Below are positions 1-64,000 of a stretch of DNA of 64,000 nt, one piece after another; within the stretch, counting starts at the first letter, position 1, and each line of letters starts with the position of its first letter. The DNA is taken from NCBI GenBank assembly GCA_029856155.1, contig JAHQWL010000092.1, positions 21,489 to 85,488 on the forward strand, read 5' to 3'. The position numbers were made by a program, and so were the translations under genes. The DNA is from Promethearchaeia archaeon. GTDB taxonomy: Archaea > Asgardarchaeota > Lokiarchaeia > Sigyniarchaeales > SOKP01. Under the pieces are notes generated by a model. The model worked only from the letters and a program-made list of their open reading frames with translations. It was not told the DNA's origin and ran no database searches.

Positions 1-843
1 ACAAATATTGAGTCTTATGTAATGGTAGGGGCGATTGTAACTATTACCTGTATTATTATTTGTCTTTTAATGATATACGGTATGCGTGAGAATCGGCAAA
101 TGATTGATAGAACATTTCTCATAGATGACATAAACATGCCTAAAGAGAACTATTTTATTAAACTCAAACATGCGTTAAAACAAAAGAATTATATATCATA
201 TCTATTTGCTTATTTAGCTCAAACTACAGTAATGGTTCTCATGCTGGCATCGATTCCTTATTGGGTCCAATATGTTATGCGGATTGATCCATTTTATGAA
301 ATGGTAATTCTAATGGCATTTCTTTTAGCAAGTGTAATTTCTGCTCCATTTTGGATCTATATAGCTAGGAAATTTGGCAACAGAATAGGTTATATGTGTG
401 GAACAGGGGGTACTGCTACATTTTTAATTCTTACATTTTTCATTTGGGAATTTCCTTTAGTTATATTTGGATTTTTATTGATTGGCTTTAGTATGGGAGC
501 AACTTGGAGTTTGATTTATGCCACTTTTTCAGATGTTATTGATGAAATTGTTATAAAAACAGGTAAAAGAGAAGAAGGGATTTATTATGGATTTAGGACT
601 TTCATTGGCCGTTTTTCTATTGTAGTTCAAGCTCTAACATTTGGAATAATACATACTCTTACAAATTTCGATCCAACTGCTTCAAGCCAATCTATACAAG
701 CACAATGGGGAATTAATATTGGAATGTTTACTGTTCCAGCACTTTTTTATCTTATCGGATTTCTCTTCATGTGGAGAATCTATGATTTGAAACCTAGCAA
801 AGTCTTGTTAAATAAACAAAAGCTTGTTGAATTAAATCTTTGA
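1..843 (+). CDS. MFS transporter, glycoside-pentoside-hexuronide (MelB-like) family; 5' truncated by the window edge
   Basis: Frame is open from base 1; multiple TM helices; GPH-type motif 'FSDVIDE...TGKREEGIYYG'. Confidence 0.8.
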   Translation, partial: TNIESYVMVGAIVTITCIIICLLMIYGMRENRQMIDRTFLIDDINMPKENYFIKLKHALKQKNYISYLFAYLAQTTVMVLMLASIPYWVQYVMRIDPFYEMVILMAFLLASVISAPFWIYIARKFGNRIGYMCGTGGTATFLILTFFIWEFPLVIFGFLLIGFSMGATWSLIYATFSDVIDEIVIKTGKREEGIYYGFRTFIGRFSIVVQALTFGIIHTLTNFDPTASSQSIQAQWGINIGMFTVPALFYLIGFLFMWRIYDLKPSKVLLNKQKLVELNL

Positions 844-1119
844 TTTCGAACGATCTTTTTTATATCTTTTTCAATTTTTTTATTAGTTAATTATTTCAGA
901 GATTTGAATGAAAAATTGAAAATAGATTACCATATTAGAAAAAAAGTGAATAGATATCTTAGAAAACATTTCTTTTTTTGAAAAATTTAGGGTATCATAA
1001 TAAAAAAGGGATCAATTTCCCATATTAATTATGTAAGAAAAATTTATTAGAAAAAGGAATCTAAATAAATTATCTTTTTTTATGAAATTGTTGTAGAAAA
1101 TAAGAAGAGTTAGAGAATT

Positions 1120-2409
1120 TTGGCACAGAAAAATATCTTTGAATATGATGCTAAAAAACTTTTAGCAAAAGAATTACCAAAATATTATCCAAACTTTAAT
1201 TATCATAATAAACTGGCTGTTATTGAAAGTACCACAAATTTAGATAAGTTAGCAGATGAAAATCCTTGGATTAAATCTGAAAAAGTAGTAGTTAAACCTG
1301 ATCAACTATTTGGAAAAAGAGGTAAAGCCAAACTTTTATTATTAGATGCTGATCTTAACCAAGTAAAAAAATTCTGTAAAGAGAATTTAAATAAAGAATT
1401 TCTAATCGGTAATGTCAAAGGAGAATTAAATCGATTGTTAGTTGAACCTTTTATACCACATGAAAAAGAATATTATGTATCCATCACCTCAGAGAGAGAT
1501 AATGATGTCATTCACTTTAGTTTTGAAGGAGGTATTTTTATCGAGGAAAATTGGGATAAGGTTACCCACATTAAAATTCCAATTAGCACAGATATAAATA
1601 CTTTTGATTTAGAGAACAAATTACCTAATTTAGGCGATTTAAAGGCATTTTTAATACCATTTATAAAAGGATTATATCAAGTATATATAGACCAGGATTT
1701 TTCGTTTCTTGAAATAAATCCATTTGCGATTGATAAAGATAAAAAGATTGTTCCTTTAGATGTAAAAGCTCGATTAGATGATACTGCTGCGTTTTTGCAT
1801 GTTGACACTTGGGGCAATCCGGAGCACCCTATTGAATTTCCAGCGGGTTTTGGTCAGAAAATGAGTGCTGAAGAAATTAAAATTAAAGAACTTGATGAAA
1901 AAACAGGAGCTTCACTTAAATTGACTATCTTAAATCGAGAAGGTCGTGTCTGGACGATGGTAGCTGGAGGTGGAGCAAGTGTTATTTATACTGATACTAT
2001 AGCAGATCTTGGTTTTTCAGAAGAATTGGGTAATTATGGAGAATATTCAGGTAATCCTTCCCAAGAACATACTGAAATTTATGCTCAAACTGTCATTGAT
2101 ATCATTACAGAAAAACCAGATCCTAAAGGGAGAGAAAAATATTTAATAATTGGAGGAGGAATTGCAAATTTTACTGACGTGAAGGCTACTTTTGGAGGCA
2201 TAGTTAGAGCGATAAAGAATTCAGTTGATAAATTAAAGAAAGCAAATGTGAAAATCTTAGTTCGCAGAGGCGGTCCTAATGAAAAACAAGGTTTAGAGTT
2301 AATGAGAAAAGTTGGAGAAGAAACAGGGATTCCTATTGATATTTACGATCGATATAGTAGTATGACGCGTCCTGTATCTCGAATGATTGAAAAAATGAGA
2401 GGTGAATAA
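1120..2409 (+). CDS. aclB: ATP-citrate lyase beta subunit (ATP-grasp plus citrate-binding domain)
   Basis: TTG start; motifs 'VVKPDQLFGKRGK', 'WTMVAGGGASVIY', 'NYGEYSG', 'GGGIANFTDV', 'VRRGGPN'. Confidence 0.93.
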   Translation: MAQKNIFEYDAKKLLAKELPKYYPNFNYHNKLAVIESTTNLDKLADENPWIKSEKVVVKPDQLFGKRGKAKLLLLDADLNQVKKFCKENLNKEFLIGNVKGELNRLLVEPFIPHEKEYYVSITSERDNDVIHFSFEGGIFIEENWDKVTHIKIPISTDINTFDLENKLPNLGDLKAFLIPFIKGLYQVYIDQDFSFLEINPFAIDKDKKIVPLDVKARLDDTAAFLHVDTWGNPEHPIEFPAGFGQKMSAEEIKIKELDEKTGASLKLTILNREGRVWTMVAGGGASVIYTDTIADLGFSEELGNYGEYSGNPSQEHTEIYAQTVIDIITEKPDPKGREKYLIIGGGIANFTDVKATFGGIVRAIKNSVDKLKKANVKILVRRGGPNEKQGLELMRKVGEETGIPIDIYDRYSSMTRPVSRMIEKMRGE

Positions 2410-2412
2410 TAA

Positions 2413-4248
2413 ATGGAAAGTTATGAATTATTTAATGAAGATACACAAGCTATAATATACGGACTTCAAGCAGCTCCAGTGCAGAGAATGCTGGATTTTG
2501 ATTATGTATGTAGACGAAAAAAACCTTCTGTTGCAGCTATGATTCAACCTACTCAAGATGGAGCAGTAGCTTATCATAAAGCTTTTTGGGGTAGTAAAGA
2601 AATTGTTATTCCTGTTTATAAAACACTTAATATGGCAATTAAAAAGCATCCTAATGCAGATGTAATAATCAATTTTGCATCGTTTCGATCCGCTTATGAT
2701 ACAAGTAAAGAAGCACTTGAATCAAACACAATTCGAGTTATTACAATAATTGCAGAAGGCATGCCAGAAAGGCAAAGTCAATTATTGAATAAAATTGCCA
2801 AAGAACGAAATAAAGTTATTATTGGTCCTGCTACCGTCGGTGGAATTAAAGCTGGAGCATTTAAAATTGGTAATACTGCAGGAACTTTAGAAAATATTAT
2901 TTTATCAAAATTATATCGTACTGGTTCTGTTGGGTTTGTATCCAAATCTGGTGGTTTAAGCAATGAAATGAACTTTATGATTGCTGAAAATACAGATGGT
3001 GTTTATGAATCTATTGCGATTGGGGGAGATCGATACCCTGGTTCTCAATTAATAGATCATCTTTTGCGCTATGAAGAAAATCCTAAAATTAAAATGCTAG
3101 TTTGTTTAGGAGAAATTGGTGGAACAGAAGAATACGAAATTGTTAATGCCTTAAAAACGGGAAAGATTAAAAAGCCACTTGTTATATGGGTTACTGGTAC
3201 CGCAGCTAGGATTCTCCCGAAGGGATTGCAGTTCGGACACGCTGGTGCGATGGCTGGTACCTCTAAAGAAACCGCAGAAGCTAAAAACCAAGCTCTTAAG
3301 GAAGCAGGAGCACTTGTTCCTGAATCTTATGAAGATTTTGATAAGCTAATTAAAAAAACTTATGAAAAGCTAGTACAAGAAGGAAAAATAACACCAGCTA
3401 AAGAAGAGGAGCCTCCTAAAATTCCTACTGATTTCAATGAAGCGGTAAGATTAGGATTAGTTAGAAGACCTTCTGATGTTGTCGTAACTATCAGTGATGA
3501 TCGAGGGGATGTTCCTACGTTTGCAGGAGTTGGATTAGATGAAATAGTTAGGAATAATCGATCAATTGGGTATGTTATTGGGCTTCTATGGTTCAAACGA
3601 GAATTGCCTGAGTTTGCTCAACAGTTTATTGAAATGGTAATTAAGTTAACTGCAGATCATGGGCCAGCGGTTAGTGGTGCTCATAATGCCATAATAACTG
3701 CCCGAGCTGGGAAAGATCTTATGTCAGCTTTAGCTAGTGGGATTTTAACTATCGGTCCTAGGTTTGGAGGGGCAATATCCGATGCTGCGAAATATATTAG
3801 GGAAGCCTTACAAAAGAGAATAACGCCACCTGCATTCATTAAATATATGAAGGATGTTGTAAAAGTTAATATTCCGGGAATAGGTCATCGAATTAAATCA
3901 GTTCAAAATCCAGATGTGAGAGTTGAATTACTTAAGGAATTTGTATTTAAAAATTTTAAAGAGCATCCACACCTAGATTTTGCTTTAGAAGTAGAAAAAT
4001 TAACCACGTCTAAAAGGAATAATCTGATATTAAATGTTGACGGGTGTATAGGGATTACATTTTTAGACTTGTTAGAAAACTTAGATTTTACACAAGAAGA
4101 AATTGAAGATGTTATATATAGTGAAGCATTGAATGGATTGTTTGTTCTTGGACGTTCAATAGGGATGATGGGTCATGTATTTGACCAAAAAAGACAAAGA
4201 GCTGGTTTGTATAGACAACCTTGGGATGAAATTTTATTTAGCGAGTAA
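2413..4248 (+). CDS. aclA: ATP-citrate lyase alpha subunit
   Basis: 'QRMLDFDY', 'IIGPATVGG', phospho-His 'QFGHAGA', citryl-CoA lyase domain 'ADHGPAVSGAHN' and 'PGIGHRIKS'; GAGGTGA RBS upstream. Confidence 0.95.
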   Translation: MESYELFNEDTQAIIYGLQAAPVQRMLDFDYVCRRKKPSVAAMIQPTQDGAVAYHKAFWGSKEIVIPVYKTLNMAIKKHPNADVIINFASFRSAYDTSKEALESNTIRVITIIAEGMPERQSQLLNKIAKERNKVIIGPATVGGIKAGAFKIGNTAGTLENIILSKLYRTGSVGFVSKSGGLSNEMNFMIAENTDGVYESIAIGGDRYPGSQLIDHLLRYEENPKIKMLVCLGEIGGTEEYEIVNALKTGKIKKPLVIWVTGTAARILPKGLQFGHAGAMAGTSKETAEAKNQALKEAGALVPESYEDFDKLIKKTYEKLVQEGKITPAKEEEPPKIPTDFNEAVRLGLVRRPSDVVVTISDDRGDVPTFAGVGLDEIVRNNRSIGYVIGLLWFKRELPEFAQQFIEMVIKLTADHGPAVSGAHNAIITARAGKDLMSALASGILTIGPRFGGAISDAAKYIREALQKRITPPAFIKYMKDVVKVNIPGIGHRIKSVQNPDVRVELLKEFVFKNFKEHPHLDFALEVEKLTTSKRNNLILNVDGCIGITFLDLLENLDFTQEEIEDVIYSEALNGLFVLGRSIGMMGHVFDQKRQRAGLYRQPWDEILFSE

Positions 4249-4370
4249 TAATAAATAAATTACTAAAAAATCAAGATTACACAAGAATTATAAATTTTTT
4301 ATTAGGATTCCTTGAATATTTTTTATTTTTACTTTTATTTTTTCTTTTAAGAACTTATTGAATTTTGTAA

Positions 4371-4386
4371 ACTGTATATATCAAGC
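4371..4386. promoter_or_regulatory. Imperfect copy of the GCTTG-N6-CAAGC operator (ACTGTATATATCAAGC) upstream of MttB-1
   Basis: Right half-site CAAGC is intact; close to the reverse complement of the 27490 site. Confidence 0.5.
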
Positions 4387-4472
4387 ATAATAATTATTAC
4401 TACAATATCTATATTAGATTCAAGAAATCTATCATAAAAAAATAAATAGTAAATTAAAAAAAGGTAATTTAA

Positions 4473-5987
4473 ATGAGAGAAGGCGAAAAAGTCAAATTTC
4501 CTGGTATGAAAAGGATGTGGAGAATATTCACAAAAGAAGAATTGGAAGTAGTAGATAATGCTGCTTATAATATTTTAAGCGAAATGGGTGTTCATATTGA
4601 TGATAAAGAATGTATAGAGTATCTTAAAGAGACTCCAGTTGAGATCGATGAGAAAGAACTCATCGTGAAGTTTCCTGAGTATTGGGTTCGAGAAATGATC
4701 GGTCGTGCCCCAAGAACTTATTTACTTGCGGGAAGAGATCCAAAAAGAGATTTACATGTGACAAGCCCTCAAAGAGACTTTTATGCTTTAATTACAAGCG
4801 GATCTACAAAATATTATGAATGGGATGATACTGCTAATAAATGGATTTCTAAAATACCTGGGGAGGAAGAAGTGATAAAAGCATTTAAAATGGTCGATGG
4901 TTTAGACCAATATGAAGGATTTTTTGGTACACTTCTGGAAGATGTTAAAAAAACACAACAAGGTCTTCCTGCGGAACTTCACACTTTATATAATAAAATG
5001 AAATATTCAACTAAATTTGGAGGGCCTACTGCTATTACGGAAGGAGGTCTTGCTGAATGGGATTATGTAGGAAAGCTAGCCGCTGAAGTTCAAGGTGGTT
5101 TCGATGAATTGACAAAACGTCCCATAATCGCAGGATTACCAACATGCATCGGGCCTTTGACAAGCACTCGGCAGAATTTCTGGGCAGCTGTAGGAAGTGC
5201 AAAGTATCATTTACCTACATTCCCATATTGGGGAGGGATTTCCCCATTTACTGCTCCAGCAACAGCACTTGGACAAGTTGTACTAGCTGTTGCTTGTTGT
5301 CACTATGCCATGGCAGTCTCTCAATATCTTGATCCTGGGACAGCCACTTGTCCATGGCCGATGTGTACATCAACTGATCCTAATACTGGTCAATTAGCAG
5401 GTATTCCTTCAGCTAGATACGTTCATGCAATGGGAATGCAACTTTATCAAGATCTATATAATCTTGTAGTTTCGCAGTGTTCTTATTGTTTAACAACTTC
5501 TCTAGATGAAGCTGCTACTGCATGGTTATCTTCAGTTTCAACTAATACTTTGCTAGGGGGAAATATAGTACAATTTGGAACAACACCCCAAGCATTTATG
5601 TTTGAAACAATACCAATAGGAGCAACCCTTTTGGATTTGGTTAGAGGGTCACTTTTTGCACAGAATGAATTTATTTCCAGATTTGATGATGAACATCTCG
5701 CTTTGGATGTGATCAAAGAAGTAGGGCCAAAGGGTATGTTTACCACCCATCCACATACATTAAAATGGATAGATCCTGCAAAAGGATTATATTGGCGCGC
5801 AAAAGATTGGATTCATGAACATGCTGATCAATGGCTTGCTAAAGGTGCAAAAAGTTGGGTATATGACACCTGTCGACAGCGTTTAAAAGAGTTGGAAAAG
5901 CACGAACCAGAACCAATAGCAAAAGATGTAGATGAGCGTTGTAATGCTTTATTAAAACAAGCAGATGAAGAACTGGCACTCTTTTAA
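4473..5987 (+). CDS. Trimethylamine methyltransferase (MttB) superfamily, non-pyrrolysine, copy 1
   Basis: N-term 'AAYNILSEMGV...VKFPEYWVREMIGRAP..YLLAGRDPKRDL'; C-term 'LALDVIKEVGPKGMFTTHPHT'; no in-frame TAG. Confidence 0.85.
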   Translation: MREGEKVKFPGMKRMWRIFTKEELEVVDNAAYNILSEMGVHIDDKECIEYLKETPVEIDEKELIVKFPEYWVREMIGRAPRTYLLAGRDPKRDLHVTSPQRDFYALITSGSTKYYEWDDTANKWISKIPGEEEVIKAFKMVDGLDQYEGFFGTLLEDVKKTQQGLPAELHTLYNKMKYSTKFGGPTAITEGGLAEWDYVGKLAAEVQGGFDELTKRPIIAGLPTCIGPLTSTRQNFWAAVGSAKYHLPTFPYWGGISPFTAPATALGQVVLAVACCHYAMAVSQYLDPGTATCPWPMCTSTDPNTGQLAGIPSARYVHAMGMQLYQDLYNLVVSQCSYCLTTSLDEAATAWLSSVSTNTLLGGNIVQFGTTPQAFMFETIPIGATLLDLVRGSLFAQNEFISRFDDEHLALDVIKEVGPKGMFTTHPHTLKWIDPAKGLYWRAKDWIHEHADQWLAKGAKSWVYDTCRQRLKELEKHEPEPIAKDVDERCNALLKQADEELALF

Positions 5988-6109
5988 TGAGTGAATAATT
6001 TAATATAATTTCTATTTTTTTTATTGATTTTCCTTTTTTTTAAATAGATTTAACCTTTAAAACAAGTATAAATTTTATTTAATACACCATAAAAGAGAAT
6101 ATAAATAAT

Positions 6110-6125
6110 GCTTGAAATAGCAAGC
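6110..6125. promoter_or_regulatory. Palindromic operator GCTTGAAATAGCAAGC
   Basis: Perfect GCTTG-N6-CAAGC (extends to TGCTTG..CAAGCA) upstream of the small B12-binding gene. Confidence 0.75.
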
Positions 6126-6223
6126 AAATAATATTTATGGTATTTCTTCCAATCGTCCTCTAATGTCATAGGAAATTAGATATTTCTAAATTTAAAATAC
6201 ATACTTATTTTAATTCTTTAAAT

Positions 6224-6604
6224 ATGGAAAAAATAGACATTATAATAGGAAATGTAAAAGACGAGATCCATAACATTGCAAAGACTATACTTGTGAAAGA
6301 GATTGAAAAAATTGGTCTTAACGCATTGGATTTAGGAATTTCAGTTCCAGTCGAAAAGTTTGTCGAGAAAATTAAGGAAACAGATGTAAAAATATTGGTA
6401 CTTACTGGATTACTCAACTCTGCCCCAGAGTACATGAGGCAAATTAGTAAAAAGCTTCGAGAGGAAGGGATAAGAGATGATGTGAAAATTCTTATCGGTG
6501 GACCTAATGTTAACGAAGATTGGTTGAAAAGATCAGAAGCAGATGCTTTTGCGAATAATATTTCAGAGGGAATCAAAATATTATGTTCTTGGAAAGATAG
6601 GTAG
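6224..6604 (+). CDS. Stand-alone cobalamin-binding domain protein (no four-helix cap)
   Basis: Degenerate DxHxxG ('DEIHNIA'), 'DLGISVPVEKFV', 'ILIGG', 'ADAFANN'. Confidence 0.8.
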   Translation: MEKIDIIIGNVKDEIHNIAKTILVKEIEKIGLNALDLGISVPVEKFVEKIKETDVKILVLTGLLNSAPEYMRQISKKLREEGIRDDVKILIGGPNVNEDWLKRSEADAFANNISEGIKILCSWKDR

Positions 6605-6663
6605 TTTTTCCTAAAAACTAAATTAAAATTTTGTTTTATTATTTTTCAATAAAGATGAGATTA

Positions 6664-7308
6664 TCATTTAAATATTGAATTAAATATTGTTTTTTCTATT
6701 TTTCTAATATGCTCGGTGATTGCACTTTGAGAAATGCCGAAATGTTCTGCTAAATCTGAGGAATTAATCTTACGGGGTATTTCAAAATATCCATTCTCTA
6801 CTGCGTAATATATTATTTCTTTTTGACGCTCAGTTAATAACAGAGAAAGATGTTTCGCATCTGGAACAATTGTAGAGATGTTAAGTATTTTAAAATCATT
6901 TCCATATCTATTTACTTGATCTTCTATGAGTTGATCAATGGTATCAACATCAGCTATCATAGACGTGATTAATTGATTGCCTTCCTTAATTAAAGGCGGT
7001 TCTATCAAGATATTAAGGTTTGAGAATAGTTGTTTCATCTCATCGACCCACTGATGTTTAATAATACAAACATACTCTTTTTTATTTTTATCTTCTGCTA
7101 TAACTTCTATATAATCAATTCCAAATTGGCCCTCTAGCTCTTTAGGATGAAAATTAGGGTCTTTAAATTTAAGCTTATTAGTACCATACATCATATTTTC
7201 GCTTAATCGATGAACTTGAACTAATTCATAACCATCAAGTAAATCGAATAATTCTTTATATTCATCCGGAAGAGGAGCTTTATATACAAGCTTTTTTAGT
7301 CGTTTCAT
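6664..7308 (-). CDS. HTH-10 (Bat-like) archaeal transcriptional regulator, copy 1
   Basis: C-term 'LTERQKEII..AVENGYFEIPRKINSSDLAEHFGISQSAITEHIRKIE'. Confidence 0.88.
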   Translation of the reverse strand: MKRLKKLVYKAPLPDEYKELFDLLDGYELVQVHRLSENMMYGTNKLKFKDPNFHPKELEGQFGIDYIEVIAEDKNKKEYVCIIKHQWVDEMKQLFSNLNILIEPPLIKEGNQLITSMIADVDTIDQLIEDQVNRYGNDFKILNISTIVPDAKHLSLLLTERQKEIIYYAVENGYFEIPRKINSSDLAEHFGISQSAITEHIRKIEKTIFNSIFK

Positions 7309-7347
7309 AGTTTAGAATTTATCTAAAAAATAAAGATATTTATAATT

Positions 7348-7363
7348 GCTTGTGTTCGCAAGC
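7348..7363. promoter_or_regulatory. Palindromic operator GCTTGTGTTCGCAAGC
   Basis: Perfect consensus in the divergent intergenic region between HTH-10 and MttB-2. Confidence 0.75.
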
Positions 7364-7436
7364 ATAATAAATTTTTGTCAAACAAATTTTATAACTTTGC
7401 TTCTATACTTAATAGAAAAAAAATCATAAAATTGAG

Positions 7437-8960
7437 ATGATTATTATTAGAGAAGGAGAAAAAGTAAAATTTCCAAGTTATGATAAATTACTACGGCTAG
7501 CAACAGAAGAACAATTAAAACTTTTTGATTCGGCAGCTTATAGAATTCTGAGTGAAATGGGTGTGCATATTGATGATAAGGAAGCTATCGAGTATTTTAA
7601 AGATACTCCCGTCGAAATTGATGAGAAAGAGCTCATTTTTAGATTTCCTGAGTACTGGGTTCGGGAAATGATCGCAAAGGCGCCATCTTCATACGTTCTT
7701 GCGGGTCGTAATCCCAAAAATGATTTACCAATTACAGGTCCCAAAAGAGATTATTATATCTTACCTGCAGCAGGAGCAACGAAACAATACAAATGGAATG
7801 AATCGTTAGATCAATGGGAATCTAGTATAACTGATTTCAACGATGTATATGAAAGTACTAAGATGATGGATGCAATTGATACGTATGAAGGACTATCTAA
7901 TAGTATAGTTGAAGATGTCAAATCTTCTCATGCAGGACTTCCAGCAGAACTACATGCTGCGTACGCAAAGTGGAAAGGAACATCTAAATTCATAGGACCA
8001 ATTGCTATAACAGAAGGGGGTACTGCTGAATGGGATTATCTTGCACAGATGGCAGCGGAAGTTCAAGGTGGTTATGATGAGTTTCGAAAACGCCCCATAA
8101 TAGGCTGTTTACCTACAGCTATTGGACCATTGACTTCTACACGACAGAATTTTTGGGCAATGGTGGGAGGAGCAAAACATCATATACCTAGCTTTCCATA
8201 TTGGGGGGGCACAGCTCCATTCACTGCACCTGCAACTCCAGCGTCACAAATAGCTTTATCACTGGCATGTACTCATTATGGAATTGCCGTGTCGCAATAT
8301 TTGTCTCCTGGAACAGCTGCACTGCCCTGGGTAATATGTACAGCAGTTGATCCGAATTCCGGACAACTAGCTCAAGCTCCAATGTTTTTACTAACTCATG
8401 GAATTGGAAATCAAGTGTACCAAGATTTATATGGTATTGCTACATTTGGATGTGCCCATGCCTTAAATGGTTCCTTAGAAGAAGTTGCTACTGGCTGGAT
8501 GACAAATCTACTTACATTGACTCTTATGGGTTTGAATGTTCTTCAATTTGGAGGCCCTCCAAATGCATTTATGTGGGAAGCCTTACCGATGGGTGAATCA
8601 ATCGTTAATTATGTAAAACAATTTTTATTCAATATGAATAATAGCTTATTTCCTGAGGATGAGGATGCCTTGTCACTTAAAACAATTCTGGAAGTGGGAC
8701 CAAAAGGAAGATTTGCTACTCATCCACATACCTTAAAATATATTGATCCCAAGAAGGGATTATATTGGTATTCTAAAGATTGGATTCATGAACATTCGGA
8801 TCAGTGGTTAGCAAAAGGAGGAAAACGTTGGGCATATGACACTTGTAGAGAACGATTGAAAGAGTTGGCAAAGCACGAACCTGAACCTTTAGGAAAGGAT
8901 GTTGAGGAACGACTTCAGTCAATATTGAAAGAAGCAGATGAGGAATTAGCATTATTCTAA
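7437..8960 (+). CDS. MttB superfamily methyltransferase, non-pyrrolysine, copy 2
   Basis: Clear paralog of 4473..5987 (shared 'GLPAELH', 'GPLTSTRQNFWA', 'FPYWGG', 'DWIHEH'). Confidence 0.85.
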   Translation: MIIIREGEKVKFPSYDKLLRLATEEQLKLFDSAAYRILSEMGVHIDDKEAIEYFKDTPVEIDEKELIFRFPEYWVREMIAKAPSSYVLAGRNPKNDLPITGPKRDYYILPAAGATKQYKWNESLDQWESSITDFNDVYESTKMMDAIDTYEGLSNSIVEDVKSSHAGLPAELHAAYAKWKGTSKFIGPIAITEGGTAEWDYLAQMAAEVQGGYDEFRKRPIIGCLPTAIGPLTSTRQNFWAMVGGAKHHIPSFPYWGGTAPFTAPATPASQIALSLACTHYGIAVSQYLSPGTAALPWVICTAVDPNSGQLAQAPMFLLTHGIGNQVYQDLYGIATFGCAHALNGSLEEVATGWMTNLLTLTLMGLNVLQFGGPPNAFMWEALPMGESIVNYVKQFLFNMNNSLFPEDEDALSLKTILEVGPKGRFATHPHTLKYIDPKKGLYWYSKDWIHEHSDQWLAKGGKRWAYDTCRERLKELAKHEPEPLGKDVEERLQSILKEADEELALF

Positions 8961-8977
8961 AGCGAGGTGAATAAAAA

Positions 8978-9646
8978 ATGGCAAGTAAAGAAGAAATCAT
9001 TAATGGAATGAAAGACGCTATTATAACCTACAATAAAGCACAATGTTTAGAGCTCGCCAAGCAAGGGATTGCAGAAAAAGTAAAATCTTTAGAATTAATA
9101 CAAGAAGGACTAACTCCTGCAATACAGGAACTCGGAGAGAAATTCGGAAGAGGTGAGATTGCTCTTCCATATCTCATGGTGGGCGCAGAAGCTATGCAAG
9201 AAGCTCTTAATTACATCTTGGAAACCATGCCTAAAGGAGAATATAAACCGAAAGCAAAAATGGTACTCGGGACCGTAAAAGGAGATATTCATGATTTAGG
9301 AATTAGTATCGTAGAAGCTGTGTTTCAAGCTAATGGAATCCAAGTGTATAATCTCGGTCGCGATAATCCCAAAGAAAAGTTTGTGGAAAAGGCAGAAGCT
9401 GAAGAGGCAGACATTATCGGTACGTCAGCCTTGCTCACAGGTACTATGTTCGAGCAGAAAGTTGTTATCGAATATTTAAAGAAGCAAGGACTCCGAGACA
9501 AATATATCTATCTGATTGGAGGAGGTGCTTGTCCTTCCAGCGAATGGTGTGATGAGATCGGTGCAGATGGATGGGCTACTGATGTTATGCTCGGGCTCGA
9601 TGCTGCTAAAAAAGCTTTAGCAGAAAAGAAGGGAATAGAAATTTAA
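8978..9646 (+). CDS. Corrinoid protein (MttC/MtgC-like; cap plus B12-binding domain), copy 1
   Basis: 'GTVKGDIHDLG' (DxHxxG), 'IIGTSALLT', 'IGGG', 'IGADG'; GAGGTGA RBS. Confidence 0.92.
   Translation: MASKEEIINGMKDAIITYNKAQCLELAKQGIAEKVKSLELIQEGLTPAIQELGEKFGRGEIALPYLMVGAEAMQEALNYILETMPKGEYKPKAKMVLGTVKGDIHDLGISIVEAVFQANGIQVYNLGRDNPKEKFVEKAEAEEADIIGTSALLTGTMFEQKVVIEYLKKQGLRDKYIYLIGGGACPSSEWCDEIGADGWATDVMLGLDAAKKALAEKKGIEI
9233..9330 (+). repeat. 98-bp exact direct repeat, second copy at 14760-14857, inside the duplicated corrinoid genes
   Basis: Manual alignment at offset 5527. Confidence 0.85.
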
Positions 9647-9699
9647 ATTTTATTTTTTTATAAATAAATAATAAAAATGATAAAAAAGTAATGTAAAAG

Positions 9700-10032
9700 A
9701 TGGTTGATGTACAAGAAGGATTTGAATTAATGAAGAAATATTTTAAACCAGAAGTTGCTAAAGAATTTAAGAAGAAAGTGGCTGTTCAATATAATATTAA
9801 AGGTCCAGGTGGAGGTACATGGCAAGTAATCTTTGACAGTGGTAATATGGATATTGTTGAAGGAGAGAAGGAAAATGCTATTCTTAAATTTAACTATGAC
9901 GCTGTAGAGAGCTTTATAGGCATTCAAAAAGGAGAGATTGATGGTATACAAGCATATACTATGGGAAAACTCCAAATCGAGGGCCCTATACCTCTAGCTC
10001 AAAAACTTGCAGACATTTTTAAACGTGAATAG
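9700..10032 (+). CDS. SCP2 sterol/lipid-binding domain protein, copy 1
   Basis: 'VQYNIKGPGGGTW', 'GEIDGIQAYTMGKLQIEGPIPLAQKL' match the SCP2 signature. Confidence 0.85.
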   Translation: MVDVQEGFELMKKYFKPEVAKEFKKKVAVQYNIKGPGGGTWQVIFDSGNMDIVEGEKENAILKFNYDAVESFIGIQKGEIDGIQAYTMGKLQIEGPIPLAQKLADIFKRE

Positions 10033-10197
10033 TAAAATATTTATCAATTTTTTTTATTTTTTTGATTTTAAAACCCTAATTTTTAAGGCAAGACGTTTAC
10101 ATTTTTCGAGATTAGTTTTTGAATAATTAATGAGAAATTTAAACAAAAAAAGTGAAATTTCAAGAATTTAATAGTAAAAATATTTAAGTTACCTATT

Positions 10198-11103
10198 TTA
10201 GTTGATTTTAAATACAGGATGAGTTGGAGGAGGCATCTTACCTTCATCGAACAATAATTGAGAATGAGCAGCTTTAATGAATGCAACGTTAGGATATACT
10301 AAATTTGCTAATTGAATAGGACCATAGAATATGAAGTCTGCTCCCGCTGCTAAAGTAATCGTTGAGGCAACTACTTTTATATATTTTTTGATATGCCCAA
10401 ATTTAGTAACCAAATTTATCCAGGAATCTGCTAAATTTTGTCCTGCAGTTCCAGCAGGATATCCATACTTATTTTTTACTTCGTCAATCGTATTAAGAGC
10501 AATCCCTAAGGATGTAAAGTCAATAATACATGTATCAATTAGAAAGTTATTTTTTTTAAAATTGTAAGACAAAGCTTTTTTTATGAGTTTATCAGTAATT
10601 TCCATTCGAGCTTCAGTTGTCCAGCATTGTGATTCAATAGGAAGAAGAAAAAATGTTTCAATGTCCGTTTGACTTAATAGTTCAAATTCTTCATCATAAG
10701 AAGAGGAGGTAATTGTATTATATACAACCTCTTTATCTAATCCATGTTCAATAAGATAATTTAGCATTGGTTGCTTAACTTCCCAATAAGGGGCGTCCAC
10801 AAGAACGGGAGTATCGGTAACTGAAAAAACAAAATCTAAAATAGGTTGAATTGATTCCTTAAAAGAAAGAATAACATCGAGTAAGGGTATCAAGCCTGTT
10901 TTATCTGCTAACTCCTCTTGCTCTTTAATTAATTTTTCAGCATATTCTTTGTTTATTTGACCTTTTCTCTCATCCCTAAAGATTTTTTTCTGCTTTAAGT
11001 AAAATATAGTACCCGCTAAAGCAGTGGGCACGCTTCTCGGATCTCCACCCACTATATATTTTCCTATCTTGTATGACTTTTGTTCTACGTTATATTTAAA
11101 CAT
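10198..11103 (-). CDS. MtrH/MtgA-like methylcorrinoid:pterin methyltransferase, divergent copy (start corrected to ATG at 11103)
   Basis: 'MFKYNVEQK...GG...PTALAGTIFY'; 301 aa, the same length as its paralog; the longer ORF-track call overlaps the upstream gene. Confidence 0.82.
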   Translation of the reverse strand: MFKYNVEQKSYKIGKYIVGGDPRSVPTALAGTIFYLKQKKIFRDERKGQINKEYAEKLIKEQEELADKTGLIPLLDVILSFKESIQPILDFVFSVTDTPVLVDAPYWEVKQPMLNYLIEHGLDKEVVYNTITSSSYDEEFELLSQTDIETFFLLPIESQCWTTEARMEITDKLIKKALSYNFKKNNFLIDTCIIDFTSLGIALNTIDEVKNKYGYPAGTAGQNLADSWINLVTKFGHIKKYIKVVASTITLAAGADFIFYGPIQLANLVYPNVAFIKAAHSQLLFDEGKMPPPTHPVFKIN

Positions 11104-11131
11104 CGGTTTAAAACAATTGATATCTTGAATT

Positions 11132-12037
11132 TTATCCAATTTTAAACACTGGATGATTTGTCGGAGCCATTTTTCCTTCATCGAACAATAGTTGTGAATG
11201 CGCAGCTTTGATGAATGCAACATTAGGGTATATGATGTTCGCATGCTGCACAGGACCATATAGTAAAAAGTCAGCTCCCGCTCCTAAAGTAATACTTGAA
11301 GCAACCACTGTCGCGTATTTTTTAATATCGCCAAATTTCGCTTTTAAATTTCTCCACGTATCCACAGCGTTGTGCGCACCAGATCCTACAGGATATCCAT
11401 ATTTATTCTTTACTTCATACATCGCGCTCATTGCTAAACCTAATGATGTAACATCCACAACAGCAGTATCAATTAAGAAGTTATGGTCTGCAAAATTAGC
11501 TTCTGTTGCTTTTTTAACGAGATTACCGATTACGTCCATTCTTGCTTGAGTAGTCCAATTCTTTGATTCCATTCCTAAAAGAATGAAATTTCTGATATTA
11601 CTTTCAGTTAATAAATTATATTCCTCCTCATTGGATTCTGGTGTGAGTGAATTATAAATGATTCTGTCTTGAATCCCCATTTCTTTAACATAGTTTAGTG
11701 CATTTATTTTTACATCTTGCGTTGGTGCATCTAATATAATAGGAACGTCGGTGACATCTACTACAAAATCAAGAATGGGTTTAATAGATGCTTCATAGGA
11801 TAAAATTACATCTAATCCGGGAGTTAAGCCTGTTTTATCTGCCATATCTTCCTGATCTTTAACTAATTTTTCTGCGAAATCCTTGATTATTTCTCCTTTA
11901 GACTCATCCCTAAAAATTCCTTTTTGGCGTAAGTAGAAAATCGTTCCGATTACCGCTGTCGGGACTTCTCTTGTATCTCCACCTATTGTATATTTTCCTA
12001 TATTATAAGATTTTTGCTCGACGTTATATTTGAACAT
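11132..12037 (-). CDS. MtrH/MtgA-like methylcorrinoid:pterin methyltransferase (start corrected to ATG at 12037)
   Basis: 'PTAVIGTIFY', 'IIYNS', 'LIDTAV', 'GYPVGSGAHNA', 'GADFLLYGP'; AGGAG RBS upstream of 12037. Confidence 0.87.
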   Translation of the reverse strand: MFKYNVEQKSYNIGKYTIGGDTREVPTAVIGTIFYLRQKGIFRDESKGEIIKDFAEKLVKDQEDMADKTGLTPGLDVILSYEASIKPILDFVVDVTDVPIILDAPTQDVKINALNYVKEMGIQDRIIYNSLTPESNEEEYNLLTESNIRNFILLGMESKNWTTQARMDVIGNLVKKATEANFADHNFLIDTAVVDVTSLGLAMSAMYEVKNKYGYPVGSGAHNAVDTWRNLKAKFGDIKKYATVVASSITLGAGADFLLYGPVQHANIIYPNVAFIKAAHSQLLFDEGKMAPTNHPVFKIG

Positions 12038-12106
12038 TATATTTACTCCTTGCAATTAACAAATAATATTATTTTGCGAAAATGAATCACCTTATTTTTA
12101 ATTTCA

Positions 12107-12122
12107 GCTTGTTATTTCAAGC
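12107..12122. promoter_or_regulatory. Palindromic operator GCTTGTTATTTCAAGC
   Basis: Reads GCTTGAAATAACAAGC on the minus strand, identical to the 16466 and 25317 sites; upstream of the MtrH pair. Confidence 0.8.
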
Positions 12123-12150
12123 ATCATTAAATTCTACTCTTTTCAAAATT

Positions 12151-12795
12151 TTACTTGAATATAGAAAAAAAAATAGTCCTCTCAATTTTTCGCAAGTGTT
12201 CACAAAATGCACTTTTAGAAATACCAAAATGATTAGCTATAGTTTCAGAATTAGTTTTACGAGGGATATCATAGTATCCGTGTTCCACTGAATAATAAAT
12301 AATCTCTTTTTGTCTTTCTGTTAAGAGTAAATTTAAATTACTCCTATTAGGCTGCACAGAATTGATACTTAAAATTTTGTAGTTATCGCCGTAAATATTT
12401 TTCTGTAAATCAATAATTGTATCGATATTTGCACCAGGTGTAATATAAGTTATGATTAAAGAATCATCTTCCATAATAATCGGAGGTTCAATTAGGATTT
12501 CAGAAACCTTAAAAAAATTGCGAAGTTCCTCATACCAGCGATGCTTAACAAGACAAATAAATTCATTTTTCTGGGTATCTTTTGCTAAAATTTCGATAAA
12601 TTCAATTCCAAATTTATTTTGAAGATTCTTGGGGTTAAAATCTTTATTTTTAAATTTAAATCGCTGAGTCGCATAGATATGAATATCATCAAACCGGTGA
12701 ATTTGAAGTAATTCATATTTTGTTAATAAATCAAAAAAGTCTTGATAACTAGGGTTAATTGGGATTTTGAGGACAATTTTTTTCAATTTTTTCAT
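12151..12795 (-). CDS. HTH-10 (Bat-like) transcriptional regulator, copy 2
   Basis: 'LTERQKEII...GYYDIPRK...IANHFGISKSAFCEHLRKIE'; paralog of 6664..7308. Confidence 0.88.
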   Translation of the reverse strand: MKKLKKIVLKIPINPSYQDFFDLLTKYELLQIHRFDDIHIYATQRFKFKNKDFNPKNLQNKFGIEFIEILAKDTQKNEFICLVKHRWYEELRNFFKVSEILIEPPIIMEDDSLIITYITPGANIDTIIDLQKNIYGDNYKILSINSVQPNRSNLNLLLTERQKEIIYYSVEHGYYDIPRKTNSETIANHFGISKSAFCEHLRKIERTIFFSIFK

Positions 12796-12972
12796 ATTAT
12801 TCAGATATATTTTAGTTCGGATATGTGATTTCTATTCATAAGCATTAATTAACTGATCTGATAACCTAAGACCCAACGAGTCAAGCACAATTAATATAAA
12901 TTTATGAATTTTAAATAAATTGCTATTTTTCAAATCTATTTTAAAGAAATATAATTAAAAAGGGAATAATAA

Positions 12973-14487
12973 ATGAGAGAAGGAGAAAGAGTAAAATATC
13001 CTAAAATGAATCGAATGTGGCGTATCGCATCTAAAGAAGATTTAGAGAGAATCGATAATGCTGCATATCACATTTTAAGTGAAATGGGAGTTTTTATCGA
13101 TGATAAAGATTGTATCGAATACTTAAAAGATACTCCATTAGAAATTGATGAAAAGGAACTCATTGTGAAATTTCCAGAATTTTGGGTACGCGAGATGATC
13201 GCAAAAGCTCCAAAATCATATATACTTGCTGCTAGGGATCCTAATAATGATTTATTACTATCAAGTTACCACGACGATTTTTATAACTTATTTACGAGTG
13301 GTTCGACGAAAATGTATCTTTGGAATGAGCAAACAAATCAATGGGACTCTAGAATTCCCGGTGAAGAAGATGTAATTAGAGGATTTAGGATGATTGATGC
13401 TGTGGATGCTTATGATGGATTTTTTGGTACACCCGTGGAAGATGTGAAACGAACAAATCAAGGGCTTCCCGCTGAGCTTCATACTACCTATAATAAAATG
13501 AAATGGTCTACAAAACATGGTGGAGTATGTGCGATCACCGAAGGAGGATTAAACGAATGGGACTATGTCGGTAAACTTGCCGCTGAAGTTCAAGGTGGAT
13601 TTGATGAGTTAAAAAGACGACCCATAATCGCAGGTTTACCAACCTGCATTGGGCCCATGACTAGTACCCGTCAGAATTTCTGGGCTGCTGTGGGAAGTGC
13701 TAAATATCATTTACCTACAGTACCTTATTGGGGGGGAACGGCACCATTTACAGCACCCGCAACTGCTCCAGCAATGAATGCAATGGCTTTGGCATGTACG
13801 CATTATTGTATAGCTGTTTCACAATATCTCGATCCTGGAACGGCGGCAGTTCCTTGGCCTAATACTTCACCTGTTGATCCACAATCTGGTCAATTAGCGA
13901 TAAATCCAATTGCTACAATGGTACTTGGAATGGGAGGTCAAGTTTATCAAGATTTATATGGTCTTCCTATTGCGGGATGCGCATATTGCTTATCATCATC
14001 TTTAGATGAAGCTGGTGCTACATGGGCATTAAACTTATTAACAGAGTTATTATGGGGAGTGAATGTGCAACAAGTCGGATCCACACCCGGAGCGTTTATG
14101 TGGGAAACGATTCCAATGGGAGAAACATTAGTAAATTATACTAAGCAGTTCTTATTCGAAATGACTGAAGATCTTTTAAATATTGATGAAGAACACTTAG
14201 CTTTAGATGTAATAAAAGAAACTGGTCCTAAAAAAATGTTCACGACTCATCCTCACACTCTAAAATGGATTGATCCCAAGAGGGGGTTATTCTGGCATGC
14301 TAACGACTGGATCCATGAACATTCGGATCAATGGCTTGCGAAGGGAGCTAAAACATGGGTTGAAATTTGTCGTGAACGTTTGAAAGAATTAGATAAACAT
14401 CAACCAGATCCACCAATCCCAAAAGATGTAGATGAACGATGTAATGCACTTTTAAAAGAAGCAGATGAGGAACTCGCATTGTTTTAA
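12973..14487 (+). CDS. MttB superfamily methyltransferase, non-pyrrolysine, copy 3
   Basis: Paralog of copies 1 and 2; no in-frame TAG. Confidence 0.85.
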   Translation: MREGERVKYPKMNRMWRIASKEDLERIDNAAYHILSEMGVFIDDKDCIEYLKDTPLEIDEKELIVKFPEFWVREMIAKAPKSYILAARDPNNDLLLSSYHDDFYNLFTSGSTKMYLWNEQTNQWDSRIPGEEDVIRGFRMIDAVDAYDGFFGTPVEDVKRTNQGLPAELHTTYNKMKWSTKHGGVCAITEGGLNEWDYVGKLAAEVQGGFDELKRRPIIAGLPTCIGPMTSTRQNFWAAVGSAKYHLPTVPYWGGTAPFTAPATAPAMNAMALACTHYCIAVSQYLDPGTAAVPWPNTSPVDPQSGQLAINPIATMVLGMGGQVYQDLYGLPIAGCAYCLSSSLDEAGATWALNLLTELLWGVNVQQVGSTPGAFMWETIPMGETLVNYTKQFLFEMTEDLLNIDEEHLALDVIKETGPKKMFTTHPHTLKWIDPKRGLFWHANDWIHEHSDQWLAKGAKTWVEICRERLKELDKHQPDPPIPKDVDERCNALLKEADEELALF

Positions 14488-14504
14488 AGAGAGGTGAATT
14501 ATAA

Positions 14505-15173
14505 ATGACAAGTAAAGAAGAAATAATTAATGGAATGAAAGATGCTATTATAACCTATAACAAGGCAAAATGCTTGGAACTCGCTAAGCAAGGAATAACC
14601 GAAAAAGTAAACTCTTTAGAATTAATACAAGAAGGATTAACTCCCGCGATACAGGAACTCGGAGAGAAATTCGGGAGAGGCGAAATTGCTCTTCCATACC
14701 TCATGGTGGGCGCGGAAGCGATGCAGGATGCATTAAACTACATCTTAGAAACCATGCCAAAAGGAGAATATAAACCGAAAGCAAAAATGGTACTCGGGAC
14801 CGTAAAAGGAGATATTCATGATTTAGGAATTAGTATCGTAGAAGCTGTGTTTCAAGCGAATGGAATTCAAGTGTATAATCTCGGTCGCGATAATCCCAAA
14901 GAAAAGTTTGTGGAAAAGGCAGAATTAGAAGAAGCAGATATTATTGGCACATCCGCTTTGCTCACAGGCACCATGTTCGAACAGAAAGTTGTTATTGAAT
15001 ACTTGAAAAAGCAAGGCCTTCGAGACAAGTATATCTACTTGATCGGAGGAGGAGCATGTCCTTCTAGTGAATGGTGCGATGAGATTGGTGCTGATGGATG
15101 GGCTACCGATGTGATGCTCGGACTTGATGCTGCTAAGAAATCATTGGCAGAAAAGAAAGGAATCGAACTTTAA
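14505..15173 (+). CDS. Corrinoid protein (MttC/MtgC-like), copy 2
   Basis: 8 aa differences in 222 from 8978..9646 by manual count; DxHxxG intact. Confidence 0.92.
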   Translation: MTSKEEIINGMKDAIITYNKAKCLELAKQGITEKVNSLELIQEGLTPAIQELGEKFGRGEIALPYLMVGAEAMQDALNYILETMPKGEYKPKAKMVLGTVKGDIHDLGISIVEAVFQANGIQVYNLGRDNPKEKFVEKAELEEADIIGTSALLTGTMFEQKVVIEYLKKQGLRDKYIYLIGGGACPSSEWCDEIGADGWATDVMLGLDAAKKSLAEKKGIEL

Positions 15174-15237
15174 TTTAATTTTTTTTTTAAATTTAGAATA
15201 AATTAATAATAAAAATAAAAGAGGAATGATATAAAAG

Positions 15238-15570
15238 ATGGTTAATGCACAAGAAGGATTTGAAATAATGAAGAAGAACTTCAAACCAGAAGTTGCCAAG
15301 GAGTTTAAGAAACGAGTGGTTGTTCAATATAATATAGAAGGTCCTGGTGGTGGGACATGGCAAGTTAGTTTTGATAATGGCAAAATAGAAATTGTAGAAG
15401 GAGAGAAAGAAAAAGCCGTTCTAAAATTTAATTATGATTGCATAGAGAGTTTTGTTGGGATCCAAACAGGAGAAGTGGATGGCATTCAAGCATACACAAC
15501 GGCCAAATTACGAATTGAAGGACCCATTGCCCTTGCTCAACAAATCGGAAAGATTTTTGGCGCTGTTTAA
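15238..15570 (+). CDS. SCP2 sterol/lipid-binding domain protein, copy 2
   Basis: Paralog of 9700..10032. Confidence 0.85.
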   Translation: MVNAQEGFEIMKKNFKPEVAKEFKKRVVVQYNIEGPGGGTWQVSFDNGKIEIVEGEKEKAVLKFNYDCIESFVGIQTGEVDGIQAYTTAKLRIEGPIALAQQIGKIFGAV

Positions 15571-15603
15571 ATCGATTATTAAACGAAGGAGTTGTGATAC
15601 AAC

Positions 15604-16377
15604 GTGTTAAAAGATAAAGTTGCTGTAATAACTGGTGGAGCACAAGGGATTGGACATGCTATCGCAACAAAATTTGCTGAAGCTGGTGCTAACATCGCTA
15701 TAATTGATATAAAAGATTCATCAAAAATAGTTGATAAAGTAAAAAACTATGGAGTAGATGTGATTGCTTTCAATGCTGATGTGTCTGATGAGGATGCAAT
15801 GAAAAGTGCATTCGATAAAATCATAGAAAAATGGGATAAAATAGACATTCTAGTGAATAATGCAGGAATTTATCCATTAGAGCGCTTTACTGATATTCCA
15901 ATAGCTTTAGTTAAAAAAGTTTTTGATACCAATGTTATCGGAACCTACATCTGCAGTCAGATTGCCGCAAATATATTCATTTCTAACTCAATTGAAGGTA
16001 TAATTCTTAATATGGCTTCGGCAGCAGGAATTACTCCCGATAAATATCATTTACATTATGCTGCATCCAAAGCTGCTATAATTTCATTAACAAAAGGAAT
16101 GGCAATGGAATTGATAAACGACAAAATACGAGTTAATGCAATCGCACCTGGAGCAGTTGCTACAGAAGGAGCAAGAAACCCTGGACTTTTTGAAAAGTCT
16201 GGTAAAATTCCAGATAAATTTATGGAAATGCAAATGAAAAAATTTTCTCCTTTAGCCAAATCTGGGATGGGAGAACCAATGGATATTGCTAATATGGCAT
16301 TATATCTCGTTTCGGAACAAGCTAAATATATCACGGGAACAATTATTTCGGTAGATGGAGGACGACTTTTATTATAA
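15604..16377 (+). CDS. Short-chain dehydrogenase/reductase (classical SDR, probably NAD-dependent)
   Basis: GTG start; 'TGGAQGIG', 'NNAG', 'YAASK', 'VNAIAPG'; Asp at the end of beta2 ('IIDI'). Confidence 0.9.
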   Translation: MLKDKVAVITGGAQGIGHAIATKFAEAGANIAIIDIKDSSKIVDKVKNYGVDVIAFNADVSDEDAMKSAFDKIIEKWDKIDILVNNAGIYPLERFTDIPIALVKKVFDTNVIGTYICSQIAANIFISNSIEGIILNMASAAGITPDKYHLHYAASKAAIISLTKGMAMELINDKIRVNAIAPGAVATEGARNPGLFEKSGKIPDKFMEMQMKKFSPLAKSGMGEPMDIANMALYLVSEQAKYITGTIISVDGGRLLL

Positions 16378-16465
16378 TTGAGAATCCCAAATTATCTTTT
16401 TTTTTTAATATCTGATTAGGATTAAAAAAAGTTTATAACATTTTATTATGAATAACTTTTCAATT

Positions 16466-16481
16466 GCTTGAAATAACAAGC
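16466..16481. promoter_or_regulatory. Palindromic operator GCTTGAAATAACAAGC
   Basis: Perfect consensus (extends to TTGCTTG..CAAGCAA) upstream of the RACo gene. Confidence 0.8.
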
Positions 16482-16570
16482 AAAATTGATATAAAAATTA
16501 TAACATTTTTCTTCACAAGATTTTATTATTTAATATCCAATCATTATTAATATAAATTCTAGACAAAAAA

Positions 16571-18475
16571 ATGAGTAAAATTAACATTATTTTTCAGCCC
16601 GAAGGAAAACGAGTTGAAGTTGAGAAAGAAGATTCGATTTTATCTGCTGCTTTAAAAGTTGGAATTGATTTAACGTCAATATGTGCTGGGAAAGGAATTT
16701 GTGGTAAATGTAAGGTAATAATAGACGATACAAAAGCAGTAAATGATCTCACTTACAAGGAACTCGAACTTCTCACACTAGAAGAAAGGGAAAATGGTGT
16801 TCGATTAGCTTGTTTTACGAAGATCAAAGATGAGGTTGTAGTAAAAGTCCCGGAATATAGTAGGACGGGAAAACAACGCCTTCAAATTGAAGGTATCGAA
16901 ACGCCTATTAAACTAAATCCAGTTGTTAAAAAGTATTATATTGAATTGGAAGTTCCCACTTTGGAGGATCCACGAGCAGATTCAGATCGAATCATTGATT
17001 ATCTACATAATATGTTTAATCTTTCTAATTTAAGTTTAGATTATAATCTAATAAAAAATTTAGCTACATATGTGCGTGGAGCGGATTGGAAATTCACAGC
17101 AGTTATATGGCAAGATATTATTATTAGCATTGAACCGGATGATACAACTGATCGTATTTTTGGTTATGCTGTGGACATAGGAACTACAAAACTAGCGGGA
17201 TATATTGTAAATCTAAATACGAGTGAAGTTGTTGCTGCGGGTTCATTAATGAATCCACAAATACCCTTTGGAGAAGATGTTATCTCAAGATTAAATCATC
17301 CAGAACAAGAGAAATTGCAAAAGGTTGTTGTTGAAGGGATAAATCAAATATTAGAGTCCTTAAAAGAGAAGGTAGGAGTGAGATCCAAAGAGATTTATGA
17401 AATGACTGTTGTAGGAAATACAATTATGCATCATCTTTTTCTGGGTATTTTTCCTTTATACGTTGGACGTTCCCCTTATCCCCCTGTTTTAAGAAGCTCA
17501 ATTATAATTAATGCGAAAGAGATTGGAATAAATTTGCATCCTAATGCTAAAATTATGGTCTTACCAACAATTGCAGGTTTTGTTGGAGCAGACACTGTTG
17601 GTGTAATTTTATCAACAGAATTATATAAAAAAAGTGAGATTTGTCTTGCTATTGACATTGGTACAAATACTGAAGTTGTCTTAGGTAATCAAGACAACAT
17701 GATGGCCGCATCTTGCGCCTCTGGACCTGCATTTGAGGGGGCTCATATTAAATTTGGGATGCGAGCTGCTAGTGGCGCGATAGAGAAAATAAAAATTAAT
17801 TCAAAAACATTAGATGTTGATTATGAAACTATTGATAATGAACCTCCTATAGGTATTTGTGGTTCAGGAATGATAGATTTAGTTGCTGAGATGATAAGAA
17901 CTGGTATCATAGATGTGGGGGGTATATTTAATCGACAATTAAACAATCCACGAGTGAGGATGAATGAAGACAAAGTTATGGAATATATTGTTGTACCCTC
18001 TGATCAAACAGCAAATAAACGGGATATAACATTCTCTCAAAAGGATGTTTCACAAATTATTTTAGCCAAAGCTGCGATGCATACAGGGGTCAAACTCTTA
18101 TTAAAAAACTCCAATATTAAAAAAGAGGACATCCAAAGTGTGTTTTTAGCAGGAGCTTTCGGGTCTCACATTAATAAAGAGAGTGCTCGAATGATTGGTG
18201 TTTTTCCTGAAATTGATTTGGATAAAATCATAGCTGTAGGAAATGCTGCTGGAACAGGCGCAAGGATGTGTTTAGTTTCAAAAGAAGCTAAGGAGATTTC
18301 CGACAAGATTTCTGAAAAAGTAAATTATCTCGAGCTTGGGATCGATCCAGACTTTCAAAAAATATTTTTAAATTCACACATTATTCCCTACGCAGATTTA
18401 GACGAATTTCCCCAAACTTCTAAAATTTTAAAAGAATATAATAATTATCCAACAACACCACCTCCAAGGTTTTAA
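16571..18475 (+). CDS. Reductive activator of corrinoid proteins (RACo/RamA-like ASKHA ATPase with N-terminal 2Fe-2S domain)
   Basis: 'CAGKGICGKC...RLAC', 'VDIGTT', 'NPQIPFGEDVISR', 'DIGTNTE', 'GPAFEG', 'GICGSG', 'LAGAFG', 'GNAAGTGA'. Confidence 0.92.
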   Translation: MSKINIIFQPEGKRVEVEKEDSILSAALKVGIDLTSICAGKGICGKCKVIIDDTKAVNDLTYKELELLTLEERENGVRLACFTKIKDEVVVKVPEYSRTGKQRLQIEGIETPIKLNPVVKKYYIELEVPTLEDPRADSDRIIDYLHNMFNLSNLSLDYNLIKNLATYVRGADWKFTAVIWQDIIISIEPDDTTDRIFGYAVDIGTTKLAGYIVNLNTSEVVAAGSLMNPQIPFGEDVISRLNHPEQEKLQKVVVEGINQILESLKEKVGVRSKEIYEMTVVGNTIMHHLFLGIFPLYVGRSPYPPVLRSSIIINAKEIGINLHPNAKIMVLPTIAGFVGADTVGVILSTELYKKSEICLAIDIGTNTEVVLGNQDNMMAASCASGPAFEGAHIKFGMRAASGAIEKIKINSKTLDVDYETIDNEPPIGICGSGMIDLVAEMIRTGIIDVGGIFNRQLNNPRVRMNEDKVMEYIVVPSDQTANKRDITFSQKDVSQIILAKAAMHTGVKLLLKNSNIKKEDIQSVFLAGAFGSHINKESARMIGVFPEIDLDKIIAVGNAAGTGARMCLVSKEAKEISDKISEKVNYLELGIDPDFQKIFLNSHIIPYADLDEFPQTSKILKEYNNYPTTPPPRF

Positions 18476-18525
18476 TAATCAAGCGGATTGAATATTTAAC
18501 GAGAAAAGGATAAAGTGGTATTAAG

Positions 18526-20265
18526 ATGAAAACTATTGAAAAAACAAGAAAAGGAACACTTAAAAGTTTTGATCCTCAAATTTATAATGAAGCAATTAAG
18601 GCTCTAAAAGATGAAGATGTCAGAATTATAAACTTTGAAGTAACTCGAATAATTGCTAAAGTGATTAGAACGATGTATGGTCCTAAAGGGTTGGATAAAA
18701 TGATCGTTCCTGTATCAAATGAGGCTGAAATAACTCAAAAGGGATATAAAGTTGTAAAAAGCTTTAAAAATAGATTCCCCATTTCTTTAATGCTAATTGA
18801 ATTGGTTACAACACAAGAAGATAATTGTGGAGATGGTACAAAGACAACATTACTTTTTACAGCATTATTGTTAGAGAAGGCTAAGGAAATGATGAGCTTG
18901 GGTGTTTCACCTCAAACTATTAATAAGGGTTTTTCTTTAGCTTTAGAAAAATCGTTAGAAATATTGGAAGATAATGTTATACCCTATATATCTCAAGATA
19001 ATGAAGTACTAATGAGTATTATTGCATCCGTTATGCATGGTAAATTTTCATCTCAAATAAAGGAACATTATATGAATCTGGTTCTAACAACCCTTGAAAA
19101 AAATGAAAATCTTTTTTTAGAAACCTCCGAATTTGATTTTACGGATATTTTATATAGAAAGGAGCAAGGAAGAAGTACTTATGATTCAGAATTAGTTAAT
19201 GGGATGATCATTTATAAGGATAAACCTAATTTATCGCTTCCTAATAAAATAATTAACTCTAAAATATTACTAGTTCAGAAAAGCCTTGATTTTTTTGTTC
19301 CTGGAAATCAGGAGCCGTATAGTAGACAAGTTGAAATTAAGAGCGTGGAGAAATATCAGTCATTTTCCCGATTTCATAATGATTATTATCAGAATCTAGC
19401 AAAATTTTTTAAACAAAAAGGAATTAATGTAATCCTTTCTCAAAAAAAGATTAATTCACTTCTAATTGACTACTGTGCAAGTATAAATATCATTGCATTG
19501 GAATTGGTAGGAGAGAAAGAGATGAAAAAATTATCTAAATTATTAGATGTTCCAGTAATCTCAAGTATTAATGACTTTTCTGAAGATCAATTAGGATTCG
19601 CAAACTTAGTAGAATTTAGGAAAGTAAGTGGCGATGAGATGTTTTTTATCCATTTAGAGAATTCAAAAATTTTAACCTTTTTATTACGTGGAGGAATATC
19701 ATATGCTGCCGATCAATTAGAAGAAAATCTACAAGGATCTTTAAGAGTAGCGACCCAAACACTTAAAGACAAAAAACTTTTACCAGGAGGTGGGGCATTA
19801 GACTGTGAGCTTTCTCGAATACTCAAAATCTATGCAGGGGAATTTCCTAATAAATATCAAATGGTAATTAGCGAATATGCTAAAGCATTAGAAAGTTTAC
19901 CTGGTTACTTAATTTTAAATTCAGCGGGAGATCCACTCGAAATTATACCTAAATTACGCGAAACTCATTTAAATGGTAAAAAATTAGAAGGATTTAATTG
20001 TAATACAAAGAAAATAGTTGATGTGTTAAAAGAGGGAATTTTTGACGGATATATGGTTAAGAAACACGCATTAAAAATAGCTACTGAGATGGCTCGCCAG
20101 ATTGTCCGGGTTGATGCTTTAGTTATGGTATATGATCGAAAATTATATGAAAAGATCGAAAAAGAAGGGAAAGAAGTTAAAAGTCAGAAACATCAAGAAA
20201 AGGTGCGAAAATATCTCAACAAAAAAGATGAGGATTTATTCTCTGATCTTTATAATTCTAAATAA
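18526..20265 (+). CDS. Divergent group II chaperonin (thermosome/TCP-1 family)
   Basis: 'TMYGPKGLDKM', 'GDGTKT', 'PGGGA', 'GIFD'. Confidence 0.82.
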   Translation: MKTIEKTRKGTLKSFDPQIYNEAIKALKDEDVRIINFEVTRIIAKVIRTMYGPKGLDKMIVPVSNEAEITQKGYKVVKSFKNRFPISLMLIELVTTQEDNCGDGTKTTLLFTALLLEKAKEMMSLGVSPQTINKGFSLALEKSLEILEDNVIPYISQDNEVLMSIIASVMHGKFSSQIKEHYMNLVLTTLEKNENLFLETSEFDFTDILYRKEQGRSTYDSELVNGMIIYKDKPNLSLPNKIINSKILLVQKSLDFFVPGNQEPYSRQVEIKSVEKYQSFSRFHNDYYQNLAKFFKQKGINVILSQKKINSLLIDYCASINIIALELVGEKEMKKLSKLLDVPVISSINDFSEDQLGFANLVEFRKVSGDEMFFIHLENSKILTFLLRGGISYAADQLEENLQGSLRVATQTLKDKKLLPGGGALDCELSRILKIYAGEFPNKYQMVISEYAKALESLPGYLILNSAGDPLEIIPKLRETHLNGKKLEGFNCNTKKIVDVLKEGIFDGYMVKKHALKIATEMARQIVRVDALVMVYDRKLYEKIEKEGKEVKSQKHQEKVRKYLNKKDEDLFSDLYNSK

Positions 20266-20398
20266 TATTATTTCTTTCAAGGTGAATGGGAAAGCTCAAT
20301 TAAAAGAATTACTCGTAATTTATCTCGAAATAAAAAAACCAATTCAAATTTATGTTATATTACCGAATTTAGAACAAATTTCTTAAAAAATCCTTAAT

Positions 20399-22921
20399 AT
20401 GAAGATTTTTCCATACAGTCCCTCGGAATTTAGTGCTGACTTCGTATCAAGAATGAGAAAGCATCCCGATATAATACAGATGCCTTCACCTAGACAAGTT
20501 CTTACTATCCCTCCCTTATTATTAGCAAGGTTTTTACGCAATGGAAATAAACTTTCTGTAAATGATTATATTGAAATTGGAGTCGCAACGTCATTTCCTA
20601 ATAATCAAGATCTGGCTAAAAAAGTTGCTTTCCAAATTTTATTTCCCAATTATTCTATAAAAGATATTGACTCATTTTTAGAAAAGAATAAGGGTAATGG
20701 TAATGATGCCTTCGAAAATATTATTGGAATGAATGAAGAGTATGAAAATCAGCAAATCGCTCAATTATGTGAGGAAATAGAATGTGCGAAATTCTCAAAT
20801 CGTATGCAAGTAAGTAAAATTGAAGAATTTGTAGAAATAATCCTTCAGAATCGTTCTCATGAACCTTTTAAATCATCTTTAGTTTTCTATGATGATACTT
20901 CTGATTTCTATTTGAATGAAGTAAGTTCAATGGAGCAATTATTAGAGCTAACGAAACAAAAAGTAAGGGAGAAGATAAATTCCCTGAAACCTCATGAGTT
21001 AACCGCAATTAAAGAATTAGGTTTAAGTCAATTAGTTGAAACAAATTCGAGAAAAAAATGGGAAAGAATTACTAATAAAGCACTTAATAATAAGAAGATA
21101 TATGAAGATTTATTTATTTTGAAAACGCGGGGAACATTTGAAGATCTCATTAAAACCGTGAAATTTCTCAGAGATACTGATGCTTTGAAAGAAAATAAGC
21201 TTCAAAAAGTAGAGAATATCTTATCAGGAAAGATTCTAACCATGGAACATGTATTTCATGCAGCATATAAATTAAATGAACTCCCTAAATTTGACTTAAA
21301 TCAAATTTTAATGGAGTCGATTTATACAATCTCACTTGATCGCAACCTTAAATTAGCTCAAAACCTGGATCATTATTTTGGAGCAAATTACCGAAAGTCG
21401 TTATTTGAGTTACTTAATAGGGAATTTTATAAATCTGAATCATTTAAAGAGCGATTTTATCAAAATGCCGATTTGGTTGATTCAATTTGTAAATATAGTT
21501 ATTCTTCTTCATCATGGGTTTCTCTTCTTGAAAAAATTTTATTATGGGAAATAAGTAATGCCAAGAGTGCATTTCATCCTTATGAAAACTTTAAAATTCT
21601 TATTAATAAATTCGTACAATGTGCTTATTCTTGTGAAAACTTACAATGTTCTCACATAATTTCGCAATTTCTGCCTCGACTTGTAGATCTTTCAATTCTA
21701 TCATGTAAAGTACCGACAGAGCTTAAAGATGTAGTAGATTTTTTAAAAATACAAGAATTGAGACCAAACATAGAATTAGTAAGAAAAATTGGACATAAGA
21801 TCGAGATGCCTGAAGAAGAAGTTGCTGAGTTAATTGAACCTGCATTTGAAGTCTTAAAAAAATATATGATAAAAGCAAATGCAGATCTCAAGATAATGCA
21901 GCATTTAATGGATAAAATTAAATCGGAATTAAATTACGATAAAATTTTAGAATTAATGCAAATTGCATTAGGATCTAATAATAGGGAAGCTCTCGCTGTT
22001 CTCGCACATTACAATTTAGAACAATCTCTTGAAGCTGCACAATCACTTGAAGGACGAAAAGGAGTCGATAAAATTATTTCTTGTTTAACAGCAGGAAATG
22101 GTGAAAATTTAATAAAGCAATGGTTTCTGCACCGAGACAAGATACCTCAATTTTTAAAGGACAAGATTAAAGATATTGCCAGACAAATTTTAGTAGAGCT
22201 AGGTATTAACTATTCAAAATCATATCTCGGGAGTTTAGCAACGGGAGCAATTCAAACGAATCTTATAAGACCATATGAAATAGGAGATTCATTTGAAGAT
22301 ATTGATCTAGAATCAACAATGTTTAATCTTCTTGAAAAAGGAAAGCCTATTGATCACATTACTTATGATGATTTTTTAGTGTTTATATCTTCGAGTGGCT
22401 TGAGAAGTATTTGCATAGAAATGGACATTTCTGAAAGCATGACTGGGGAAAAGTTAGCATATATGGCTATATGCGTTACCATGTTGGTGTATGGGATGCG
22501 AAAGGATGAATTAGGAATAACATTATTTGAGAAGGGTACTCATGTATTAAAGGAAATAAACCAAAATGTCGATCTAGAAGATTTAGCTGACGAATTATTA
22601 AGTATGAAAGCCCGAGGTACTACTTTTGTGGAAAAAGCTTTGCATTGGGCACGGGATCAATTTAAAAGAGCTTTTCGGTCAAAAAATAAAATTAATATAA
22701 TGTTTACAGATGCTGAAATATATGATATTCCTAACGCAGCTGAAACATTAAGAGCATTTAAATCTTTAGGCGTGGATTTTATTCTTGTTTGTCCAGAGCA
22801 ACAATTCAATATGAAGGAATCAGAAAAAATAGTAAAAATGGCGGGGGGGCAATTACTAACAGTAAAAAATTGGGAAAATTTCCCTGAATTAATCACTAAC
22901 ATAATTAATACAAGGTTTTAA
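20399..22921 (+). CDS. Large protein with C-terminal von Willebrand factor A domain
   Basis: 'RPYEIGDSFEDIDLEST' pre-VWA motif; MIDAS 'DISESM', 'RGTT', 'FTDAE'. Confidence 0.8.
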   Translation: MKIFPYSPSEFSADFVSRMRKHPDIIQMPSPRQVLTIPPLLLARFLRNGNKLSVNDYIEIGVATSFPNNQDLAKKVAFQILFPNYSIKDIDSFLEKNKGNGNDAFENIIGMNEEYENQQIAQLCEEIECAKFSNRMQVSKIEEFVEIILQNRSHEPFKSSLVFYDDTSDFYLNEVSSMEQLLELTKQKVREKINSLKPHELTAIKELGLSQLVETNSRKKWERITNKALNNKKIYEDLFILKTRGTFEDLIKTVKFLRDTDALKENKLQKVENILSGKILTMEHVFHAAYKLNELPKFDLNQILMESIYTISLDRNLKLAQNLDHYFGANYRKSLFELLNREFYKSESFKERFYQNADLVDSICKYSYSSSSWVSLLEKILLWEISNAKSAFHPYENFKILINKFVQCAYSCENLQCSHIISQFLPRLVDLSILSCKVPTELKDVVDFLKIQELRPNIELVRKIGHKIEMPEEEVAELIEPAFEVLKKYMIKANADLKIMQHLMDKIKSELNYDKILELMQIALGSNNREALAVLAHYNLEQSLEAAQSLEGRKGVDKIISCLTAGNGENLIKQWFLHRDKIPQFLKDKIKDIARQILVELGINYSKSYLGSLATGAIQTNLIRPYEIGDSFEDIDLESTMFNLLEKGKPIDHITYDDFLVFISSSGLRSICIEMDISESMTGEKLAYMAICVTMLVYGMRKDELGITLFEKGTHVLKEINQNVDLEDLADELLSMKARGTTFVEKALHWARDQFKRAFRSKNKINIMFTDAEIYDIPNAAETLRAFKSLGVDFILVCPEQQFNMKESEKIVKMAGGQLLTVKNWENFPELITNIINTRF

Positions 22922-22922
22922 T

Positions 22923-25286
22923 TTGATAAAAAGTAGAATATCTGAATATATTAGTACATATTTTGGGAGCGTAATTTGTGAAAAAGCTAATAAAATTCAA
23001 AATGATCTTTTGAATATCCTTTCAATAAAAGAAAATCCTACAAAAATACGAGCTATTATATTTGAAAAAGGTAATTCAATACATATTGTCATTGATGAAA
23101 AGAACAAAGTAATATTCCATGATTGTCTTTCTTTTTTTAATCCAGAAGAAAATTATCCTTGTGCTCATTTAACTAAACTCTTGCTAGCTATAAATCCTAA
23201 CACAGCTATGCAGATATTTCAGGATTGGCATCTTTATAAATTTATAAATCAATCTGATAGAGATATATCAAAAAATTTTTATTTATTATCAGAACTCTTT
23301 TTTCATTCCAATTTATTTATCGATTCATTGCATTTTCTTAACGAAGCTATATTTTATGCGGAGGCTAATGTTGATTTAATCAAATTATATATAGGGCGTA
23401 TAATAAATAAGAACCTATTTAGTAGATTATTTTTTTTTCTTGACGATCTTTTTGAAAATTATCCAGATAATAACTTTTTAGAGCTATGTGGGAAAAATCT
23501 TAGAAAGGGGATAATAAAGCTCTTTAAATCTATTCCATCTCTTTCATTATCTGATTTATTAAAAATTATAAAATCCCTTTACAACATTGGAAATAACATT
23601 GATTTAATAATAGGTACTGAAGAATTTATTAATGAGATACAAAAATTATTCAACTCTAAAAATTTTAATTCACAATTCTTTGCACATATATGTTTACAAT
23701 TATTATATAACAAGAATAAAATCGATCAAGTTCATTTTGAAAGAATTACCAACACTAATAACGATTTAATTGTTTTTAAAAAGAAGCTTGCTAAAAAACT
23801 TGATGTTTTTTTAGAAGATGTTCACACTTTAAGCGAATACGAACAAATTGAGTTCATTTTGAAACTCTATCATATCCCTCAAGAAAAATTTCAAGAAAAA
23901 TATTATCATTTTATAACTGAAAGGCAACAAATAGAGGAAACGTTTCATGCTAGAAAGCTTGCTTTTTTAAAGCTCTTGATTAAGCGAAGCAAAGTCCTCC
24001 TGAATTCTAAAGTTGATATTGAAAAAGAGAGAGACAAATATCGTATAATTCATGAACCAGATATTATAAAAAATCAATTTTATACGGATTATCTTCTACC
24101 AAGACTAGGCTTTTTTGGCAATAATTTTGAGATGATTAAACCTCGGGATATTGCAATAAACTTTTATCTCTTTTACCGTTTGTATCGAATTAATTGGAAT
24201 GAACTTCCAGATGTTTATTATTTTAGAAATAAGTTTTGGGATGAATTAGCTATCCAAAATATAAAATCGAAACATGGGTTGCCCCTAATGAGATATGGAG
24301 TCGATTATACATTGGACGCCGGTCTCGAATTTTTGGATAATAATGAGATCCTTATAATTGAATGGGATCTTGCGGATAAGTCATATTATGGAGGTGTTGT
24401 AATGGCGTTTGGAACCGCTAAGATGATACCGGATTATGAAAATCCTTTATTATATGACATTAAACCTTTTGACTTAACTTTCTGTTTTAAAAATCCTAGA
24501 GAGATTGATAGCGAAAATCTTAAAATTATGAAAATTATATCCAAATGTTCCTTTAAAGATACGATATATAAGGTTTCGAGAGGAATGTCCTTTATAGAAG
24601 GGTCTTATCCCCTTTCCCTAATATTAGATGTACTAAAGCATGAGATTTCTCCTCTTGATGCTATCAATTTATTAGATGAAAGCCCTAAAAAAAACTACGT
24701 ACCGCATTTTTATCAATTTATTCATGAGTTTAAAGAGTTTATCTTTAATGAGGTTTTGAAAGCCAAGTTAGAAAATATAGGTGAGTTAAAGAAAATTTCT
24801 GATACTAATGTAGAAACCATTATTAAATTAATAGGATTGACCACTAGTTTGGCCGGAATTCAATTTCCATATTCCGAGACGATTAAACTTTTATTAAAAC
24901 CGGGTATCACGAGAGATTCATTACGTTTTAAACTAATCAATATTGTTCATGAATATATACAAGCCATTTTAAACAGTGATAAAATTGGGAATACAATCAT
25001 CTTTGATCTAAATAAAATGAAAAATACTCTATTTTCGCAATATTCTGAGCAGATCTTAAAAATCAGAAAAGAAGAATTTGAATCCGCAATAATATATCAG
25101 ACTAAGGAAAGAGGTTCTTTCTATTTTGATCTCTCAAATATTGCCCTCACTTATTATGGAATCCAAATTATGAAGATACTAAAAATACTGGGAGAATTAA
25201 ATATAAAAAGTACTATTTTTGATCGATTTGCTGAAATAGCTCAAAAATTAGGTTTGAATCTGAATATTATTATCAATAGTAATTAA
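22923..25286 (+). CDS. Large hypothetical protein with a SWIM-like Zn-finger near the N-terminus
   Basis: 787-aa ORF starting 1 nt after the VWA gene stop; 'FHDC...PCAHL'. Confidence 0.6.
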   Translation: MIKSRISEYISTYFGSVICEKANKIQNDLLNILSIKENPTKIRAIIFEKGNSIHIVIDEKNKVIFHDCLSFFNPEENYPCAHLTKLLLAINPNTAMQIFQDWHLYKFINQSDRDISKNFYLLSELFFHSNLFIDSLHFLNEAIFYAEANVDLIKLYIGRIINKNLFSRLFFFLDDLFENYPDNNFLELCGKNLRKGIIKLFKSIPSLSLSDLLKIIKSLYNIGNNIDLIIGTEEFINEIQKLFNSKNFNSQFFAHICLQLLYNKNKIDQVHFERITNTNNDLIVFKKKLAKKLDVFLEDVHTLSEYEQIEFILKLYHIPQEKFQEKYYHFITERQQIEETFHARKLAFLKLLIKRSKVLLNSKVDIEKERDKYRIIHEPDIIKNQFYTDYLLPRLGFFGNNFEMIKPRDIAINFYLFYRLYRINWNELPDVYYFRNKFWDELAIQNIKSKHGLPLMRYGVDYTLDAGLEFLDNNEILIIEWDLADKSYYGGVVMAFGTAKMIPDYENPLLYDIKPFDLTFCFKNPREIDSENLKIMKIISKCSFKDTIYKVSRGMSFIEGSYPLSLILDVLKHEISPLDAINLLDESPKKNYVPHFYQFIHEFKEFIFNEVLKAKLENIGELKKISDTNVETIIKLIGLTTSLAGIQFPYSETIKLLLKPGITRDSLRFKLINIVHEYIQAILNSDKIGNTIIFDLNKMKNTLFSQYSEQILKIRKEEFESAIIYQTKERGSFYFDLSNIALTYYGIQIMKILKILGELNIKSTIFDRFAEIAQKLGLNLNIIINSN

Positions 25287-25316
25287 AAAAAGCATTATAT
25301 GGACTCTTAACTATTA

Positions 25317-25332
25317 GCTTGAAATAACAAGC
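25317..25332. promoter_or_regulatory. Palindromic operator GCTTGAAATAACAAGC
   Basis: Perfect consensus (extends to TAGCTTG..CAAGCTA) upstream of the third SCP2-like gene. Confidence 0.8.
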
Positions 25333-25404
25333 TAAAAATATTTAAAATTGACATCTTGATAGTTATTAATGAAAATTATCTGAAAATTCATAAGAGGATT
25401 TGAA

Positions 25405-25830
25405 ATGAGTGAAGAAAAGAGTAGGAATTTAGAAGGATTTGCTCACATGATTTATAATCAATTTGAAAGACCCTTAAAGGACAATCAAAAATTTAAAGAG
25501 AAATATAAGGATGCCAAATTGAAAATATTTTTAAATATAACCGATGCAACTCATGCAGCTTTATTAACGATAGATAAAGGAGCCATAACTGTAAATGGAA
25601 TTCTGCAAACAGATAAAGAGGGATTAATTAAAGCTGCTGAAGATGTTGACGCTCTAATTAAAACCGATATGAATACTTTTGTTTCGATGGAGAATATGTC
25701 CACCCTAAAAACAATAGGGAAGATTTTTGGGGGAAAACTTAAAATTAAGGGTGGGAAGAATTTAAGAATACTTCAGGATTTAAGAAAGTTAGCTACAGAA
25801 GCAGATGCGGATGTTAGTGAGTTTTTTTAA
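25405..25830 (+). CDS. SCP2-like lipid-binding domain protein, copy 3 (divergent)
   Basis: 'LTIDKGAITV...DALIKTDMNTF...GKLKIKGG'; GAGG RBS. Confidence 0.68.
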   Translation: MSEEKSRNLEGFAHMIYNQFERPLKDNQKFKEKYKDAKLKIFLNITDATHAALLTIDKGAITVNGILQTDKEGLIKAAEDVDALIKTDMNTFVSMENMSTLKTIGKIFGGKLKIKGGKNLRILQDLRKLATEADADVSEFF

Positions 25831-25939
25831 ATCATGTAAACCATGGAATATTAATATTAACGAATAATTCTTTATTATTTTTTTTAATTTATTTTACGTT
25901 AATTAATATTAGTAATTTTGAGTAAAATGTGTTTATTGG

Positions 25940-27253
25940 TTGTTTTCAAATATAGAGAGGTATAGATGCTTGGAGGATCTTAACATACAACAGCTTGAAA
26001 AGCAGTACTTTAGTGGTAAGGTAAGCAAGAAATCCATTGTTGATAAACTCATTTTAAAAATAGAATATAATAATGAAGTCTCTATTAGAATTAAAAGTTT
26101 AGAAACATTAAGTAAATTAAATCTATTATCTGATATGCATTTTGATTATTTAGAAAATCTAGCTATAGCTGATTTGAATGATCAAATTAGATCTATAGCA
26201 ATAAAAACTATTATAGACCAGTTCTATGATAAAGCGGACTTTTTAATAAATTGGATTGTTTATTTTGAGAATTCACCTTTTCTATTAAATGTGGCTATTA
26301 ATTCATTGATTAAGATTGACGAGCAATACTTAAAATATCTTTTATCAGAATCCATAACAAAAAAAATATCTGAAAAATCAAACAAGACAGATGAACTATT
26401 CAAGAAAGAATTAAAAAACTTATTTAACGAAAAACCACCAAATATGCTCCCAATTGATCAACTTACACAAATATTCCTTAATTTCTGTTTTATTTTAAAC
26501 AATGAAAAAAAATATCTTTTTTCTGAAAATCTAAACACTTCATCACTTATGTATAAACTTGAAGAGGGATGTATTACTGAATTAAGAGTGTGGGGTCTAA
26601 AAATTATTAAAGTCAGTGATCTTGAAGGTATCAATTTATTAACAGAATTGCAGATCCTTGATCTATCTGGGAATAATTTAAAGGAAATTGATGGGTTGAT
26701 AAATCTTTCCAAATTAAAATTGCTAAAATTTGGTGATTTAAGTTATGATACTGGTAATCAAATAAGTGAGATTAAAGGTCTTAATTCCTTGCCTAATCTT
26801 AAGATTCTCAACCTATCAAATAATTTTATTAAGCAAATCAAAGGTATTGATAATTTAAAAAATTTGGAATATTTGTATTTAGTTAATAATTCTATTTCAG
26901 AGATACAAGATATTGAAAATCTTGAAAAACTGAGATATTTGAATCTTGAGAAAAATAATATCTCTAAAATTGAAAATATTGAAATCTTATCTAATTTAGA
27001 AACAATTGTATTAAACGACAATAATATAAAAGTATTAGAAAACGTCGGAACCCTGAATAAGCTCAGAGAAATAAGGATTAGTAGGAATCCACTTTCCGAG
27101 ATAGAAGTTAAGCCTAGTTTAAATAATATCTGTTTAAAGCTTCATACATCAGAAATAGAACGATTATCCAAGTTAAATGGAATTGACTCATTTACAATCA
27201 AAGCTATTGGAGATGAAAAACCTAACGAATATACTACTCGTTATCAACAATAA
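25940..27253 (+). CDS. Leucine-rich repeat protein (SDS22-like LRRs) with N-terminal HEAT-like helices
   Basis: Repeats of 'LxxLxLxxNxIxxIxxL' (e.g. 'LKILNLSNNFIKQIKGIDNL'). Confidence 0.85.
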   Translation: MFSNIERYRCLEDLNIQQLEKQYFSGKVSKKSIVDKLILKIEYNNEVSIRIKSLETLSKLNLLSDMHFDYLENLAIADLNDQIRSIAIKTIIDQFYDKADFLINWIVYFENSPFLLNVAINSLIKIDEQYLKYLLSESITKKISEKSNKTDELFKKELKNLFNEKPPNMLPIDQLTQIFLNFCFILNNEKKYLFSENLNTSSLMYKLEEGCITELRVWGLKIIKVSDLEGINLLTELQILDLSGNNLKEIDGLINLSKLKLLKFGDLSYDTGNQISEIKGLNSLPNLKILNLSNNFIKQIKGIDNLKNLEYLYLVNNSISEIQDIENLEKLRYLNLEKNNISKIENIEILSNLETIVLNDNNIKVLENVGTLNKLREIRISRNPLSEIEVKPSLNNICLKLHTSEIERLSKLNGIDSFTIKAIGDEKPNEYTTRYQQ

Positions 27254-27489
27254 ATAAGATATTGCCTTATTTAGGCATTCCTTTTTACCTTATCATATAT
27301 TAATATGCTGATAGTCTCATTAAGATGCATTAACAAGGTCATGGAAACTGTTAAAATCAAAAAAGAAAGTTAAAAAGAATAATAAACAAAATGAATTTAT
27401 TTTCAAGTTTTCAGACATTTGAATTATATCTTATGTGATTATTTTTATTAAATTATGTTGGAATAGAATTTATCAATTATATGTTTTGA

Positions 27490-27505
27490 GCTTGCTATTT
27501 ACAGT
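27490..27505. promoter_or_regulatory. Imperfect operator copy GCTTGCTATTTACAGT upstream of the ABC permease
   Basis: Left half-site is intact; reverse complement ACTGTAAATAGCAAGC is a hybrid of the 4371 and 6110 sites. Confidence 0.45.
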
Positions 27506-27648
27506 GTTTTAATTTTTATGGTATTAATAGCATGATATGGTTTAGTTAACATAAGATTTATTTAACTTTTTCTTAGCAATTTTTATATAGTAGTTTGATA
27601 TTATTTTTATATTAACTTTTAATTGTTAGATTATTAATTTAAGAGGGT

Positions 27649-29378
27649 GTGATTATTTTGGTTGAATTAAAGGAAGTTCACAAAAATATAATATTCACAG
27701 TTGTTATCTCATTTGTTATCTTTATCCTTGGGGTGTTCATAAACTTTATAATCGTTCGATTCATACCAGGTGACCCCGCAAGGCAATATCTCGCTTCTAT
27801 GGGAATTTTATCTCCTACTCAAGAACAATATCTATAGATGCTTTACGTACGTTAGGATTTGATCAACCAATTATCATCCAATTTTTTAGATATTTAGGGA
27901 ATCTCTTTACAGCTAATTGGGGAATCTCAATTGCTATAAATGCAGGTATGCCAGTTACTGAAATACTTCGAATTGCTGTTCCTAGAACTATTGAAATTAT
28001 TTATATTCCTTTAATCATAGGACTAGTAGTAGGTATTATTCTTGGCAGACTTTCGAGAAAATATGAAGACCACAAGATTGGAAAATATATTAATGTATAT
28101 GTAGCTGTTGCTATTGCAGTTCCTACATTTGTATTTGCAATGATCTTTCAATTAGTGTTTGGTTATCTTTTGAATGTTTTGCCAGCATTTGGTTATAAGA
28201 CAATATCATACGCAGATCCATCGTTAATAACTGGATTTCTCATAGTAGATTCTTTAATTGATGGAAATATAGCTTTGGCGGGAGATATCCTTTTACATTT
28301 TATACTACCCGAATTGTGTTTAACTCTTATCGTTACTGCACTTGTAACAAGACAATATCGCTCTACTATAGAAAGCAATGCAATCACTACTACTAGATCT
28401 TTAATTTCAAATACAGCAACTATTGGTTATCATTTTGGTTTTATTTTTACTTCAATTATTTTAGTAGAAACTACTTTCAATGTAGGTGGTTTTGGCAGCT
28501 ATTTTTTAAACGCAATAATGGTTGGAGATTTTTTCGTTATAGTGGCATTTGTGAATATGATAATTATTTTTTTCGCTATTACTTCAATCATTTCAAATAT
28601 CATTTTTAGTGTACGTGAATCCGAGCAGTTTATATCTCCTGGATCTTTTGATGAAACTTATCCGCATCTAAAATGGAAGTCTCCTTTTACAATCATTGGA
28701 TTAATCATAATTAGCTTTTTTATTATAGTTGCATTATACCCTGAAATAATAAGTCAATATTCTCTCACAGAACTTAAGGGTTCTTTCCCAGGGCAATGGG
28801 AACTCCCTTCTTCAGATCATCTTTTGGGACAAGGAACATCTGGGCGAGATATGCTTGGACAAATTGTTTGGGGTGTATCGTTTTGTATTTTAGTTGGGAT
28901 GGGAGCTGTCGTTATAGGGATATTAGGAGGATTATTGTTTAGACTAACTGCTACGAAATTAAGCGAAAGGGGTAAAAATTTAGTTACCGGATTTACATTA
29001 GTTATATATATAATTCCAAGTGCAATCCTTGTTTTTCTTATAGCATTAATTTTTGGAAGTAATTTTATAATGACAATGATATTTATAGGGATAGTACTTA
29101 TTCCGAGTTTTACAAGGATAACTGCTAATGCTTCTACTTTAGAAATTAATGTATTTAAGTCAATCTTAAAGTATCTACCATTAATGGTTGGTATCGCAAT
29201 GATACTTTTTGAATCCATTAATTTTTTAGGATTCTCAAATACAAGGATCATTACTTTAGGGCAACTTATTAATGAAGGGAGGCTTCAACTGTATTATTAT
29301 TTTAGATTCGCAATTTTTCCGGCAATAGCAATAATACTCATGGTTACAGGGCTTATTCTTTTATATGAAGGATTATAA
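27649..29378 (+). pseudogene. Frameshifted fused DppB-DppC peptide/nickel ABC permease
   Basis: The N-terminal ORF ('RFIPGDPA') stops at 27837; the coding sequence continues in another frame ('DALRTLGFDQPIIIQFFRYLGNLFTANWGIS') into 27948..29378, which has DppC 'PSSDHLLG...GRD'. Confidence 0.75.
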
Positions 29379-29579
29379 CAGTATTTATACTTTAAAATTA
29401 AAGGATTTAAAAATGCTTATTAAATCTTTTAAATTATATTGTTAGAAGAACTAATGTAATTAACCAATGGGAAGTATATAGGTAACATCCCGTTGAAATT
29501 ATGTAAAAAAGAATTAGTAAAAATATTAAAAAATTCAAAATTCAGATAATTAAAACAATTAGTTTGGAGTTTTTATGAA

Positions 29580-30773
29580 ATGAATGATTTAATTGAAAAA
29601 GCAAAAGAACACTTTGAGAAACTTGTAAGAGAGCAACTTGAACGTGTAGAACGGATGAAACAAGCAGAAGATTGGACTGATTATTCTTCGATTAAACCAA
29701 TTATAATTGGTGTCGCTGGAGGTGATGGTATTGGCCCTGAAATTACAAAACATGCTCGTGCAATTATGGAATTCATTCTAAAAGAGGAAATTGAAAATGG
29801 AAGCGTTGAAATAAGAGATATTGAAGGCTTAACGATTGAAAATAGAGCCAAACATATGAAAGCAATACCGGATGATGTTCTTGAACAATTAAAGAAATGT
29901 CATGTGATTCTAAAAGGTCCTACGCTTACTCCTCGTAAGGGTGACCAATGGCCAAATATTGAAAGTGCTAATGTTACCATGAGACGTGAGTTAGATCTTT
30001 TCGCCAATGTTCGTCCAGTTAAAGTTCCAGAATTAGGAATAGATTGGATGTTTTTCAGAGAAAATACAGAGGGCGCATATGTATTAGGTTCGAAAGGAAT
30101 TAATATTTCAGAGGATTTATCAATAGATTTTAAAGTAATAACTAAGCAAGGTTCGGATAGGATTATACGTTTAGCTTTTGATTACGCAGCAAAAAATAAT
30201 ATTAATCGGGTGTCTGTAGTAACTAAAGCTAATGTCATAAAAGCCACTGATGGTAGATTCCTTGCTATGGCAGAAGAAATCGCTAAAGAATATCCACAGG
30301 TGAAATGGGATGATTGGTATATTGATATTGCAACAGCTAAGTTAGTAGATCCCGCTCGTCAAAGTGATTTCAAGGTTTTTGTTGCTCCAAATCTTTATGG
30401 TGATATTATAACAGATGAAGCTGCTCAAATTCAAGGTGGTGTTGGGACTGCTGGAAGTGCTAATATCGGTAAACGTTATTCTATGTTTGAAGCTATCCAT
30501 GGTACTGCCCCTAGAATGGTTGAAACAGGACGCACTAAATATGCTGATCCTTCAAGTATTATAAAAGCTGCTGCGTTATTAATTAATCATATTGGTTTTG
30601 TTGAAAGAGCAAAGAAACTTGAGATGGCTCTTGATATTTGTGCTACATTTGAAAGAAAGTTGAAAATGACGGGGAGAGATACCGGTGCTACTGGAGAAGA
30701 ATATGCAAAATATATTATGGATACTATTCAAGATCCTAATCTTGAGGAAAAATGGAACAGGTATCAAAAATAA
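29580..30773 (+). CDS. Isocitrate/isopropylmalate dehydrogenase family protein
   Basis: 'GDGIGPEI', 'LKGP', 'RRELDLFANVRP', 'RENTEG', 'PNLYGDIITD', 'FEAIHGTAP'. Confidence 0.9.
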   Translation: MNDLIEKAKEHFEKLVREQLERVERMKQAEDWTDYSSIKPIIIGVAGGDGIGPEITKHARAIMEFILKEEIENGSVEIRDIEGLTIENRAKHMKAIPDDVLEQLKKCHVILKGPTLTPRKGDQWPNIESANVTMRRELDLFANVRPVKVPELGIDWMFFRENTEGAYVLGSKGINISEDLSIDFKVITKQGSDRIIRLAFDYAAKNNINRVSVVTKANVIKATDGRFLAMAEEIAKEYPQVKWDDWYIDIATAKLVDPARQSDFKVFVAPNLYGDIITDEAAQIQGGVGTAGSANIGKRYSMFEAIHGTAPRMVETGRTKYADPSSIIKAAALLINHIGFVERAKKLEMALDICATFERKLKMTGRDTGATGEEYAKYIMDTIQDPNLEEKWNRYQK

Positions 30774-30967
30774 AAGAGTGAATTCAATTTTTTATTTAAC
30801 TTAAAAAGATTTTTTTTATTTTTGGTAATTATATATGTCTAATGCAACAGGCATGAATATGCAAATACCCAAAATTGTTGGATTGTTAAAATTATTATAA
30901 AAATAAAAGAAATGTTATAATCTAAACATAAATTATTTATCTTTTTTTTAATTTTCTGATATGAATT

Positions 30968-31273
30968 ATGGAAGAAGTTCCAGAAGAGAAAAAAATTGTA
31001 AGAATTGATCAAGTATATGTGGTCGGAGGAAGTTTTGATGAACCTTCAGATTTTACAAACAAGGTTAATCGAAATCTTTTACTATTACATGAAAGCAAAA
31101 AATACTATAAAATTAAAGATATAAAGTTCAATATTTTTAATGACCAACGCTTTCCTCAGTCAACTCCTATATACCTAGCCTTTATTGTTGCTGAAGTAGA
31201 TGTAGATGTTACCCCAGAACCAGAAAAAAAAAGAAAGAAGAAAAAGAAGCAAAAGAAAAAGAAGAGAATTTGA
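30968..31273 (+). CDS. Small hypothetical protein with poly-basic C-terminal tail
   Basis: 101-aa ORF ending 'PEKKRKKKKKQKKKKRI'. Confidence 0.6.
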   Translation: MEEVPEEKKIVRIDQVYVVGGSFDEPSDFTNKVNRNLLLLHESKKYYKIKDIKFNIFNDQRFPQSTPIYLAFIVAEVDVDVTPEPEKKRKKKKKQKKKKRI

Positions 31274-31473
31274 TAATATTATTATACTTTTAACTCCTGA
31301 AGTTATACCACAGATAATAGAGGCTTTAGTTGAGAATAGCAACAAAAGTTCATTACCTTTAAATCAATTTTATAATTACGATTGATACATTTACCTTATT
31401 TTTTAAACTAAAATTCAATGATGGGTTCCCATTCCCTTAGTAGAATCATTCAATTGTTATTATATGATAATTT

Positions 31474-32121
31474 TTAACTGAATATTGTGTGATAAATTAT
31501 TTTTTCTATTTTCCGCAAATGTTCATATAATGCACTCCGAGAAATTTTAAAATGATTCGCGATTTTCTTTGAATTGATTCTACGAGGTATTTCAAAATAT
31601 CCATGCTGAATAGCGTAATACACAATTTCTTTCTGACGGTCTGTTAATTTTAAAAAAAGATTTTCATAGTTAACTTTTATGTTAGATATGCTTAGAATCT
31701 CCAATTTTCCTTCATAAAAGTGATTTAAGGAATTAACGAATTCATCAATATTTTTACTTTCTGTTATAATACTTACTAAAAGACGATCTTTATCTAGAAT
31801 AATAGGAGGATCGATAATCAGATCTAGTTTATCGAGGAATTCTTTCGTTTCCTTAACCCAGTTATGCTTAGAAAAGAAAATGTATTCTTTATTCCCCCTA
31901 TCCTCATTTATCACTTCTATATATGACATCCCATAATGTTCGCCTTCCAACATTTTCGGATGCATTTTAGGATCCTTGAATTTTACCTTCTGTGTTGCAA
32001 AGATTTGATCCTCGTCTTGACGGTGTATTTGGAGTAATTCATATTTTTCCAATAGGTCAAAGAATTCCTTAGACTTTGGATCTAAAGGTATTTTCAGAAC
32101 AATCTTTTTTAATTGCTTCAT
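31474..32121 (-). CDS. HTH-10 (Bat-like) transcriptional regulator, copy 3
   Basis: 'LTDRQKEIV..AIQHGYFEIPRR...ISRSALYEHLRKIE'; paralog of the other two. Confidence 0.88.
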   Translation of the reverse strand: MKQLKKIVLKIPLDPKSKEFFDLLEKYELLQIHRQDEDQIFATQKVKFKDPKMHPKMLEGEHYGMSYIEVINEDRGNKEYIFFSKHNWVKETKEFLDKLDLIIDPPIILDKDRLLVSIITESKNIDEFVNSLNHFYEGKLEILSISNIKVNYENLFLKLTDRQKEIVYYAIQHGYFEIPRRINSKKIANHFKISRSALYEHLRKIEKIIYHTIFS

Positions 32122-32152
32122 TTGTTAGTATAAATATTAACAGATTTAGATA

Positions 32153-32168
32153 ACTTGAATTTTCAAGC
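32153..32168. promoter_or_regulatory. Operator ACTTGAATTTTCAAGC (one mismatch)
   Basis: Lies in the divergent intergenic region between HTH-10 and the hydrolase; an extra CAAGC half-site at 32260-32264. Confidence 0.68.
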
Positions 32169-32318
32169 TTAAGATTATTATATAAATAAAAATTCTCTTT
32201 TAATTAGCTTTATGGTATATTACCATAAGTTAGATTAAAATGGATTTAAAAATTAATATCAAGCACTTTTCATAATTAAAAAAAAAATAACTAAATAAAA
32301 AAAAATAGGTGTATTATT

Positions 32319-34724
32319 ATAAACGCAAAAGAGTCTTCTGAATTAAGCGATCCTCTTTTCACCGAGCCATATATAGATATTGATGAGTGGCGGGACGATC
32401 CCGCACGCCATCGATACGTTCATGGTGGTTTTAAAGGCACCGATGCCAGATTTTCGTTCTATTTCCCACCGAAGGAGCAATATGAAGGCCGGTTCTTCCA
32501 ATATATTATGCCGATGTCTGGGGATGAGAATCAAGCACAGCACCCATCTTACCCAGATCCCCCCTACGCATTAAGCTTTATCTTCGAGAGTGGCGGCTAT
32601 TTAGTGGAATCTAACCTAGGGCGGCTGGATATGTTCCCAGGGGATGATCCCACCATCGCCGGATATCGGACCAGTGTGGCAGTAGCGAAATATTCGCGCG
32701 TTTTGGCTTCTGAAATGTATGGTCCCCACCGCTCCTATGGTTATGCTTGGGGCGGTAGCGGTGGAGGATATAAGACAATAAGTTGTATAGAAACCACAGT
32801 TGGTGTCTGGGACGGCGTGGTGCCATTTATTCACGCAACACCGATGGCTATGATCAATGTATTCTCGGTACAGGCTCATGCAATGCGCGTGTTAAAAGAT
32901 AAAATGCCAGCCATCATCGATGCAGTAGAACCTGGTGGTAGCGGAGATATGTATACTGATCTAAATGAAGAGGAACGAGAGGCGCTTACCGAAGTGACTA
33001 AGATGGGATTTCCGCCACGAGCTTGGTTCAATTACAGGAGAATAGCGTTCGGCTACACCGGAGTCTTAACTACACTCCTTGATCCAATGATTAAATGGGA
33101 TCCCACGTACTTTGAGGATTTTTGGAAGGAACCGGGCTACCTTGGTGCGAATCCGCCCCAATCGCTCTTAGACGCCCGGATTAAACACGATACAACCATA
33201 AGCAAGCTTATTATGCCCGAAGATATCAAGAAAATGGGAGGGGCATTGTCTATATCTGCCGGGCAAGCTGGTAACGTAGTCCCAGCAGGGTTTGTATTAG
33301 AAAGCGTGCCTGAAGGGGACATACAGGGAGCTTCAATATTCTTGAAAAGTGGTGAAGCAGAGGGTTGCGTAGTTTACGCTGTTGCAGCATTCGATAACAT
33401 GGTAATGCTAGCCTATGGCGAAGAAAACTACCAGTTTTTGGCAGCTGTCAAGGTGGGTGATGAAGTGCAGATCGACAACTCTAATTATCTCGCTACTCAA
33501 ACCTATCATCGCCATCAGGTTCCGTCACCTGATTATTATGTCTGGAACCAGTTCCGGGGCATTGATGGTAAACCGTTGTATCCGCAACGACCCGAGATAC
33601 TGGGGCCGCGTCATGCGTATCAAGGCGCTGGTTCGGTCCAGACGGGCAAGTTTGAGGGCAAGATGATCGTAGTAGAAATGTTAATGGACGAGGCTGCCTA
33701 TCCTTGGCAAGCCGACTGGTATCGCTCGAAGGTGAAAGTCGCATTGGGAGGAAAATTCGATGATAACTATCGGCTCTGGTTCATTGACAATGCAATGCAT
33801 ACACCACCGGTGATCACACCGTTAGACTCCCATCCAGCAATAACCACCCGAGTTATTAACTATAGTGGTGTATTACAACAGGCACTGCGCGATGTGAGTG
33901 CATGGGTTGAAAAAGGCGTAGCACCCCCTGCAAGTACTACATATAAAGTGGTAGATGGCCAAGTGGAAGTGCCACCGACTGCTACGGAGCGTAAGGGAGT
34001 TCAACCAGTGGTCACTGTTACAGTAAACGGAGGTGAGCGTGCAGATGTCAAGGTCGGGAAGAAACTTAAGTTTTCCGCGGTTATCGAAACACCACCGGAT
34101 GCCGGTTCGGTAGTTGGTGTGGAATGGGATTTCGAGGGCGCTGGTGACTATCCAATCACCGAGCATCTAAAAAACACCAAAAGCAATCATGTAGAGGTGA
34201 AAACCACTTATACTTTCTCCGAGAGTAGCACTTACTTTCCGGCGATTCGTGTAACCTCGCAAAGACAGGGCGACCCTCAAACTCGTCATGCACGAATCCA
34301 GAACATCGGTCGCGTGAGGGTCGTGGTAAGTGGTAAAGAAAAACAAAAACAAGAACCTGAAGGTAAAGAATTAATATTAGACTTAAAAGAGAAACCCGCC
34401 GATTTTCAAAAAATAGTAAACAAGTTCTTTGATGCAATCGGACAACATACTACTGTAGTTCAGGGAAGAGAGATTTCAACCAATGAGATTGGACCAAGAA
34501 CTGAACGTTCCACAAAATTCGAAGTTGTTCCTTCAGCTGGTGAAACTTTTTATACCATAAGTTTTGAAGATACAGAGTCTGGTATTGGCGTTTTTGTTGA
34601 AATAGATATTACAGTCTCGGGAGCCTATAAAATGATGGCAAAAATGATAAAAAAAATGACATCAAAATCGATTAAAGAAAATGCGATAGAAACTCTCAAT
34701 AAAATTTTAAAAGAAAATGAATGA
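32319..34724 (+). CDS. Tannase/feruloyl-esterase-like alpha/beta hydrolase with PKD-like domain and C-terminal SRPBCC/START-like extension; probable ATA/ATT start
   Basis: Frame is open from 32295 and encodes 'DPLFTEPYIDIDEWR...HRYVHGGFKGTDARFSFYFPP' upstream of the first ATG (32508); nucleophile elbow 'GGSGGG'; 'EWDFEGAG' PKD-like motif. Confidence 0.65.
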   Translation: MNAKESSELSDPLFTEPYIDIDEWRDDPARHRYVHGGFKGTDARFSFYFPPKEQYEGRFFQYIMPMSGDENQAQHPSYPDPPYALSFIFESGGYLVESNLGRLDMFPGDDPTIAGYRTSVAVAKYSRVLASEMYGPHRSYGYAWGGSGGGYKTISCIETTVGVWDGVVPFIHATPMAMINVFSVQAHAMRVLKDKMPAIIDAVEPGGSGDMYTDLNEEEREALTEVTKMGFPPRAWFNYRRIAFGYTGVLTTLLDPMIKWDPTYFEDFWKEPGYLGANPPQSLLDARIKHDTTISKLIMPEDIKKMGGALSISAGQAGNVVPAGFVLESVPEGDIQGASIFLKSGEAEGCVVYAVAAFDNMVMLAYGEENYQFLAAVKVGDEVQIDNSNYLATQTYHRHQVPSPDYYVWNQFRGIDGKPLYPQRPEILGPRHAYQGAGSVQTGKFEGKMIVVEMLMDEAAYPWQADWYRSKVKVALGGKFDDNYRLWFIDNAMHTPPVITPLDSHPAITTRVINYSGVLQQALRDVSAWVEKGVAPPASTTYKVVDGQVEVPPTATERKGVQPVVTVTVNGGERADVKVGKKLKFSAVIETPPDAGSVVGVEWDFEGAGDYPITEHLKNTKSNHVEVKTTYTFSESSTYFPAIRVTSQRQGDPQTRHARIQNIGRVRVVVSGKEKQKQEPEGKELILDLKEKPADFQKIVNKFFDAIGQHTTVVQGREISTNEIGPRTERSTKFEVVPSAGETFYTISFEDTESGIGVFVEIDITVSGAYKMMAKMIKKMTSKSIKENAIETLNKILKENE

Positions 34725-34917
34725 TCTCTTGGATTTAGCATTTCCTGATCATTCCCTTTTTTTTTTCTTCTTGTGGACTAATAATTATCAATTTCCTCCA
34801 AAAAGTCGAATATAAAGGGTGGGTTATCGTTCCCTTCATAGAATTAATAATCTTAATAATTAACCCCAAATTAATTGTGATGAACAATTAAAGATTGTTA
34901 TTTAAAGGTCTCTTTGT

Positions 34918-36252
34918 ATGAGAAAAAAAGTTATTATCATTGGCGCTCTAGGGATGGACTTTCACGTCTTTAACACAGTCTTTAGAGACAATGAAGAATA
35001 TGATGTTATAGCATTTACTATTGCAGGAGAACAAAACGTTGGTACCACGGACGAAACGGAAAGGAAATTTCCTGCTGTATTGGCTGGTAAATTATATCCT
35101 AATGGAATTCCGATGGTCTCAGAAGATTTACTTGAAGATTATATAAGAAAATATGAAGTAGATGAAGTAGTATTTGCCTATTCTGACGTATCTCATGAAG
35201 AAGTAATGCATAAAGCCTCAAGAGCTCTTGCTGCAGGTGCTAATTACCGATTAATTTCTGGAAGATTCACCCAACTCAAAGCTAATAAACCTATGGTTGC
35301 TATATGTGCTGTAAGAACTGGATGTGGAAAAAGTCAAGTTTCTCGAGCTACATATCGATATTTACAGAGTAAGGGATATAAAGTTGTAGCAATTCGTGAA
35401 CCAATGCCTTATGGTGATCTGGTGCAACAAAATGTCATGAGATTTGAAAAATATGAAGATCTAGATAAATATGATTGCACTATTGAAGAACGTGAAGAAT
35501 ATGAACCTTATATTAGGCAGGGATTAGTAATTTATTCAGGAGTTGACTACGAGAAGATAATTAGAGAAGCTGAAAAAGAAGCAGATGTAATTATTTTTGA
35601 TGGGGGAAATAATGAAATTTCTTTCTATATTACTGATTTGCTTTTTATTGTTGTTGATCCATTAAGGCCCGGACATGAAAATAAATATCATCCCGGTGAA
35701 GTTAATGCAAAATACGCTGATGTCTTCGTAATAAACAAGATGAACAGTGCTAAACCAGAAGATGTTAAAATCGTGGAAAAAAATCTTAATGAGTTAAATC
35801 CAAAAGCAGTAAAAGTTTATACAAATTCAGTAGTTAAAGCAGAAGATCCATTAAAACTGAAGGGAAAGAAGGTTGTAGTCGTAGAAGATGGTCCTACCTT
35901 AACTCATGGAGGTATGGCAATTGGTGCAGCATATGTCGCTGCTAAAAACGCAGAAGCGAAAATAGTAGATCCTAGAAAATTCTTAGTGGGGTCTATGAAA
36001 GAAGTATACGAGGATTTTCCTCAAATCACGCAAATAGTGCCTGCCATGGGATACACAGACCAACAAATAGAAGATTTAGAAAAAACTCTTAACAATGTAA
36101 AAGCAGATATTATTTTAAATGGAAGTCCCATAGATCTAACGAAATTAATTAAAACTAACAAACCAATTGTAAAAGTTTCATATGATATCGAGTCAATTGG
36201 AAGTCCAACAATAGAAGAAGTGCTTGATAGTTTTATTAAGAAAAATCTCTAA
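34918..36252 (+). CDS. arcE: Arginine synthetase (ArcE)-like P-loop enzyme, cyclic 2,3-diphosphoglycerate synthetase family
   Basis: 'GMDFHVFN', 'AVRTGCGKSQ', 'PMPYGDL', 'TIEEREEYEP', 'DGGNN', 'VEDGPTLTHGGM'; OTC and carbamate kinase genes nearby. Confidence 0.78.
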   Translation: MRKKVIIIGALGMDFHVFNTVFRDNEEYDVIAFTIAGEQNVGTTDETERKFPAVLAGKLYPNGIPMVSEDLLEDYIRKYEVDEVVFAYSDVSHEEVMHKASRALAAGANYRLISGRFTQLKANKPMVAICAVRTGCGKSQVSRATYRYLQSKGYKVVAIREPMPYGDLVQQNVMRFEKYEDLDKYDCTIEEREEYEPYIRQGLVIYSGVDYEKIIREAEKEADVIIFDGGNNEISFYITDLLFIVVDPLRPGHENKYHPGEVNAKYADVFVINKMNSAKPEDVKIVEKNLNELNPKAVKVYTNSVVKAEDPLKLKGKKVVVVEDGPTLTHGGMAIGAAYVAAKNAEAKIVDPRKFLVGSMKEVYEDFPQITQIVPAMGYTDQQIEDLEKTLNNVKADIILNGSPIDLTKLIKTNKPIVKVSYDIESIGSPTIEEVLDSFIKKNL

Positions 36253-36287
36253 ATTTCTTTTTATCTTTCTAATTTTTATATTCTATC

Positions 36288-37040
36288 ATGGCCAAAAAAA
36301 GAAAAAAGCATGTAAAACGTGGTCATCAAATAGCCATACTTATTGGTTTCCATGATAATGATGCTGTTTTTTGGAAAATATATAGTGAAAATATTAAGTT
36401 TCACAGCAGGATAAAACGTGGAAGGAAGAGAAAAAGTCAAAATAAAAAGCACTTGTATCATTTTCATGAGGAAATCATTAACACATTAAGACCTATAATT
36501 AAAGAAGGTATCAGAAGTGTAATACTACTCTCCCCACCGAAAGATGAATATTCAAATGAGTTTCTTAATCACGTTAATAAACATCATTCATGGCTATTAA
36601 AAAAAGGAGATAGACAGGTTGTTTTTTCTAAAATCATAGCTAATCAAGCGAAGACTCAAAAGGATGTCTATTACCTAAAAACTCAAGAATATTTTAGAGA
36701 TATCGTTGATGAAACTTCAAATCAAGAAGGATTGTTAATTTTAGAAGAATTGAAAGAAATTATTAACAAAAATGAAAAATTCTCTAAAATCCTTTATACT
36801 TGGAGAGAAATCGAAAATGAACTGAGATTGATTAAAAAAAATCCTAATTTACCTAAACCAAATTATATTATTCTAACTGAAGAATATCAAAAGAATCCAA
36901 AAAATAGAAATAAAATGCAACGGATACTACAAATCGCAAGAAATCTTGAGATTAAAACTAAAATTGTTAAGCTAGAATCCGAGGCAGGTACTATCGTCGA
37001 CCAATTTGGAGGATTAATCTGTTATATTAGAAAAAAGTGA
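36288..37040 (+). CDS. Pelota/eRF1 domain 2-3-like protein lacking the N-terminal domain
   Basis: 'FHEEII...VILLSP..YSNEF' (domain 2-like) and C-term 'ESEAGTIVDQFGGLICY' (domain 3-like). Confidence 0.55.
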   Translation: MAKKRKKHVKRGHQIAILIGFHDNDAVFWKIYSENIKFHSRIKRGRKRKSQNKKHLYHFHEEIINTLRPIIKEGIRSVILLSPPKDEYSNEFLNHVNKHHSWLLKKGDRQVVFSKIIANQAKTQKDVYYLKTQEYFRDIVDETSNQEGLLILEELKEIINKNEKFSKILYTWREIENELRLIKKNPNLPKPNYIILTEEYQKNPKNRNKMQRILQIARNLEIKTKIVKLESEAGTIVDQFGGLICYIRKK

Positions 37041-37094
37041 TGAATTTATTTTTTTTATCCTACAATTAAGAAGTTTCATCATTTATTTTTATTT

Positions 37095-37595
37095 TTAGCC
37101 CTTTTTCATATAATGGATATAAATCCCGAGCCCTATGAAAAAAACTCCTAAATCCATTGATAAGGCTCCAATCCAAGTACGATATACTCCAAGTCCTATT
37201 TTTACTGCATCATCAAAAAGAAGTGGTACTCCAGTCGCATTAGGATTTATTACACTCATTGGCCATCCAATCAGATCTAAAACCCAATGGCTAAAAACTA
37301 CTATTCCTATAATCAATGTGGTATTTAAGTCAATCATACTCCAACTTATTGATTTGTTTGTTTTATCTTGTTCCTTCTTTGAATTTATATATGCTGTAAT
37401 GAATGCTGTTATTATCATAGCTATAATTGTCCAAACAACCGACATAAAGAGACCATGCGAAATCCATATTGCAGATAAGAAAACAAAGGATAATATATCA
37501 ATAAACATGGAACTTATTAATAGAATCCAAAGAGGTATTCGAGGAGCAAATCGCTTGGTAGCAAATCCTATTCCAAGATGAGCTAAAGCAGGCAT
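37095..37595 (-). CDS. Membrane-bound metal-dependent hydrolase-like protein (YdjM-like)
   Basis: 'AHLGIG', 'ID', 'SHGL', 'SHWVLD' motifs among TM helices. Confidence 0.65.
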   Translation of the reverse strand: MPALAHLGIGFATKRFAPRIPLWILLISSMFIDILSFVFLSAIWISHGLFMSVVWTIIAMIITAFITAYINSKKEQDKTNKSISWSMIDLNTTLIIGIVVFSHWVLDLIGWPMSVINPNATGVPLLFDDAVKIGLGVYRTWIGALSMDLGVFFIGLGIYIHYMKKG

Positions 37596-37746
37596 AATAA
37601 TTGAATAAAGAAATTTTAATATTAAAATTATTTAGTCCGATTTTTAATAAAAAAGTTGTAATCTCAATATATTCCCAATTTTATAACATTAAGAAATTTT
37701 GGTACTTAAATCCATTTTCACAAACCAAAGATTTATATATAAAAAC

Positions 37747-37795
37747 TTACTCATAGTAATTATATTACCATTAGTAAGTATTCTACTATGGGTAA
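37747..37795. promoter_or_regulatory. Three tandem 13-bp palindromic operators (TTACY-N3-RGTAA) at 18-bp period
   Basis: TTACTCATAGTAA 37747-59, TTACCATTAGTAA 37765-77, CTACTATGGGTAA 37783-95, just downstream of the TATA-like TTTATATA. Confidence 0.75.
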
Positions 37796-37824
37796 GTGAT
37801 TAAAAAACTAAGAAAAGAAAGGTT

Positions 37825-38772
37825 ATGAGTATGGTTTTCGAAATTTATTATTTTTCAGGTACTGGCAATTCACTTTACGTTGCCGAAGAATTGCGACAAC
37901 ACATTCTGGATTTAAAACTCATTCCAATTGCAGCGTTATTAAATAAAAAATCATATGAGAAAAAAATAGATATTAAAACTAATGCAAAATCTATTGGTTT
38001 TGTTTTTCCTTGTCATGGAGTAACAATTCCGGTTCCAGTGAAAAGATTCTTAAAATCCCTCGATCTGAAATCTTCTGAGTATCTTTTTGCAATTGTGACC
38101 CGTGGGGGATCTGTTTTTCGCGGTTTTGCCGCTATTGACAAAATCCTACGTAAAAAGGGAAAGCAATTAGACGCAAGCTTTGTCATCAATATGGGTATGA
38201 ATGATCCAAAATTAAAATCCTTTAACATCCCTACCAATGAGGAGTTAAAAGCGATTGAAATGAAAGTGCAGGAAAAACTCGAAATAATTCAAAAGATTAT
38301 AACTAATCATGAAATATTTCACGACATAACTAGCGGGATTTCATTTTCACGTTTTAAATCATTTAATTATATTTTAGAAAGACTTGTGCCATTTACATTG
38401 CACCATATAGCCACAAAAGTTAAAAAGTATTTTTATGTAAATACTAATTGCATAGGATGTGGAATTTGTGAGAAAGTGTGCCTTTCGCAGAAGATTACTA
38501 TAGTTAACGACAGACCTATTTGGCAGAGAAATATTGAGTGTTATTACTGTTATGCATGCCTGAATTTTTGTCCTACACAAGCAATTCAAATTTACTCAAA
38601 GTTTTACATGAAATCCTTCACTGAAGAGAAAGGAAGATATCCGCATCCATATGCTCAAGTAAAAGATATGGTTAATCAAAAGTCAAATCTCTCTCCAGCT
38701 TTGGATAACCAAAGTAGACACCTTACTATTGGTAACAAAAAAAAACTTGTAATAACGCAACCAGAAAGATAA
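37825..38772 (+). CDS. EFR1-family flavodoxin-ferredoxin fusion
   Basis: 'YFSGTGNS', 'GFVFP', 'CIGCGICEKVC', 'CYYCYACLNFCP'. Confidence 0.88.
   Translation: MSMVFEIYYFSGTGNSLYVAEELRQHILDLKLIPIAALLNKKSYEKKIDIKTNAKSIGFVFPCHGVTIPVPVKRFLKSLDLKSSEYLFAIVTRGGSVFRGFAAIDKILRKKGKQLDASFVINMGMNDPKLKSFNIPTNEELKAIEMKVQEKLEIIQKIITNHEIFHDITSGISFSRFKSFNYILERLVPFTLHHIATKVKKYFYVNTNCIGCGICEKVCLSQKITIVNDRPIWQRNIECYYCYACLNFCPTQAIQIYSKFYMKSFTEEKGRYPHPYAQVKDMVNQKSNLSPALDNQSRHLTIGNKKKLVITQPER
38723..38735. promoter_or_regulatory. Fourth TTACY-N3-RGTAA operator (TTACTATTGGTAA) upstream of tetR
   Basis: Matches the 37747-37795 motif; about 57 bp before the inferred TetR start. Confidence 0.6.
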
Positions 38773-38791
38773 AAATAAGTGGTGAACTAAA

Positions 38792-39469
38792 ATTTCAAAA
38801 TTATCTAGAAGAGAGCGCGAAACTTTACAACGTCGCAATGAAATTTTGAAAGCTGCTGAAAATAGATTTTTCGAAAAAAGTTATGATGAAGTTTCCATGG
38901 ATGATATTGCTAGTGATTTAGAGCTTTCTAAGACGGCACTTTATTATCATTTTAAAAATAAAGCTTCATTATATTTTGCTGTAGTAATTAAAGGCGAGGT
39001 TATCCTTAGAGATAAATTTAAAAATGCTGTACAAAAAGAGGCAACCGGATTGGGAAAAATAATAAGCATAATTCATAATTTCTCTGAATATATACAAAAA
39101 TATTCAGATTATTATCGCCTTAATCTTTCAGTCAGAGTACCACGATTTATGAATATGCTTCAAAAATGTGAAGACGGAATCCCAGAAATTGAAAATGCAG
39201 AAGAATATGCTGGATTAAAAAAAGAATTACTTGATATAATAACTGAAACTATCAAGTTAGGAATCCAGGATGGTACAATGAGAAAAGACTTAGATCCAAT
39301 ACAGACTGTAATGTTTTTAGGGTCTGCCATTGAGGATATGGTATACTTATCTCCTGTAAATCAATTACTCTTAGAGATGAGTGGTGCCACTGCAGAGGGA
39401 TATCTTAAACACTCAATTGACTTGTTATTGCAAGGGATAGCTAATAAAAAAAATAAAGAAAAATGGTGA
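38792..39469 (+). CDS. TetR/AcrR family regulator; probable ATT start at 38792
   Basis: '(M)SKLSRRERETLQRRNEILKAAE...SMDDIASDLELSKTALYYHFKNK'; GGTGA RBS at 38781-85. Confidence 0.85.
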   Translation: MSKLSRRERETLQRRNEILKAAENRFFEKSYDEVSMDDIASDLELSKTALYYHFKNKASLYFAVVIKGEVILRDKFKNAVQKEATGLGKIISIIHNFSEYIQKYSDYYRLNLSVRVPRFMNMLQKCEDGIPEIENAEEYAGLKKELLDIITETIKLGIQDGTMRKDLDPIQTVMFLGSAIEDMVYLSPVNQLLLEMSGATAEGYLKHSIDLLLQGIANKKNKEKW

Positions 39470-39475
39470 TAAAAA

Positions 39476-40042
39476 TTGGAAAAAAGCAAAATATTAATTG
39501 TTTATGGTACTCGTTACGGAGCGACAACTGGTACCGCAGAAGAGATTGGTAAAGTTCTTCGGGATGATGAAGGATTTGAGGTAAAAGTTGTAAATCTCAA
39601 AGAAGAGAAGGTCAAAGATGTCAAGGAATATGATCTTGTTATTATTGGAAGTGGAATGAAAATGGACATGTGGACGAGTAAAGCTAAAGCCTTTTTAAAC
39701 AAGTTTAGCAGTGAACTTAAGAAAAAGAAAGTGGCAATCTTCGTGTCTTCAGGAGGGCGAGCACTCATGGAATATAAAGGAGAATATGATGAAATAAGTA
39801 GAATTACTAAAAAATATCTTGAAGAAAAAGCTTCTAAATATGATTTGAATCCAATCTCGATGACCATGTTTGGAGGTATCTGGAATTATAACCAGATGGG
39901 TAAAATTTACAGAAAATTCTTAGATCCAGAAAAAGAGAATTTCGCTCCGGCAGGGTTTAAAGAAACAGAGCCAGGAGTTTACGATTCAAGAAATTGGGAT
40001 GAGATTCGTAAATGGGCTAAAGATTTAGCCAGTAAGATATAA
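39476..40042 (+). CDS. Flavodoxin-domain protein (HemG-like)
   Basis: 'IVYGTRYGATTGTAEEI', 'YDLVIIGS', 'DSRNWDEIRKWA'. Confidence 0.85.
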   Translation: MEKSKILIVYGTRYGATTGTAEEIGKVLRDDEGFEVKVVNLKEEKVKDVKEYDLVIIGSGMKMDMWTSKAKAFLNKFSSELKKKKVAIFVSSGGRALMEYKGEYDEISRITKKYLEEKASKYDLNPISMTMFGGIWNYNQMGKIYRKFLDPEKENFAPAGFKETEPGVYDSRNWDEIRKWAKDLASKI

Positions 40043-40199
40043 AACAACCTTAATTGGAGTAAATTGTCTTAAAACACTTTTTTATATTTCTTTTTTAAAT
40101 TCATTTAAATAATATTTAATTCAAAAGTCTCATTAAATCATCCATAGTTTAAAATAGTGTTTTTGATTTAATAATTAGAACTTAATGGATTGAAAATCT

Positions 40200-42380
40200 A
40201 TGATTTTAGCAGAAAAGAAATATGAAATCCAGGATGTCCAAAAAGGCTATGCAAATCGGACCTTATATATCAATCTTTCTAAAAATGAGATTGCTATTAA
40301 ACCAGTTTCTGATGAAATGAAAGAAAAATTTATTGGGGGGAAAGGTTTTGATTTATGGCTTATGTGGAATTCACTTCCGAAAGATAAAGTAATTAAGTGG
40401 GACGATCCTGAAAATGAAATATGTATTTCCTCTGGACCATTAGGAGGGAGTATCTTCTATCCAGGATCAGGTAAATCATTGGTGACTTCAATTTCTCCTT
40501 TAACAGGTATAATTGTGGATAGCAATGTAGGTGGTTACTTTGGACCATATCTTAAATTTTCTGGATTTGATGCTATTGAGATTCAAGGAAAAGCTGAACA
40601 CCATGTGATAATAATTATTGATGGAGTAGAAGGTTCAATCCATATAAAAAAAGTAGAATATTCGGATGAATTTTCAGAATATTCCCATGAACTCACTCAA
40701 CAATTAACAGAAAAATATGCTAAAGATGATGCTGAAAAAAGACAAATCTCAGTTGTTAGCAGTGGTCCAGCAGCTAGACATTCAAAATGGGGGATGTTAA
40801 ATTTTTCTTGGTATACAACAACACGTAAACATGCTTCTGTCAAGCAAGCTGGGAGGGGGGGAATAGGAACTGTATTTGCTAATAAAAATATAAAGGCACT
40901 AGTTTGTCGTTCTCCTAGAGTGACAATAAAATCAAATAATCCAGCAGATTTAGAGGCAGCTCGAGAATTAGGCAGAATCCATAGTAAAGAAATTGTAGAA
41001 ATTGATTCTTCACAGAATGAAATGAGGCGAGTTGGGACTGGTTATTTACCGGAGATTATGAATGTGGTTGATCTTCTTCCAACGGAAAATTTCAGGTATG
41101 GTTCTCATAAAGAGATCAAGGATAAAAACATACCTTATAATCGTGAAGAGATGCGTAAGGTTTATCATGTTAAAGAAGGAACAGACGGCTGTTGGATTGG
41201 CTGTACAATGTCTTGCTCACACTATACTCTTGGACATAAAGTCATGACTGGTCCATTTAAAGGTCAAGAGGTAATAGTTGATGGCCCTGAATATGAAACT
41301 ATCGCAGGATGTGGTTCCAATTGGGGTGTTTGGGATGTAAATTGGGTACTTGAAGTAAACTTCTACTGTGATACATATGGATTAGACACAATTTCAGTAG
41401 GAACGGGAATTGGTTTTGTAATGGAATGTTATGAGAAAGGGATATTAAATAAAGAAATAACGGGAGGACTTGAGCTTAATTTTGGAAATGCAAAGGCTGC
41501 AGTAGAATTATTACACCAAATGGCTTTAGGAGAAGGATTTGGAGTTATTATTGGTAAGGGAATAAGAGAAATGAAAAAATATTTTGCCGAAAACTATGGT
41601 GGTGATCCTCAATTTCTACACGATATTGGAATGGAACATAAAGGATTAGAATTTTCAGAATATATAACAAAGGAATCTCTCGCTCAACAAGGAGGATATG
41701 GCTTAGCACTCAAAGGACCACAACATGACGAAGCTTGGTTAATTTTTGAAGATATGGTAAGAAATACAATTCCAACTTTTGAGGATAAAGCCAAGGCACT
41801 TCGATGGTTCCCTTATTGGCGTACTTGGTTTGGTTTAAATGGTCTTTGCAAACTTCCTTGGAACGATGCGATAGGACCTCAAAATAAGGAGCTTACAGTG
41901 AAAGATCCTAAAACAGGAGAACTCCTACAAGCAAGGATACCTTATCATGTTGAATGGTATGCTAAATATTTTTCAGCTGTTACTGGGAGAAATTCAACAC
42001 CAGATGATCTCATAACAATGTCTGAAAGAGTATACAATTTCCAAAGAATTTTTAATATACGGCTAGGTCAAGGGTTACGAGAAGGGGATTCAAATTTCCC
42101 ATATAGAGCAATGGGACCAGTAACGCCATTAGAATATGAGAGTCGTCAGGAAAGATATGATACTCAACTTAAAGAGTTAGGATTTGAAATATCTGGCAAA
42201 AATACAGATGATAAGATAAAAATTCTAAGAAAACATCGCGAGGAGCAATATTCAAAACTTCAAGATGCAGTTTATAAAGAACGCGGATGGAATCAAAATG
42301 GTTGTCCTACAATCGAAAAAGTTAAAGAGTTAGGAATTGATTATGAAGATGTCATAAAATTCATAAAACCTCATCAATGA
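40200..42380 (+). CDS. Tungsten-containing aldehyde:ferredoxin oxidoreductase family
   Basis: 'SISPLTG', 'DSNVGGYFG', 'AGRGGIG', 'CWIGCTMSC', 'DGPEYET', 'CDTYGLDTIS'. Confidence 0.92.
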   Translation: MILAEKKYEIQDVQKGYANRTLYINLSKNEIAIKPVSDEMKEKFIGGKGFDLWLMWNSLPKDKVIKWDDPENEICISSGPLGGSIFYPGSGKSLVTSISPLTGIIVDSNVGGYFGPYLKFSGFDAIEIQGKAEHHVIIIIDGVEGSIHIKKVEYSDEFSEYSHELTQQLTEKYAKDDAEKRQISVVSSGPAARHSKWGMLNFSWYTTTRKHASVKQAGRGGIGTVFANKNIKALVCRSPRVTIKSNNPADLEAARELGRIHSKEIVEIDSSQNEMRRVGTGYLPEIMNVVDLLPTENFRYGSHKEIKDKNIPYNREEMRKVYHVKEGTDGCWIGCTMSCSHYTLGHKVMTGPFKGQEVIVDGPEYETIAGCGSNWGVWDVNWVLEVNFYCDTYGLDTISVGTGIGFVMECYEKGILNKEITGGLELNFGNAKAAVELLHQMALGEGFGVIIGKGIREMKKYFAENYGGDPQFLHDIGMEHKGLEFSEYITKESLAQQGGYGLALKGPQHDEAWLIFEDMVRNTIPTFEDKAKALRWFPYWRTWFGLNGLCKLPWNDAIGPQNKELTVKDPKTGELLQARIPYHVEWYAKYFSAVTGRNSTPDDLITMSERVYNFQRIFNIRLGQGLREGDSNFPYRAMGPVTPLEYESRQERYDTQLKELGFEISGKNTDDKIKILRKHREEQYSKLQDAVYKERGWNQNGCPTIEKVKELGIDYEDVIKFIKPHQ

Positions 42381-42417
42381 ATATTCTTATTCTTAATAAT
42401 TTATAATTAGATTCCAT

Positions 42418-44502
42418 ATGGAAGATATAACTAAACACCCTATTTTAGATATACCAGATAGAAAAAAGATTGCTTTTAGTTTTGATGAGAAAAAGTTAAT
42501 TGGTTTTGAAGGAATGGTTATATCTTCAGCACTTTTTCTAAATAAAATAAAAATCTTTGGCCATCATGTTAAAGATAATAGCCCACAAGGTATTTTTTGC
42601 GCAAATGGGCAATGTGCTCAATGTAATGTAATCGTGGATGGTATTCCAGTAAAAGCATGTATGACTCCTCTTAAAGAAGGTATGATAATAGAAAGTTGTA
42701 ATGGATTACCAGAATTACCTCCTGAAGATAATCCGATAACTATAGGAGATTCTGATATTGTTGATTGTGAAGTACTTGTAATTGGTGCGGGTCCAGCGGG
42801 ACTATCCGCTACGAAAATTCTGGGAGAAAATAATGTTAACGTTATTTTAATTGATGATAAAGCTGAACTTGGAGGTAAATTAGTCCTTCAGACTCACAAA
42901 TTTTTTGGTTCTCAAGAAGATGTATATGCTGGTAAACGTGGTATTGATATTGCTAAAATTTTAGGAAATTCTGTTAAAACTATATCGAATGTTCAAGTTT
43001 GGTTAAATAGTGTTTGTCTAGCAGTTTTTAGCGATGGATTAGTTGGTATTTTGAAAAATAATGAAGAATATGCATTGATAAAACCTAAGTATTTACTAAT
43101 TGCTACTGGTGCTAGAGAGAAAATGTTAGTTTTCCCAGGAAATACATTACCAGGAGTTTATGGAGCTGGAGCTTTTCAAACTATAGTTAATCGTGATTTA
43201 ATAAAAGCTGCAGATAAAATTTTTATTGTTGGTGGAGGTAATGTTGGCTTGATTGCAGGATATCATGCAATTCAAGCAGGTATAGAAGTAGTTGGCTTAA
43301 TTGAAGCTTTACCTCATTGTGGTGGATATAAAGTTCATGAGGATAAACTTAGAAGGTTAGGTGTTCCAATCTATACAAGTCATACTATTATTTCAGCTAA
43401 TGGTAATGAAGATGTTGAGTCTATAACAATAGCACAAATTGATAAAGATTTTAATGTTATATCTGGAACGGAAAAATCTTTTTCTTGTGATACTATTTTA
43501 ATTGCTGTAGGATTAAATCCTGTTGACGAATTTTATCAAAAGGCAAGGGAATTTGGATTTAGAGTTTGGGTAGCAGGTGATGCCCAAGAAATCGCAGAAG
43601 CTTCAGCTGCGATATTTACTGGCAGAATTGAAGCTTTAAAGATTCTTAATGAAATTGGAGTCGATATCTCAGAAAATGTAAGCGAGTTAGAAGAATTTGC
43701 TGAAATTATGAAAGCAAAACCACCACAACCTATTGAAACAGAAATTAAATTTAGAGAAGAAGGAGTTTATCCTGTTTTTTATTGTAACCAAGAAATTCCT
43801 TGTAATCCATGTACTACTGTATGTGATCAAGAGCAGATTGTAACTTTTGATAATTTGATTACCCAATTGCCATATTTTAAGGGTGAAAAAGAATGTATCG
43901 GATGTGGAAAATGTGTAGCTGTCTGTCCTGGATTAGCAGTTGTATTAATAGATTATCGAAAAGATAAGAATAATCCATTAGTTACCTTCCCATTTGAACT
44001 TAGTAATGAGAAGTTAGTAAAGGGACAAAAAATTATCGTGGTTAGTAATGAGAAAGAATTGGGAATTTTTGAAATTAATAGATCTCGAATATTAAAAGAA
44101 TTTCCTAAAACTCAACTCATAAGCGTTAAATTACCTTCAAATATTGCACAAAAAGCTGTAGGAATTAAACTTTATAAATCAAAATTCAATGAACCAATTG
44201 ATTTATACCAAAAAGCATTAACGGATGATGATACAATAGTTTGTAGATGTGAACGTGTGTCAATAGGCGAAATTCGAAAATGGATACGTTCTGGTGTTAA
44301 AGATTTCAATGAATTAAAGGCATTAACTAAAGTAGGAATGGGAGCTTGTGGAGGTAAAACCTGTACTCCTTTAATAGAAAGAATATTCCGAGAGGAAGGT
44401 ATATCAATAGATAAAATTACACCAGGTACAAAACGCCCCTTATTTATAGAAGTTCCAATGGGAGTATTTGCTAATACTAAAAATAAAAAGGAGGAGCTGT
44501 AG
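42418..44502 (+). CDS. Proline dehydrogenase / sarcosine oxidase alpha-like multidomain Fe-S flavoprotein (2Fe-2S, FAD, 4Fe-4S, BFD-like)
   Basis: 'FCANGQCAQC', 'GAGPAG', 'ATGARE', 'CIGCGKCVAVCP', 'VCRCE...GMGACGGKTC'. Confidence 0.82.
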   Translation: MEDITKHPILDIPDRKKIAFSFDEKKLIGFEGMVISSALFLNKIKIFGHHVKDNSPQGIFCANGQCAQCNVIVDGIPVKACMTPLKEGMIIESCNGLPELPPEDNPITIGDSDIVDCEVLVIGAGPAGLSATKILGENNVNVILIDDKAELGGKLVLQTHKFFGSQEDVYAGKRGIDIAKILGNSVKTISNVQVWLNSVCLAVFSDGLVGILKNNEEYALIKPKYLLIATGAREKMLVFPGNTLPGVYGAGAFQTIVNRDLIKAADKIFIVGGGNVGLIAGYHAIQAGIEVVGLIEALPHCGGYKVHEDKLRRLGVPIYTSHTIISANGNEDVESITIAQIDKDFNVISGTEKSFSCDTILIAVGLNPVDEFYQKAREFGFRVWVAGDAQEIAEASAAIFTGRIEALKILNEIGVDISENVSELEEFAEIMKAKPPQPIETEIKFREEGVYPVFYCNQEIPCNPCTTVCDQEQIVTFDNLITQLPYFKGEKECIGCGKCVAVCPGLAVVLIDYRKDKNNPLVTFPFELSNEKLVKGQKIIVVSNEKELGIFEINRSRILKEFPKTQLISVKLPSNIAQKAVGIKLYKSKFNEPIDLYQKALTDDDTIVCRCERVSIGEIRKWIRSGVKDFNELKALTKVGMGACGGKTCTPLIERIFREEGISIDKITPGTKRPLFIEVPMGVFANTKNKKEEL

Positions 44503-45669
44503 ATGGTCGAATATGATGTAGTTATTATTGGAGCCGGTAGTGTTGGAGTTCCTACAGCTTTAGCTACAGCAAATGATGACCTCAGAACGTTAGTAATTGA
44601 CTCCTTACCGTCAGTAGCACAAGCAGATAATAAACATGCTATTGGTGGTATCAGAGCTACTCACACTCATAAAGGAAAAATTTGGTTATGTCAAAGATCA
44701 ATTGAGATTTTTTCTTCTTGGGAAGAAAAATATGGAGACGATATTTGGTGGACTCAGGGGGGATATACATTCTTAGCATATACAAAAGAACACGAAAATT
44801 TGTTAAAGGATACTGTAAATCTTCAGAAAAGCTACAGCTTAAATATCAATTACGTTGATGCTGAGAAAATTAAAGAATTAATACCAGGGATTAATGATGA
44901 TAATTTATTAGGAGGAACTTATAGCCCTGAAGATGGTAATGCTTCTCCTTTATTGTCATTACATGCTTTTTTCCGACGATCAAAAGCTTTAGGTGCTTCT
45001 TATCATTTTAATGAAAAAGTTATAGATATTTTAACCCAAAACAATAAGGTTATTGGTATCAAAACGACTAAAGACCAATATAAAACCCAATCAATTATTA
45101 ATGCAACAGGAGCTCATGCTAAAGAAATTGGTAAAATAATTGGAATATATACACCAGTGGAACCAGAATCACATGAAGCGGGAATAACGGAACCAGTAAA
45201 AAAAATTTTTACACCAATGATAGTGGATATTAGACCTTGTTCTGATCCTAAATTTGGAGATTCTAAGAATTATTATTTCTACCAAAACAAAGAAGGCAAA
45301 ATTATTTTTTGCTTAACTCCAGATCCGAATATTTTAGGAACAGATCGTAGAGAAACAAGCTCTTTTTTGCCTCAAATTTCAAAGAGAATGATACAAATTC
45401 TGCCTCGTTTAAAAAATATAAAGATAAGACGAACATGGCGTGGTTTATATCCTATGACTCCTGATGGAAATCCTATTGTGGGAAAGGTAAATGAAATTGA
45501 AGGATATTTTAATTCTGTTGGAATGTGTGGTCAAGGCTTCATGCTAGGACCGGGATTAGGAGAACTTATTAGCCGTGTTTTGACAGAAAAAACAAACTCT
45601 AAGGATAAAGAGATCTTAGAAACTCTTTCTTATAATCGCGATTTTGGTATAGAAGAAGAATTGAAATAA
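44503..45669 (+). CDS. FAD-dependent DAO-family oxidoreductase (proline dehydrogenase / sarcosine oxidase beta-like)
   Basis: 'IIGAGSVG', 'RTWRGLYPMTPDGNPIVG', 'GMCGQGFMLGPG'; abuts the upstream gene. Confidence 0.85.
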   Translation: MVEYDVVIIGAGSVGVPTALATANDDLRTLVIDSLPSVAQADNKHAIGGIRATHTHKGKIWLCQRSIEIFSSWEEKYGDDIWWTQGGYTFLAYTKEHENLLKDTVNLQKSYSLNINYVDAEKIKELIPGINDDNLLGGTYSPEDGNASPLLSLHAFFRRSKALGASYHFNEKVIDILTQNNKVIGIKTTKDQYKTQSIINATGAHAKEIGKIIGIYTPVEPESHEAGITEPVKKIFTPMIVDIRPCSDPKFGDSKNYYFYQNKEGKIIFCLTPDPNILGTDRRETSSFLPQISKRMIQILPRLKNIKIRRTWRGLYPMTPDGNPIVGKVNEIEGYFNSVGMCGQGFMLGPGLGELISRVLTEKTNSKDKEILETLSYNRDFGIEEELK

Positions 45670-45756
45670 CAATTTTTAAAAAACAACCTCATCTGATTTA
45701 TATCTAACCTTTCTTTTTACTATTTAATTATCATCTAAATTTCTAAAGTAATTAGA

Positions 45757-46689
45757 ATGGTTCGACATTTATTAAAAGTCTCAGATTTTTCAAAGGAAGA
45801 GTGCGAGAGAGTTATTAATAAAGCAATCGAAATAAAGAACAATCCTAAGAAATTTTATTCTAGATTAGAAGGAGAGACATTATTAATGCTATTTGAGAAA
45901 CCTTCTTTAAGGACACGTATTTCTTTCGAAACTGGAATGCAACAGTTAGGTGGACATGCTATATTTTATTCGATAAAAGACTCTCCCTTAGGCAAAAAGG
46001 AAAACATTTCTGACACGGCAAAAGTTGCATCGAGATTTGTAAATATTATCGCAGCTCGTGTTTTTAAACGCCAAGATATCTGGGATCTTGCTAAATATGC
46101 CGATGTTCCAGTGATAAATATGCTGGATGATTTCGCACACCCATGCCAAATTTTAGGAGATTTTCAAACTATTAAAGAGAAAAAGAAAAGCTTAGAGAAA
46201 ATGAAACTCTCATACTTTGGGGATGCTCATAATAATGTAACTTATGATTTAATGCGAATTTGTGCTATATTTGGGTGGAGAATGGATGTTGCTTGCCCTA
46301 ATGCTCCCGAATATTCACCTGAACAAATAGTCTTAGAGGAGATTTCAGATTTGTCTAGAGGTACTGGTGCTAAAATAGAATTAGTCCATAATGCTCTTGA
46401 AGCTGCTCGAGATTCTGACGTGTTATATACTGATAGCTGGATGAGCTATGGAATACCACAAGAACAAGAAGTAGAACGGAAAAAAGCTTTTATGCCTTTT
46501 CAAGTTACAGCATCAATTATGAAAGAGGCAAAATCAGACGCGGTTTTTATGAATTGTCTACCAGCAATGAGAGAATATGAACAAACCACAGAGGTAATTG
46601 ATGGTCCTCAATCGATTGTTTTTGATCAAGCAGAAAATAGATTACATATCCAAAAAGCAATTATGCTCTTTTTACGGGATAAATATTAA
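45757..46689 (+). CDS. argF: Ornithine carbamoyltransferase
   Basis: 'FEKPSLRTR', 'HPCQ', 'YTDSWMS', 'NCLPA', 'QAENRLH'. Confidence 0.95.
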   Translation: MVRHLLKVSDFSKEECERVINKAIEIKNNPKKFYSRLEGETLLMLFEKPSLRTRISFETGMQQLGGHAIFYSIKDSPLGKKENISDTAKVASRFVNIIAARVFKRQDIWDLAKYADVPVINMLDDFAHPCQILGDFQTIKEKKKSLEKMKLSYFGDAHNNVTYDLMRICAIFGWRMDVACPNAPEYSPEQIVLEEISDLSRGTGAKIELVHNALEAARDSDVLYTDSWMSYGIPQEQEVERKKAFMPFQVTASIMKEAKSDAVFMNCLPAMREYEQTTEVIDGPQSIVFDQAENRLHIQKAIMLFLRDKY

Positions 46690-46847
46690 ATTAACATATT
46701 ATTACTATTTAGGATTAATTTTTTTTTAGAACAAATTTTTATCTATTTAATGTTTAAATTATAACATTTTAATTTCAAAACTGAAATGGTAGTTAAAGAT
46801 ACTTTAATTAGTTATATCTATTTAACATAATTGAGGATCTGAGTAAA

Positions 46848-48140
46848 ATGTATGAGATTGCATCAATTATACTTTCAGCGTTTCTATTTATAACCATAAT
46901 GGTAATTTTTACAAATGAACGAATTGACTATATTTCTTTTACATTACTGGCAGCAGTTATTGCATGTGTCGTTGCCGGGATTGCCTTTGGTGTTGGGTTT
47001 TCAGAATTTATGACCTATGTCGAATTTGAGCCGTTATTTTTTATTATTTGTATGCAAATAATAATTGTTATTCTGGAAGAACATAGAATATTTCGATGGA
47101 TTATCTTAAAAACCCTTCATTGGACGAAAGCTGATCATAGAAAATTCTTCTATTTGATCTGTTTTATAGCAAGTATGACATCAGCATTTATTTCTGATAT
47201 TACAGTAGGAATTATTTTTGTACCTATTGTTATAAGAGCATGTAAAATCATGAAAATAAACCCCGCACCATATCTTTTTGGTCTTAGTTTTACGATAAAT
47301 ATTGGATCAATTTACACTCCTTTTAGTTCAGCTGAGAACATTCTTATAGCAAATGCTTTTTCACTTAATTTTACTTACTTTATATCAAATTTTACTCTTG
47401 TAGTTATTCCAACCCTAATTTATACCCTTTTCCTTGTAGATTTTACCATGCTTAGAAAGCAAGAACCTCCTCCTAAAGAATATAGGAAAACTCTTCTTGA
47501 GGTCATGGATCCTAACATAGTTATTGTTAATAAAAAGAAATTTGTCTTCAATTCGATATATTTTGTTGGTGTCATTATTGGATTCATTATTATCCCTGCA
47601 GCTTATATAGTCGCTGTCGTTGGTGCGGTAATAATGTGCCTTTTAAATCGAAAAAAATTCACAGATGTTCTTCAAAAAACTGATCTAAAGGTGATTACAT
47701 TTTTTATCGGAATATTCCTCCTTATGGCTACAATGCAAATAAATGGAACTTTCATAATTATTGGCAATTTAGTAGGAAATTTCATCTCGGATAATGCTCT
47801 TATTGCAGCTATAACCATTTTGTTGATGATAAGTGTGTTATCAGGTTTTTTAGCCCAAATTCCAACAGCTCTCGTATTTATCACATTAATGCATAATATA
47901 TATGGTATTGGGCAAGTTCCTAACCTTATTATTATAGCAATTCTCCTAGGGATAAATATTGGCTCGAACTTTTTACCACAAGGAGCGGCATGCGATTTAA
48001 TAACTTTAAATCTCGCAGAAAAAAATGATGTGTCAGATTTCAACTATGATTCGTTATTAAAATATGGTTCTATGATGACTTTAGTGCACATTGGAGTTAG
48101 TATACTCTACTTAACTTTATATTCATTGATTATTCCTTAA
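46848..48140 (+). CDS. ArsB/NhaD (SLC13-like) ion transporter superfamily permease
   Basis: Many TM helices; 'SAFISD', 'NIGSIYTPFSSAENILI', 'NIGSNFLPQGAAC'. Confidence 0.78.
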   Translation: MYEIASIILSAFLFITIMVIFTNERIDYISFTLLAAVIACVVAGIAFGVGFSEFMTYVEFEPLFFIICMQIIIVILEEHRIFRWIILKTLHWTKADHRKFFYLICFIASMTSAFISDITVGIIFVPIVIRACKIMKINPAPYLFGLSFTINIGSIYTPFSSAENILIANAFSLNFTYFISNFTLVVIPTLIYTLFLVDFTMLRKQEPPPKEYRKTLLEVMDPNIVIVNKKKFVFNSIYFVGVIIGFIIIPAAYIVAVVGAVIMCLLNRKKFTDVLQKTDLKVITFFIGIFLLMATMQINGTFIIIGNLVGNFISDNALIAAITILLMISVLSGFLAQIPTALVFITLMHNIYGIGQVPNLIIIAILLGINIGSNFLPQGAACDLITLNLAEKNDVSDFNYDSLLKYGSMMTLVHIGVSILYLTLYSLIIP

Positions 48141-48255
48141 TTTAATATGCTTTAAGATAGTTAACCAAAATTCTGCCAGATAAATTTTAAATACTAAGTT
48201 AGATATTATTATTTTTTCTTTTGGTTTTAATTAATGTAATATCAGAGGTTTTTCT

Positions 48256-49173
48256 TTGAAAACGTTAATCGTAGCTCTTGGTGGGAACGCTTTAATAAAA
48301 TTTGGAGAAGAAGGCACTACAGAAGAACAGTTTAGGAATCTTAAAATTCCAATAAGTCAAATTGCGGAATTAGCAAGAAACTATAATATTATTATAACAC
48401 ATGGTAATGGCCCTCAAGTAGGAAATCTGCTACTACAACAAGAAGCTACAGAATTTGTATCAAAAAGACCTTTACAGATATTAGTAGCAGAAACTCAAGG
48501 TCAGATCGGATTCATGATTGAAAGTACTTTAGATGAAGAGCTTATGAAAATAGGTTTAGATGAGGAAAAACTTTTCTTAACAGTTCTTACTTATGTCAAG
48601 GTTGATCCTGAAGATCCTGCTTTTAAAAATCCTACAAAACCAATTGGACCTGCATATCCAGTCCGTACAAAACAAGGTCAAGTTAAGACAGCTAAAGGAT
48701 GGCGTCAAGTTGTTCCATCTCCTAAACCAAAAAAAATTTATCAATGGCGTGAAATAAAGAAATTAATGGAATTAGGAAGCTGGATTGTTATTGCTTGTGG
48801 TGGAGGAGGTATTCCAGTTATAAAAGAAGAAAAAAGATTATACGGGGTTGAAGCGGTGATAGATAAAGATCTTGCTAGCTCTAAATTAGCTGAACAAGTC
48901 AAGGCAAATATTCTTCTTATTGCTACTGATGTTGAGAAAGTTGCTATAAATTATGGGAAACCAGATCAAGAAGATTTAGAAAAACTTTCTGTATCTGATG
49001 CAAAAAAATATTTGAAAGAAGGACAATTTCCTGCTGGAAGTATGGGGCCTAAAATTCAAGCAGTTATAAATTTTTTGGAAGCAGGAGGAGAAAAAGCTAT
49101 AATTACTTCAATTGAAAAAATAAATGATGCCTTAGAAGGGAAAGCTGGTACTCAAATAATTTTAGATAATTAG
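48256..49173 (+). CDS. arcC: Carbamate kinase
   Basis: 'VALGGNAL', 'THGNGPQVG', 'PTKPIG', 'GGGGIPV', 'AVIDKD', 'GSMGPK'. Confidence 0.95.
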   Translation: MKTLIVALGGNALIKFGEEGTTEEQFRNLKIPISQIAELARNYNIIITHGNGPQVGNLLLQQEATEFVSKRPLQILVAETQGQIGFMIESTLDEELMKIGLDEEKLFLTVLTYVKVDPEDPAFKNPTKPIGPAYPVRTKQGQVKTAKGWRQVVPSPKPKKIYQWREIKKLMELGSWIVIACGGGGIPVIKEEKRLYGVEAVIDKDLASSKLAEQVKANILLIATDVEKVAINYGKPDQEDLEKLSVSDAKKYLKEGQFPAGSMGPKIQAVINFLEAGGEKAIITSIEKINDALEGKAGTQIILDN

Positions 49174-49175
49174 TT

Positions 49176-50438
49176 TTATTGTTTCACAAATACTTTTTCA
49201 ATAATTTCAATGGCCCAATCAATTTCTTCTCTTGTTATTACCAACGGAGGAGCAAATCGAATCGTTGTAGAGTGAGTATCCTTTGCTAAAATTCCATTGT
49301 CCTTTAATTCCTCGACAATCTGTCTGGCATCTTCTGCAAATTCAACAGCGATCAATAAACCCTTTCCTCTAATTTCCTTAATTGGAATCTTGGTTCTTTT
49401 CTCAGCAATTTCCTTTAATCTCTTTATAAAATAAGCACCCATCTCTTTAGCTCGCTCAGCAAGATTTTCACGTAAGTGAATATCTATTGATTTCATTGCG
49501 ATAGCTGCTGCTAAAGGATTCCCACCGAAAGTACTTCCATGGGTTCCAGGTGTTATTACATCTGGACCAATGATCTCTTGTGTGCTTACACACGCAGAAA
49601 CAGGATATATACCACCTCCAAGAGCTTTACCTAATAACAGCATATCTGGTTTCACATCTTCGTGATCACAAGCAAAAAACTCTCCAGTTCTGCCAAATCC
49701 TGTTTGAATTTCATCTAGAATCAATAAAACATTATATTTTGAACAGATTTTTCTGACCTTTTTCAAAAATCCTTCTGGAGGAACATTTACTCCAGCTTCT
49801 CCTTGTATTGGTTCAACTAAAAAAGCAGCTACTTTTTCAGGACCAGTTTCTAATATTGCATTTTCTAACTCTTCAGCATCTCCATAGGGTATAGTTATAA
49901 AACCAGGCGTATAAGGCCCAAAATTACCATAATAACGTGCTGCTGCAATATCGGAACTAAAACCTACAATAGTGATGGTCCTTCCGTGAAAATTATCTCT
50001 ACAGACTATTATTTTTGCTTCATTTTTTGGAATCTTTTTCTTAATATAACCCCAAGCACGTGCTACTTTTAATCCTGTGGAAACTGCTTCAGTGCCGGTG
50101 TTCATAGGAAGAGACATTATCCCGGAGTTCGTTGGGTCATTAATATGTGGTCCAACAACTTCAGCTAACATTTTTAGGAAAGGTCCCATCATATCATTAT
50201 GAAAAGCACGAGAAGTTAAGGTTACAATACTTGCTTGTTCTTTTAGCGTTGCAACGATTTCGGGATGACAATGTCCTGCATTCTGGCTTGAATATGCTGA
50301 TAAACAATCTAAATACTTCTTACCTTCTGGATCATAAACCCACACTCCTTCTGCTCGCGATATTACTACTGGAATTGGGTGATAATTATGAGCGCAATAT
50401 TTATTATCCATCTCAATAAATTCTTGTGTAGTTGGCAT
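49176..50438 (-). CDS. rocD: Ornithine--oxo-acid aminotransferase
   Basis: 'AHNYHPIPVV', 'LSAYS', 'TLTSRAFH', 'EPIQGEAG', 'DEIQTG', 'LGKALGGG', 'HGSTFGGNP'. Confidence 0.93.
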   Translation of the reverse strand: MPTTQEFIEMDNKYCAHNYHPIPVVISRAEGVWVYDPEGKKYLDCLSAYSSQNAGHCHPEIVATLKEQASIVTLTSRAFHNDMMGPFLKMLAEVVGPHINDPTNSGIMSLPMNTGTEAVSTGLKVARAWGYIKKKIPKNEAKIIVCRDNFHGRTITIVGFSSDIAAARYYGNFGPYTPGFITIPYGDAEELENAILETGPEKVAAFLVEPIQGEAGVNVPPEGFLKKVRKICSKYNVLLILDEIQTGFGRTGEFFACDHEDVKPDMLLLGKALGGGIYPVSACVSTQEIIGPDVITPGTHGSTFGGNPLAAAIAMKSIDIHLRENLAERAKEMGAYFIKRLKEIAEKRTKIPIKEIRGKGLLIAVEFAEDARQIVEELKDNGILAKDTHSTTIRFAPPLVITREEIDWAIEIIEKVFVKQ

Positions 50439-50558
50439 ATTTTTTACATTTCTTTCTTTATCTTATATACTATTTAATAATATGAACAGATTCATTAAAA
50501 GTTTAAATGTTCTTTTCTTTTATTTGGGAAGAAAATGGGATTATAAAAAATGAAATTT

Positions 50559-51350
50559 TTAATTGTATCCCTTTCTTCTTACATGTTCTTTAATAAAAAA
50601 AGACGCGACTATTTCAGCATAGGTTCCTGGCCCAAATCCAGCATCATAACCTAATTCCTTTGCTAACTCATTATTTATTCTAGCTCCCCCGCAAATTAAA
50701 ATAATTTTATCTCTTATACCCTCTGCTTCCAAGAGATCAACTAATTGAGTTAAATTCTTTACATGTATATCCTTTTGAGTGACTGTCTGTGACACAAGTA
50801 AAACATCAGCCTTTAGCTCTATTGCTTTTTTAATAAATTCATCATTTGTTACTTGACTCCCTAAGTTGAAAGCTTCAATCATTTCATATTGTTCAAGACC
50901 ATAATGACCTGCGAAACCTTTCATATTAATAATTGCATCAATTCCAACAGTATGAGCATCTGTTCCAGTAGATGCTCCAAGAATTACCAGTTTACGTCCT
51001 ATCTTTTCTCTTATATAAGTATTTATTTCTTCTTTAGACATAATATCTACTTCTATATTTTCTACTTGAATTTTAGTATAATCGATAGTATGAATTGATT
51101 TTCCATAAACTACAAAAAAAGTGAATTTTTTGTCTAATGCTGAATGATATACTACTTCCGGATCTTTTAAACCCATTTTTTCTGTGAGTTCCTTAGCTGC
51201 CTCAATTGCCTTATCACCGTCTTCAACTGGAAATGTAAAACTTACTTGTACCTTTCCATCATTCATTGTATCTCCATAAGGTTTGATTCTTGTTAAATCA
51301 AGATTTTTATCAAAAGCTTCTTTTTCAGTTGAATATTGTCCTCCTCCCAT
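50559..51350 (-). CDS. kamE: Lysine 5,6-aminomutase beta subunit
   Basis: 'KPYGDTMNDGKVQ', 'GTDAHTVGIDA', 'MKG', 'SQTVTQ'. Confidence 0.95.
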   Translation of the reverse strand: MGGGQYSTEKEAFDKNLDLTRIKPYGDTMNDGKVQVSFTFPVEDGDKAIEAAKELTEKMGLKDPEVVYHSALDKKFTFFVVYGKSIHTIDYTKIQVENIEVDIMSKEEINTYIREKIGRKLVILGASTGTDAHTVGIDAIINMKGFAGHYGLEQYEMIEAFNLGSQVTNDEFIKKAIELKADVLLVSQTVTQKDIHVKNLTQLVDLLEAEGIRDKIILICGGARINNELAKELGYDAGFGPGTYAEIVASFFIKEHVRRKGYN

Positions 51351-51351
51351 T

Positions 51352-52950
51352 CTAGTTCCCTCCTTTTGTTAATTCTCTAGTCATAAGATCAATAAAGGGA
51401 TTAAAATAATTATTTCCTTTCTTAAATACACCATCTAAACCTTTGCCTCCATCTATTGGTCTTTTAATATTAGCAAAGATTCCTTTTTCAATCGTTTTGA
51501 ATAACCCTTCTTTTTCGATTTCCTTCAATAAATTATATGATTTATTAAGTATTTCATCGACTCGTCTTTCCATTAATCCCCCTTTTTTAAATACTATTTC
51601 TTCGCTAATAGATTTCATATTGTTAAATATATAGCGTGCATTTTCGATCGATAAAGCTCTATCGGACATAAAAGGTGTGTGTATTGCTTCTGTTAACATA
51701 CCGAGGAGGTGAATTCTTTGATTTGTCATAATAGTTATCATATTAAATAAAGCATCTTGAATATGACCCTTGAATATATTTCCTGTCATAAATTTAGTTG
51801 GAGGCATATATTTTAAAGGAGCTTTTGGAAAGATCTCTCGTGCCATTTGAGCTTGAGCAAGCTCATATAAAAAACCATTCTCTAAATCAGGATTCATTTC
51901 AAAAGCATGACCTAATCCCATTTGTTCCTCCTTTAATCCTGCCAGTAAGGCAAATTGTTCATTAATAAATTCTGAGGCAAGAACCGTGTGTGCAGCCTCA
52001 TAAGCATCTGCTGTAGTTAAATAATTATCTTCTCCAGTATTAATAATTACTCCCGCATATGCATTTATCATTCTTGAAAAGTATTGATCAATAATAGTTC
52101 TTTTCATGTTGATGTCCCGGAATAAAATTCCATAAAGGGCATCGTTGAGCATCATATCAAGCCTCTCAAATGCACCCATTGCCGCAATCTCTGGCATACA
52201 TAAACCAGAACAATAATTAGTAAGTCTTACATATCTCCCTAATTCTTCACCCACTTCATCTAATGCTTTTCTCATTAATCTAAAATTTTCTTGAGTTGCA
52301 TAAGTTCCACCAAATCCTTCAGTGGTTGCACCATAAGGTACATAATCGAGAAGACTTTGAACTGTAGATCGAATCACCGCAATTACATCCGCTCCCTGCC
52401 TTGCTGCTGCTTGAGCTTGAATAATATCTTCATAAATATTTCCTGTAGCAACAATAACATATATCAATGGTCCATCTTTGTCACCATATTTTTGAAGTAA
52501 TTCCTCTCTTTTTTTCCTATTTTGAGTTATATTTAATAGTGTTTCTTGAGCAATGAGATTTATAGTTGCTTTTATTTCAGAAAGATCCTTTAATGGCAAT
52601 TGTGTTAAATTTAATTCACCCTCCGCAATCATTTCTGCAATTTTTTGAGGTGATAAATTCGTGTGCAGAATAGCATTACCAATATGAATAGCAGCCCCAA
52701 TACCAAGACGATTCCCTTTTTTAATATTATCTACTACAATATTAGGGAGTGGTACATCAAACTCATCTACACCATCTATCCCTAGTAATCTACAAACTGT
52801 TCTTTCTATTGTTGTAGTAGTATGATTATCAATAAATTTTTGGGTCTTAAATGCGATTTTTTTAGCCGCTTCTCTAGCTTTACGCACTATAGAGAAATTT
52901 AAATTCAATTTACTTTCTTGTTGATTTCTATTTTCGGTCAAATTTTTCAC
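51352..52950 (-). CDS. kamD: Lysine 5,6-aminomutase alpha subunit
   Basis: 'YVIVATGNIYED', 'QSLLDYVPYGATTEGFGGT', 'NYCSGLCMPE', 'KYMPPTK'. Confidence 0.95.
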   Translation of the reverse strand: MKNLTENRNQQESKLNLNFSIVRKAREAAKKIAFKTQKFIDNHTTTTIERTVCRLLGIDGVDEFDVPLPNIVVDNIKKGNRLGIGAAIHIGNAILHTNLSPQKIAEMIAEGELNLTQLPLKDLSEIKATINLIAQETLLNITQNRKKREELLQKYGDKDGPLIYVIVATGNIYEDIIQAQAAARQGADVIAVIRSTVQSLLDYVPYGATTEGFGGTYATQENFRLMRKALDEVGEELGRYVRLTNYCSGLCMPEIAAMGAFERLDMMLNDALYGILFRDINMKRTIIDQYFSRMINAYAGVIINTGEDNYLTTADAYEAAHTVLASEFINEQFALLAGLKEEQMGLGHAFEMNPDLENGFLYELAQAQMAREIFPKAPLKYMPPTKFMTGNIFKGHIQDALFNMITIMTNQRIHLLGMLTEAIHTPFMSDRALSIENARYIFNNMKSISEEIVFKKGGLMERRVDEILNKSYNLLKEIEKEGLFKTIEKGIFANIKRPIDGGKGLDGVFKKGNNYFNPFIDLMTRELTKGGN

Positions 52951-52992
52951 ATTTTTAAAATTCTACATTAATTTTCAAACTTTTATTCTAAA

Positions 52993-54024
52993 TTAATTAT
53001 CCTTTCCAAGATCAAATACAGGAACATCAAGATTTTTTTTCATTAAATTTAAGAACGTGTTTTTTTCAAAATTATAACCCAATGGAGAAGTTGGGTTTAT
53101 AGTAACAGCAATTATTTTTATAGGTTTTAAAACTTTCAGGATTCCACCTTTTTTTTGGAATTTCTCTTTTATTTTTCTACTCAAAAAAAGTTTGGTGGGA
53201 TCTTCCACTAAAATTGTTATTTTTTTATATTTGTCCGTAAGACTCATTAAGTCTTCTAATAATTTATCGGTGAGTGCTCCTTTTATTACTATATATTTCG
53301 AATTTTCATCAAGGGCATTTGAAATATCTTTAGCTGAATCTAAAGAAGTTAATATATTAAGTAATTTAATGGAATTTTTGTTATCTATGATTCCCACATT
53401 TGATTTTTTTAGTATTTCATATGCAATCTCTCTTATTTCTTTTTCCTTTTCACTTTCTAAATTTAATAATTTTATTGTATGAACTGTCAAATTAATGACA
53501 TCTTGCATATCTTCTGATACAGATGCTCCTGTAGAAAGGATTGTTGCATCAGATATGATAGGGGTTGCATAGGATCTCCTATCAAAGGCACCATCGATAA
53601 GAATCAAATCACATCCTAAATTTTTTAAATCTACACAAATTTCGTGTAAATATTTGTTTATTGATGGTCCCGCTAGTTCAATAAGACCATCATTCAATGC
53701 CCTTAATATTAAAATTTCTCCTAATGGAGTGTTAAATTCTGTTTTTTTTAAAATTTCCATTTGGACTTCACTAACTTCAAAACTCTGTTTCGCCGTTGCT
53801 ACAATTGTACCCTTTTTAATAAATATTCTAGGTTTCGGTAGCTGTGTAATTACATCATATTTCTCTCCATCTCTTCCTATAGATGTTAGACCGAGTTTAT
53901 AACCTTCTAAATTCTTTATTATATAATTTAGTGTAGTGGTTTTACTGACATTTTTCGCGAGACCAATAATTGAAATAATTTTACACTTCTTGATTTCATT
54001 CAAAAAATTAGTCATGAAGTCCAT
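52993..54024 (-). CDS. kamB: Lysine 5,6-aminomutase reactivase subunit KamB-like
   Basis: 'SIIGLAKNVSKTT', 'TSIGRDGE', 'TPLG', 'IDGAFDR', 'ILSTGA', 'TINP'; directly upstream of kamD. Confidence 0.78.
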   Translation of the reverse strand: MDFMTNFLNEIKKCKIISIIGLAKNVSKTTTLNYIIKNLEGYKLGLTSIGRDGEKYDVITQLPKPRIFIKKGTIVATAKQSFEVSEVQMEILKKTEFNTPLGEILILRALNDGLIELAGPSINKYLHEICVDLKNLGCDLILIDGAFDRRSYATPIISDATILSTGASVSEDMQDVINLTVHTIKLLNLESEKEKEIREIAYEILKKSNVGIIDNKNSIKLLNILTSLDSAKDISNALDENSKYIVIKGALTDKLLEDLMSLTDKYKKITILVEDPTKLFLSRKIKEKFQKKGGILKVLKPIKIIAVTINPTSPLGYNFEKNTFLNLMKKNLDVPVFDLGKDN

Positions 54025-54164
54025 TTTCTCGCTAAAAACTGATGTGATTCTGATAGTAAGTGAAATAAATCTTAATTATATAAATTTTAGATATTGTTTA
54101 AAATTAGACTTAATCTATTTTTTCAATCAATTTCAATTCCAAAAAGAATTTTTAGGTAATGAGA

Positions 54165-55409
54165 TTAAGCTTGATTTAAAAGGGAAGCAATATAATCCCA
54201 TTTCTTATTAATTTTATCGGATGTGCGTAAACGGTTAAATATTTTATATTCAAAAGCGCCAATTAGGTTGTACATATGTTTTACTTCTTTATATATTTGT
54301 TGTTCTTCAAATTTTATCGTGTAGTTCTCAATTTTATTGAAAGTCCATAAGTTTTCATTGATCTCTATTCCAAGTTTTTTAGATTTAACAAAGTCTTCTA
54401 AATCTTGAGTGATCATACCAACCCAAAATTTCGCCATTTCCATAGAATAATAGAGTCCGGAAGAACCAAATGGATTTATAAATCCAGCGCTATCTCCCAA
54501 TATTAGTACACCAGGATTAGGAACGAACTTTTCAGCTATTTTTGCATTAGGTAAAGAAGTAATTTCTTCATAATCTATATTACAATTTTTTAAAAAAACA
54601 CTAAATCCCGGATAATTTTCTTTTATTTCATTCCAAACTCTTAAGATCTCCTCATTATCGGGTATCATCACAGTTTTCATATTGGGAACTTGAGACATTC
54701 TTAACATTAACCCTACTTCAGCCCTTCTATTTTCTAGAGGAAAGAAGTATGCCACACAAGGAGGAAACTCGCTTGCGTAACTTAGATCTCCGTTTCCTAA
54801 TAAAAAAAATTCTAAGTCAGGATTTTCTCTAATATTAAAATTTGCGTTACTAATAAGGCATTTTATTATCGGGCAATTCATTTTTGTATAATCTATTCCA
54901 TATGCTTTACCAATAACTCCTTCAAACCCGCTACAATCTAGTACCACATTACCTAATACTTCTTGAATTTGACCATCAGTACTTTTATACTTCACGCCGA
55001 TCGTTATTCCATGCTTCTCAATTGGTTCAATAACAGTGGAGTTAAACAACATTTTTACTCCTAAATCTTTCGCAACTTCAGTGAATCGATCAATAAATTT
55101 TCTCCATTCAAAGAAATAATGATCATGTCCACTGTATGTAGTAGTAATCTTTAAATCATTAGGTGAGTGCCATACTCTCCCACCGTTCGATTTAAAACCT
55201 ATAGAAGGTAAAAATCCTTCTCCCAATATCGCATCAACGATGGGCATATGAGCCATTCCTTCACCGCGTGGTTTTGGCCCAGCAAGTCTTCCCTTTTCTA
55301 AAATTATTGATGTGAAACCAAGTCTAGCGGCTGAAATTCCCGCTGTTAATCCAGCAGGTCCAGCACCAATTATAACAAAATTATAAAAACTAGAGTTTTC
55401 AGTATCCAT
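54165..55409 (-). CDS. Geranylgeranyl reductase-family FAD oxidoreductase
   Basis: 'IIGAGPAG', 'KPRGEG', 'YFFP', 'LGDSAGFINPFGSSG'. Confidence 0.78.
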   Translation of the reverse strand: MDTENSSFYNFVIIGAGPAGLTAGISAARLGFTSIILEKGRLAGPKPRGEGMAHMPIVDAILGEGFLPSIGFKSNGGRVWHSPNDLKITTTYSGHDHYFFEWRKFIDRFTEVAKDLGVKMLFNSTVIEPIEKHGITIGVKYKSTDGQIQEVLGNVVLDCSGFEGVIGKAYGIDYTKMNCPIIKCLISNANFNIRENPDLEFFLLGNGDLSYASEFPPCVAYFFPLENRRAEVGLMLRMSQVPNMKTVMIPDNEEILRVWNEIKENYPGFSVFLKNCNIDYEEITSLPNAKIAEKFVPNPGVLILGDSAGFINPFGSSGLYYSMEMAKFWVGMITQDLEDFVKSKKLGIEINENLWTFNKIENYTIKFEEQQIYKEVKHMYNLIGAFEYKIFNRLRTSDKINKKWDYIASLLNQA

Positions 55410-55523
55410 GTTTCAAAAGTAAGGGTCTAAGTAATTAAATCTTTTCGATCTATATTTTTAAATGCTATACTCAGTCATTCTTTAGTGTTTGTATAATTAT
55501 TCTTCAAATTAATAGCTAGAAAC

Positions 55524-55925
55524 CTAATCTAAAAAAGATATTAACTCTTCTCTTGATATTTCTTGTCTATGCTTTTGATCATTCCATAATTTACGGTATA
55601 TGTAAAAATATTCGTATAAATCTAATTCATTTGCCGAATAGAGTAATTCGCCGTTTTCAATTACTTGAATTTTAATATACAAAGGTAATTCTTGAAAAAC
55701 ACGTACATCATATTTTTTTGTGGTAACATTAACATTTTGTAATATAAAAGAAATCAATTGATGAATATCTTCGTTAGGGGCTATTATACAAATATCAATA
55801 TCACTTCTACTAGTCTCTTTATCCATTAGGTAAGAGCCATATAATAAAATTCCTAAAATTTCTTTTTTTTGAATTATAACTGAGAAATCAATACGAATTT
55901 GCTCTAGTAGTTTTTTTTTAACCAT
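55524..55925 (-). CDS. Minimal nucleotidyltransferase (MNT antitoxin)
   Basis: 'LLYGSY...SRSDIDICI', 'YDVRVFQELPLYIK'. Confidence 0.88.
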   Translation of the reverse strand: MVKKKLLEQIRIDFSVIIQKKEILGILLYGSYLMDKETSRSDIDICIIAPNEDIHQLISFILQNVNVTTKKYDVRVFQELPLYIKIQVIENGELLYSANELDLYEYFYIYRKLWNDQKHRQEISREELISFLD

Positions 55926-56035
55926 TCTTTAACACCCCCCATAAATTCTTTAAGATATTTTAAAAGATCAATTAATCTAGTAAAAGCTATATCATTAATT
56001 AAACCATTATAATCATGAACAATTATGGTATTATT
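55904..56035 (-). pseudogene. C-terminal remnant of a HEPN/DUF86 toxin
   Basis: Unannotated frame 'NNTIIVHDYNGLINDIAFTRLIDLLKYLKEFMGGVKEWLKKNY*' overlaps the MNT start; the catalytic Arg and the N-terminus are missing. Confidence 0.68.
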
Positions 56036-56060
56036 AATTATAAAATTGGGTAAAATAGTT

Positions 56061-56420
56061 TTATTTTTTTACCTCTTTCTTATCTTTTCCCGATATTCTC
56101 AAATCAATTCCCTCCTCATCTTTCCTATAAGGTTTCACAGGTTTTGATTTATCCATCGGAGCATTACATGCCCAACAAACGTTTTCTAAATTAGTCAATG
56201 CCTGGACACAACTTTCACAGTAATTAGCATTACATTCACATGCATACATGTAACCTTTTATTTCCCCTCTACAGACAAGGCAAATTTTCTGTTCTTTTTG
56301 AATTGTAAAATCCTCTTCAGTAACTTGAGTTGTCAACTTTGATCGATTTCGTAGCACTTGGAAAGCATCCTCATATTTATTCTTTTTAATGAGTTCTTTA
56401 GCACGAGTTAATTCTTTAGG
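56061..56420 (-). pseudogene. Probable C-terminal fragment of a Lokiarchaeia-type protein with a Cys-rich RING-like Zn finger
   Basis: 'EQKICLVCRG...YACECNANYCESC...CWAC'; the frame is open to 56420 with no ATG or clear RBS (GTG at 56357 is the only canonical start near the 5' end). Confidence 0.5.
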
Positions 56421-56530
56421 TTATGAGTTAAACAAATTTAAATCCTTATATAGTTTGATTTTAGACAAAGTTGGTTATTTCAAATAATATTAAGGATAAG
56501 GAATAATATAAGGATATTTAATATGAGTAT

Positions 56531-57769
56531 CTACTTAGTTAATTTTTTCCTTCTCAGTTTCCTTTTTAGATCGGCAGGTTCAATAGTAACTTTTTCACCA
56601 CTCAATAATGCACTGACTCCAATTTGCTTTTCACAATCTTCACAATGACAATTTGGGACATAGTCATTTGGTTCTTCATAAGTTGTTATGACTCCTTCAA
56701 AATTCCTCAATACAACACGAGTATTTCCTTGAGATATTGTATAACCTGGCATAACAGGTATTTTTCCACCGCCTCCTGGAGCATCAACAACAAACGTGGG
56801 TACACATAATCCTGAAGTATGACCTCTTAATCCTTCAATAATTTCAATACCTTGAGCTACACTTGTTCTAAAATGCCCAAGACCCAAAGAAAGGTCGCAT
56901 TGGTAAATGTAATATGGTCTCACACGAATTTTAACTAATTCGTGCACTAATTTTTTCATTATATGAATACAATCATTTACACCCTTTAACAAAACGGATT
57001 GATTTCCAAGAGGCATCCCAGCATTAGCTAACATCTCGCATGCTCTTTTAGAATCTTCTGTTATTTCATTTGGATGATTAAAGTGTGTATTAAACCAAAT
57101 AGGATGATATTTTTGGAGCATTTCGCATAATTCTGGAGTAATACGGAAAGGATTTGTAACTGGTGCCCTAGATCCTATACGTATTATTTCTATATGAGGT
57201 ATTTTTTTTAATTTTTTTAAAATTATTTCTAATTTTTCATCAGACATTAATAGAGCATCTCCTCCAGATAAGAGCACATCTCTAATAGAAGGAGTATTTT
57301 TTATATATTCAATACAAGCATCTATCTGTGATGGTTGCGGTCCCATATCAAGATGTCCCGCAAATCTTCTCCTTGTACAATGCCTACAATACATTGAACA
57401 TTTCTCTGTTACCAAAAATAAAACTCTGTCAGGGTATCGATGAGTTAAACCAGGAACAGGAGAATCAATATCTTCACTGAGTGGATCTTCCAAGTCACTA
57501 CTGCATCTATTTAATTCATGAATAGTTGGAATTGCTTGTTTTCTAATAGGATCATATGAGTCGTCAGGATCAATTAATGATAAGTAATATGGGGTAATTG
57601 CCATTCTATATTCCTCTAAAATTCGAGAATCATCTTCTTCCTTAGTCAAATTGATATATTTTTTAAGTTCTTCCAAAGTTTCAATCCTATTTCTAACTTG
57701 CCAATGCCAATCATTCCAATCCTTATCGCTAACGTTACCAAACAATTCTTTACGTCTATTGACTTTCAT
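56531..57769 (-). CDS. kamA: Lysine 2,3-aminomutase (radical SAM, PLP)
   Basis: 'WNDWHWQ', 'THRYPDR', '[12 protein letters not shown]', 'LSGGD', '[10 protein letters not shown]', C-terminal Zn Cys 'CHCEDC'. Confidence 0.95.
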
Positions 57770-58041
57770 ATTTTAATTCACTAATATCTGCAATATTTAA
57801 CTTAACTGACAATTAATTTAAAACGTTTATCCTCAAATAATTTATCTAATTTTTCATTTTTTATTAAAATCCTTTTCAATAATTTTTTATGAAAATATAA
57901 CCAAGATTTTAAGTTGTTTTGAAAATAAAGTAAAGAAAAGGATTTCAAACATATTTTTTCTTTCGGAGAAGAACCCCCAAAATATTGTAAAATAAAGTGA
58001 AAAATATTAGCTTCTAATAAGGTTTTTCTAACAACAAGAAG

Positions 58042-59082
58042 TTATGATATATATTTTTCTTTAAAGATGTTTCGTAGCATTTCTGATTCTTGTATTAAGT
58101 CCAAAGTAATTTGCGCATGATTTTTTGTATATCCATTACCGATAATCATTGTAACATCTTTTCCTACTCCTTCAGCACCTAAAGCTGCTTTAGTAAAGCT
58201 TGTTGCCATAGAAAAGAAATAAACTATTCCTCCATCTCTTACTGGTAAAATACTAGCCATTTCTGTATTAGGTATGCTTAAACAATTGATTGAAATGTCT
58301 ACTTCTTGTCCATTGTTCACATTTAAAGTTTCTTCTAATATATTTATAGGATTTCGAACATCACCTATAATAATCTTATGGCAAAAATTTGTATTTCTAA
58401 GAAATGCTGCACGCGATTCATTTCTTGCTTGTCCAATGACTATTCCTTTTTTCCCCACCATTTTTTTTGCCATATAGGAACACATTAAACCTGATTTTCC
58501 TGTAGCCCCAAGAATTAATACCACATTACCTTCTTTAACAAGCTTTTTTACTTGTGCTGGAGCACCTGCAACATCAAGGGCAGCCAACGCCAATGTATCT
58601 TCAATATCTTCAGGAATTTTAGCATATATTCCACTCTCAAAAAGAATGGCTTTTCCATTGATTTCTACTCTATCAATTTCAGGTTGAATTTTTAAGATTT
58701 TATTAATTCTCAGTGGTGTTAATGAAAGGGAAACTAGTGTAGCAATTTTGTCACCTATTTTTAAATCAGTTTTATTTTTTAATGCATCACCAATTTGTTC
58801 CACACGCCCCATAAGCATTCCACCAGAACCAGTCACCGGATTTTGCATTTTACCTTTTTCATTAACAATTTCCAATATTTTTACCTTTATTTTCTCAAGG
58901 TCGTCTTTTGCTTCTTCTTTTAATTGCATAAAACTCGCAGAATCAATATTTAAATAATCGACATTAATTAAAATTTCATTATCAAATATTTCCATATCAT
59001 TTGATATTTTTAATGCTGGTTGGGGAAGTGCTCCTTTAGGTTCTATAACTCGATGAGTTCCATATTTGTTTCCTTTTTTCAT
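58042..59082 (-). CDS. kdd: L-erythro-3,5-diaminohexanoate dehydrogenase
   Basis: 'YGTHRVIEP', 'LNIDSASF', 'NPVTGSGG', 'LDVAGAP', 'FTKAALGAEG'. Confidence 0.93.
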   Translation of the reverse strand: MKKGNKYGTHRVIEPKGALPQPALKISNDMEIFDNEILINVDYLNIDSASFMQLKEEAKDDLEKIKVKILEIVNEKGKMQNPVTGSGGMLMGRVEQIGDALKNKTDLKIGDKIATLVSLSLTPLRINKILKIQPEIDRVEINGKAILFESGIYAKIPEDIEDTLALAALDVAGAPAQVKKLVKEGNVVLILGATGKSGLMCSYMAKKMVGKKGIVIGQARNESRAAFLRNTNFCHKIIIGDVRNPINILEETLNVNNGQEVDISINCLSIPNTEMASILPVRDGGIVYFFSMATSFTKAALGAEGVGKDVTMIIGNGYTKNHAQITLDLIQESEMLRNIFKEKYIS

Positions 59083-59114
59083 ATTATCACTTAAATTAAT
59101 AATGTGTAACTTTT

Positions 59115-59837
59115 TTATGATTTCAATCCTATATAAAGCCCTCTGTCTTTCATTAAGCCATCTTTCAAATATTCTGTTTTAAATCCAGCTTCAGTCATAA
59201 TTTCTAAAAACTTTTCAATTTCGAAGAGTCCTAATTCGTGGCGATCAACAAAATACTTAACATCTTCATTTCTTTCAACAATTAAATGATGCATTTCCAT
59301 AACTGAAAGACCATCTTCTAATTTTGCTGTATTTAATCTCGCAATCTTAATATCTTCACCATCATAAGTGGTCATACCGGGGTGTCCTACCCAATAGGTA
59401 TCTTTTTTAAACCATGGTTCGATAATTGTTATTCCTCCTTTTTCTAAATGATTGGCAAAGTTAATTATTGTCTTTTTTAAATTTGGATATGTTTTTACAT
59501 AACCAATTGAACTAAACAAACATAAAATTATGTCGAATTTATCTTTGAGCTTTAAAGTTATCATGTCTGCTTGGGTGAAAATTACATTGCTAACCTTTTC
59601 TTTTGCAATATCCAACATTTCTGCATTAATATCAGTACCAGTACAAGAAAATTCATCTTTAAGATATTCTAAATGTTTTCCTGTACCACAACCGACATCT
59701 AGCAATTTATTACCATCAGATTTTTTATATTTCTTAATCAATTCCTTAATCTTACTGACTTCACCCTTATAATCTTTCCATGAATAGATTAAGTCATAAT
59801 ATTTTGCTAATTCCTTATACATAATTTCATCCTGCAA
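59115..59837 (-). CDS. Class I SAM-dependent methyltransferase
   Basis: 'YYDLIY..KDY', 'LLDVGCGTG', 'CLFSSIGY', 'EPW'. Confidence 0.88.
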   Translation of the reverse strand: MQDEIMYKELAKYYDLIYSWKDYKGEVSKIKELIKKYKKSDGNKLLDVGCGTGKHLEYLKDEFSCTGTDINAEMLDIAKEKVSNVIFTQADMITLKLKDKFDIILCLFSSIGYVKTYPNLKKTIINFANHLEKGGITIIEPWFKKDTYWVGHPGMTTYDGEDIKIARLNTAKLEDGLSVMEMHHLIVERNEDVKYFVDRHELGLFEIEKFLEIMTEAGFKTEYLKDGLMKDRGLYIGLKS

Positions 59838-59854
59838 AACTCAAATAAATTATT

Positions 59855-60673
59855 TTATAATAAACCTAAGATTTTGCGTGCTTCATCGGGCTTAGCAATT
59901 TCTCTCCCTAATTCATTTGCGATTCTAACAACTTTTTCTACCAGTTCCCCATTAGAATTTGCTAATATTCCTTTAGATAAATAGAGGTTATCTTCAAAAC
60001 CCACTCGAACATGCCCTCCTATAGCAATAGCAATAGCAGCCATATAAAACTGGTTTCTACCAACACCAGTTATGGTAAAAGTTGAACTCTTTGGGATACT
60101 TTGTACTAAAAAGAGTAAATTTTGACCATTTGCACTTATTGCACCGGGAACTCCTAATATAAAATTAAAATGCATAGGAGATTTAATAATAGCCTTATTA
60201 TTCAATGTTAAGGCCATATCGACCATACCCTTATCAAAACATTCTAATTCTGGTTTTATGCCTTTATTATTCATGCTTTTAGCAAATTCTATTATAGTAT
60301 TCTCTGTGTTAATAAAAATATCATCACCGCCGAAATTGCACGTACCACAATCTAAAGTTGCCATTTCTGGATTTAAATTGAGAGGTTGGAGTCTTTCCTC
60401 ATTAGACATACCTATCGCACCTCCAGTCGAAGGTTGTATTATAACATCTGGGCATTTTTTCGATATCTCTTCTATGCAAGCTTTATACCTATTAATATCT
60501 TGAGTAGGTGTTCCATCATCATAACGAACATGTAAGTGTATAATACTAGCACCTAATTTATATGCCATCTCTGCTTCGTTTGATATCTCTTCAATCGTAT
60601 ATGGAACATTCTTATTTTGTTCCTTGGTTACTTCAGCACCACTTATTGCAGCAGTAATTATTAATTTCTCCAT
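59855..60673 (-). CDS. kce: 3-keto-5-aminohexanoate cleavage enzyme
   Basis: 'IITAAISGAE', 'IHLHVR', 'QPSTGG', 'PEMATL', 'HVRVGFED'. Confidence 0.93.
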   Translation of the reverse strand: MEKLIITAAISGAEVTKEQNKNVPYTIEEISNEAEMAYKLGASIIHLHVRYDDGTPTQDINRYKACIEEISKKCPDVIIQPSTGGAIGMSNEERLQPLNLNPEMATLDCGTCNFGGDDIFINTENTIIEFAKSMNNKGIKPELECFDKGMVDMALTLNNKAIIKSPMHFNFILGVPGAISANGQNLLFLVQSIPKSSTFTITGVGRNQFYMAAIAIAIGGHVRVGFEDNLYLSKGILANSNGELVEKVVRIANELGREIAKPDEARKILGLL

Positions 60674-60686
60674 TTATTAACCTTCT

Positions 60687-61067
60687 TTATTTACGTTGTT
60701 TGTCTTTGGGAACTACACATATACCAGTAGCTTTACATACAATAATTGGGACTTCTAAAACTTCTGCGGCTGACTCATTTATATCAGTTCTAGGTATGAT
60801 AACTTTCCTCGCTTCAAACCTCATTTTTCGAGAGGTATTTCCAATATCTGTTATTTCTCCTTCCGCTTCTATGTAATCTCCTGCATAAACGGGAGCTAAA
60901 AATTCTATGTTATCGTAAGCTCTAAAAAGACCCTCATCACCATCATTTATAATTAAAAGCTCTGTTGCTATATCACCAAAAAGCTCTAACATTTTGGCAC
61001 CATCTACCAAATTTCCTCCATAATGCGCATCATGGAGACTCATTCTTAATCTTATTAACGATTTCAA
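60687..61067 (-). CDS. kal: 3-aminobutyryl-CoA ammonia lyase (hotdog fold)
   Basis: '[17 protein letters not shown]', '[10 protein letters not shown]', 'FLAPVYAGD', 'GNTSR'; TTG start with GAGGAG RBS. Confidence 0.93.
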
Positions 61068-61328
61068 TTTTTTCTCCTCAAGTCATATTTTATTAATATA
61101 ATTTGAATGAATTATTAAGATTTAGTCTATTAACCAATTTCTTTCTCCTTTATTTCTAATTTTATAGCTTTTATTATTTAACATAATTATTGAAGATTTC
61201 TAAAGGTACATCACTTTATAATTAGTAAAAAAACAATTAGTATAATTTTTTATTATTGAACAAAAATTTTAAGTATGAAATATTAAGAGAAAAAAGCAAT
61301 TTTTTAGATAAAAGGAAAAAATAATATT

Positions 61329-63899
61329 TTAGTCATCTTCTTGTGGCATCTCTATAGGTTTAGTTCCAGTTTTGTCTCCGATAAGTTTTAATATCTCAGA
61401 ACCGAAAACATTTGACAAGATATCATTCATCTCTTTTCCACCCAAATAGCTTTGACAGCCTAAATGAAGTTTATGGAAGGTGTCACTAAATTGATCTTCA
61501 ACATCCTTAATGAAATTAATAATTTTATCTTCTAAAGTCGGTGATGGAATCTCATTCAGTAAAAATACTACTTTAAATTCTCTATTTGTAAAAAATCCCC
61601 CCGATAGATGGCCAAGGCTAAATTTTATTGATAATATTTCTCCTACTTTTAATGCATGACTAGCAATATGATCCAATGCAGTGAGAAAACCAGAAAAAAT
61701 AGTATTATCAACATCTTCAGTGGTAAAATTTAACTCATATTGATTAGCACCACTTTCTCGATGCTGAACCAATAATTTCTGTATGTTTTCAATATCTGGA
61801 TCTACGATAAAAGGCTTTGTTAAGAAATTGTAAATATCTTCAGGTGAATTCTTAAGCACTTTAAACAATTTTTTAGGTCTATAGCCATATTCTGGTCCAG
61901 TAGGGTCTTCCCAACTTGGATCATTAATCAGTTCAGTTGCAGCTCGACCACTATTTCTCATTATACCTACTTGTGCCCCGAAAACGATAGCTAAATGATA
62001 CTCAAAAGAAGCTATGCTTCCACCATTAACCCCTATAAGTTTTACCTTATTTGGAACTATACCACATTTCATTATATCATACCAATATTGAATAGGTTCT
62101 CTAATACTGAAATCTTTTCCTTCTGTAAAATGAATTGAAGAATATCTTTTATCTAGTTCAACATGAGCTGGCATATGACTTGGTAAGTAACCTATAGTTC
62201 TTATATTATTAGGATATTTTTCTTGAATATCTCCTACAGTATTGCTAATTCCTGATGTAGTACCACCTGAAATTATGACACCTTTAAAATTATTGAAAGC
62301 ATCAATTAAATTATTATTAAATATCTCCAAATTTCTTTCTATACGCTTATCTGTCCCACCAGCAATAATTACAATAGATTCATCAAATTTTGTTTCCATT
62401 TGTTTCATTTCAGAATCTAATACCAACGTAGATTCATTAATCATTTTATCTGTTTTTTCGATTACATTTGGATGAAAAATCATCCCTAATCGTAGAACTT
62501 GTCTCACTAAACTAATATTTTTTATTTTATCTTCTATTATCTTGAGATTATTTAATGTATCTAGAGTAGTTTCAATCATCCAAATATCGGAACTATATCT
62601 TATTCCTTTTAAATAATAATCTAAAGCGTCATTAATATTTCCAAGAAATAAATTAAATAAACCTACATCAAAAAAAGCCCATGGAGCATCAACCATTACT
62701 TGTATTTGTCTTATTCGTTTTTTTATGGCTTTTTGGATCATATCATAATTTCTTTCAATATGGATTAAATCTCCCGTTTGTTGAATTATTAAGATTAAAT
62801 AATTACCTAATGGATAGGGATCTCCGGGTTTCACTTTCAATGCTTGCTTATAACATTCTAAAGCTTTAGTATAATTTTTTTGACTTTTATAAGTACCTCC
62901 TAATGATGACCATCCATTAGAATCAAAAGGATTTCTTTGAGCTGCTTCTCTTAAATAATTCTGCCCTCGTAAGAATTCATTACCCATAGGGTTTTTTTTA
63001 TATTTTTTATGATGAGATATCCCAAGATCTCTTAAAATCTCTGCTACTTCTAATTCTGACGCTTGTTTAAAGGATTCAGTTTTCATTAATTCGTTCAATA
63101 TTTCAATACTCTTATCCATATCGTTAATTGCCATTGCTAATTTTGCTATTCTATAACCATTCTTAAAATTTTCTTTGTCTGCTTTATATACCATTTCTAA
63201 TCTTTCAATTTCAGATTTGATTTTTTCGTTAGACATATACGTAATTATTGTAGATTTATAATCTCGCATTTTCTTCATAATTTTATTCAATGATTCATCT
63301 TCAATAGTCAACAAAGATTTTACTCGACTGAGTTCTTGGTCATACGGCTTAGGTACTTTAAATTCATACTGATTAAAGACTTTGTATTGATTTGCGGCCC
63401 ATCCATAACTCAAATATGTGCATATTTGAATTTCTGCTTTTAAATTAAAAATTTCGTCTGGTATTTTTAATTCAAGTCTTTCATATAGCTTTAATTCAGG
63501 CATCAGTTGAACAACATAGGTTTGGAAATGTCCTAAAGAAGCACTAATTTCACTTAATTCGGACATTTCATGCCCGTTTACAGTATCAAATAAAAAATTA
63601 TCTCGAATTGCCTCACTAACTGTATTTAATTCATTAATATTGGGCAAAATTATCCGAAATCCACATATATCATTAATTTCTAAAAAAGGAATAGTAATAT
63701 TTGTTTCTGATTTAAATAATTTATTTGCAAAACTAGAAATTTTCTTTACTCTTCCTTGTATGATAAATTCAGATGAATAACCTCTCACGATATTTTTAAG
63801 GACTTTTTTCATGTATTTATGAAATTCTTTGTAAAGAGGTCGTAATTTTTTATATTCATTAATTTGTTCTTCAAAAATTTCGCGTTTTTCTAATTCCAT
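61329..63899 (-). CDS. Multidomain protein: RelA/SpoT-like nucleotidyltransferase, TPR, SLOG-like and longin-like domains
   Basis: 'GRVKKISSF', 'NDICGFRI', 'EIQICT'; TPR 'GWSSLGGTY...ALECYKQAL'; SLOG-like 'IIAGGT', 'ISGGTTSGI', 'NGG', 'SGRAA'; longin-like 'ESG...IFSGFLTAL'. Confidence 0.7.
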   Translation of the reverse strand: MELEKREIFEEQINEYKKLRPLYKEFHKYMKKVLKNIVRGYSSEFIIQGRVKKISSFANKLFKSETNITIPFLEINDICGFRIILPNINELNTVSEAIRDNFLFDTVNGHEMSELSEISASLGHFQTYVVQLMPELKLYERLELKIPDEIFNLKAEIQICTYLSYGWAANQYKVFNQYEFKVPKPYDQELSRVKSLLTIEDESLNKIMKKMRDYKSTIITYMSNEKIKSEIERLEMVYKADKENFKNGYRIAKLAMAINDMDKSIEILNELMKTESFKQASELEVAEILRDLGISHHKKYKKNPMGNEFLRGQNYLREAAQRNPFDSNGWSSLGGTYKSQKNYTKALECYKQALKVKPGDPYPLGNYLILIIQQTGDLIHIERNYDMIQKAIKKRIRQIQVMVDAPWAFFDVGLFNLFLGNINDALDYYLKGIRYSSDIWMIETTLDTLNNLKIIEDKIKNISLVRQVLRLGMIFHPNVIEKTDKMINESTLVLDSEMKQMETKFDESIVIIAGGTDKRIERNLEIFNNNLIDAFNNFKGVIISGGTTSGISNTVGDIQEKYPNNIRTIGYLPSHMPAHVELDKRYSSIHFTEGKDFSIREPIQYWYDIMKCGIVPNKVKLIGVNGGSIASFEYHLAIVFGAQVGIMRNSGRAATELINDPSWEDPTGPEYGYRPKKLFKVLKNSPEDIYNFLTKPFIVDPDIENIQKLLVQHRESGANQYELNFTTEDVDNTIFSGFLTALDHIASHALKVGEILSIKFSLGHLSGGFFTNREFKVVFLLNEIPSPTLEDKIINFIKDVEDQFSDTFHKLHLGCQSYLGGKEMNDILSNVFGSEILKLIGDKTGTKPIEMPQEDD

Positions 63900-64000
63900 A
63901 ATACTATTATCACTCCAAATTTTTATTTGATTTTATTTTTCTTGAATTTCTTCTCTTAATATTATTGTTATATCCTATTATTTAAAACTTTCTCAAAGAA

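Follow-up and report, generated by a model that had tools for sequence, protein, structure and literature searches.

An MttB-family methyltransferase clade linked to SCP2 proteins in Asgard archaea

A 64,000-nucleotide stretch of DNA from a Promethearchaeia archaeon (Lokiarchaeia; assembly GCA_029856155.1, contig JAHQWL010000092.1, positions 21,489–85,488 of the forward strand), hereafter the window, contains a gene cluster built around a new and deep group of MttB-family methyltransferases (MT1) that is distinct from MtgB. We put at even chances that the cluster encodes an inducible, cobalamin-dependent system which demethylates a bulky and non-acidic compound of poor solubility, presented by SCP2 proteins, and transfers the methyl group to a pterin.

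Results

Gene content of the window

Three non-Pyl MttB genes, two corrinoid protein genes, two MtrH-like genes, a RACo gene, an SDR gene, three SCP2-type genes and three HTH_10 regulator genes were found in the window (Table 1). All but the third HTH_10 gene had been listed in an earlier note on this DNA, as had two repeats of a cassette in which an HTH_10 gene faces away from MttB–corrinoid protein–SCP2; every listed gene and both repeats were recovered, but that inventory had omitted two conserved members, a degenerate chaperonin and an LRR protein. Contigs from four independent studies span the region 4000–23000, and the cassette duplication is therefore not an assembly artefact. No paper describing the MttB–SCP2–chaperonin cassette was found in the literature.

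Table 1. Features of the cluster, by position in the window.
Feature	Position	Strand	Basis or remark
Degenerate operator palindrome before MttB1	4371-4386	.	matrix score 11.4, genome rank 54
MttB1, non-Pyl MttB of new clade (MT1)	4473-5987	+	PF06253; tree
Operator GCTTG-N6-CAAGC	6110-6125	.	pattern search, matrix
Stand-alone B12-binding domain without cap	6224-6604	+	His kept, DxHxxG degenerate; also in locus L037
HTH_10 regulator 1 (HTH1)	6664-7308	-	PF04967
Operator between HTH1 and MttB2	7348-7363	.	pattern search
MttB2 (MT1)	7437-8960	+	MttB fold
Corrinoid protein 1, DIHDLG motif	8978-9646	+	profile match
SCP2a, module-specific, SCP2 lipid-binding type	9700-10032	+	PF02036 above cut-off; module clade
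MtrH/MtgA-like MT2 copy 1	10198-11103	-	profile match
MtrH/MtgA-like MT2 copy 2	11132-12037	-	profile match
Operator before mtrH pair	12107-12122	.	pattern search
HTH_10 regulator 2	12151-12795	-	51% identical to HTH1
MttB3 (MT1), most widely conserved orthologue	12973-14487	+	PF06253; comparison of loci
Corrinoid protein 2, 96% identical to copy 1	14505-15173	+	pairwise identity
SCP2b	15238-15570	+	PF02036; PDB match
Classical SDR, frequent module member	15604-16377	+	profile match; comparison of loci
Operator before RACo–chaperonin	16466-16481	.	pattern search
RACo, reductive activator of corrinoids	16571-18475	+	profile match
Degenerate group II chaperonin	18526-20265	+	motifs, fold, co-inheritance
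VWA protein, accessory or neighbour	20399-22921	+	module-linked in only 2 other loci
Operator before SCP2c–LRR	25317-25332	.	pattern search; same position in L046, L048
SCP2c, divergent SCP2-like, separate lineage	25405-25830	+	Pfam below cut-off; Atlas lead
LRR protein	25940-27253	+	profile match, orthologues
HTH_10 regulator 3 (HTH3)	31474-32121	-	profile match, pairwise identity
Operator with 1 mismatch, 32 bp before HTH3	32153-32168	.	pattern search, matrix
Tannase-like hydrolase with SRPBCC/START-like tail	32508-34724	+	profile match; Atlas

The two MtrH-like proteins share 63% identity, and copy 2 can be aligned with MtgA, whose conserved Asp/Asn positions it retains. An MT1, a corrinoid protein with the DxHxxG motif, an MT2 and an activator are all encoded in one cluster; together they support the earlier comparison with MtgABC and its RamA/RACo-like activator, that is, a four-component, co-regulated corrinoid methyl-transfer system.

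A methyltransferase clade separate from MtgB

PF06253 matched MttB1, MttB2 and MttB3 at 95–111 bits (cut-off 25). The predicted model of MttB2 (pLDDT 87) has an MttB-type TIM barrel and a C-terminal arm, and matched 7xcl, 9yce, 2qne and 4yyc with Z of 44–45 over 460–473 residues despite only 19–22% identity to the MttB/MtgB structures. In the tree, the new clade and the MtgB clade were separate, with support of 1.0 each, and clade members, those of the window included, are 19–23% identical to MtgB. The earlier note had asked whether these proteins nest within a characterised soluble-amine clade; they fall outside that of MtgB. All three reading frames are free of internal stops and end in TAA. 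Pyl-MttB (trimethylamine methyltransferase) was rejected as an identity: in-frame TAG/pyrrolysine is absent from the three window MttBs, in which the aligned residue is Ala or Cys, and they score 144–159 bits against the Pyl-MttB profile TIGR02369, versus 525.

The fold comparison bears also on a steroid substrate, for which the earlier note had invoked the Emt precedent. C-19 demethylation of the AbeABC kind, converting androgen to estrogen, would share the three-part logic of the cluster and would give a role to SCP2 and to an SDR whose matches include hydroxysteroid dehydrogenases. Those matches are not specific, however, and AbeA and EmtA are MtmB-like, whereas MttB2 is much closer in fold to MttB (Z about 45) than to MtmB (Z 24). 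The 3-ketosteroid Delta1-dehydrogenase needed by the Abe route was not found either: no PF00890 proteins were detected at E<=1e-20 in the 97% complete draft of the host genome (4.1 Mb, 30% GC), and PF00890 matches in four other carrier genomes, also drafts, were NadB or SdhA. Emt-type steroid chemistry is thus disfavoured, and we regard the androgen-to-estrogen route as very improbable.

Loss of the acid clamp from the pocket

In the alignment, R312 of MtgB is replaced by S, A, C, T, F or V, H348 by Q, M or S, and the cation-pi residue Y97 by S or A in 29 of 29 clade sequences. The counterpart of a further cation-pi residue, F356, was an invariant F378 with HMMER and P375 with MAFFT, the loop being about four residues shorter. 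R312 is retained by 17 common Lokiarchaeal MttBs in the sister group of MtgB, and is conserved in every characterised non-Pyl MttB, namely MtgB, MtpB, MtcB, MtyB and MthB (PMC13080624); the last four were compared with the new clade through this published conservation. The pocket of the clade is predicted from these substitutions to lack the acid clamp and bulky residues of MtgB. Glycine betaine methyltransferase of the MtgB type was rejected as an identity, given the loss of the R312/H348 carboxylate clamp and Y97 and the separate clade. The case for a lipid-type pocket is mixed: the barrel strands are uncharged (Arg/Lys 0.03 versus 1.0 in MtgB) and aromatic (8.8 versus 4.7), but their mean hydropathy is not above that of MtgB (0.59 versus 0.76).

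Acyl-carnitine, betaine-lipid and choline-type substrates, which the earlier note had put forward, carry an acid, yet acid-binding R312 and H348 are lost throughout; betaine, carnitine or choline-type head groups are disfavoured. A zwitterionic lipid (phosphatidylcholine, betaine lipid or acyl-carnitine) might still be delivered by SCP2 and N-demethylated intact, the lost floor Arg opening a channel for its tail. N-demethylation is the activity of every characterised MttB-family enzyme, an invariant aromatic motif of the clade, PY(W/F)GG, could bind the cation, and the SCP2 linkage described below is conserved. Nevertheless, no substitute basic residue is present on the barrel strands, neither phosphatidylcholine nor glycerophosphocholine is a substrate of MthB (PMC12155760), and the module loci contain no conserved lipase or choline gene, the window hydrolase being a passenger (see below). 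We therefore consider intact demethylation of such lipids unlikely.

Linkage of SCP2 to the MttB clade

SCP2a and SCP2b score 43 bits against PF02036, with human SCP2 as top PDB match, and are about 75% identical to each other (73–95% for within-genome copies generally); no SCP2 gene accompanies MttB1. Module SCP2s group together, away from other SCP2s of the genome. The third SCP2 of the earlier note is present and belongs to the regulon in several Lokiarchaeia, but its Pfam score is below the cut-off (17 versus 21.3 bits) and Atlas offers SCP2 as a lead only.

Linkage of MttB to SCP2 across Asgard genomes, set beforehand as a test, was both conserved and specific. SCP2 lies one or two genes from the clade MttB in 16 of 16 other loci, which are related and not independent, and in which gene order is shuffled; it is beside none of the other Lokiarchaeal MttBs (0 of 26 loci, most having a corrinoid gene). 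Several loci hold two or three SCP2s, and in one an FAD oxidoreductase–SCP2 fusion is encoded immediately upstream of MttB.

SCP2 domains can also serve structural or regulatory roles. The donor could be small and soluble (an uncharged amine, methyl sulfide or methoxy-aromatic), with SCP2 and the chaperonin as general helpers in corrinoid maturation or scaffolding and not carriers. SCP2 identity follows that of the corrinoid protein (rho 0.73) slightly more closely than that of MttB (rho 0.61), and a Jordarchaeia sister clade (33–36% identical to the new clade, and likewise without R312) retains MttB, corrinoid protein, RACo, MtrH and chaperonin in loci where no SCP2 was found, so the wider family does not depend on SCP2. 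The 26 ordinary loci, on the other hand, indicate that corrinoid proteins in general need no SCP2, and extra SCP2s, the oxidoreductase fusion and SDRs keep recurring in the module. A small donor thus seems to us rather improbable.

Distribution and direction of methyl transfer

The clade was carried by 8 of 400 Asgard genomes and, within the host's genus, by 1 of 54. This patchy spread, together with paralog expansion, dedicated regulators and the chemoreceptor genes that flank the module in L033 and L060, fits catabolism better than the reverse direction, in which methyl-pterin would methylate an SCP2-borne lipid or isoprenoid for biosynthesis, tailoring or Emt-like activation for degradation. 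Corrinoid methyl transfers are reversible, Emt methylates a steroid, UbiJ sets a precedent for an SCP2 protein taking part in biosynthetic methylation, and a profile search of the host genome found no Mer above the cut-off, while genes for CdhC (ACS), Mtd and MetF were found. Characterised MtrH/MtgA-type proteins of such clusters pass methyl groups to pterins, however, and we give the reverse direction a low probability.

A shared putative operator and a co-inherited chaperonin

GCTTG-N6-CAAGC with at most one mismatch gave six matches in the window versus 0.94 expected by chance. Its five perfect copies in the 4.1-Mb genome are all intergenic and all inside the window, and a matrix trained on other genomes only placed window sites at genome-wide ranks 1–5 and 7. 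The palindrome that the earlier note placed upstream of most units is borne out by these perfect sites; the MttB1 site is degenerate, and no operator is present in the host genome upstream of the MttB3–corrinoid–SCP2–SDR operon, whose orthologous promoters in L035, L048 and L052 have a perfect one. The site upstream of HTH3 is probably autoregulatory.

The chaperonin is co-inherited with the MttB clade: it was present in 13 of 16 MttB-clade genomes and 14 of 400 genomes overall, almost exclusively alongside the clade among the genomes searched. It has the group II fold of the archaeal thermosome (TM 0.75–0.80, about 30% identity), but NDG is changed to QKG (motif TQKG) and GDGTTT to GDGTKT, the catalytic aspartates are gone, the second among them, and an extra 40-residue charged C-terminal helix replaces the GGM tail. 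At least seven other loci have, within the module or next to it, an orthologue of the LRR protein with 43–56% identity. The hydrolase, counted earlier as a component, is instead a GC-rich passenger (46% versus 30% for the genome) present in no other module locus; its reading frame stays open upstream of the ATG, and its START-like tail is a lead only (Atlas score 0.86–0.88).

Discussion

In the favoured reading, demethylation of an SCP2-presented substrate, the compound would be lipid-, isoprenoid- or polycyclic-like, with its methyl group on N, O or S. HTH_10 regulators would act through the observed GCTTG-N6-CAAGC sites. SCP2, as its family, its linkage and the UbiJ precedent suggest, would carry the substrate in the cytosol and hand it to MttB, which would transfer the methyl group to the corrinoid protein in its Co(I) state; from there the MtrH-like proteins would deliver it to a pterin (probably H4MPT) that feeds the Wood-Ljungdahl pathway, consistent with family knowledge and the presence of Mtd, ACS and MetF. 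RACo would re-reduce the cobalt, the SDR may oxidise or reduce substrate or product, and the co-inherited chaperonin may be a pathway-private folding or assembly helper. Inside one genome, MttB paralogs are 61–68% identical and corrinoid copies 93–99%. The three window MttBs (60–69% identity) differ at pocket positions while corrinoid and SCP2 copies stay more alike, so they likely serve a set of related substrates or remove methyl groups one after another. The neighbouring chemoreceptor genes would fit an external substrate. More tentatively, the new MttB class may work in a soluble complex, built with its own hydrolysis-impaired chaperonin, where SCP2 supplies it with a methylated but insoluble lipid or isoprenoid.

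MtgABC with RamA from Desulfitobacterium hafniense and the MtpB, MtcB, MtyB and MthB systems of Eubacterium limosum likewise group a non-Pyl MttB-fold MT1 with a corrinoid protein, a reductive activator and a corrinoid:pterin MT2, MtrH-like in MtgA (PMC13080624). To these the Asgard cluster adds SCP2, SDR, degenerate chaperonin, LRR protein and HTH_10 control. MtoB is of the MtvB/UroD type and not of the MttB family. The archaeal O-demethylase system MtoABCD of Methermicoccus shengliensis likewise has a corrinoid protein, an activator and an MtrH-like MT2 that serves a pterin and not CoM (PMC8630106), but a lipid carrier is not described for it. EmtABCD (Denitratisoma) and AbeABC (Phosphitispora TUW77) likewise perform cobalamin-dependent methyl transfer on hydrophobic substrates, and Abe supplies the Wood-Ljungdahl pathway (PMC11912376; 10.1101/714501); their MT1s are MtmB-like, and SCP2 is unmentioned in both papers. 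In the Escherichia coli Ubi complex, the SCP2 domain of UbiJ/UbiT binds insoluble, hydrophobic intermediates and is proposed to present them to soluble enzymes (PMC8854274); Ubi is biosynthetic and SAM-dependent, and the likeness is an analogy through a shared SCP2 fold. Freyarchaeia and Atabeyarchaeia have uncharacterised non-Pyl MttB homologues near mtrH with presumed quaternary-amine substrates, according to PMC11291895; its passages on them do not separate the new clade or mention SCP2, a chaperonin or an operator.

These data suggest that some sediment Asgard archaea strip methyl groups off a greasy molecule, a kind of substrate for which no MttB-family enzyme is known. If so, the family would gain its first member with a substrate that is lipophilic or not an amine, and sedimentary lipids would have a way into the Wood-Ljungdahl pathway.

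A rare MttB clade

Every gene that the earlier note had listed was confirmed in the window, which lies on contig C92 of a draft genome of 4.1 Mb (97% complete, GC content 30%). The three MttBs, taken there to be non-Pyl, indeed lack an in-frame stop and carry Ala or Cys at the pyrrolysine position of M. barkeri MttB. They share 60–69% pairwise identity, while the two corrinoid-protein copies are 96% identical and the SCP2 copies about 75%. This divergence, together with coverage of the cluster region by four independent studies, ruled out an assembly artefact as the source of the duplicated cassettes. In one contig of sequencing run X1, the 96% identical corrinoid genes (window positions 9233 and 14759; 98 shared bases) bridge the MttB3 and SCP2a sides; this junction could come from the assembly graph or from true recombination between the cassettes. 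The listed sequencing runs containing the stretch were marine-sediment and salt-marsh metagenomes, with no RNA run among them. The genome encodes a fourth MttB (L084; G000:C98:43251-46259), unrelated to the window MttBs (16–17% identical) and accompanied by a corrinoid protein and a homocysteine-methyltransferase-like gene.

A database search with a window MttB retrieved 28 proteins at 47–94% identity, the next matches reaching only 27–28%. Nearest relatives of window proteins were named Lokiarchaeota/Promethearchaeota and Helarchaeota, which suggests that the DNA comes from a Lokiarchaeon. The modelled protein has the MttB fold, with Z scores of 44–45 to MttB, MtgB and 4YYC at 19–22% identity, and of 24 to MtmB. 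In a 155-sequence tree, built without MtpB, MtcB, MtyB and MthB, the 29 members formed one clade (support 1.0) whose sister was a Jordarchaeia group (33–36% identity). Relatedness to MtgB had been left to phylogeny in the earlier note; clade and sister fell far from the 12 MtgB relatives in the tree, and it was the common Lokiarchaeal MttB that grouped with MtgB. The clade is rare: among 400 Asgard genomes the core form occurs in 8 and the sister form in 8, and all 53 other genomes of the window genome's genus lack it.

SCP2 is a conserved and specific partner

The proposed linkage of MttB to SCP2 recurs. In Lokiarchaeia and Helarchaeota, 16 other non-redundant loci reach far enough to be judged, and in each of them SCP2 lies one or two genes after MttB although gene order is shuffled; at other Lokiarchaeal MttB loci, none of 26 has SCP2 within 1.5 kb, neither set being fully independent. 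The link to the clade is thus conserved and specific. The SCP2s of the module cluster together (support 0.88), separate from the genome's other SCP2s, several loci carry two or three copies, and one (L033) encodes an FAD oxidoreductase–SCP2 fusion immediately upstream of MttB. The Jordarchaeia sister loci lack SCP2, the nearest copy being at least 37 kb away in two of these genomes (G175 and G177). More distant relatives of the clade occur at L066:10001-13362 and L103:10001-16644 with a UroD/MtaA-like MT2, an MFS transporter and a TetR regulator in place of MtrH and HTH_10; SCP2 is present in L066 and absent from L103.

The acid-binding residues of MtgB are replaced

In MtgB the carboxylate is held by R312 and H348 and the ammonium by Y97 and F356, and R312 is conserved across every functionally known non-Pyl MttB (PMC13080624). 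Alignment revealed replacements in all 29 clade members: R312 by S/A/C/T/F/V, H348 by Q/M/S and Y97 by S/A. The equivalent of F356 is ambiguous owing to a loop shorter than that of MtgB. Barrel strands contain 0.03 Arg/Lys per protein and twice the aromatics of MtgB. Together, these features support an uncharged pocket that is probably larger than MtgB's. A hydrophobic pocket was not borne out by mean hydropathy of the barrel strands (a measure of strands, not of the cavity), which is not above that of MtgB. MttB1, 2 and 3 diverge at barrel-strand positions 1, 6 and 7.

The characterised non-Pyl MttBs all act on small acidic quaternary amines. A donor that is likewise small and soluble, with SCP2 as a helper, is an improbable reading of the clade, and we give the same low weight to zwitterionic lipid heads as the substrate.

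A shared operator

The palindrome GCTTG-N6-CAAGC is genuine (6 matches versus 0.94 expected). The genome holds five perfect copies, all intergenic and all inside the window; other spacer lengths gave 0–2 matches each, nearly all intragenic. With a matrix trained exclusively on other genomes, window sites 16466, 25317, 12107, 6110, 32153 and 7348 ranked 1–5 and 7 genome-wide. The site at 4371 is weak (rank 54), and upstream of the MttB3 operon the matrix scan found none in this genome; orthologous operons elsewhere possess one. Judging by position, the HTH_10 proteins would be the obvious readers of the palindrome. A variant of the site, RCCTCAC-N3-(T/A)CAAGCA, lies about 70–120 bp before the MttB start at distant loci (L031:9841; L033:9604; L040:9892; L059:9893) and retains the right half of the palindrome.

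A degenerate chaperonin and other neighbours

Two module members were missing from the earlier note's list, a chaperonin and an LRR protein (see table). The chaperonin has a thermosome fold by structure comparison, with NDG changed to QKG, GDGTTT to GDGTKT and the GGM tail replaced by a long charged helix; core-clade chaperonins also lack the second catalytic aspartate. A chaperonin profile matched in 14 of 400 genomes. Of the 16 genomes that have the MttB clade or its sister, 13 belong to this set. As for the remaining carriers, one has the gene cut by a contig end and two, with MttB on 3 kb contigs, are without it; in the sole genome with the chaperonin alone, one contig ends in an MttB-like fragment. 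Across the wider family the chaperonin is more constant than SCP2. The L066 chaperonin is an ordinary thermosome and was left out of these counts. In a Jordarchaeia-group genome (L137/L139; G181:C348), one 1072 aa reading frame contains a pair of chaperonin domains, of which one or both bear GDGTKT.

Features of the window outside the methyl-transfer core
Feature	Position	Remarks
ATP-citrate lyase-like genes	1120-4248	Two subunits, immediately upstream of cluster; translation-based
Chaperonin	18526-20265	50 bp after RACo, under a perfect palindrome
VWA protein and 787 aa protein	20399-25286	After chaperonin, likewise in L063 and L155; 787 aa protein has no Pfam family; paralogs on contigs C75 and C53
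LRR protein	25940-27253	Orthologues 43–56% identical in or beside module in at least 7 other loci
ABC-permease-like gene	27600-29378	Looks frameshifted or broken: its upstream part lies in other frames and contains a stop (~27650-27950)
Isocitrate/isopropylmalate dehydrogenase-family gene	29580-30773	Within the earlier note's interval; no palindrome or module link
Hydrolase, upstream frame	32298-32508	Open for at least 70 codons before the ATG, resembling the true N-terminus; no ATG/GTG/TTG start

The SDR was found in most loci and is absent from some; no specific substrate could be assigned, as its PDB matches mix FabG, hydroxysteroid, sorbitol and glucose dehydrogenases. The hydrolase, previously counted in the system, is better regarded as a passenger, since it has no homologue in any other locus and a GC content of 46%. 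Given that composition, the gene may have been acquired recently and may be damaged; it had no meaningful PDB match. L060 departs from the window's gene order after the chaperonin, with an AAA ATPase and a VWA protein next in line. G194 encodes a trio of the 2-hydroxyacyl-CoA dehydratase type (two HGD-D and an activator; L155:11039-14598); a palindrome separates it from the divergently oriented RACo, and on its other side it converges on the module SDR. Methyl-accepting chemotaxis proteins are encoded inside the module at L060:1640-9278 (three) and L033:5758-7461.

Proposed pathway

Beyond the directly observed parts list, operator, clade, residue losses and linkage, family knowledge suggests that MttB, as MT1, would methylate Co(I) on the corrinoid protein, that the MtrH-like MT2 would hand the methyl group to a pterin, like MtgA and MtoA, and that RACo would re-reduce the cobalt. 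We consider this core assignment highly probable. The system works in the same way as MtgABC and MtoABCD and is a member of both the four-component corrinoid systems and the MttB superfamily, but is neither MtgB, Pyl-MttB nor Emt/Abe. Steroid chemistry of the Abe type is very improbable: EmtA and AbeA are MtmB-like, and no Delta1-dehydrogenase candidate was found, the draft window genome giving no PF00890 match at E<=1e-20 and the PF00890 proteins of four other carrier genomes being NadB or SdhA.

SCP2 may present an insoluble substrate, by analogy with the proposal for UbiJ (PMC8854274). Patchy distribution, paralog expansion, dedicated regulators and, at L033 and L060, neighbouring chemoreceptor genes argue for a catabolic direction; methylation in reverse appears distinctly unlikely. 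The window genome encodes CdhC, Mtd and two MetF genes, with no match to Mer above cut-off. The full reading, catabolic demethylation of an insoluble substrate presented by SCP2 to MttB, we place at an even chance. The methyl group may sit on N, O or S; family history favours N, but O is about as likely, given the SDR and the missing acid clamp.

Searches on MttB lipid substrates, corrinoid clusters with chaperonins, Asgard SCP2 and Asgard chaperonins, covering few subscription papers, found no published account of the clade, its SCP2 partner, the operator or the chaperonin. One paper notes Asgard non-Pyl MttBs as uncharacterised, with quaternary-amine substrates presumed (PMC11291895).

The core chemistry of MT1, corrinoid protein, MT2 and activator is already well known. 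Substrates are known for only a minority of MttB-superfamily proteins. Because the shared acid-binding arginine is lost and a lipid-carrier partner is fixed, the module offers a compact set of genes with which a different chemistry can be tested. It is relevant to the diet of Lokiarchaeia and Helarchaeia in anoxic sediments and to oxygen-free demethylation of insoluble organic matter, and provides an example among prokaryotes of one pathway having its own SCP2 protein and degenerate group II chaperonin, in the lineage most closely related to eukaryotes.

Follow-up and report, generated by a model that had tools for sequence, protein, structure and literature searches.

Bat of Halobacterium salinarum is the only characterised HTH_10 family member documented in the literature searched; it is a local activator of a small regulon and works through a sequence upstream in the bop promoter (PMC3184054). 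No HTH_10 operator was found in the literature outside the haloarchaeal Bat work, and a 16-bp palindromic one was not found described for any HTH_10 protein. Regulators of corrinoid methyltransferase genes have been described in Methanosarcina acetivorans, where MsrA/B activate mtaCB1 and MsrC/F activate mtsF/mtsD, with none reported for the methylamine-type (MttB-family) genes (PMC3419521). In Asgard and TACK archaea, genes for MttB-like proteins, corrinoid proteins and MtrH are found in proximity, and the methyl group is proposed to enter the H4MPT/THF branch of the Wood-Ljungdahl pathway. By the proposal made for them, these non-pyrrolysine clusters put Asgard and TACK archaea in competition with methanogens for methylated compounds, and the same study describes no regulators or cis elements for them (PMC11291895). 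No regulator of non-pyrrolysine MttB/MtrH clusters was found in the literature, and very little work exists on how transcription is controlled in Asgard archaea.

The window analysed here (the whole stretch of 64,000 nucleotides) carries a recurrent palindrome, rCTTG-N6-CAAGy, around three HTH_10 genes and an inserted island of corrinoid methyltransferase genes (Table 1). The gene content is the same as that of the Asgard/TACK non-pyrrolysine MttB/MtbC-like/MtrH clusters, for which non-methanogenic methylotrophy was proposed; unlike the clusters of PMC11291895, it is triplicated here, lies on an island and is accompanied by RACo, SCP2 and chaperonin-like genes. Pfam matches were obtained for MTTB (95-111 bits), MtrH (193-222 bits), RACo_C_ter (317 bits) and B12-binding plus B12-binding_2. 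The MttB frames are uninterrupted, with no in-frame stop, and MttB scored far under the cut-off of the pyrrolysine-type equivalog profile. Judged by these matches, the predicted gene set comprises the MT1, corrinoid protein, MT2 and RACo of a non-pyrrolysine MttB-type corrinoid methyltransferase system. The MttB paralogues are 61-69% identical, the MttB/corrinoid/SCP2 cassettes being duplicated. The true start of MtrH1 is the ATG at 12037, preceded by GGAG. In same-genus relatives the ACL gene is followed directly by the permease gene, and the island was detected with the query used in only 7 of the 154 genomes of the order.

Table 1. Sites, genes and island in the window. Distances are counted from the site end to the start codon.
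Feature	Coordinates	Strand	Remarks
Inserted island, 23.3 kb	~4250..27550		absent from same-genus relatives
Promoter-proximal half site CAAGCATAAT	4382..4391	+	CAAGC end 86 nt before MttB1 ATG
MttB1 gene	4473..5987	+	
Site A, GCTTGAAATAGCAAGC	6110..6125		98 nt upstream of small B12-binding protein gene (6224)
Small B12-binding domain protein	6224..6604	+	
HTH1, 214-aa HTH_10 regulator	6664..7308	-	island clade
Site B, GCTTGTGTTCGCAAGC	7348..7363		divergent promoter: HTH1 ATG 39 nt, MttB2 ATG (7437) 73 nt
MttB2, corrinoid protein, SCP2 protein operon	7437..10032	+	
MtrH1 + MtrH2 pair	10198..12037	-	MtrH/MtgA-like methyl-corrinoid:pterin methyltransferases
Site C, GCTTGAAATAACAAGC	12107..12122	-	70 nt upstream of MtrH1 ATG (12037)
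HTH2, 214-aa HTH_10 regulator	12151..12795	-	island clade
Variant non-palindromic element ACCCAACGAGTCAAGCACAAT	12871..12891	+	divergent HTH2 promoter; CAAGC end 86 nt before MttB3 ATG
MttB3, corrinoid protein, SCP2 protein, short-chain dehydrogenase operon	12973..16377	+	
Site D, GCTTGAAATAACAAGC	16466..16481	+	89 nt upstream of RACo (16571)
RACo corrinoid activase, chaperonin-like, VWA, 787-aa proteins	16571..25286	+	all downstream of site D
Site E, GCTTGAAATAACAAGC	25317..25332	+	72 nt upstream of 141-aa gene unk141 (25405)
141-aa protein (weakly SCP2-like) + LRR protein	25405..27253	+	downstream of site E
HTH3, 215-aa HTH_10 regulator	31474..32121	-	resident
Site F, ACTTGAATTTTCAAGC	32153..32168		one mismatch; HTH3 ATG 31 nt away
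Tannase/feruloyl-esterase-like hydrolase, GC-rich	32316..34724	+	divergent from HTH3; frame opens ATT/ATA

A sequence-only reading of this DNA had reported five perfect copies of GCTTG-N6-CAAGC (starting at 6110, 7348, 12107, 16466 and 25317), three of them identical when read towards the downstream gene, and a one-mismatch copy at 32153. All were found again, the 16-mer at 12107 being the reverse complement of those at 16466 and 25317. The perfect copies are intergenic, 70-98 nt upstream of the start codons of structural genes where about 70-100 bp had been given. The same reading would have failed had the motif been equally frequent elsewhere. Across the whole genome (4,099,592 bases), the only perfect copies are these five, all inside the window; shuffled windows held 0.03 perfect copies on average, and at least five in 0 of 100 shuffles. 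One-mismatch copies number 30 genome-wide, of which 29 are coding, the copy at 32153 being the sole intergenic one. The relaxed core CTTG-N6-CAAG occurs 46 times, 40 times in coding sequence and 6 times between genes, and these six are the window sites. Indeed, a search of all intergenic DNA of the 4.1-Mb genome gave no full site outside the locus. By our own arithmetic, six intergenic sites in 4.1 Mb would all fall inside 26 kb with a probability of about 1e-11. The sequence is two-fold symmetric, with the centres of the CTTG and CAAG half sites 10 bp apart. In the island sites the spacer AAATAA is conserved and oriented, with the variants AAATAG at 6110 and TGTTCG at 7348.

Apart from the three HTH_10 genes the locus has no regulator gene; their C-terminal HTH_10 domain (PF04967) scored 70.3, 64.4 and 61.9 bits in Pfam against a gathering cut-off of 23.1. 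That each has a full or half site in its divergent promoter, as had been claimed, holds with a difference in grade: HTH1 has a full site, HTH3 the one-mismatch site and HTH2 a conserved half site only. The proteins share the C-terminal HTH_10 DNA-binding domain with Bat, from which they differ by their length of about 215 aa, their Asgard host, their putative corrinoid methyltransferase target genes and the lack of GAF/PAS domains, which were sought by Pfam and not found. No Pfam sequence match to a BAT-type domain was obtained, nor a sequence-level match to solved structures. The model of the HTH_10 protein shows a double ferredoxin-like, probably sensory, domain at the N-terminus and an HTH of the sigma-4/LuxR type at the C-terminus. 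In predicted structure alone, the first of these is similar to the Pfam BAT and HVO_0513_N domains that are found beside HTH_10, with a TM of 0.50-0.52 to clusters containing PF15915 or PF24278. The C-terminal 65 residues of the predicted structure superpose on DesR, DosR and EsrB (LuxR/GerE/NarL) and on EnfR (Tfx family) (Z 7.2-8.1, rmsd 1.4-2.3 Å); EnfR binds as a dimer on a pseudo-palindrome in a promoter (PMC10570040). Unlike the LuxR-type proteins, which they match in the HTH, they have neither receiver nor autoinducer domain in front of it, the best match of the double ferredoxin-like module being Ta1207 (Z 10.4). The Msr proteins offer a likeness of arrangement, several paralogous local regulators each controlling corrinoid methyltransferase gene sets, and differ in their methanogen host and in their substrates, methanol and methylsulfide.

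A symmetric homodimer of the HTH_10 protein was predicted with a score of 0.51, where the best control reached 0.01, to be read beside a mark reached by 20 of the 30 proteins solved as pairs and by 1 of the 23 solved as single chains. Contact agreement between model runs was at least 75% and the pLDDT of the partner at least 80. The predicted interface lies within the HTH domain, via its last helix, and the model supports symmetric dimerisation.

The motif is also present in island copies of two other genera and of one metagenome contig. In the copies of G151 (another genus) and G053, the site is kept at the orthologous RACo, unk141, MtrH1 and HTH/MttB promoters, the longest invariant block of this comparison being CTTGAAATAACAAG. 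The 14-base core of site C is unchanged in both; in G151 the orthologue of site D reads ACTTGAAATAACAAGT and that of site E GCTTGAAATAGCAAGT. A perfect site is also present in an island copy from a metagenome. Sites are conserved across genera while their flanks diverge, and over about 350 kb of related loci all intergenic cores stand at such promoters. HTH3 is retained by same-genus relatives at 80-88% identity. In 16 of 16 full-length HTH3 orthologue loci (60-88% identity), GCTTGAAwwTTCAAGT lies about 30 nt before the ATG, with invariant arms and a variable centre. In the island copies of G034 and G026, with HTH_10 proteins at 46-50% identity, the palindrome is absent and other motifs are present instead; the link between regulator and site is therefore lineage-specific and not universal.

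Because the motif is confined to the locus of the HTH_10 genes and kept at orthologous promoters, we consider it likely that rCTTG-N6-CAAGy is the operator of HTH1, HTH2 and HTH3. A symmetric dimer of the proteins would sit on each palindrome, the two CTTG arms being spaced by one helical turn. HTH1 and HTH3 would be autoregulated, and the whole methyl-transfer machinery would be switched together through the sites at every island transcription unit. Besides the lineage-specific link, two observations count against this scheme: a purely symmetric dimer leaves the conserved, oriented AAATAA spacer unexplained, and the HTH2 promoter has a half site only. The locus is a complete, testable candidate regulator-operator pair, with expressible proteins of about 215 aa, sites that are defined 16-mers, and variants occurring naturally in several genera.

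Archaeal activator sites usually lie just upstream of the BRE/TATA core promoter (Ptr2 / TFB-RF1 type). In the locus, a conserved, AT-rich, TATA-like box follows each site at 1-9 nt, although TATA and BRE calls are ambiguous at 30% GC and a tRNA-based promoter profile is uninformative. At structural genes 5-9 nt separate the site from the conserved box downstream of it, and 60-98 nt separate it from the ATG. At HTH1 only 3 nt lie between site and TATA-like box; site F spans -32 to -47 from the ATG of HTH3, which has no Shine-Dalgarno, and a TTATATAAA box faces the hydrolase gene at 9 nt. This placement in front of conserved AT-rich boxes fits activation, which is plausible for the structural genes. 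If the HTH_10 proteins do bind, we lean slightly towards a scheme in which, next to the BRE/TATA, they activate structural genes via TBP/TFB recruitment, while at the promoters of the regulators, with a shorter distance and probably no leader, overlap with the BRE may bring repression.

The same proteins could instead act on the same operator as repressors that a substrate-derived ligand releases, the sites occluding BRE/TFB contact or the start. This is possible, if clearly less probable than their binding as such, the spacing at the structural genes being the usual one for archaeal activators. The narrow gap at HTH1 would suit a repressor, as would the conserved TTTATATAA box 10 nt beyond the HTH3 site, where the start of one transcript could fall in or beside the site. 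EnfR, a structural neighbour in the HTH domain, represses via a pseudo-palindrome over a TATA-like box (PMC10570040), whereas Bat is an activator (PMC3184054).

A more tentative proposal, which we regard as doubtful, adds to the operator model a history in which the horizontally mobile island brings HTH_10 regulators whose operator has the CTTG-N6-CAAG core in common with that of HTH3, the resident and, on this view, vertically inherited paralogue. The acquired pathway would so join, at once, an existing host circuit that controls the tannase-like hydrolase and, in sister species, a glycyl radical enzyme. Island sites are asymmetric, with CTTGAA and CTTGTT arms in fixed orientation, and heterodimers of a resident with an imported paralogue could be what reads them.

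It is improbable that the site is real and yet bound by a factor encoded elsewhere, or that it survives passively from duplicated promoter cassettes or a mobile element. The MttB/corrinoid/SCP2 cassettes are indeed duplicated and the island inserted, so that some copies may have been inherited by duplication, but the genes preceded by sites are also non-homologous ones (MtrH, RACo, unk141, the B12 protein) with dissimilar flanks, and the sites persist across genera despite flank divergence. In G015 and G008 a site precedes the gene of a glycyl radical enzyme, at a distance from HTH3, as a distant factor might have it; the extra site of G008, however, adjoins another HTH_10 gene, and the genome has no copy outside the locus for such a factor to serve. 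That the palindromes are RNA or DNA hairpins (leader stem-loops, processing sites or terminators) and not protein operators is more improbable still: the 26-mers do fold at -3.5 to -8.8 kcal/mol (z-scores -2.3 to -4.8), and at two sites of G151 the outermost pair is A..T in place of G..C, both of its bases having changed, but the arms are invariant over the 16 HTH3 orthologue loci without compensatory changes, which the neighbouring palindrome at 32210-32228 does have, full pairing is impossible where the 6-base arms of the HTH3 type flank just 2 central bases, the sites lie in divergent promoters and 30 nt from start codons without Shine-Dalgarno, and the AT-rich box downstream of them is conserved.

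Under the operator model, the regulon of about 30 kb proposed in the sequence-only reading stands as one local regulon, every island transcription unit having a full or a conserved half site, and the HTH3/hydrolase pair also carries one. It is not continuous, the permease, IDH and unk101 genes (27948-31273) being without a site. The sites predict which accessory genes (SCP2, chaperonin-like, VWA, LRR and 141-aa) share regulation with the methyltransferases; such a co-regulated set helps to show what belongs to the functional system and could direct a search for the inducing substrate.

Among the degenerate and half sites that had also been listed, those before MttB1 and MttB3 hold up and most others are not significant. 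As a class, solitary half sites are not enriched (5 in the 4053 intergenic bases of the locus, with about 2.2 expected) and, these two apart, are mostly noise. The half site at 32260 showed no conservation in orthologous regions, and the possible site at 18469 is a CAAGC half site at 18480, within the short spacer between the RACo and chaperonin genes. The two before MttB1 and MttB3 share the extension CAAGCAYAAT (4382-4391 and 12882-12891), and the variant element in the divergent HTH2 promoter is conserved in G045 and in the metagenome contig L094.

All five perfect copies of GCTTG-N6-CAAGC claimed in the sequence-only reading were recovered by pattern search of the window (sites A to E in the table below), as was the one-mismatch copy, site F. 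Dinucleotide-preserving shuffles of the window gave a mean of 0.03 copies, and 0/100 reached five. Sites C, D and E are indeed the identical 16-mer GCTTGAAATAACAAGC when read in the sense of the downstream gene; the spacer of site A is one base off this 16-mer and that of site B is unlike it. The window sits on a contig of 85 kb in an assembly of 4.10 Mb (30% GC), and the whole genome contains no perfect copies beyond these five. Thirty one-mismatch copies are present genome-wide, 29 within long open reading frames, the sole intergenic one being site F. Similarly, the relaxed core CTTG-N6-CAAG occurs 46 times, 40 of them coding, and the six intergenic occurrences are exactly the six window sites. 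By rough arithmetic, six intergenic sites would fall within 26 kb of 4.1 Mb with a probability of about 1e-11; the shuffles and the genome-wide counts together rule out a chance origin. Because these counts confine the intergenic copies to the window, the clustering is real and much stronger than the window alone could reveal. Near the genome's other corrinoid loci, namely MttB on contig C98, RACo on C35 and MtrH on C88 and C86, no site was found within two mismatches.

Motif sites and genes of the locus, with gene identities from Pfam and NCBIfam scans
Feature	Position in window	Strand	Site end to start codon (nt)	Remarks
Site A, perfect	6110		98 (B12 protein gene)	
Site B, perfect	7348		73 (MttB2); 39 (HTH1)	HTH1 on the divergent side
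Site C, perfect	12107		70 (MtrH1)	
Site D, perfect	16466		89 (RACo)	
Site E, perfect	25317		72 (141-aa gene)	
Site F, one mismatch	32153		31 (HTH3)	
MttB-superfamily methyltransferases MttB1, MttB2, MttB3	4473, 7437, 12973			three, uninterrupted
Small B12-binding protein	6224			
HTH_10 regulators HTH1, HTH2, HTH3	6664-7308, 12151-12795, 31474-32121	all minus		three, 214-215 aa
Corrinoid proteins	8978, 14505			two
MtrH/MtgA-like tandem pair	10198-12037	minus		
SCP2 proteins				two
Short-chain dehydrogenase				one
RACo corrinoid activase	16571			then chaperonin-like gene, VWA gene, 787-aa gene
141-aa gene	25405			plus LRR gene

The three HTH_10 paralogues share 50-52% mutual identity. The true start of MtrH1 is the ATG at 12037, with GGAG just before it. 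The frames of MtrH2 (10198-11259) and MtrH1 (11132-12037) overlap by about 128 nt at the MtrH1 end; alignments of MtrH2 to relatives start only at residue 51-53, and its real start is therefore probably near 11100.

The proposed distance of about 70-100 bp between perfect copies and start codons held for the structural genes (70-98 nt). A Shine-Dalgarno sequence is present at most structural genes and absent from all three HTH_10 genes. No full site precedes MttB1 or MttB3; both carry CAAGCAYAAT, with the CAAGC end exactly 86 nt 5′ of the ATG. Six intergenic copies of this element were found genome-wide, 3/6 preceding the three MttB genes. The half sites that had also been listed thus stood in part: those before MttB1 and MttB3 belong to this element, but isolated 5-base half sites were not enriched as a class (five observed vs about 2.2 expected), and the one at 32260 is not kept in orthologous regions.

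Relatives within the genus have the ACL genes followed directly by the permease gene, IDH, unk101, HTH3 and a divergent 738/802-aa gene. Junction alignment to these relatives placed an insertion at about 4250-27550, between the ACL and permease genes, and the whole methyltransferase cluster (hereafter the island) falls inside it. An MttB3-type gene was found in 7/154 genomes of the order and, with this query, in 0/53 other genomes of the genus. The regulator tree has two clades (100/99 support), an island clade with HTH1, HTH2 and the regulators of the related genomes G151, G034 and G026, and an HTH3 clade to which the island regulator of G053 also belongs. HTH3 is thus resident, whereas HTH1 and HTH2 arrived with the island. 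The motif marks a local regulon much as had been claimed: it defines a compact set made up of the whole acquired island and the resident HTH3/hydrolase pair, with intergenic cores only here.

The motif is a real, conserved cis element. In G151, which belongs to another genus and whose island proteins are 51-88% identical, the orthologous promoters of RACo, the 141-aa gene and MtrH1 carry ACTTGAAATAACAAGT, GCTTGAAATAGCAAGT and ACTTGTTATTTCAAGT, respectively, and the HTH/MttB divergent region has a half-conserved copy. The corresponding sites of G053 are GCTTGTTATTTCAAGT (MtrH1 promoter) and ACTTGAAGAATCAAGC (divergent region). The longest invariant block in a three-way alignment of the MtrH1 promoter is CTTGAAATAACAAG; the motif block is likewise the longest in the RACo and 141-aa promoter pairs, where the AT-rich stretch just 3′ is also kept and the distance to the ATG is not constant. 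Moreover, a metagenome contig (L094, MttB3 91% identical) has a perfect site, GCTTGACATAACAAGC, and a near copy, as well as a TCAAGCACAAT element 87 nt before MttB3 that is also found in the related genome G045. Over about 350 kb of related loci, all intergenic CTTG-N6-CAAG cores sit at island-type or HTH3-type promoters. In 14 related genomes the exact 16-mer does not rise above background, with 0-4 copies in each and no copy close to their HTH_10 orthologues; the exact motif was dropped as a marker in relatives, conserved sites being visible only with the outer base relaxed. In G034 and G026 the island copies are more distant and lack the palindrome; they have CCTC-N7-CAAGCAsA before MttB and ACCTC-N6-CAACCYCAA before MtrH instead. 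The motif is thus specific to a regulator lineage.

At the HTH3 promoter, all 16 full-length orthologue loci (60-88% identical) carry GCTTGAAwwTTCAAGT, whose end lies about 30 nt upstream of the ATG, with six-base arms invariant, two central bases variable and flanks divergent. Across 54 same-genus genomes this pattern occurs 61 times vs 21 for a reversed control; the extra copies are mostly coding and look like chance. On the hydrolase side, a canonical TTATATAAA box lies 9 nt from site F (32178-32186), and a start about 26 nt beyond it would land at 32210-32228. A second palindrome, TTATGGTATATTACCATAA, occupies that position between HTH3 and the hydrolase gene; it may serve as a second operator or form a hairpin in the 5′ leader of the hydrolase mRNA, and its arms show a compensatory change in orthologues (GG..CC to GA..TC). 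That the motif palindromes themselves act as hairpins is unlikely, because their arms show no compensatory change across 16 species whereas this neighbouring palindrome does. A gathering-threshold Rfam search of window positions 4000-33000 found no known RNA family.

The AlphaFold model of HTH1 (mean pLDDT 86) has two ferredoxin-like repeats at residues 1-148, the best solved match being Ta1207 (Z 10.4, 140 residues), and a sigma-4/LuxR-like HTH at residues 150-214, with Z 7-8 to sigma-28, DesR, EsrB, DosR and archaeal EnfR. The modelled N-terminal part is similar to BAT and HVO_0513_N, two Pfam domains found alongside HTH_10 in other archaea; a Pfam scan did not find GAF, PAS or BAT domains, and a sequence search of solved structures gave nothing significant (E 0.02 or worse). 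Foldseek matches to DapE lid domains and RNA polymerase subunits were discarded (TM below 0.35). Homodimer prediction passed with a score of 0.51 vs 0.01 for the best control, a mark attained by 20/30 proteins solved as pairs and 1/23 solved single chains; contact agreement between runs was at least 75% and partner pLDDT at least 80. The predicted interface comprises HTH-domain residues 151-177 and 202-214. These predictions support a symmetric dimer, which would fit half sites 10 bp apart. Recognition-helix residues gave no match of paralogues to sites. We regard the local HTH_10 paralogues as the probable binders of the motif.

Every site has an AT-rich TATA-like box 1-9 nt 3′ that is kept in orthologues, TATA calls being ambiguous at 30% GC; the TATA/BRE profile upstream of 15 called tRNAs gave no clean positional signal. 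At structural genes 5-9 nt separate the site from the box, close to the length of a BRE, and the site is 60-98 nt from the ATG, which leaves space for a leader that includes a Shine-Dalgarno sequence. HTH1 and HTH3 have a gap of 0-3 nt, and their short distance to the ATG (31-39 nt) fits leaderless mRNAs. A dimer beside BRE/TATA would aid TBP/TFB recruitment at structural genes, one site could serve both directions of a divergent promoter, and in front of the regulator genes themselves the site would overlap the BRE, with repression as a possible effect. From this layout we infer the sign of regulation; given binding, activation of the structural genes is somewhat favoured.

Bat, which activates bop via an upstream sequence (PMC3184054), shares HTH_10 family membership with the window's proteins but has GAF and PAS domains, both lacking here. 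In HTH fold and predicted dimerisation mode the window's proteins resemble LuxR/GerE-type regulators and EnfR, which represses as a dimer bound to a pseudo-palindrome (PMC10570040). The functional arrangement parallels that of the Msr regulators, which control methyltransferase isozymes in Methanosarcina; the paper on them states that none were known for the methylamine-type genes (PMC3419521). In content, the regulated genes correspond to MttB/MtbC/MtrH clusters of the non-pyrrolysine type, for which a role in non-methanogenic methylotrophy of Asgard archaea has been proposed and whose regulation is undescribed there (PMC11291895). Our literature search found no paper tying HTH_10 to corrinoid methyltransferase clusters or Asgard regulons, or giving an operator for HTH_10. 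No one-component regulator acting through a palindromic operator is known to have been characterised in this lineage and protein family, and the predicted pair is directly testable in vitro.

Several additional features were observed. A tannase/feruloyl-esterase-like protein, the hydrolase is encoded by a gene of about 44% GC vs 30% for the genome. At 32316-32508 its open, conserved frame runs from ATT ATT ATA, directly after AGGTG; the lack of ATG, GTG or TTG before 32508, in relatives as well, suggests a non-canonical start codon. In two same-genus species, the HTH3-type site cttaaGCTTGAATTTTCAAGTtatag precedes a second gene: in G015 (L030:551-566) that gene, about 37 nt from the site, encodes a PFL-like glycyl radical enzyme, and in G008 (L084:1498-1513) the site follows immediately on a distant HTH_10 paralogue, the next gene being unannotated. 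The window's genome has no such second site. The fourth MttB-family match of this genome (C98:43272-44711, minus strand), by far the strongest at 253 bits, contains three in-frame TAA codons, which may point to a pseudogene or to an alignment overrunning the frame. The ACCTC-N6-CAACCYCAA(TCTAATTAA) element precedes the MtrH genes of island copies without the palindrome, at L025:11640-11700 and 12630-12680, L026:3700-3800 and 4790-4860, L092:~3920 and L093:~250, and is a candidate operator for the regulator subclade of G034 and G026. Finally, L094:4853-4948 carries tandem same-orientation sites, ACTTGAAATAACATGC and GCTTGACATAACAAGC, about 77 nt apart and 174 nt before the HTH gene; these sites may precede a small unannotated transcript.

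What the first reader, a model, noticed from the sequence alone, without database searches (positions are those of the whole stretch)
61329..63899. RelA/SpoT-like synthetase fused to TPR, SLOG-like and longin-like domains: possible Asgard nucleotide-signalling hub
Seen: alarmone-synthetase-type motifs (RxK, D-x-x-G-x-R, EIQ, with 'EIQICT' in place of EIQIRT), TPRs, SLOG-like glycine motifs, and a C-terminal segment resembling Asgard longin-like domains ('ESG...FSGFLTAL'). Established: canonical (p)ppGpp signalling is rare in archaea, SLOG domains bind or process nucleotides in conflict and signalling systems, and longin domains partner small GTPases. Inference: one polypeptide that could make and sense a nucleotide signal and connect it to GTPase or membrane-trafficking-like machinery. 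Some catalytic residues look degenerate, so the synthetase may be inactive.
Basis: partly seen in the sequence, partly recalled or inferred. Interest (0 to 1): 0.7.

Follow-up and report, generated by a model that had tools for sequence, protein, structure and literature searches.

The report
TIR-linked RelA/SpoT–TPR–SLOG–longin signalling protein
This Lokiarchaeial gene does fuse an alarmone-synthetase-like domain, TPR repeats, a TRPM-type nucleotide-binding SLOG domain and a longin-fold tail, but its relatives sit next to TIR-domain genes, so it is most likely the signal-reading half of an undescribed Thoeris-like immune or signalling system and not a ppGpp or membrane-traffic hub.

Summary
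ORF 61329-63899 (minus strand, 856 aa) has four domains supported by profiles and folds: RelA/SpoT-like NTase, TPR, LSDAT-type SLOG and a C-terminal longin/roadblock-fold domain that is predicted to homodimerise.

The core RelA/SpoT-TPR-SLOG protein (~665 aa) is widespread and patchy across bacterial and archaeal phyla. There it keeps all canonical synthetase motifs and sits with NUDIX (40/66 loci), TIR (24/66) and TrkA_N-RyR genes (21-25/66).

The 855-aa longin-bearing form is one Lokiarchaeial clade:
- A TIR-domain gene lies within 4.5 kb in 12 of 14 genome loci; the other two are cut by contig ends.
- It has no NUDIX partner.
- Its acceptor site is remodelled: GYRSxH became GHFQTY, the last His is lost, and the window's copy has EIQICT.

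In the window itself the contig ends 101 nt upstream of the gene, so the TIR partner cannot be seen. No GTPase linkage was found.

Best reading: a SLOG-gated receiver/effector of a TIR-made, NAD-derived signal (Thoeris-like), with an altered or inactive synthetase domain. Other follow-ups in this scan reached the same reading on other genomes; I reached the TIR link independently before reading them.

The parts
61329..63899 (-). Whole ORF, 856 aa: RelA/SpoT-like - TPR - SLOG - longin-like
   Evidence: 45 homologues were found, about 30 of them full-length (~855 aa) with the same architecture.
63360..63899 (-). RelA/SpoT-like nucleotidyltransferase domain (residues 1-180), followed by a long helix to about residue 221
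   Evidence: Pfam PF04607 38.2 bits. A family profile against PDB sequences gives RelP/RelQ at E~1e-15 and CapRel 7ztb at 1.7e-7. VIA Z 15.2 to SAS1 5dec. It is the least conserved domain in the clade, 56% mean pairwise identity.
63732..63752 (-). RVKKISS = RxKxxxS motif (residues 50-56), retained
63654..63671 (-). DICGFR = DxxGxR motif (residues 77-82), retained; D77 is invariant
63516..63533 (-). GHFQTY (residues 123-128) in place of the canonical GY[RL]SxH acceptor-site motif
   Evidence: 60/61 non-Loki homologues keep GY[RL]SxH; 0/14 Loki members do. Also.
63417..63434 (-). EIQICT (residues 156-161); Glu and Gln are kept, Arg is replaced by Cys
   Evidence: Cys occurs only in the window's sub-clade; other Loki members have R, G, H or S.
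63381..63401 (-). WAANQYK (residues 167-173) in place of WA..xH[DE]; the last conserved His is lost
62400..63359 (-). Helical linker and TPR region (residues 181-500), with weak TPR-S likeness
   Evidence: TPR_1 42.7 bits at residues 329-359; TPR-S 14.5 bits here, up to 26 bits in relatives. All-helical in the model. VIA and Foldseek match TPR proteins.
61815..62387 (-). SLOG domain, LSDAT_prok type (residues 505-695), with motifs IIAGGTD, ISGGTTSG, VNGGSIASFE and SGRAA
61374..61814 (-). Longin/roadblock-fold domain (residues 696-842), topology beta-beta-alpha-beta-beta-beta-alpha-alpha; predicted homodimer
   Evidence: AF2 pLDDT 92. Foldseek and VIA hits are all longin/roadblock. No Pfam hit. 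The domain family has 1080 representatives at E<=1e-3. Dimer prediction scores 0.61 against 0.00 for the best control.

Best explanation
The protein is the receiver/effector half of a TIR-based, Thoeris-like nucleotide signalling system of Lokiarchaeia.

Proposed mechanism (inferred):
1. A neighbouring TIR-domain protein carries a variable sensor part (membrane plus coiled-coil, beta-helix, or short forms) and turns NAD+ into an ADP-ribose-derived signal when triggered.
2. The signal binds the LSDAT-type SLOG domain, possibly with help from the TPR(-S-like) region.
3. The 856-aa protein is a dimer through its longin-fold tail. Binding changes its conformation or assembly and releases the N-terminal RelA/SpoT-like domain.

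State of the RelA/SpoT-like domain:
- In the ~665-aa ancestral form, found in many bacteria and archaea, this domain has all synthetase motifs. It probably pyrophosphorylates a nucleotide or RNA end to stop growth. An adjacent NUDIX hydrolase probably acts as the brake.
- In the Loki 855-aa clade the donor (ATP/Mg) motifs remain, but the acceptor site is rebuilt and NUDIX is gone. The domain therefore either acts on a different acceptor or only binds ATP.

Shown here: the four domains, the motif states, the gene linkage and the single origin of the clade.
Inferred: the signal, its binding to SLOG, the enzymatic output and an immune role.
For: TIR linkage:
- A TIR_2 gene lies directly upstream on the same strand in the 97% orthologues G276, G189 and G177, in the 69% orthologue G273 and in G071.
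- It lies two genes upstream in G207, convergent and adjacent in G147, and divergent next to the 37% homologue P0040.
- In the genome contigs set, 12/14 Loki loci have a TIR ORF within 4.5 kb. Across all 36 TIR-bearing loci (Loki and others) the median gap is ~590 nt. These genomes hold only 1-13 TIR_2 genes each.
- The 671-aa Loki paralogues in G231, G246 and G255 have a second TIR subtype directly upstream.
- G171 has LRR-TIR, TIR_2 and a DUF4062-STAND gene around its copy.

Wider family:
- Outside Loki, 24/66 loci have TIR, 40/66 have NUDIX and 21-25/66 have TrkA_N-RyR.
- Distribution is patchy: 18/301 genomes of the phylum and 10/21 of the genus.
- The tree is taxonomically scrambled, with a single Loki clade (support 99) sister to the Loki 669-aa form.

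Domain evidence:
- The SLOG fold matches the TRPM2 MHR1/2 domain (Z 15.9). That this TRPM2 domain binds ADP-ribose is my own knowledge, not a tool result.
- TIR-SLOG sensing is the logic of type I Thoeris, and type VIII Thoeris uses a TPR-bearing effector (bioRxiv 10.64898/2025.12.03.692087; PMC9503650).
- The RSH domain hits the PADLOC defence candidate PDC-S33 and CapRel.
- Motif dichotomy between Loki and other members.
Against: - In the window itself no TIR gene can be seen. The contig ends 101 nt upstream, and no orthologue of the 833-aa TIR partner is in this assembly.
- Three 855-aa homologues (P0033, P0034, P0030) show no TIR_2 within 6-10 kb.
- The TIR and RSH genes are ~500 nt apart, so they are not an obvious operon.
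- The gene keeps conserved synteny with amino-acid catabolism genes and evolves like a vertically inherited gene within the clade.
- The effector domain has lost two canonical motifs, so an enzymatic output is uncertain.
- No signal, binding or antiviral effect has been measured.
- Related genomes are not independent samples.
Confidence: 0.62

Rival explanations
1. The protein makes an alarmone-like nucleotide with its RelA/SpoT domain, senses it (or GTP/ATP status) with SLOG, and passes the state to small GTPases or membrane-traffic-like machinery through the longin domain. TIR plays no part.
For: - The donor-site motifs RxKxxxS, DxxGxR and ExQ are retained, and D77 is invariant.
- The longin/roadblock fold is a known GTPase platform; top fold matches include TRAPP, Mon1-Ccz1, MglB, LAMTOR and Loki Rag-like GTPase C-terminal domains.
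- A dimer is predicted.
- One locus has an Arf-like gene ~6 kb away.
Against: - No GTPase is a recurrent neighbour in 80 loci.
- The acceptor motifs needed for (p)ppGpp synthesis are lost in the whole clade.
- The gene is absent from about half of the genomes of its own genus.
- TIR linkage is strong.
- The same longin-like domain is mostly fused to 7TM or other sensor-type proteins, not to GTPase partners.
Confidence: 0.12
2. A domesticated pseudoenzyme regulator. The Loki clade has left immunity. The worn RelA/SpoT domain only binds ATP, SLOG reads an NAD- or ADPR-type metabolite, and the dimeric protein regulates metabolism, for example the neighbouring arginine and lysine catabolism genes.
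For: - Synteny with aminotransferase, OTCase, carbamate kinase and lysine-fermentation genes is conserved across 63-97% orthologues.
- The RSH domain is the least conserved part (56% against 63-69%).
- Several members lost further catalytic residues: P0031/32 lost R50, G80, R82 and E156; P0040 lost R50 and K52.
- The NUDIX brake is lost.
Against: - The TIR neighbour is retained in most Loki loci, and its TIR domain is itself well conserved (59-90% between genomes).
- The replaced motifs are themselves conserved within the clade (GH[FY]QTY, WAANQYK). This argues for a new function of the site, not decay.
- The metabolic neighbours differ beyond the genus.
Confidence: 0.12
3. SLOG is the enzyme. 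It acts as a LOG-like N-glycosidase or nucleotide-processing enzyme on a nucleotide made or modified by the RelA/SpoT domain, giving a two-step nucleotide-modifying enzyme, or a signal-degrading one.
For: - The SLOG domain keeps LOG-like motifs (GGTxxG and NGGxxxxxE with near-invariant E633).
- It matches LOG-family structures at Z 14-18.
- Some SLOG clades are enzymes (PMC9503650).
Against: - Pfam places it in LSDAT_prok, the TRPM-type family. To my knowledge the known members of that family bind ligand and do not catalyse.
- No member matches the LOG family model.
- TIR and NUDIX contexts fit a sensor.
Confidence: 0.07

Closest known systems
Thoeris systems with SLOG or TPR-bearing effectors: type I (ThsB TIR + ThsA SIR2-SLOG), type III (several TIRs + SLOG effector), type VIII (effector with a TPR thought to perceive cADPR)
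   Same: A TIR-domain gene sits next to a gene whose product has a SLOG ligand-binding domain fused to an effector-type domain. Distribution is patchy and prone to transfer. TIR partners vary in their sensor parts. One locus has E1/JAB/E2-like ancillary genes, as in some Thoeris operons.
   Different: The effector domain is RelA/SpoT-like, which is not among the effectors of the verified types I-XI in bioRxiv 10.64898/2025.12.03.692087. The SLOG is of the LSDAT (TRPM) type. There is a long TPR region and, in Loki, a longin-fold tail. The genes are ~500 nt apart. No defence or signal has been shown.
Small alarmone synthetases RelQ/RelP (SAS1/SAS2)
   Same: Same fold (Z 14-15; TM 0.70 by target) and same donor-site motifs RxKxxxS, DxxGxR and ExQ.
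   Different: GYRSxH, the Arg of EIQIRT and the last His are replaced in the window's protein. The domain is fused to three further domains. The family is not universal in its own genus.
Toxic RSH enzymes of defence and TA systems (CapRel, FaRel/PhRel toxSAS; PADLOC candidate PDC-S33)
   Same: An RSH-type domain used as a growth-arresting effector in conflict contexts. The family profile hits CapRel at 1.7e-7 and PDC-S33 at 2.5e-10 to 4e-17.
   Different: There is no CapRel-type C-terminal sensor domain. Control would be by a small-molecule sensor (SLOG), not by direct binding of a phage protein. The substrate is unknown.
TRPM2-type N-terminal SLOG (MHR1/2) with NUDT9-H
   Same: The SLOG is of the same Pfam family line (LSDAT) and matches structurally (Z 15.9 over 192 residues). 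The wider family is linked to a NUDIX gene in 40/66 loci, echoing the SLOG + NUDIX pairing of TRPM2.
   Different: It is not an ion channel. NUDIX is a separate small protein and is absent from the Loki clade.
Asgard and eukaryotic longin/roadblock domains (TRAPP Bet5/TRAPPC1, VAMP7 longin, MglB, Loki Roadblock and Roadblock-Longin proteins)
   Same: Same fold and topology. The predicted homodimer uses the helix-1 end and edge strand beta3, the usual dimer mode.
   Different: No sequence-level match to any Pfam longin or roadblock family. No GTPase partner gene. The domain belongs to an unnamed family of about 1080 representative proteins, mostly 7TM + domain.

Membership tests
RelA/SpoT homologue (RSH) synthetase domain, PF04607 | Profile match above the curated cut-off and SAS-like fold | tested here: met
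   38.2 bits against a cut-off of 27. Family profile gives E~1e-15 to RelP/RelQ. VIA Z 15.2, 177 residues aligned, rmsd 3.2 to 5dec.
RelA/SpoT homologue (RSH) synthetase domain, PF04607 | Donor (ATP/Mg) motifs RxKxxxS, DxxGxR and the Glu/Gln of ExQxRT | tested here: met
   RVKKISS, DICGFR, EIQ. R50, K52, D77, G80, R82, E156 and Q158 are invariant in the 17-sequence RSH alignment.
RelA/SpoT homologue (RSH) synthetase domain, PF04607 | Acceptor-site motif GY[RK]SxH, the Arg of ExQxRT and the last His of HxWA..xH | tested here: not met
   GHFQTY, EIQICT and WAANQYK in the window. All 14 Loki loci lack GYxSxH and the last His; 60/61 non-Loki homologues keep them.
RelA/SpoT homologue (RSH) synthetase domain, PF04607 | Synthesis of (p)ppGpp or (p)ppApp, or pyrophosphorylation of tRNA | not testable with these tools
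   Needs an enzyme assay.
SLOG superfamily, LSDAT_prok (PF18171) | Profile match and Rossmannoid SLOG fold with glycine-rich loops | tested here: met
   25.4 bits on the whole protein and 30.9 bits on the domain alone; 18/18 members match, best 8.4e-13. VIA Z 18.1 to 1rcu, 15.9 to TRPM2 8sr7 and 15.0 to MCP 2iz5. Motifs confirmed.
SLOG superfamily, LSDAT_prok (PF18171) | Binding of a nucleotide or ADPR-derived ligand | not testable with these tools
   Needs binding assays.
Longin/roadblock fold | beta-beta-alpha-beta-beta-beta-alpha topology and structural match to longin/roadblock domains | tested here: met
   Model pLDDT 92, pTM 0.86. All 50 top VIA rows are longin/roadblock, Z 7.7-10.9. Foldseek E 1e-4 to 2e-3.
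Longin/roadblock fold | Sequence membership in a named longin or roadblock family | tested here: not met
   No Pfam hit at E<=1 for residues 680-856. No PDB sequence hit with the domain profile. The protein-atlas lead to Roadblock/Fuz_longin scored only 0.85.
Longin/roadblock fold | Works with a small GTPase | tested here: inconclusive
   No recurrent GTPase neighbour in 80 loci. Neighbourhood alone cannot exclude a partner encoded elsewhere.
Thoeris-like TIR signalling system | TIR-domain gene adjacent to the effector gene | tested here: met
   Met in relatives: 12/14 Loki loci and 24/66 others within 4.5 kb, with details. For the window's own copy it cannot be judged, because the contig ends 101 nt upstream.
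Thoeris-like TIR signalling system | Effector carries a small-molecule sensor domain fused to an output domain | tested here: met
   SLOG (and a TPR-S-like region) fused to the RSH-like domain.
Thoeris-like TIR signalling system | Catalytically competent TIR (conserved Glu) | tested here: inconclusive
   Both TIR subtypes keep a Glu in the S..[WY/A]...E stretch. It aligns with the ...WCWDE... stretch of the TIR protein Cat1 at E 0.06 only. No activity was tested.
Thoeris-like TIR signalling system | Effector belongs to a described Thoeris effector family (ThsA, C-L) | tested here: not met
   No SIR2, Macro, caspase-like or other listed effector domain. The terms alarmone, pyrophosphokinase and nucleotidyltransferase do not occur in the main text of the survey of types I-XI. 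Its supplementary tables were not read.
Thoeris-like TIR signalling system | Protection against viruses and an identified signal molecule | not testable with these tools
   Needs experiments.

The most novel reading that the evidence does not exclude
In Lokiarchaeia, a bacterial-type TIR-NUDIX-RelA/SpoT-SLOG immune module was rebuilt into a new signalling device. The rebuilt RelA/SpoT site makes (or binds) a nucleotide other than (p)ppGpp. The added longin-fold dimer passes the TIR-derived signal on to Asgard regulatory machinery such as small GTPases. That would be a direct link between prokaryotic TIR immunity and eukaryote-like longin/GTPase regulation.
Probability: 0.15. Interest if true: 0.88.

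Novelty: new variant of a known kind. Interest (0 to 1): 0.72.

Why it matters
- If the reading holds, RelA/SpoT-type enzymes join the outputs that TIR-made nucleotide signals can switch on. This would tie alarmone-type chemistry to Thoeris-like immunity.
- The ~665-aa core with its NUDIX, TIR and TrkA_N-RyR partners is spread over many bacterial and archaeal phyla. To my knowledge it is untested, so it is a ready candidate defence system for standard phage assays.
- (p)ppGpp has not been found in archaea (PMC10249747). This family does not change that, because its site for the guanine acceptor is gone.

Tried and rejected
- **Conserved operon partner in the window.** None can be seen. The downstream genes are lysine-fermentation genes, which are syntenic only among close relatives.
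- **TIR partner in this assembly.** A search with the 833-aa partner of the 97% orthologue found only TIR domains of other proteins, at 49-58% identity. Absence cannot be told from an assembly gap.
- **Sequence-level identity of the C-terminal and SLOG domains.** Pfam gave nothing for the C-terminal domain. Profile searches of PDB sequences gave nothing for either domain. Only fold comparison identified the C-terminal domain.
- **Protein atlas.** It gave only a 0.85-score lead to Roadblock/Fuz_longin.
- **P0038 (GTP_EFTU + TPR + SLOG).** This looked like a GTPase fusion, but it sits on a 1974-nt contig and is most likely a chimeric assembly. I did not use it.
- **Literature.** No paper was found that describes a RelA/SpoT-SLOG fusion or an Asgard alarmone synthetase. 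Burroughs et al. 2015 (PMC4678834), which defined the SLOG families, is not held, so I could not check whether it lists this architecture.
- **RNA evidence.** RNA-library contigs of three studies cover only 150-300-nt pieces of the gene at 95-99% identity. DNA carry-over cannot be excluded, so this is no more than a hint of transcription.
- **Rejected reading: housekeeping stringent-response enzyme.** The gene was found in only 10 of 21 genomes of its genus and 18 of 301 of the phylum with this query.
Full report
**1. The observation**

The finding's coordinates are exactly one ORF on the minus strand, 61329-63899, encoding 856 aa.
- RVKKISS (residues 50-56), DICGFR (77-82), EIQICT (156-161).
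- The glycine motifs IIAGGTD, ISGGTTSG and VNGGSIASFE.
- FSGFLTAL (735-742).

Pfam gives RelA_SpoT at 38.2 bits (cut-off 27), TPR_1 at 42.7 bits and LSDAT_prok (SLOG) at 25.4 bits, which equals its cut-off. The SLOG domain scanned alone gives 30.9 bits, and all 18 family members tested match that model and no other SLOG family.

A full-length AlphaFold2 model (38-sequence alignment, pLDDT 81.6, pTM 0.74) was compared with about 48,000 PDB representatives:
- Residues 507-696 match SLOG structures: TM1055 Z 18.1, TRPM2 MHR1/2 Z 15.9, LOG proteins Z 14, DprA Z 13.6.
- Residues 13-214 match small alarmone synthetases: SAS1 Z 15.2, RelP Z 14.8.
- Residues 223-500 match TPR proteins.

**2. The C-terminal domain**

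Residues about 696-842 have no Pfam match and no sequence match in the PDB. A profile of the domain finds 1080 representative proteins at E<=1e-3. Most are 350-440-aa proteins in which the domain follows about 7 membrane helices. Ten varied members carry no Pfam family over this domain.

Modelled alone with 56 diverse sequences, it folds with pLDDT 92 and pTM 0.86 as beta-beta-alpha-beta-beta-beta-alpha-alpha. Every one of the 50 best structural matches is a longin or roadblock domain:
- TRAPPC1 Z 10.9
- Loki Roadblock3 Z 10.7
- MglB Z 10.5
- VAMP7 longin Z 10.1
- also AP mu/sigma, Mon1-Ccz1 and LAMTOR

Two copies are predicted to pair through the end of helix 1 and strand beta3. The score is 0.61 against 0.00 for the best of three controls. 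That mark was reached by 20 of 30 proteins solved as pairs and 1 of 23 solved as single chains. The runs agree in at least 75% of contacts, and partner pLDDT is at least 85. This is the usual roadblock/longin dimer mode, so the pass may partly reflect likeness to solved dimers.

**3. The family**

A word-indexed search found 45 homologues. About 30 are full-length (~855 aa) with the same architecture, at 52-97% identity, and those that carry names are called Lokiarchaeota or Promethearchaeota.

In a sample of 301 genomes of the phylum, 18 have a match. All but one are in the window's own family, and only 10 of 21 genomes of its genus have one, although many of the others are 94-99% complete. 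Only three candidates per genome were scored, so this is "not found with this query", not proof of absence.

A scan of one genome per species gave 80 loci:
- 14 are Promethearchaeota loci with the 855-aa form.
- 66 encode a ~665-aa RelA/SpoT-TPR-SLOG core without the longin domain. They come from Chloroflexota, Planctomycetota, Bacteroidota, Actinomycetota, Gemmatimonadota, Bacillota, Thermodesulfobacteriota and other bacteria, and from Thermoplasmatota, Bathyarchaeia and methanogens.

A FastTree of the shared core (647 columns) puts all 855-aa proteins in one clade (support 99). That clade is sister to a 669-aa Lokiarchaeial paralogue (support 100) and nested in a tree where phyla are thoroughly mixed. 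The longin-bearing form therefore arose once, inside Lokiarchaeia, from a widely transferred ancestor.

**4. State of the synthetase site**

All homologues were aligned to a profile of the domain.

- 60 of 61 alignable non-Loki proteins keep every canonical motif: RxKxxxS, DxxGxR, GY[RL]SxH, ExQx[RK]T and HxWA..xH[DE].
- All 14 Loki loci keep the first two motifs and ExQ. They have GH[FY]QTY-like sequences in place of GYxSxH, and NQYK in place of the last His motif.
- The window's sub-clade also has Cys for the Arg of EIQIRT. Other members have Gly, His or Ser there.
- A few members have lost more: P0031/32 lost R50, G80, R82 and E156; P0040 lost R50 and K52.

From my knowledge of RelQ, RelP and Rel structures, the lost residues line the pocket for the acceptor nucleotide, and the retained ones hold ATP and magnesium.

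Within the clade, the RelA/SpoT domain is the least conserved part (56% mean pairwise identity, against 63% for TPR, 64% for longin and 69% for SLOG). However, the replacement motifs are themselves conserved. Canonical (p)ppGpp synthesis is unlikely. A changed acceptor or an ATP-binding, non-catalytic role both remain open.

**5. Gene neighbourhood**

In the window the contig ends 101 nt upstream of the start codon. Downstream lie thioesterase, BKACE, methyltransferase, KDD, lysine aminomutase and related genes. This order is shared only with close relatives.

The informative side is upstream, and it is visible in relatives.

*TIR genes next to the 855-aa form:*
- In the 97% orthologues G276, G189 and G177, in the 69% orthologue G273 and in G071, a TIR_2-domain gene lies directly upstream on the same strand.
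- In G207 it is two genes upstream.
- In G147 it is adjacent and convergent.
- Next to the 37% homologue P0040 it is divergent, about 950 nt away.

*Nature of the TIR proteins:*
- Their TIR domains are alike (59-90% identity).
- Their other parts vary: four membrane helices plus coiled-coil repeats (833 aa), beta-helix repeats (1638-1697 aa), or a short 254-aa form.

*TIR genes next to the 671-aa Lokiarchaeial paralogues:*
- G231, G246 and G255 have a second TIR subtype directly upstream. G246 has three in tandem.
- In G171 the 669-aa paralogue sits between a DUF4062-AAA_16-TPR STAND protein and a 700-aa coiled-coil-TPR-degenerate-SLOG-longin protein. An LRR-TIR protein follows, and a TIR_2 protein lies 5 kb away.

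*Counts with my own profiles over the 80 loci, within 4.5 kb (Pfam identities of representatives):*
- Loki loci: TIR 12/14 (the other two are cut by contig ends), NUDIX 0/14, TrkA_N-RyR 0/14.
- Other loci: NUDIX 40/66 (mostly immediately upstream on the same strand), TIR 24/66 (alone or fused to NACHT/STAND), a ~600-aa TrkA_N + RyR protein 21-25/66, and a ClpB-like AAA+ protein in 8.

These genomes hold only 1-13 TIR_2 genes each. Chance adjacency would be about 2-3% per locus. Related genomes are not independent, but the linkage recurs with different orientations, TIR subtypes, partner architectures and phyla.

Exceptions: P0033, P0034 and P0030 show no TIR_2 within 6-10 kb. P0034 has a DUF4062-TPR STAND gene and a second RelA/SpoT-TPR gene beside it, and P0030 has HEPN and Band_7 genes nearby.

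**6. Mechanism**

The pairing of a TIR gene with a SLOG-bearing protein is the logic of type I Thoeris, where a TIR-made cyclic ADP-ribose isomer binds the SLOG of ThsA and switches on its SIR2 domain. Type III Thoeris also has a SLOG effector. Type VIII has an effector with a TPR thought to perceive cADPR. Some Thoeris operons carry Cap2/Cap3-type genes (bioRxiv 10.64898/2025.12.03.692087; PMC9503650). The P0040 locus has ThiF, JAB and UFC1-like genes beside its TIR gene.

The SLOG here is of the TRPM type, whose eukaryotic members bind ADP-ribose (my knowledge). The wider family's NUDIX neighbour fits an ADPR- or pyrophosphate-centred chemistry.

The RelA/SpoT domain matches the defence candidate PDC-S33 and the defence toxin CapRel.

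My best reading is that TIR makes the signal, SLOG (perhaps with the TPR region) reads it, and the RelA/SpoT-like domain is the output. The longin tail holds two chains together. The Loki clade lost NUDIX and rebuilt the acceptor pocket together, which suggests the original toxic product is no longer made there. All of this is inference from linkage and homology. Nothing has been measured.

**7. What is not supported**

- No GTPase gene recurs near the family.
- The longin-like domain family is mainly attached to membrane or sensor-type proteins.
- The gene is not universal in its genus.

I therefore rate the "hub to GTPase or membrane traffic" reading low, although the fold itself leaves a GTPase partner possible.

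[quoted passage not shown] This family does not overturn that.

**8. Novelty and earlier notes**

I found no paper that describes this architecture or an RSH-type Thoeris effector. The 2015 paper that defined the SLOG families could not be read, and the supplementary tables of the Thoeris survey were not read.

Other follow-ups in this scan, on other genomes, reached the same TIR-linked reading. I had reached it before reading them. One of them pointed me to type III Thoeris, which I then checked in the paper.

I class this as a new variant of a known kind: TIR-to-SLOG signalling with a new output domain, plus an Asgard-specific longin addition.

A weak hint of transcription comes from RNA-library contigs of three studies that cover short pieces of the gene at 95-99% identity.

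Noticed in passing
G000:C88 (L002:1210-2535, minus) and G000:C103 (L003:1246-2568, minus): Two paralogous ~440-aa proteins in the same genome combine about 7 membrane helices with the same longin-like domain (31% and 24% identity to the window's C-terminal domain). Each lies directly downstream of a 233-240-aa winged-helix protein. This 7TM + domain form is the commonest architecture of the unnamed domain family.
   Followed up: partly
L020 (G171:C38:1-14000): A conflict-type island in a genome of the same genus: a DUF4062-AAA_16-TPR STAND protein (1330 aa), a 669-aa RelA/SpoT-TPR-S-SLOG protein with near-canonical motifs, a 700-aa coiled-coil-TPR-degenerate-SLOG-longin protein, an LRR-TIR protein (438 aa), an LRR protein and a TIR_2 protein (189 aa).
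   Followed up: partly
L025:6525-8105, L024:858-2507, L005:7754-9334: A 526-aa coiled-coil protein with no clear Pfam family (two sub-threshold hits in one copy) lies upstream of the TIR/RSH pair in three relatives. It is more conserved (72-78% identity) than the RSH gene itself. The stretch between it and the RSH gene holds variable TIR proteins.
   Followed up: partly
L038:340-5054: Next to the 845-aa homologue P0040 lie a 555-aa TIR_2 protein and ThiF (E1-like), Prok-JAB and UFC1-like (E2-like) genes. This resembles the Cap2/Cap3-type ancillary genes reported for some Thoeris operons.
   Followed up: no
L055-L120 (66 bacterial and archaeal loci): The ~665-aa RelA/SpoT-TPR-SLOG core has recurrent neighbours: a ~140-aa NUDIX gene immediately upstream (40/66), TIR or TIR-NACHT genes (24/66), a ~600-aa TrkA_N + RyR protein (21-25/66) and a ClpB-like AAA+ protein (8). 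One homologue (P0044) has the RyR domain fused at its C-terminus, where the Loki form has the longin domain.
   Followed up: partly
window 50559-61067: A lysine-fermentation-type gene cluster lies directly downstream of the gene: 4HBT thioesterase, BKACE, methyltransferase, KDD, lysine 2,3-aminomutase and D-lysine 5,6-aminomutase. In the 97% relative G276 an aminotransferase gene directly follows the RSH gene instead, so the order of the cluster differs between close relatives.
   Followed up: no
P0038 (1974-nt metagenome contig): A 501-aa product joins the first 83 residues of a GTP_EFTU domain to the TPR-SLOG part of this family. It is most likely a chimeric assembly and not a real GTPase fusion.
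   Followed up: no
G071:C47:27530-30210: The homologue in this genome is split into two open frames (616 and 339 aa), meaning a frameshift or a sequencing error. A TIR gene is still directly upstream.
   Followed up: no
window 61981-63875: Contigs from metatranscriptome libraries of three studies (soil and sediment) cover 150-300-nt pieces of the gene at 95-99% identity. DNA runs from marine sediment and salt-marsh samples hold most of it.
   Followed up: partly
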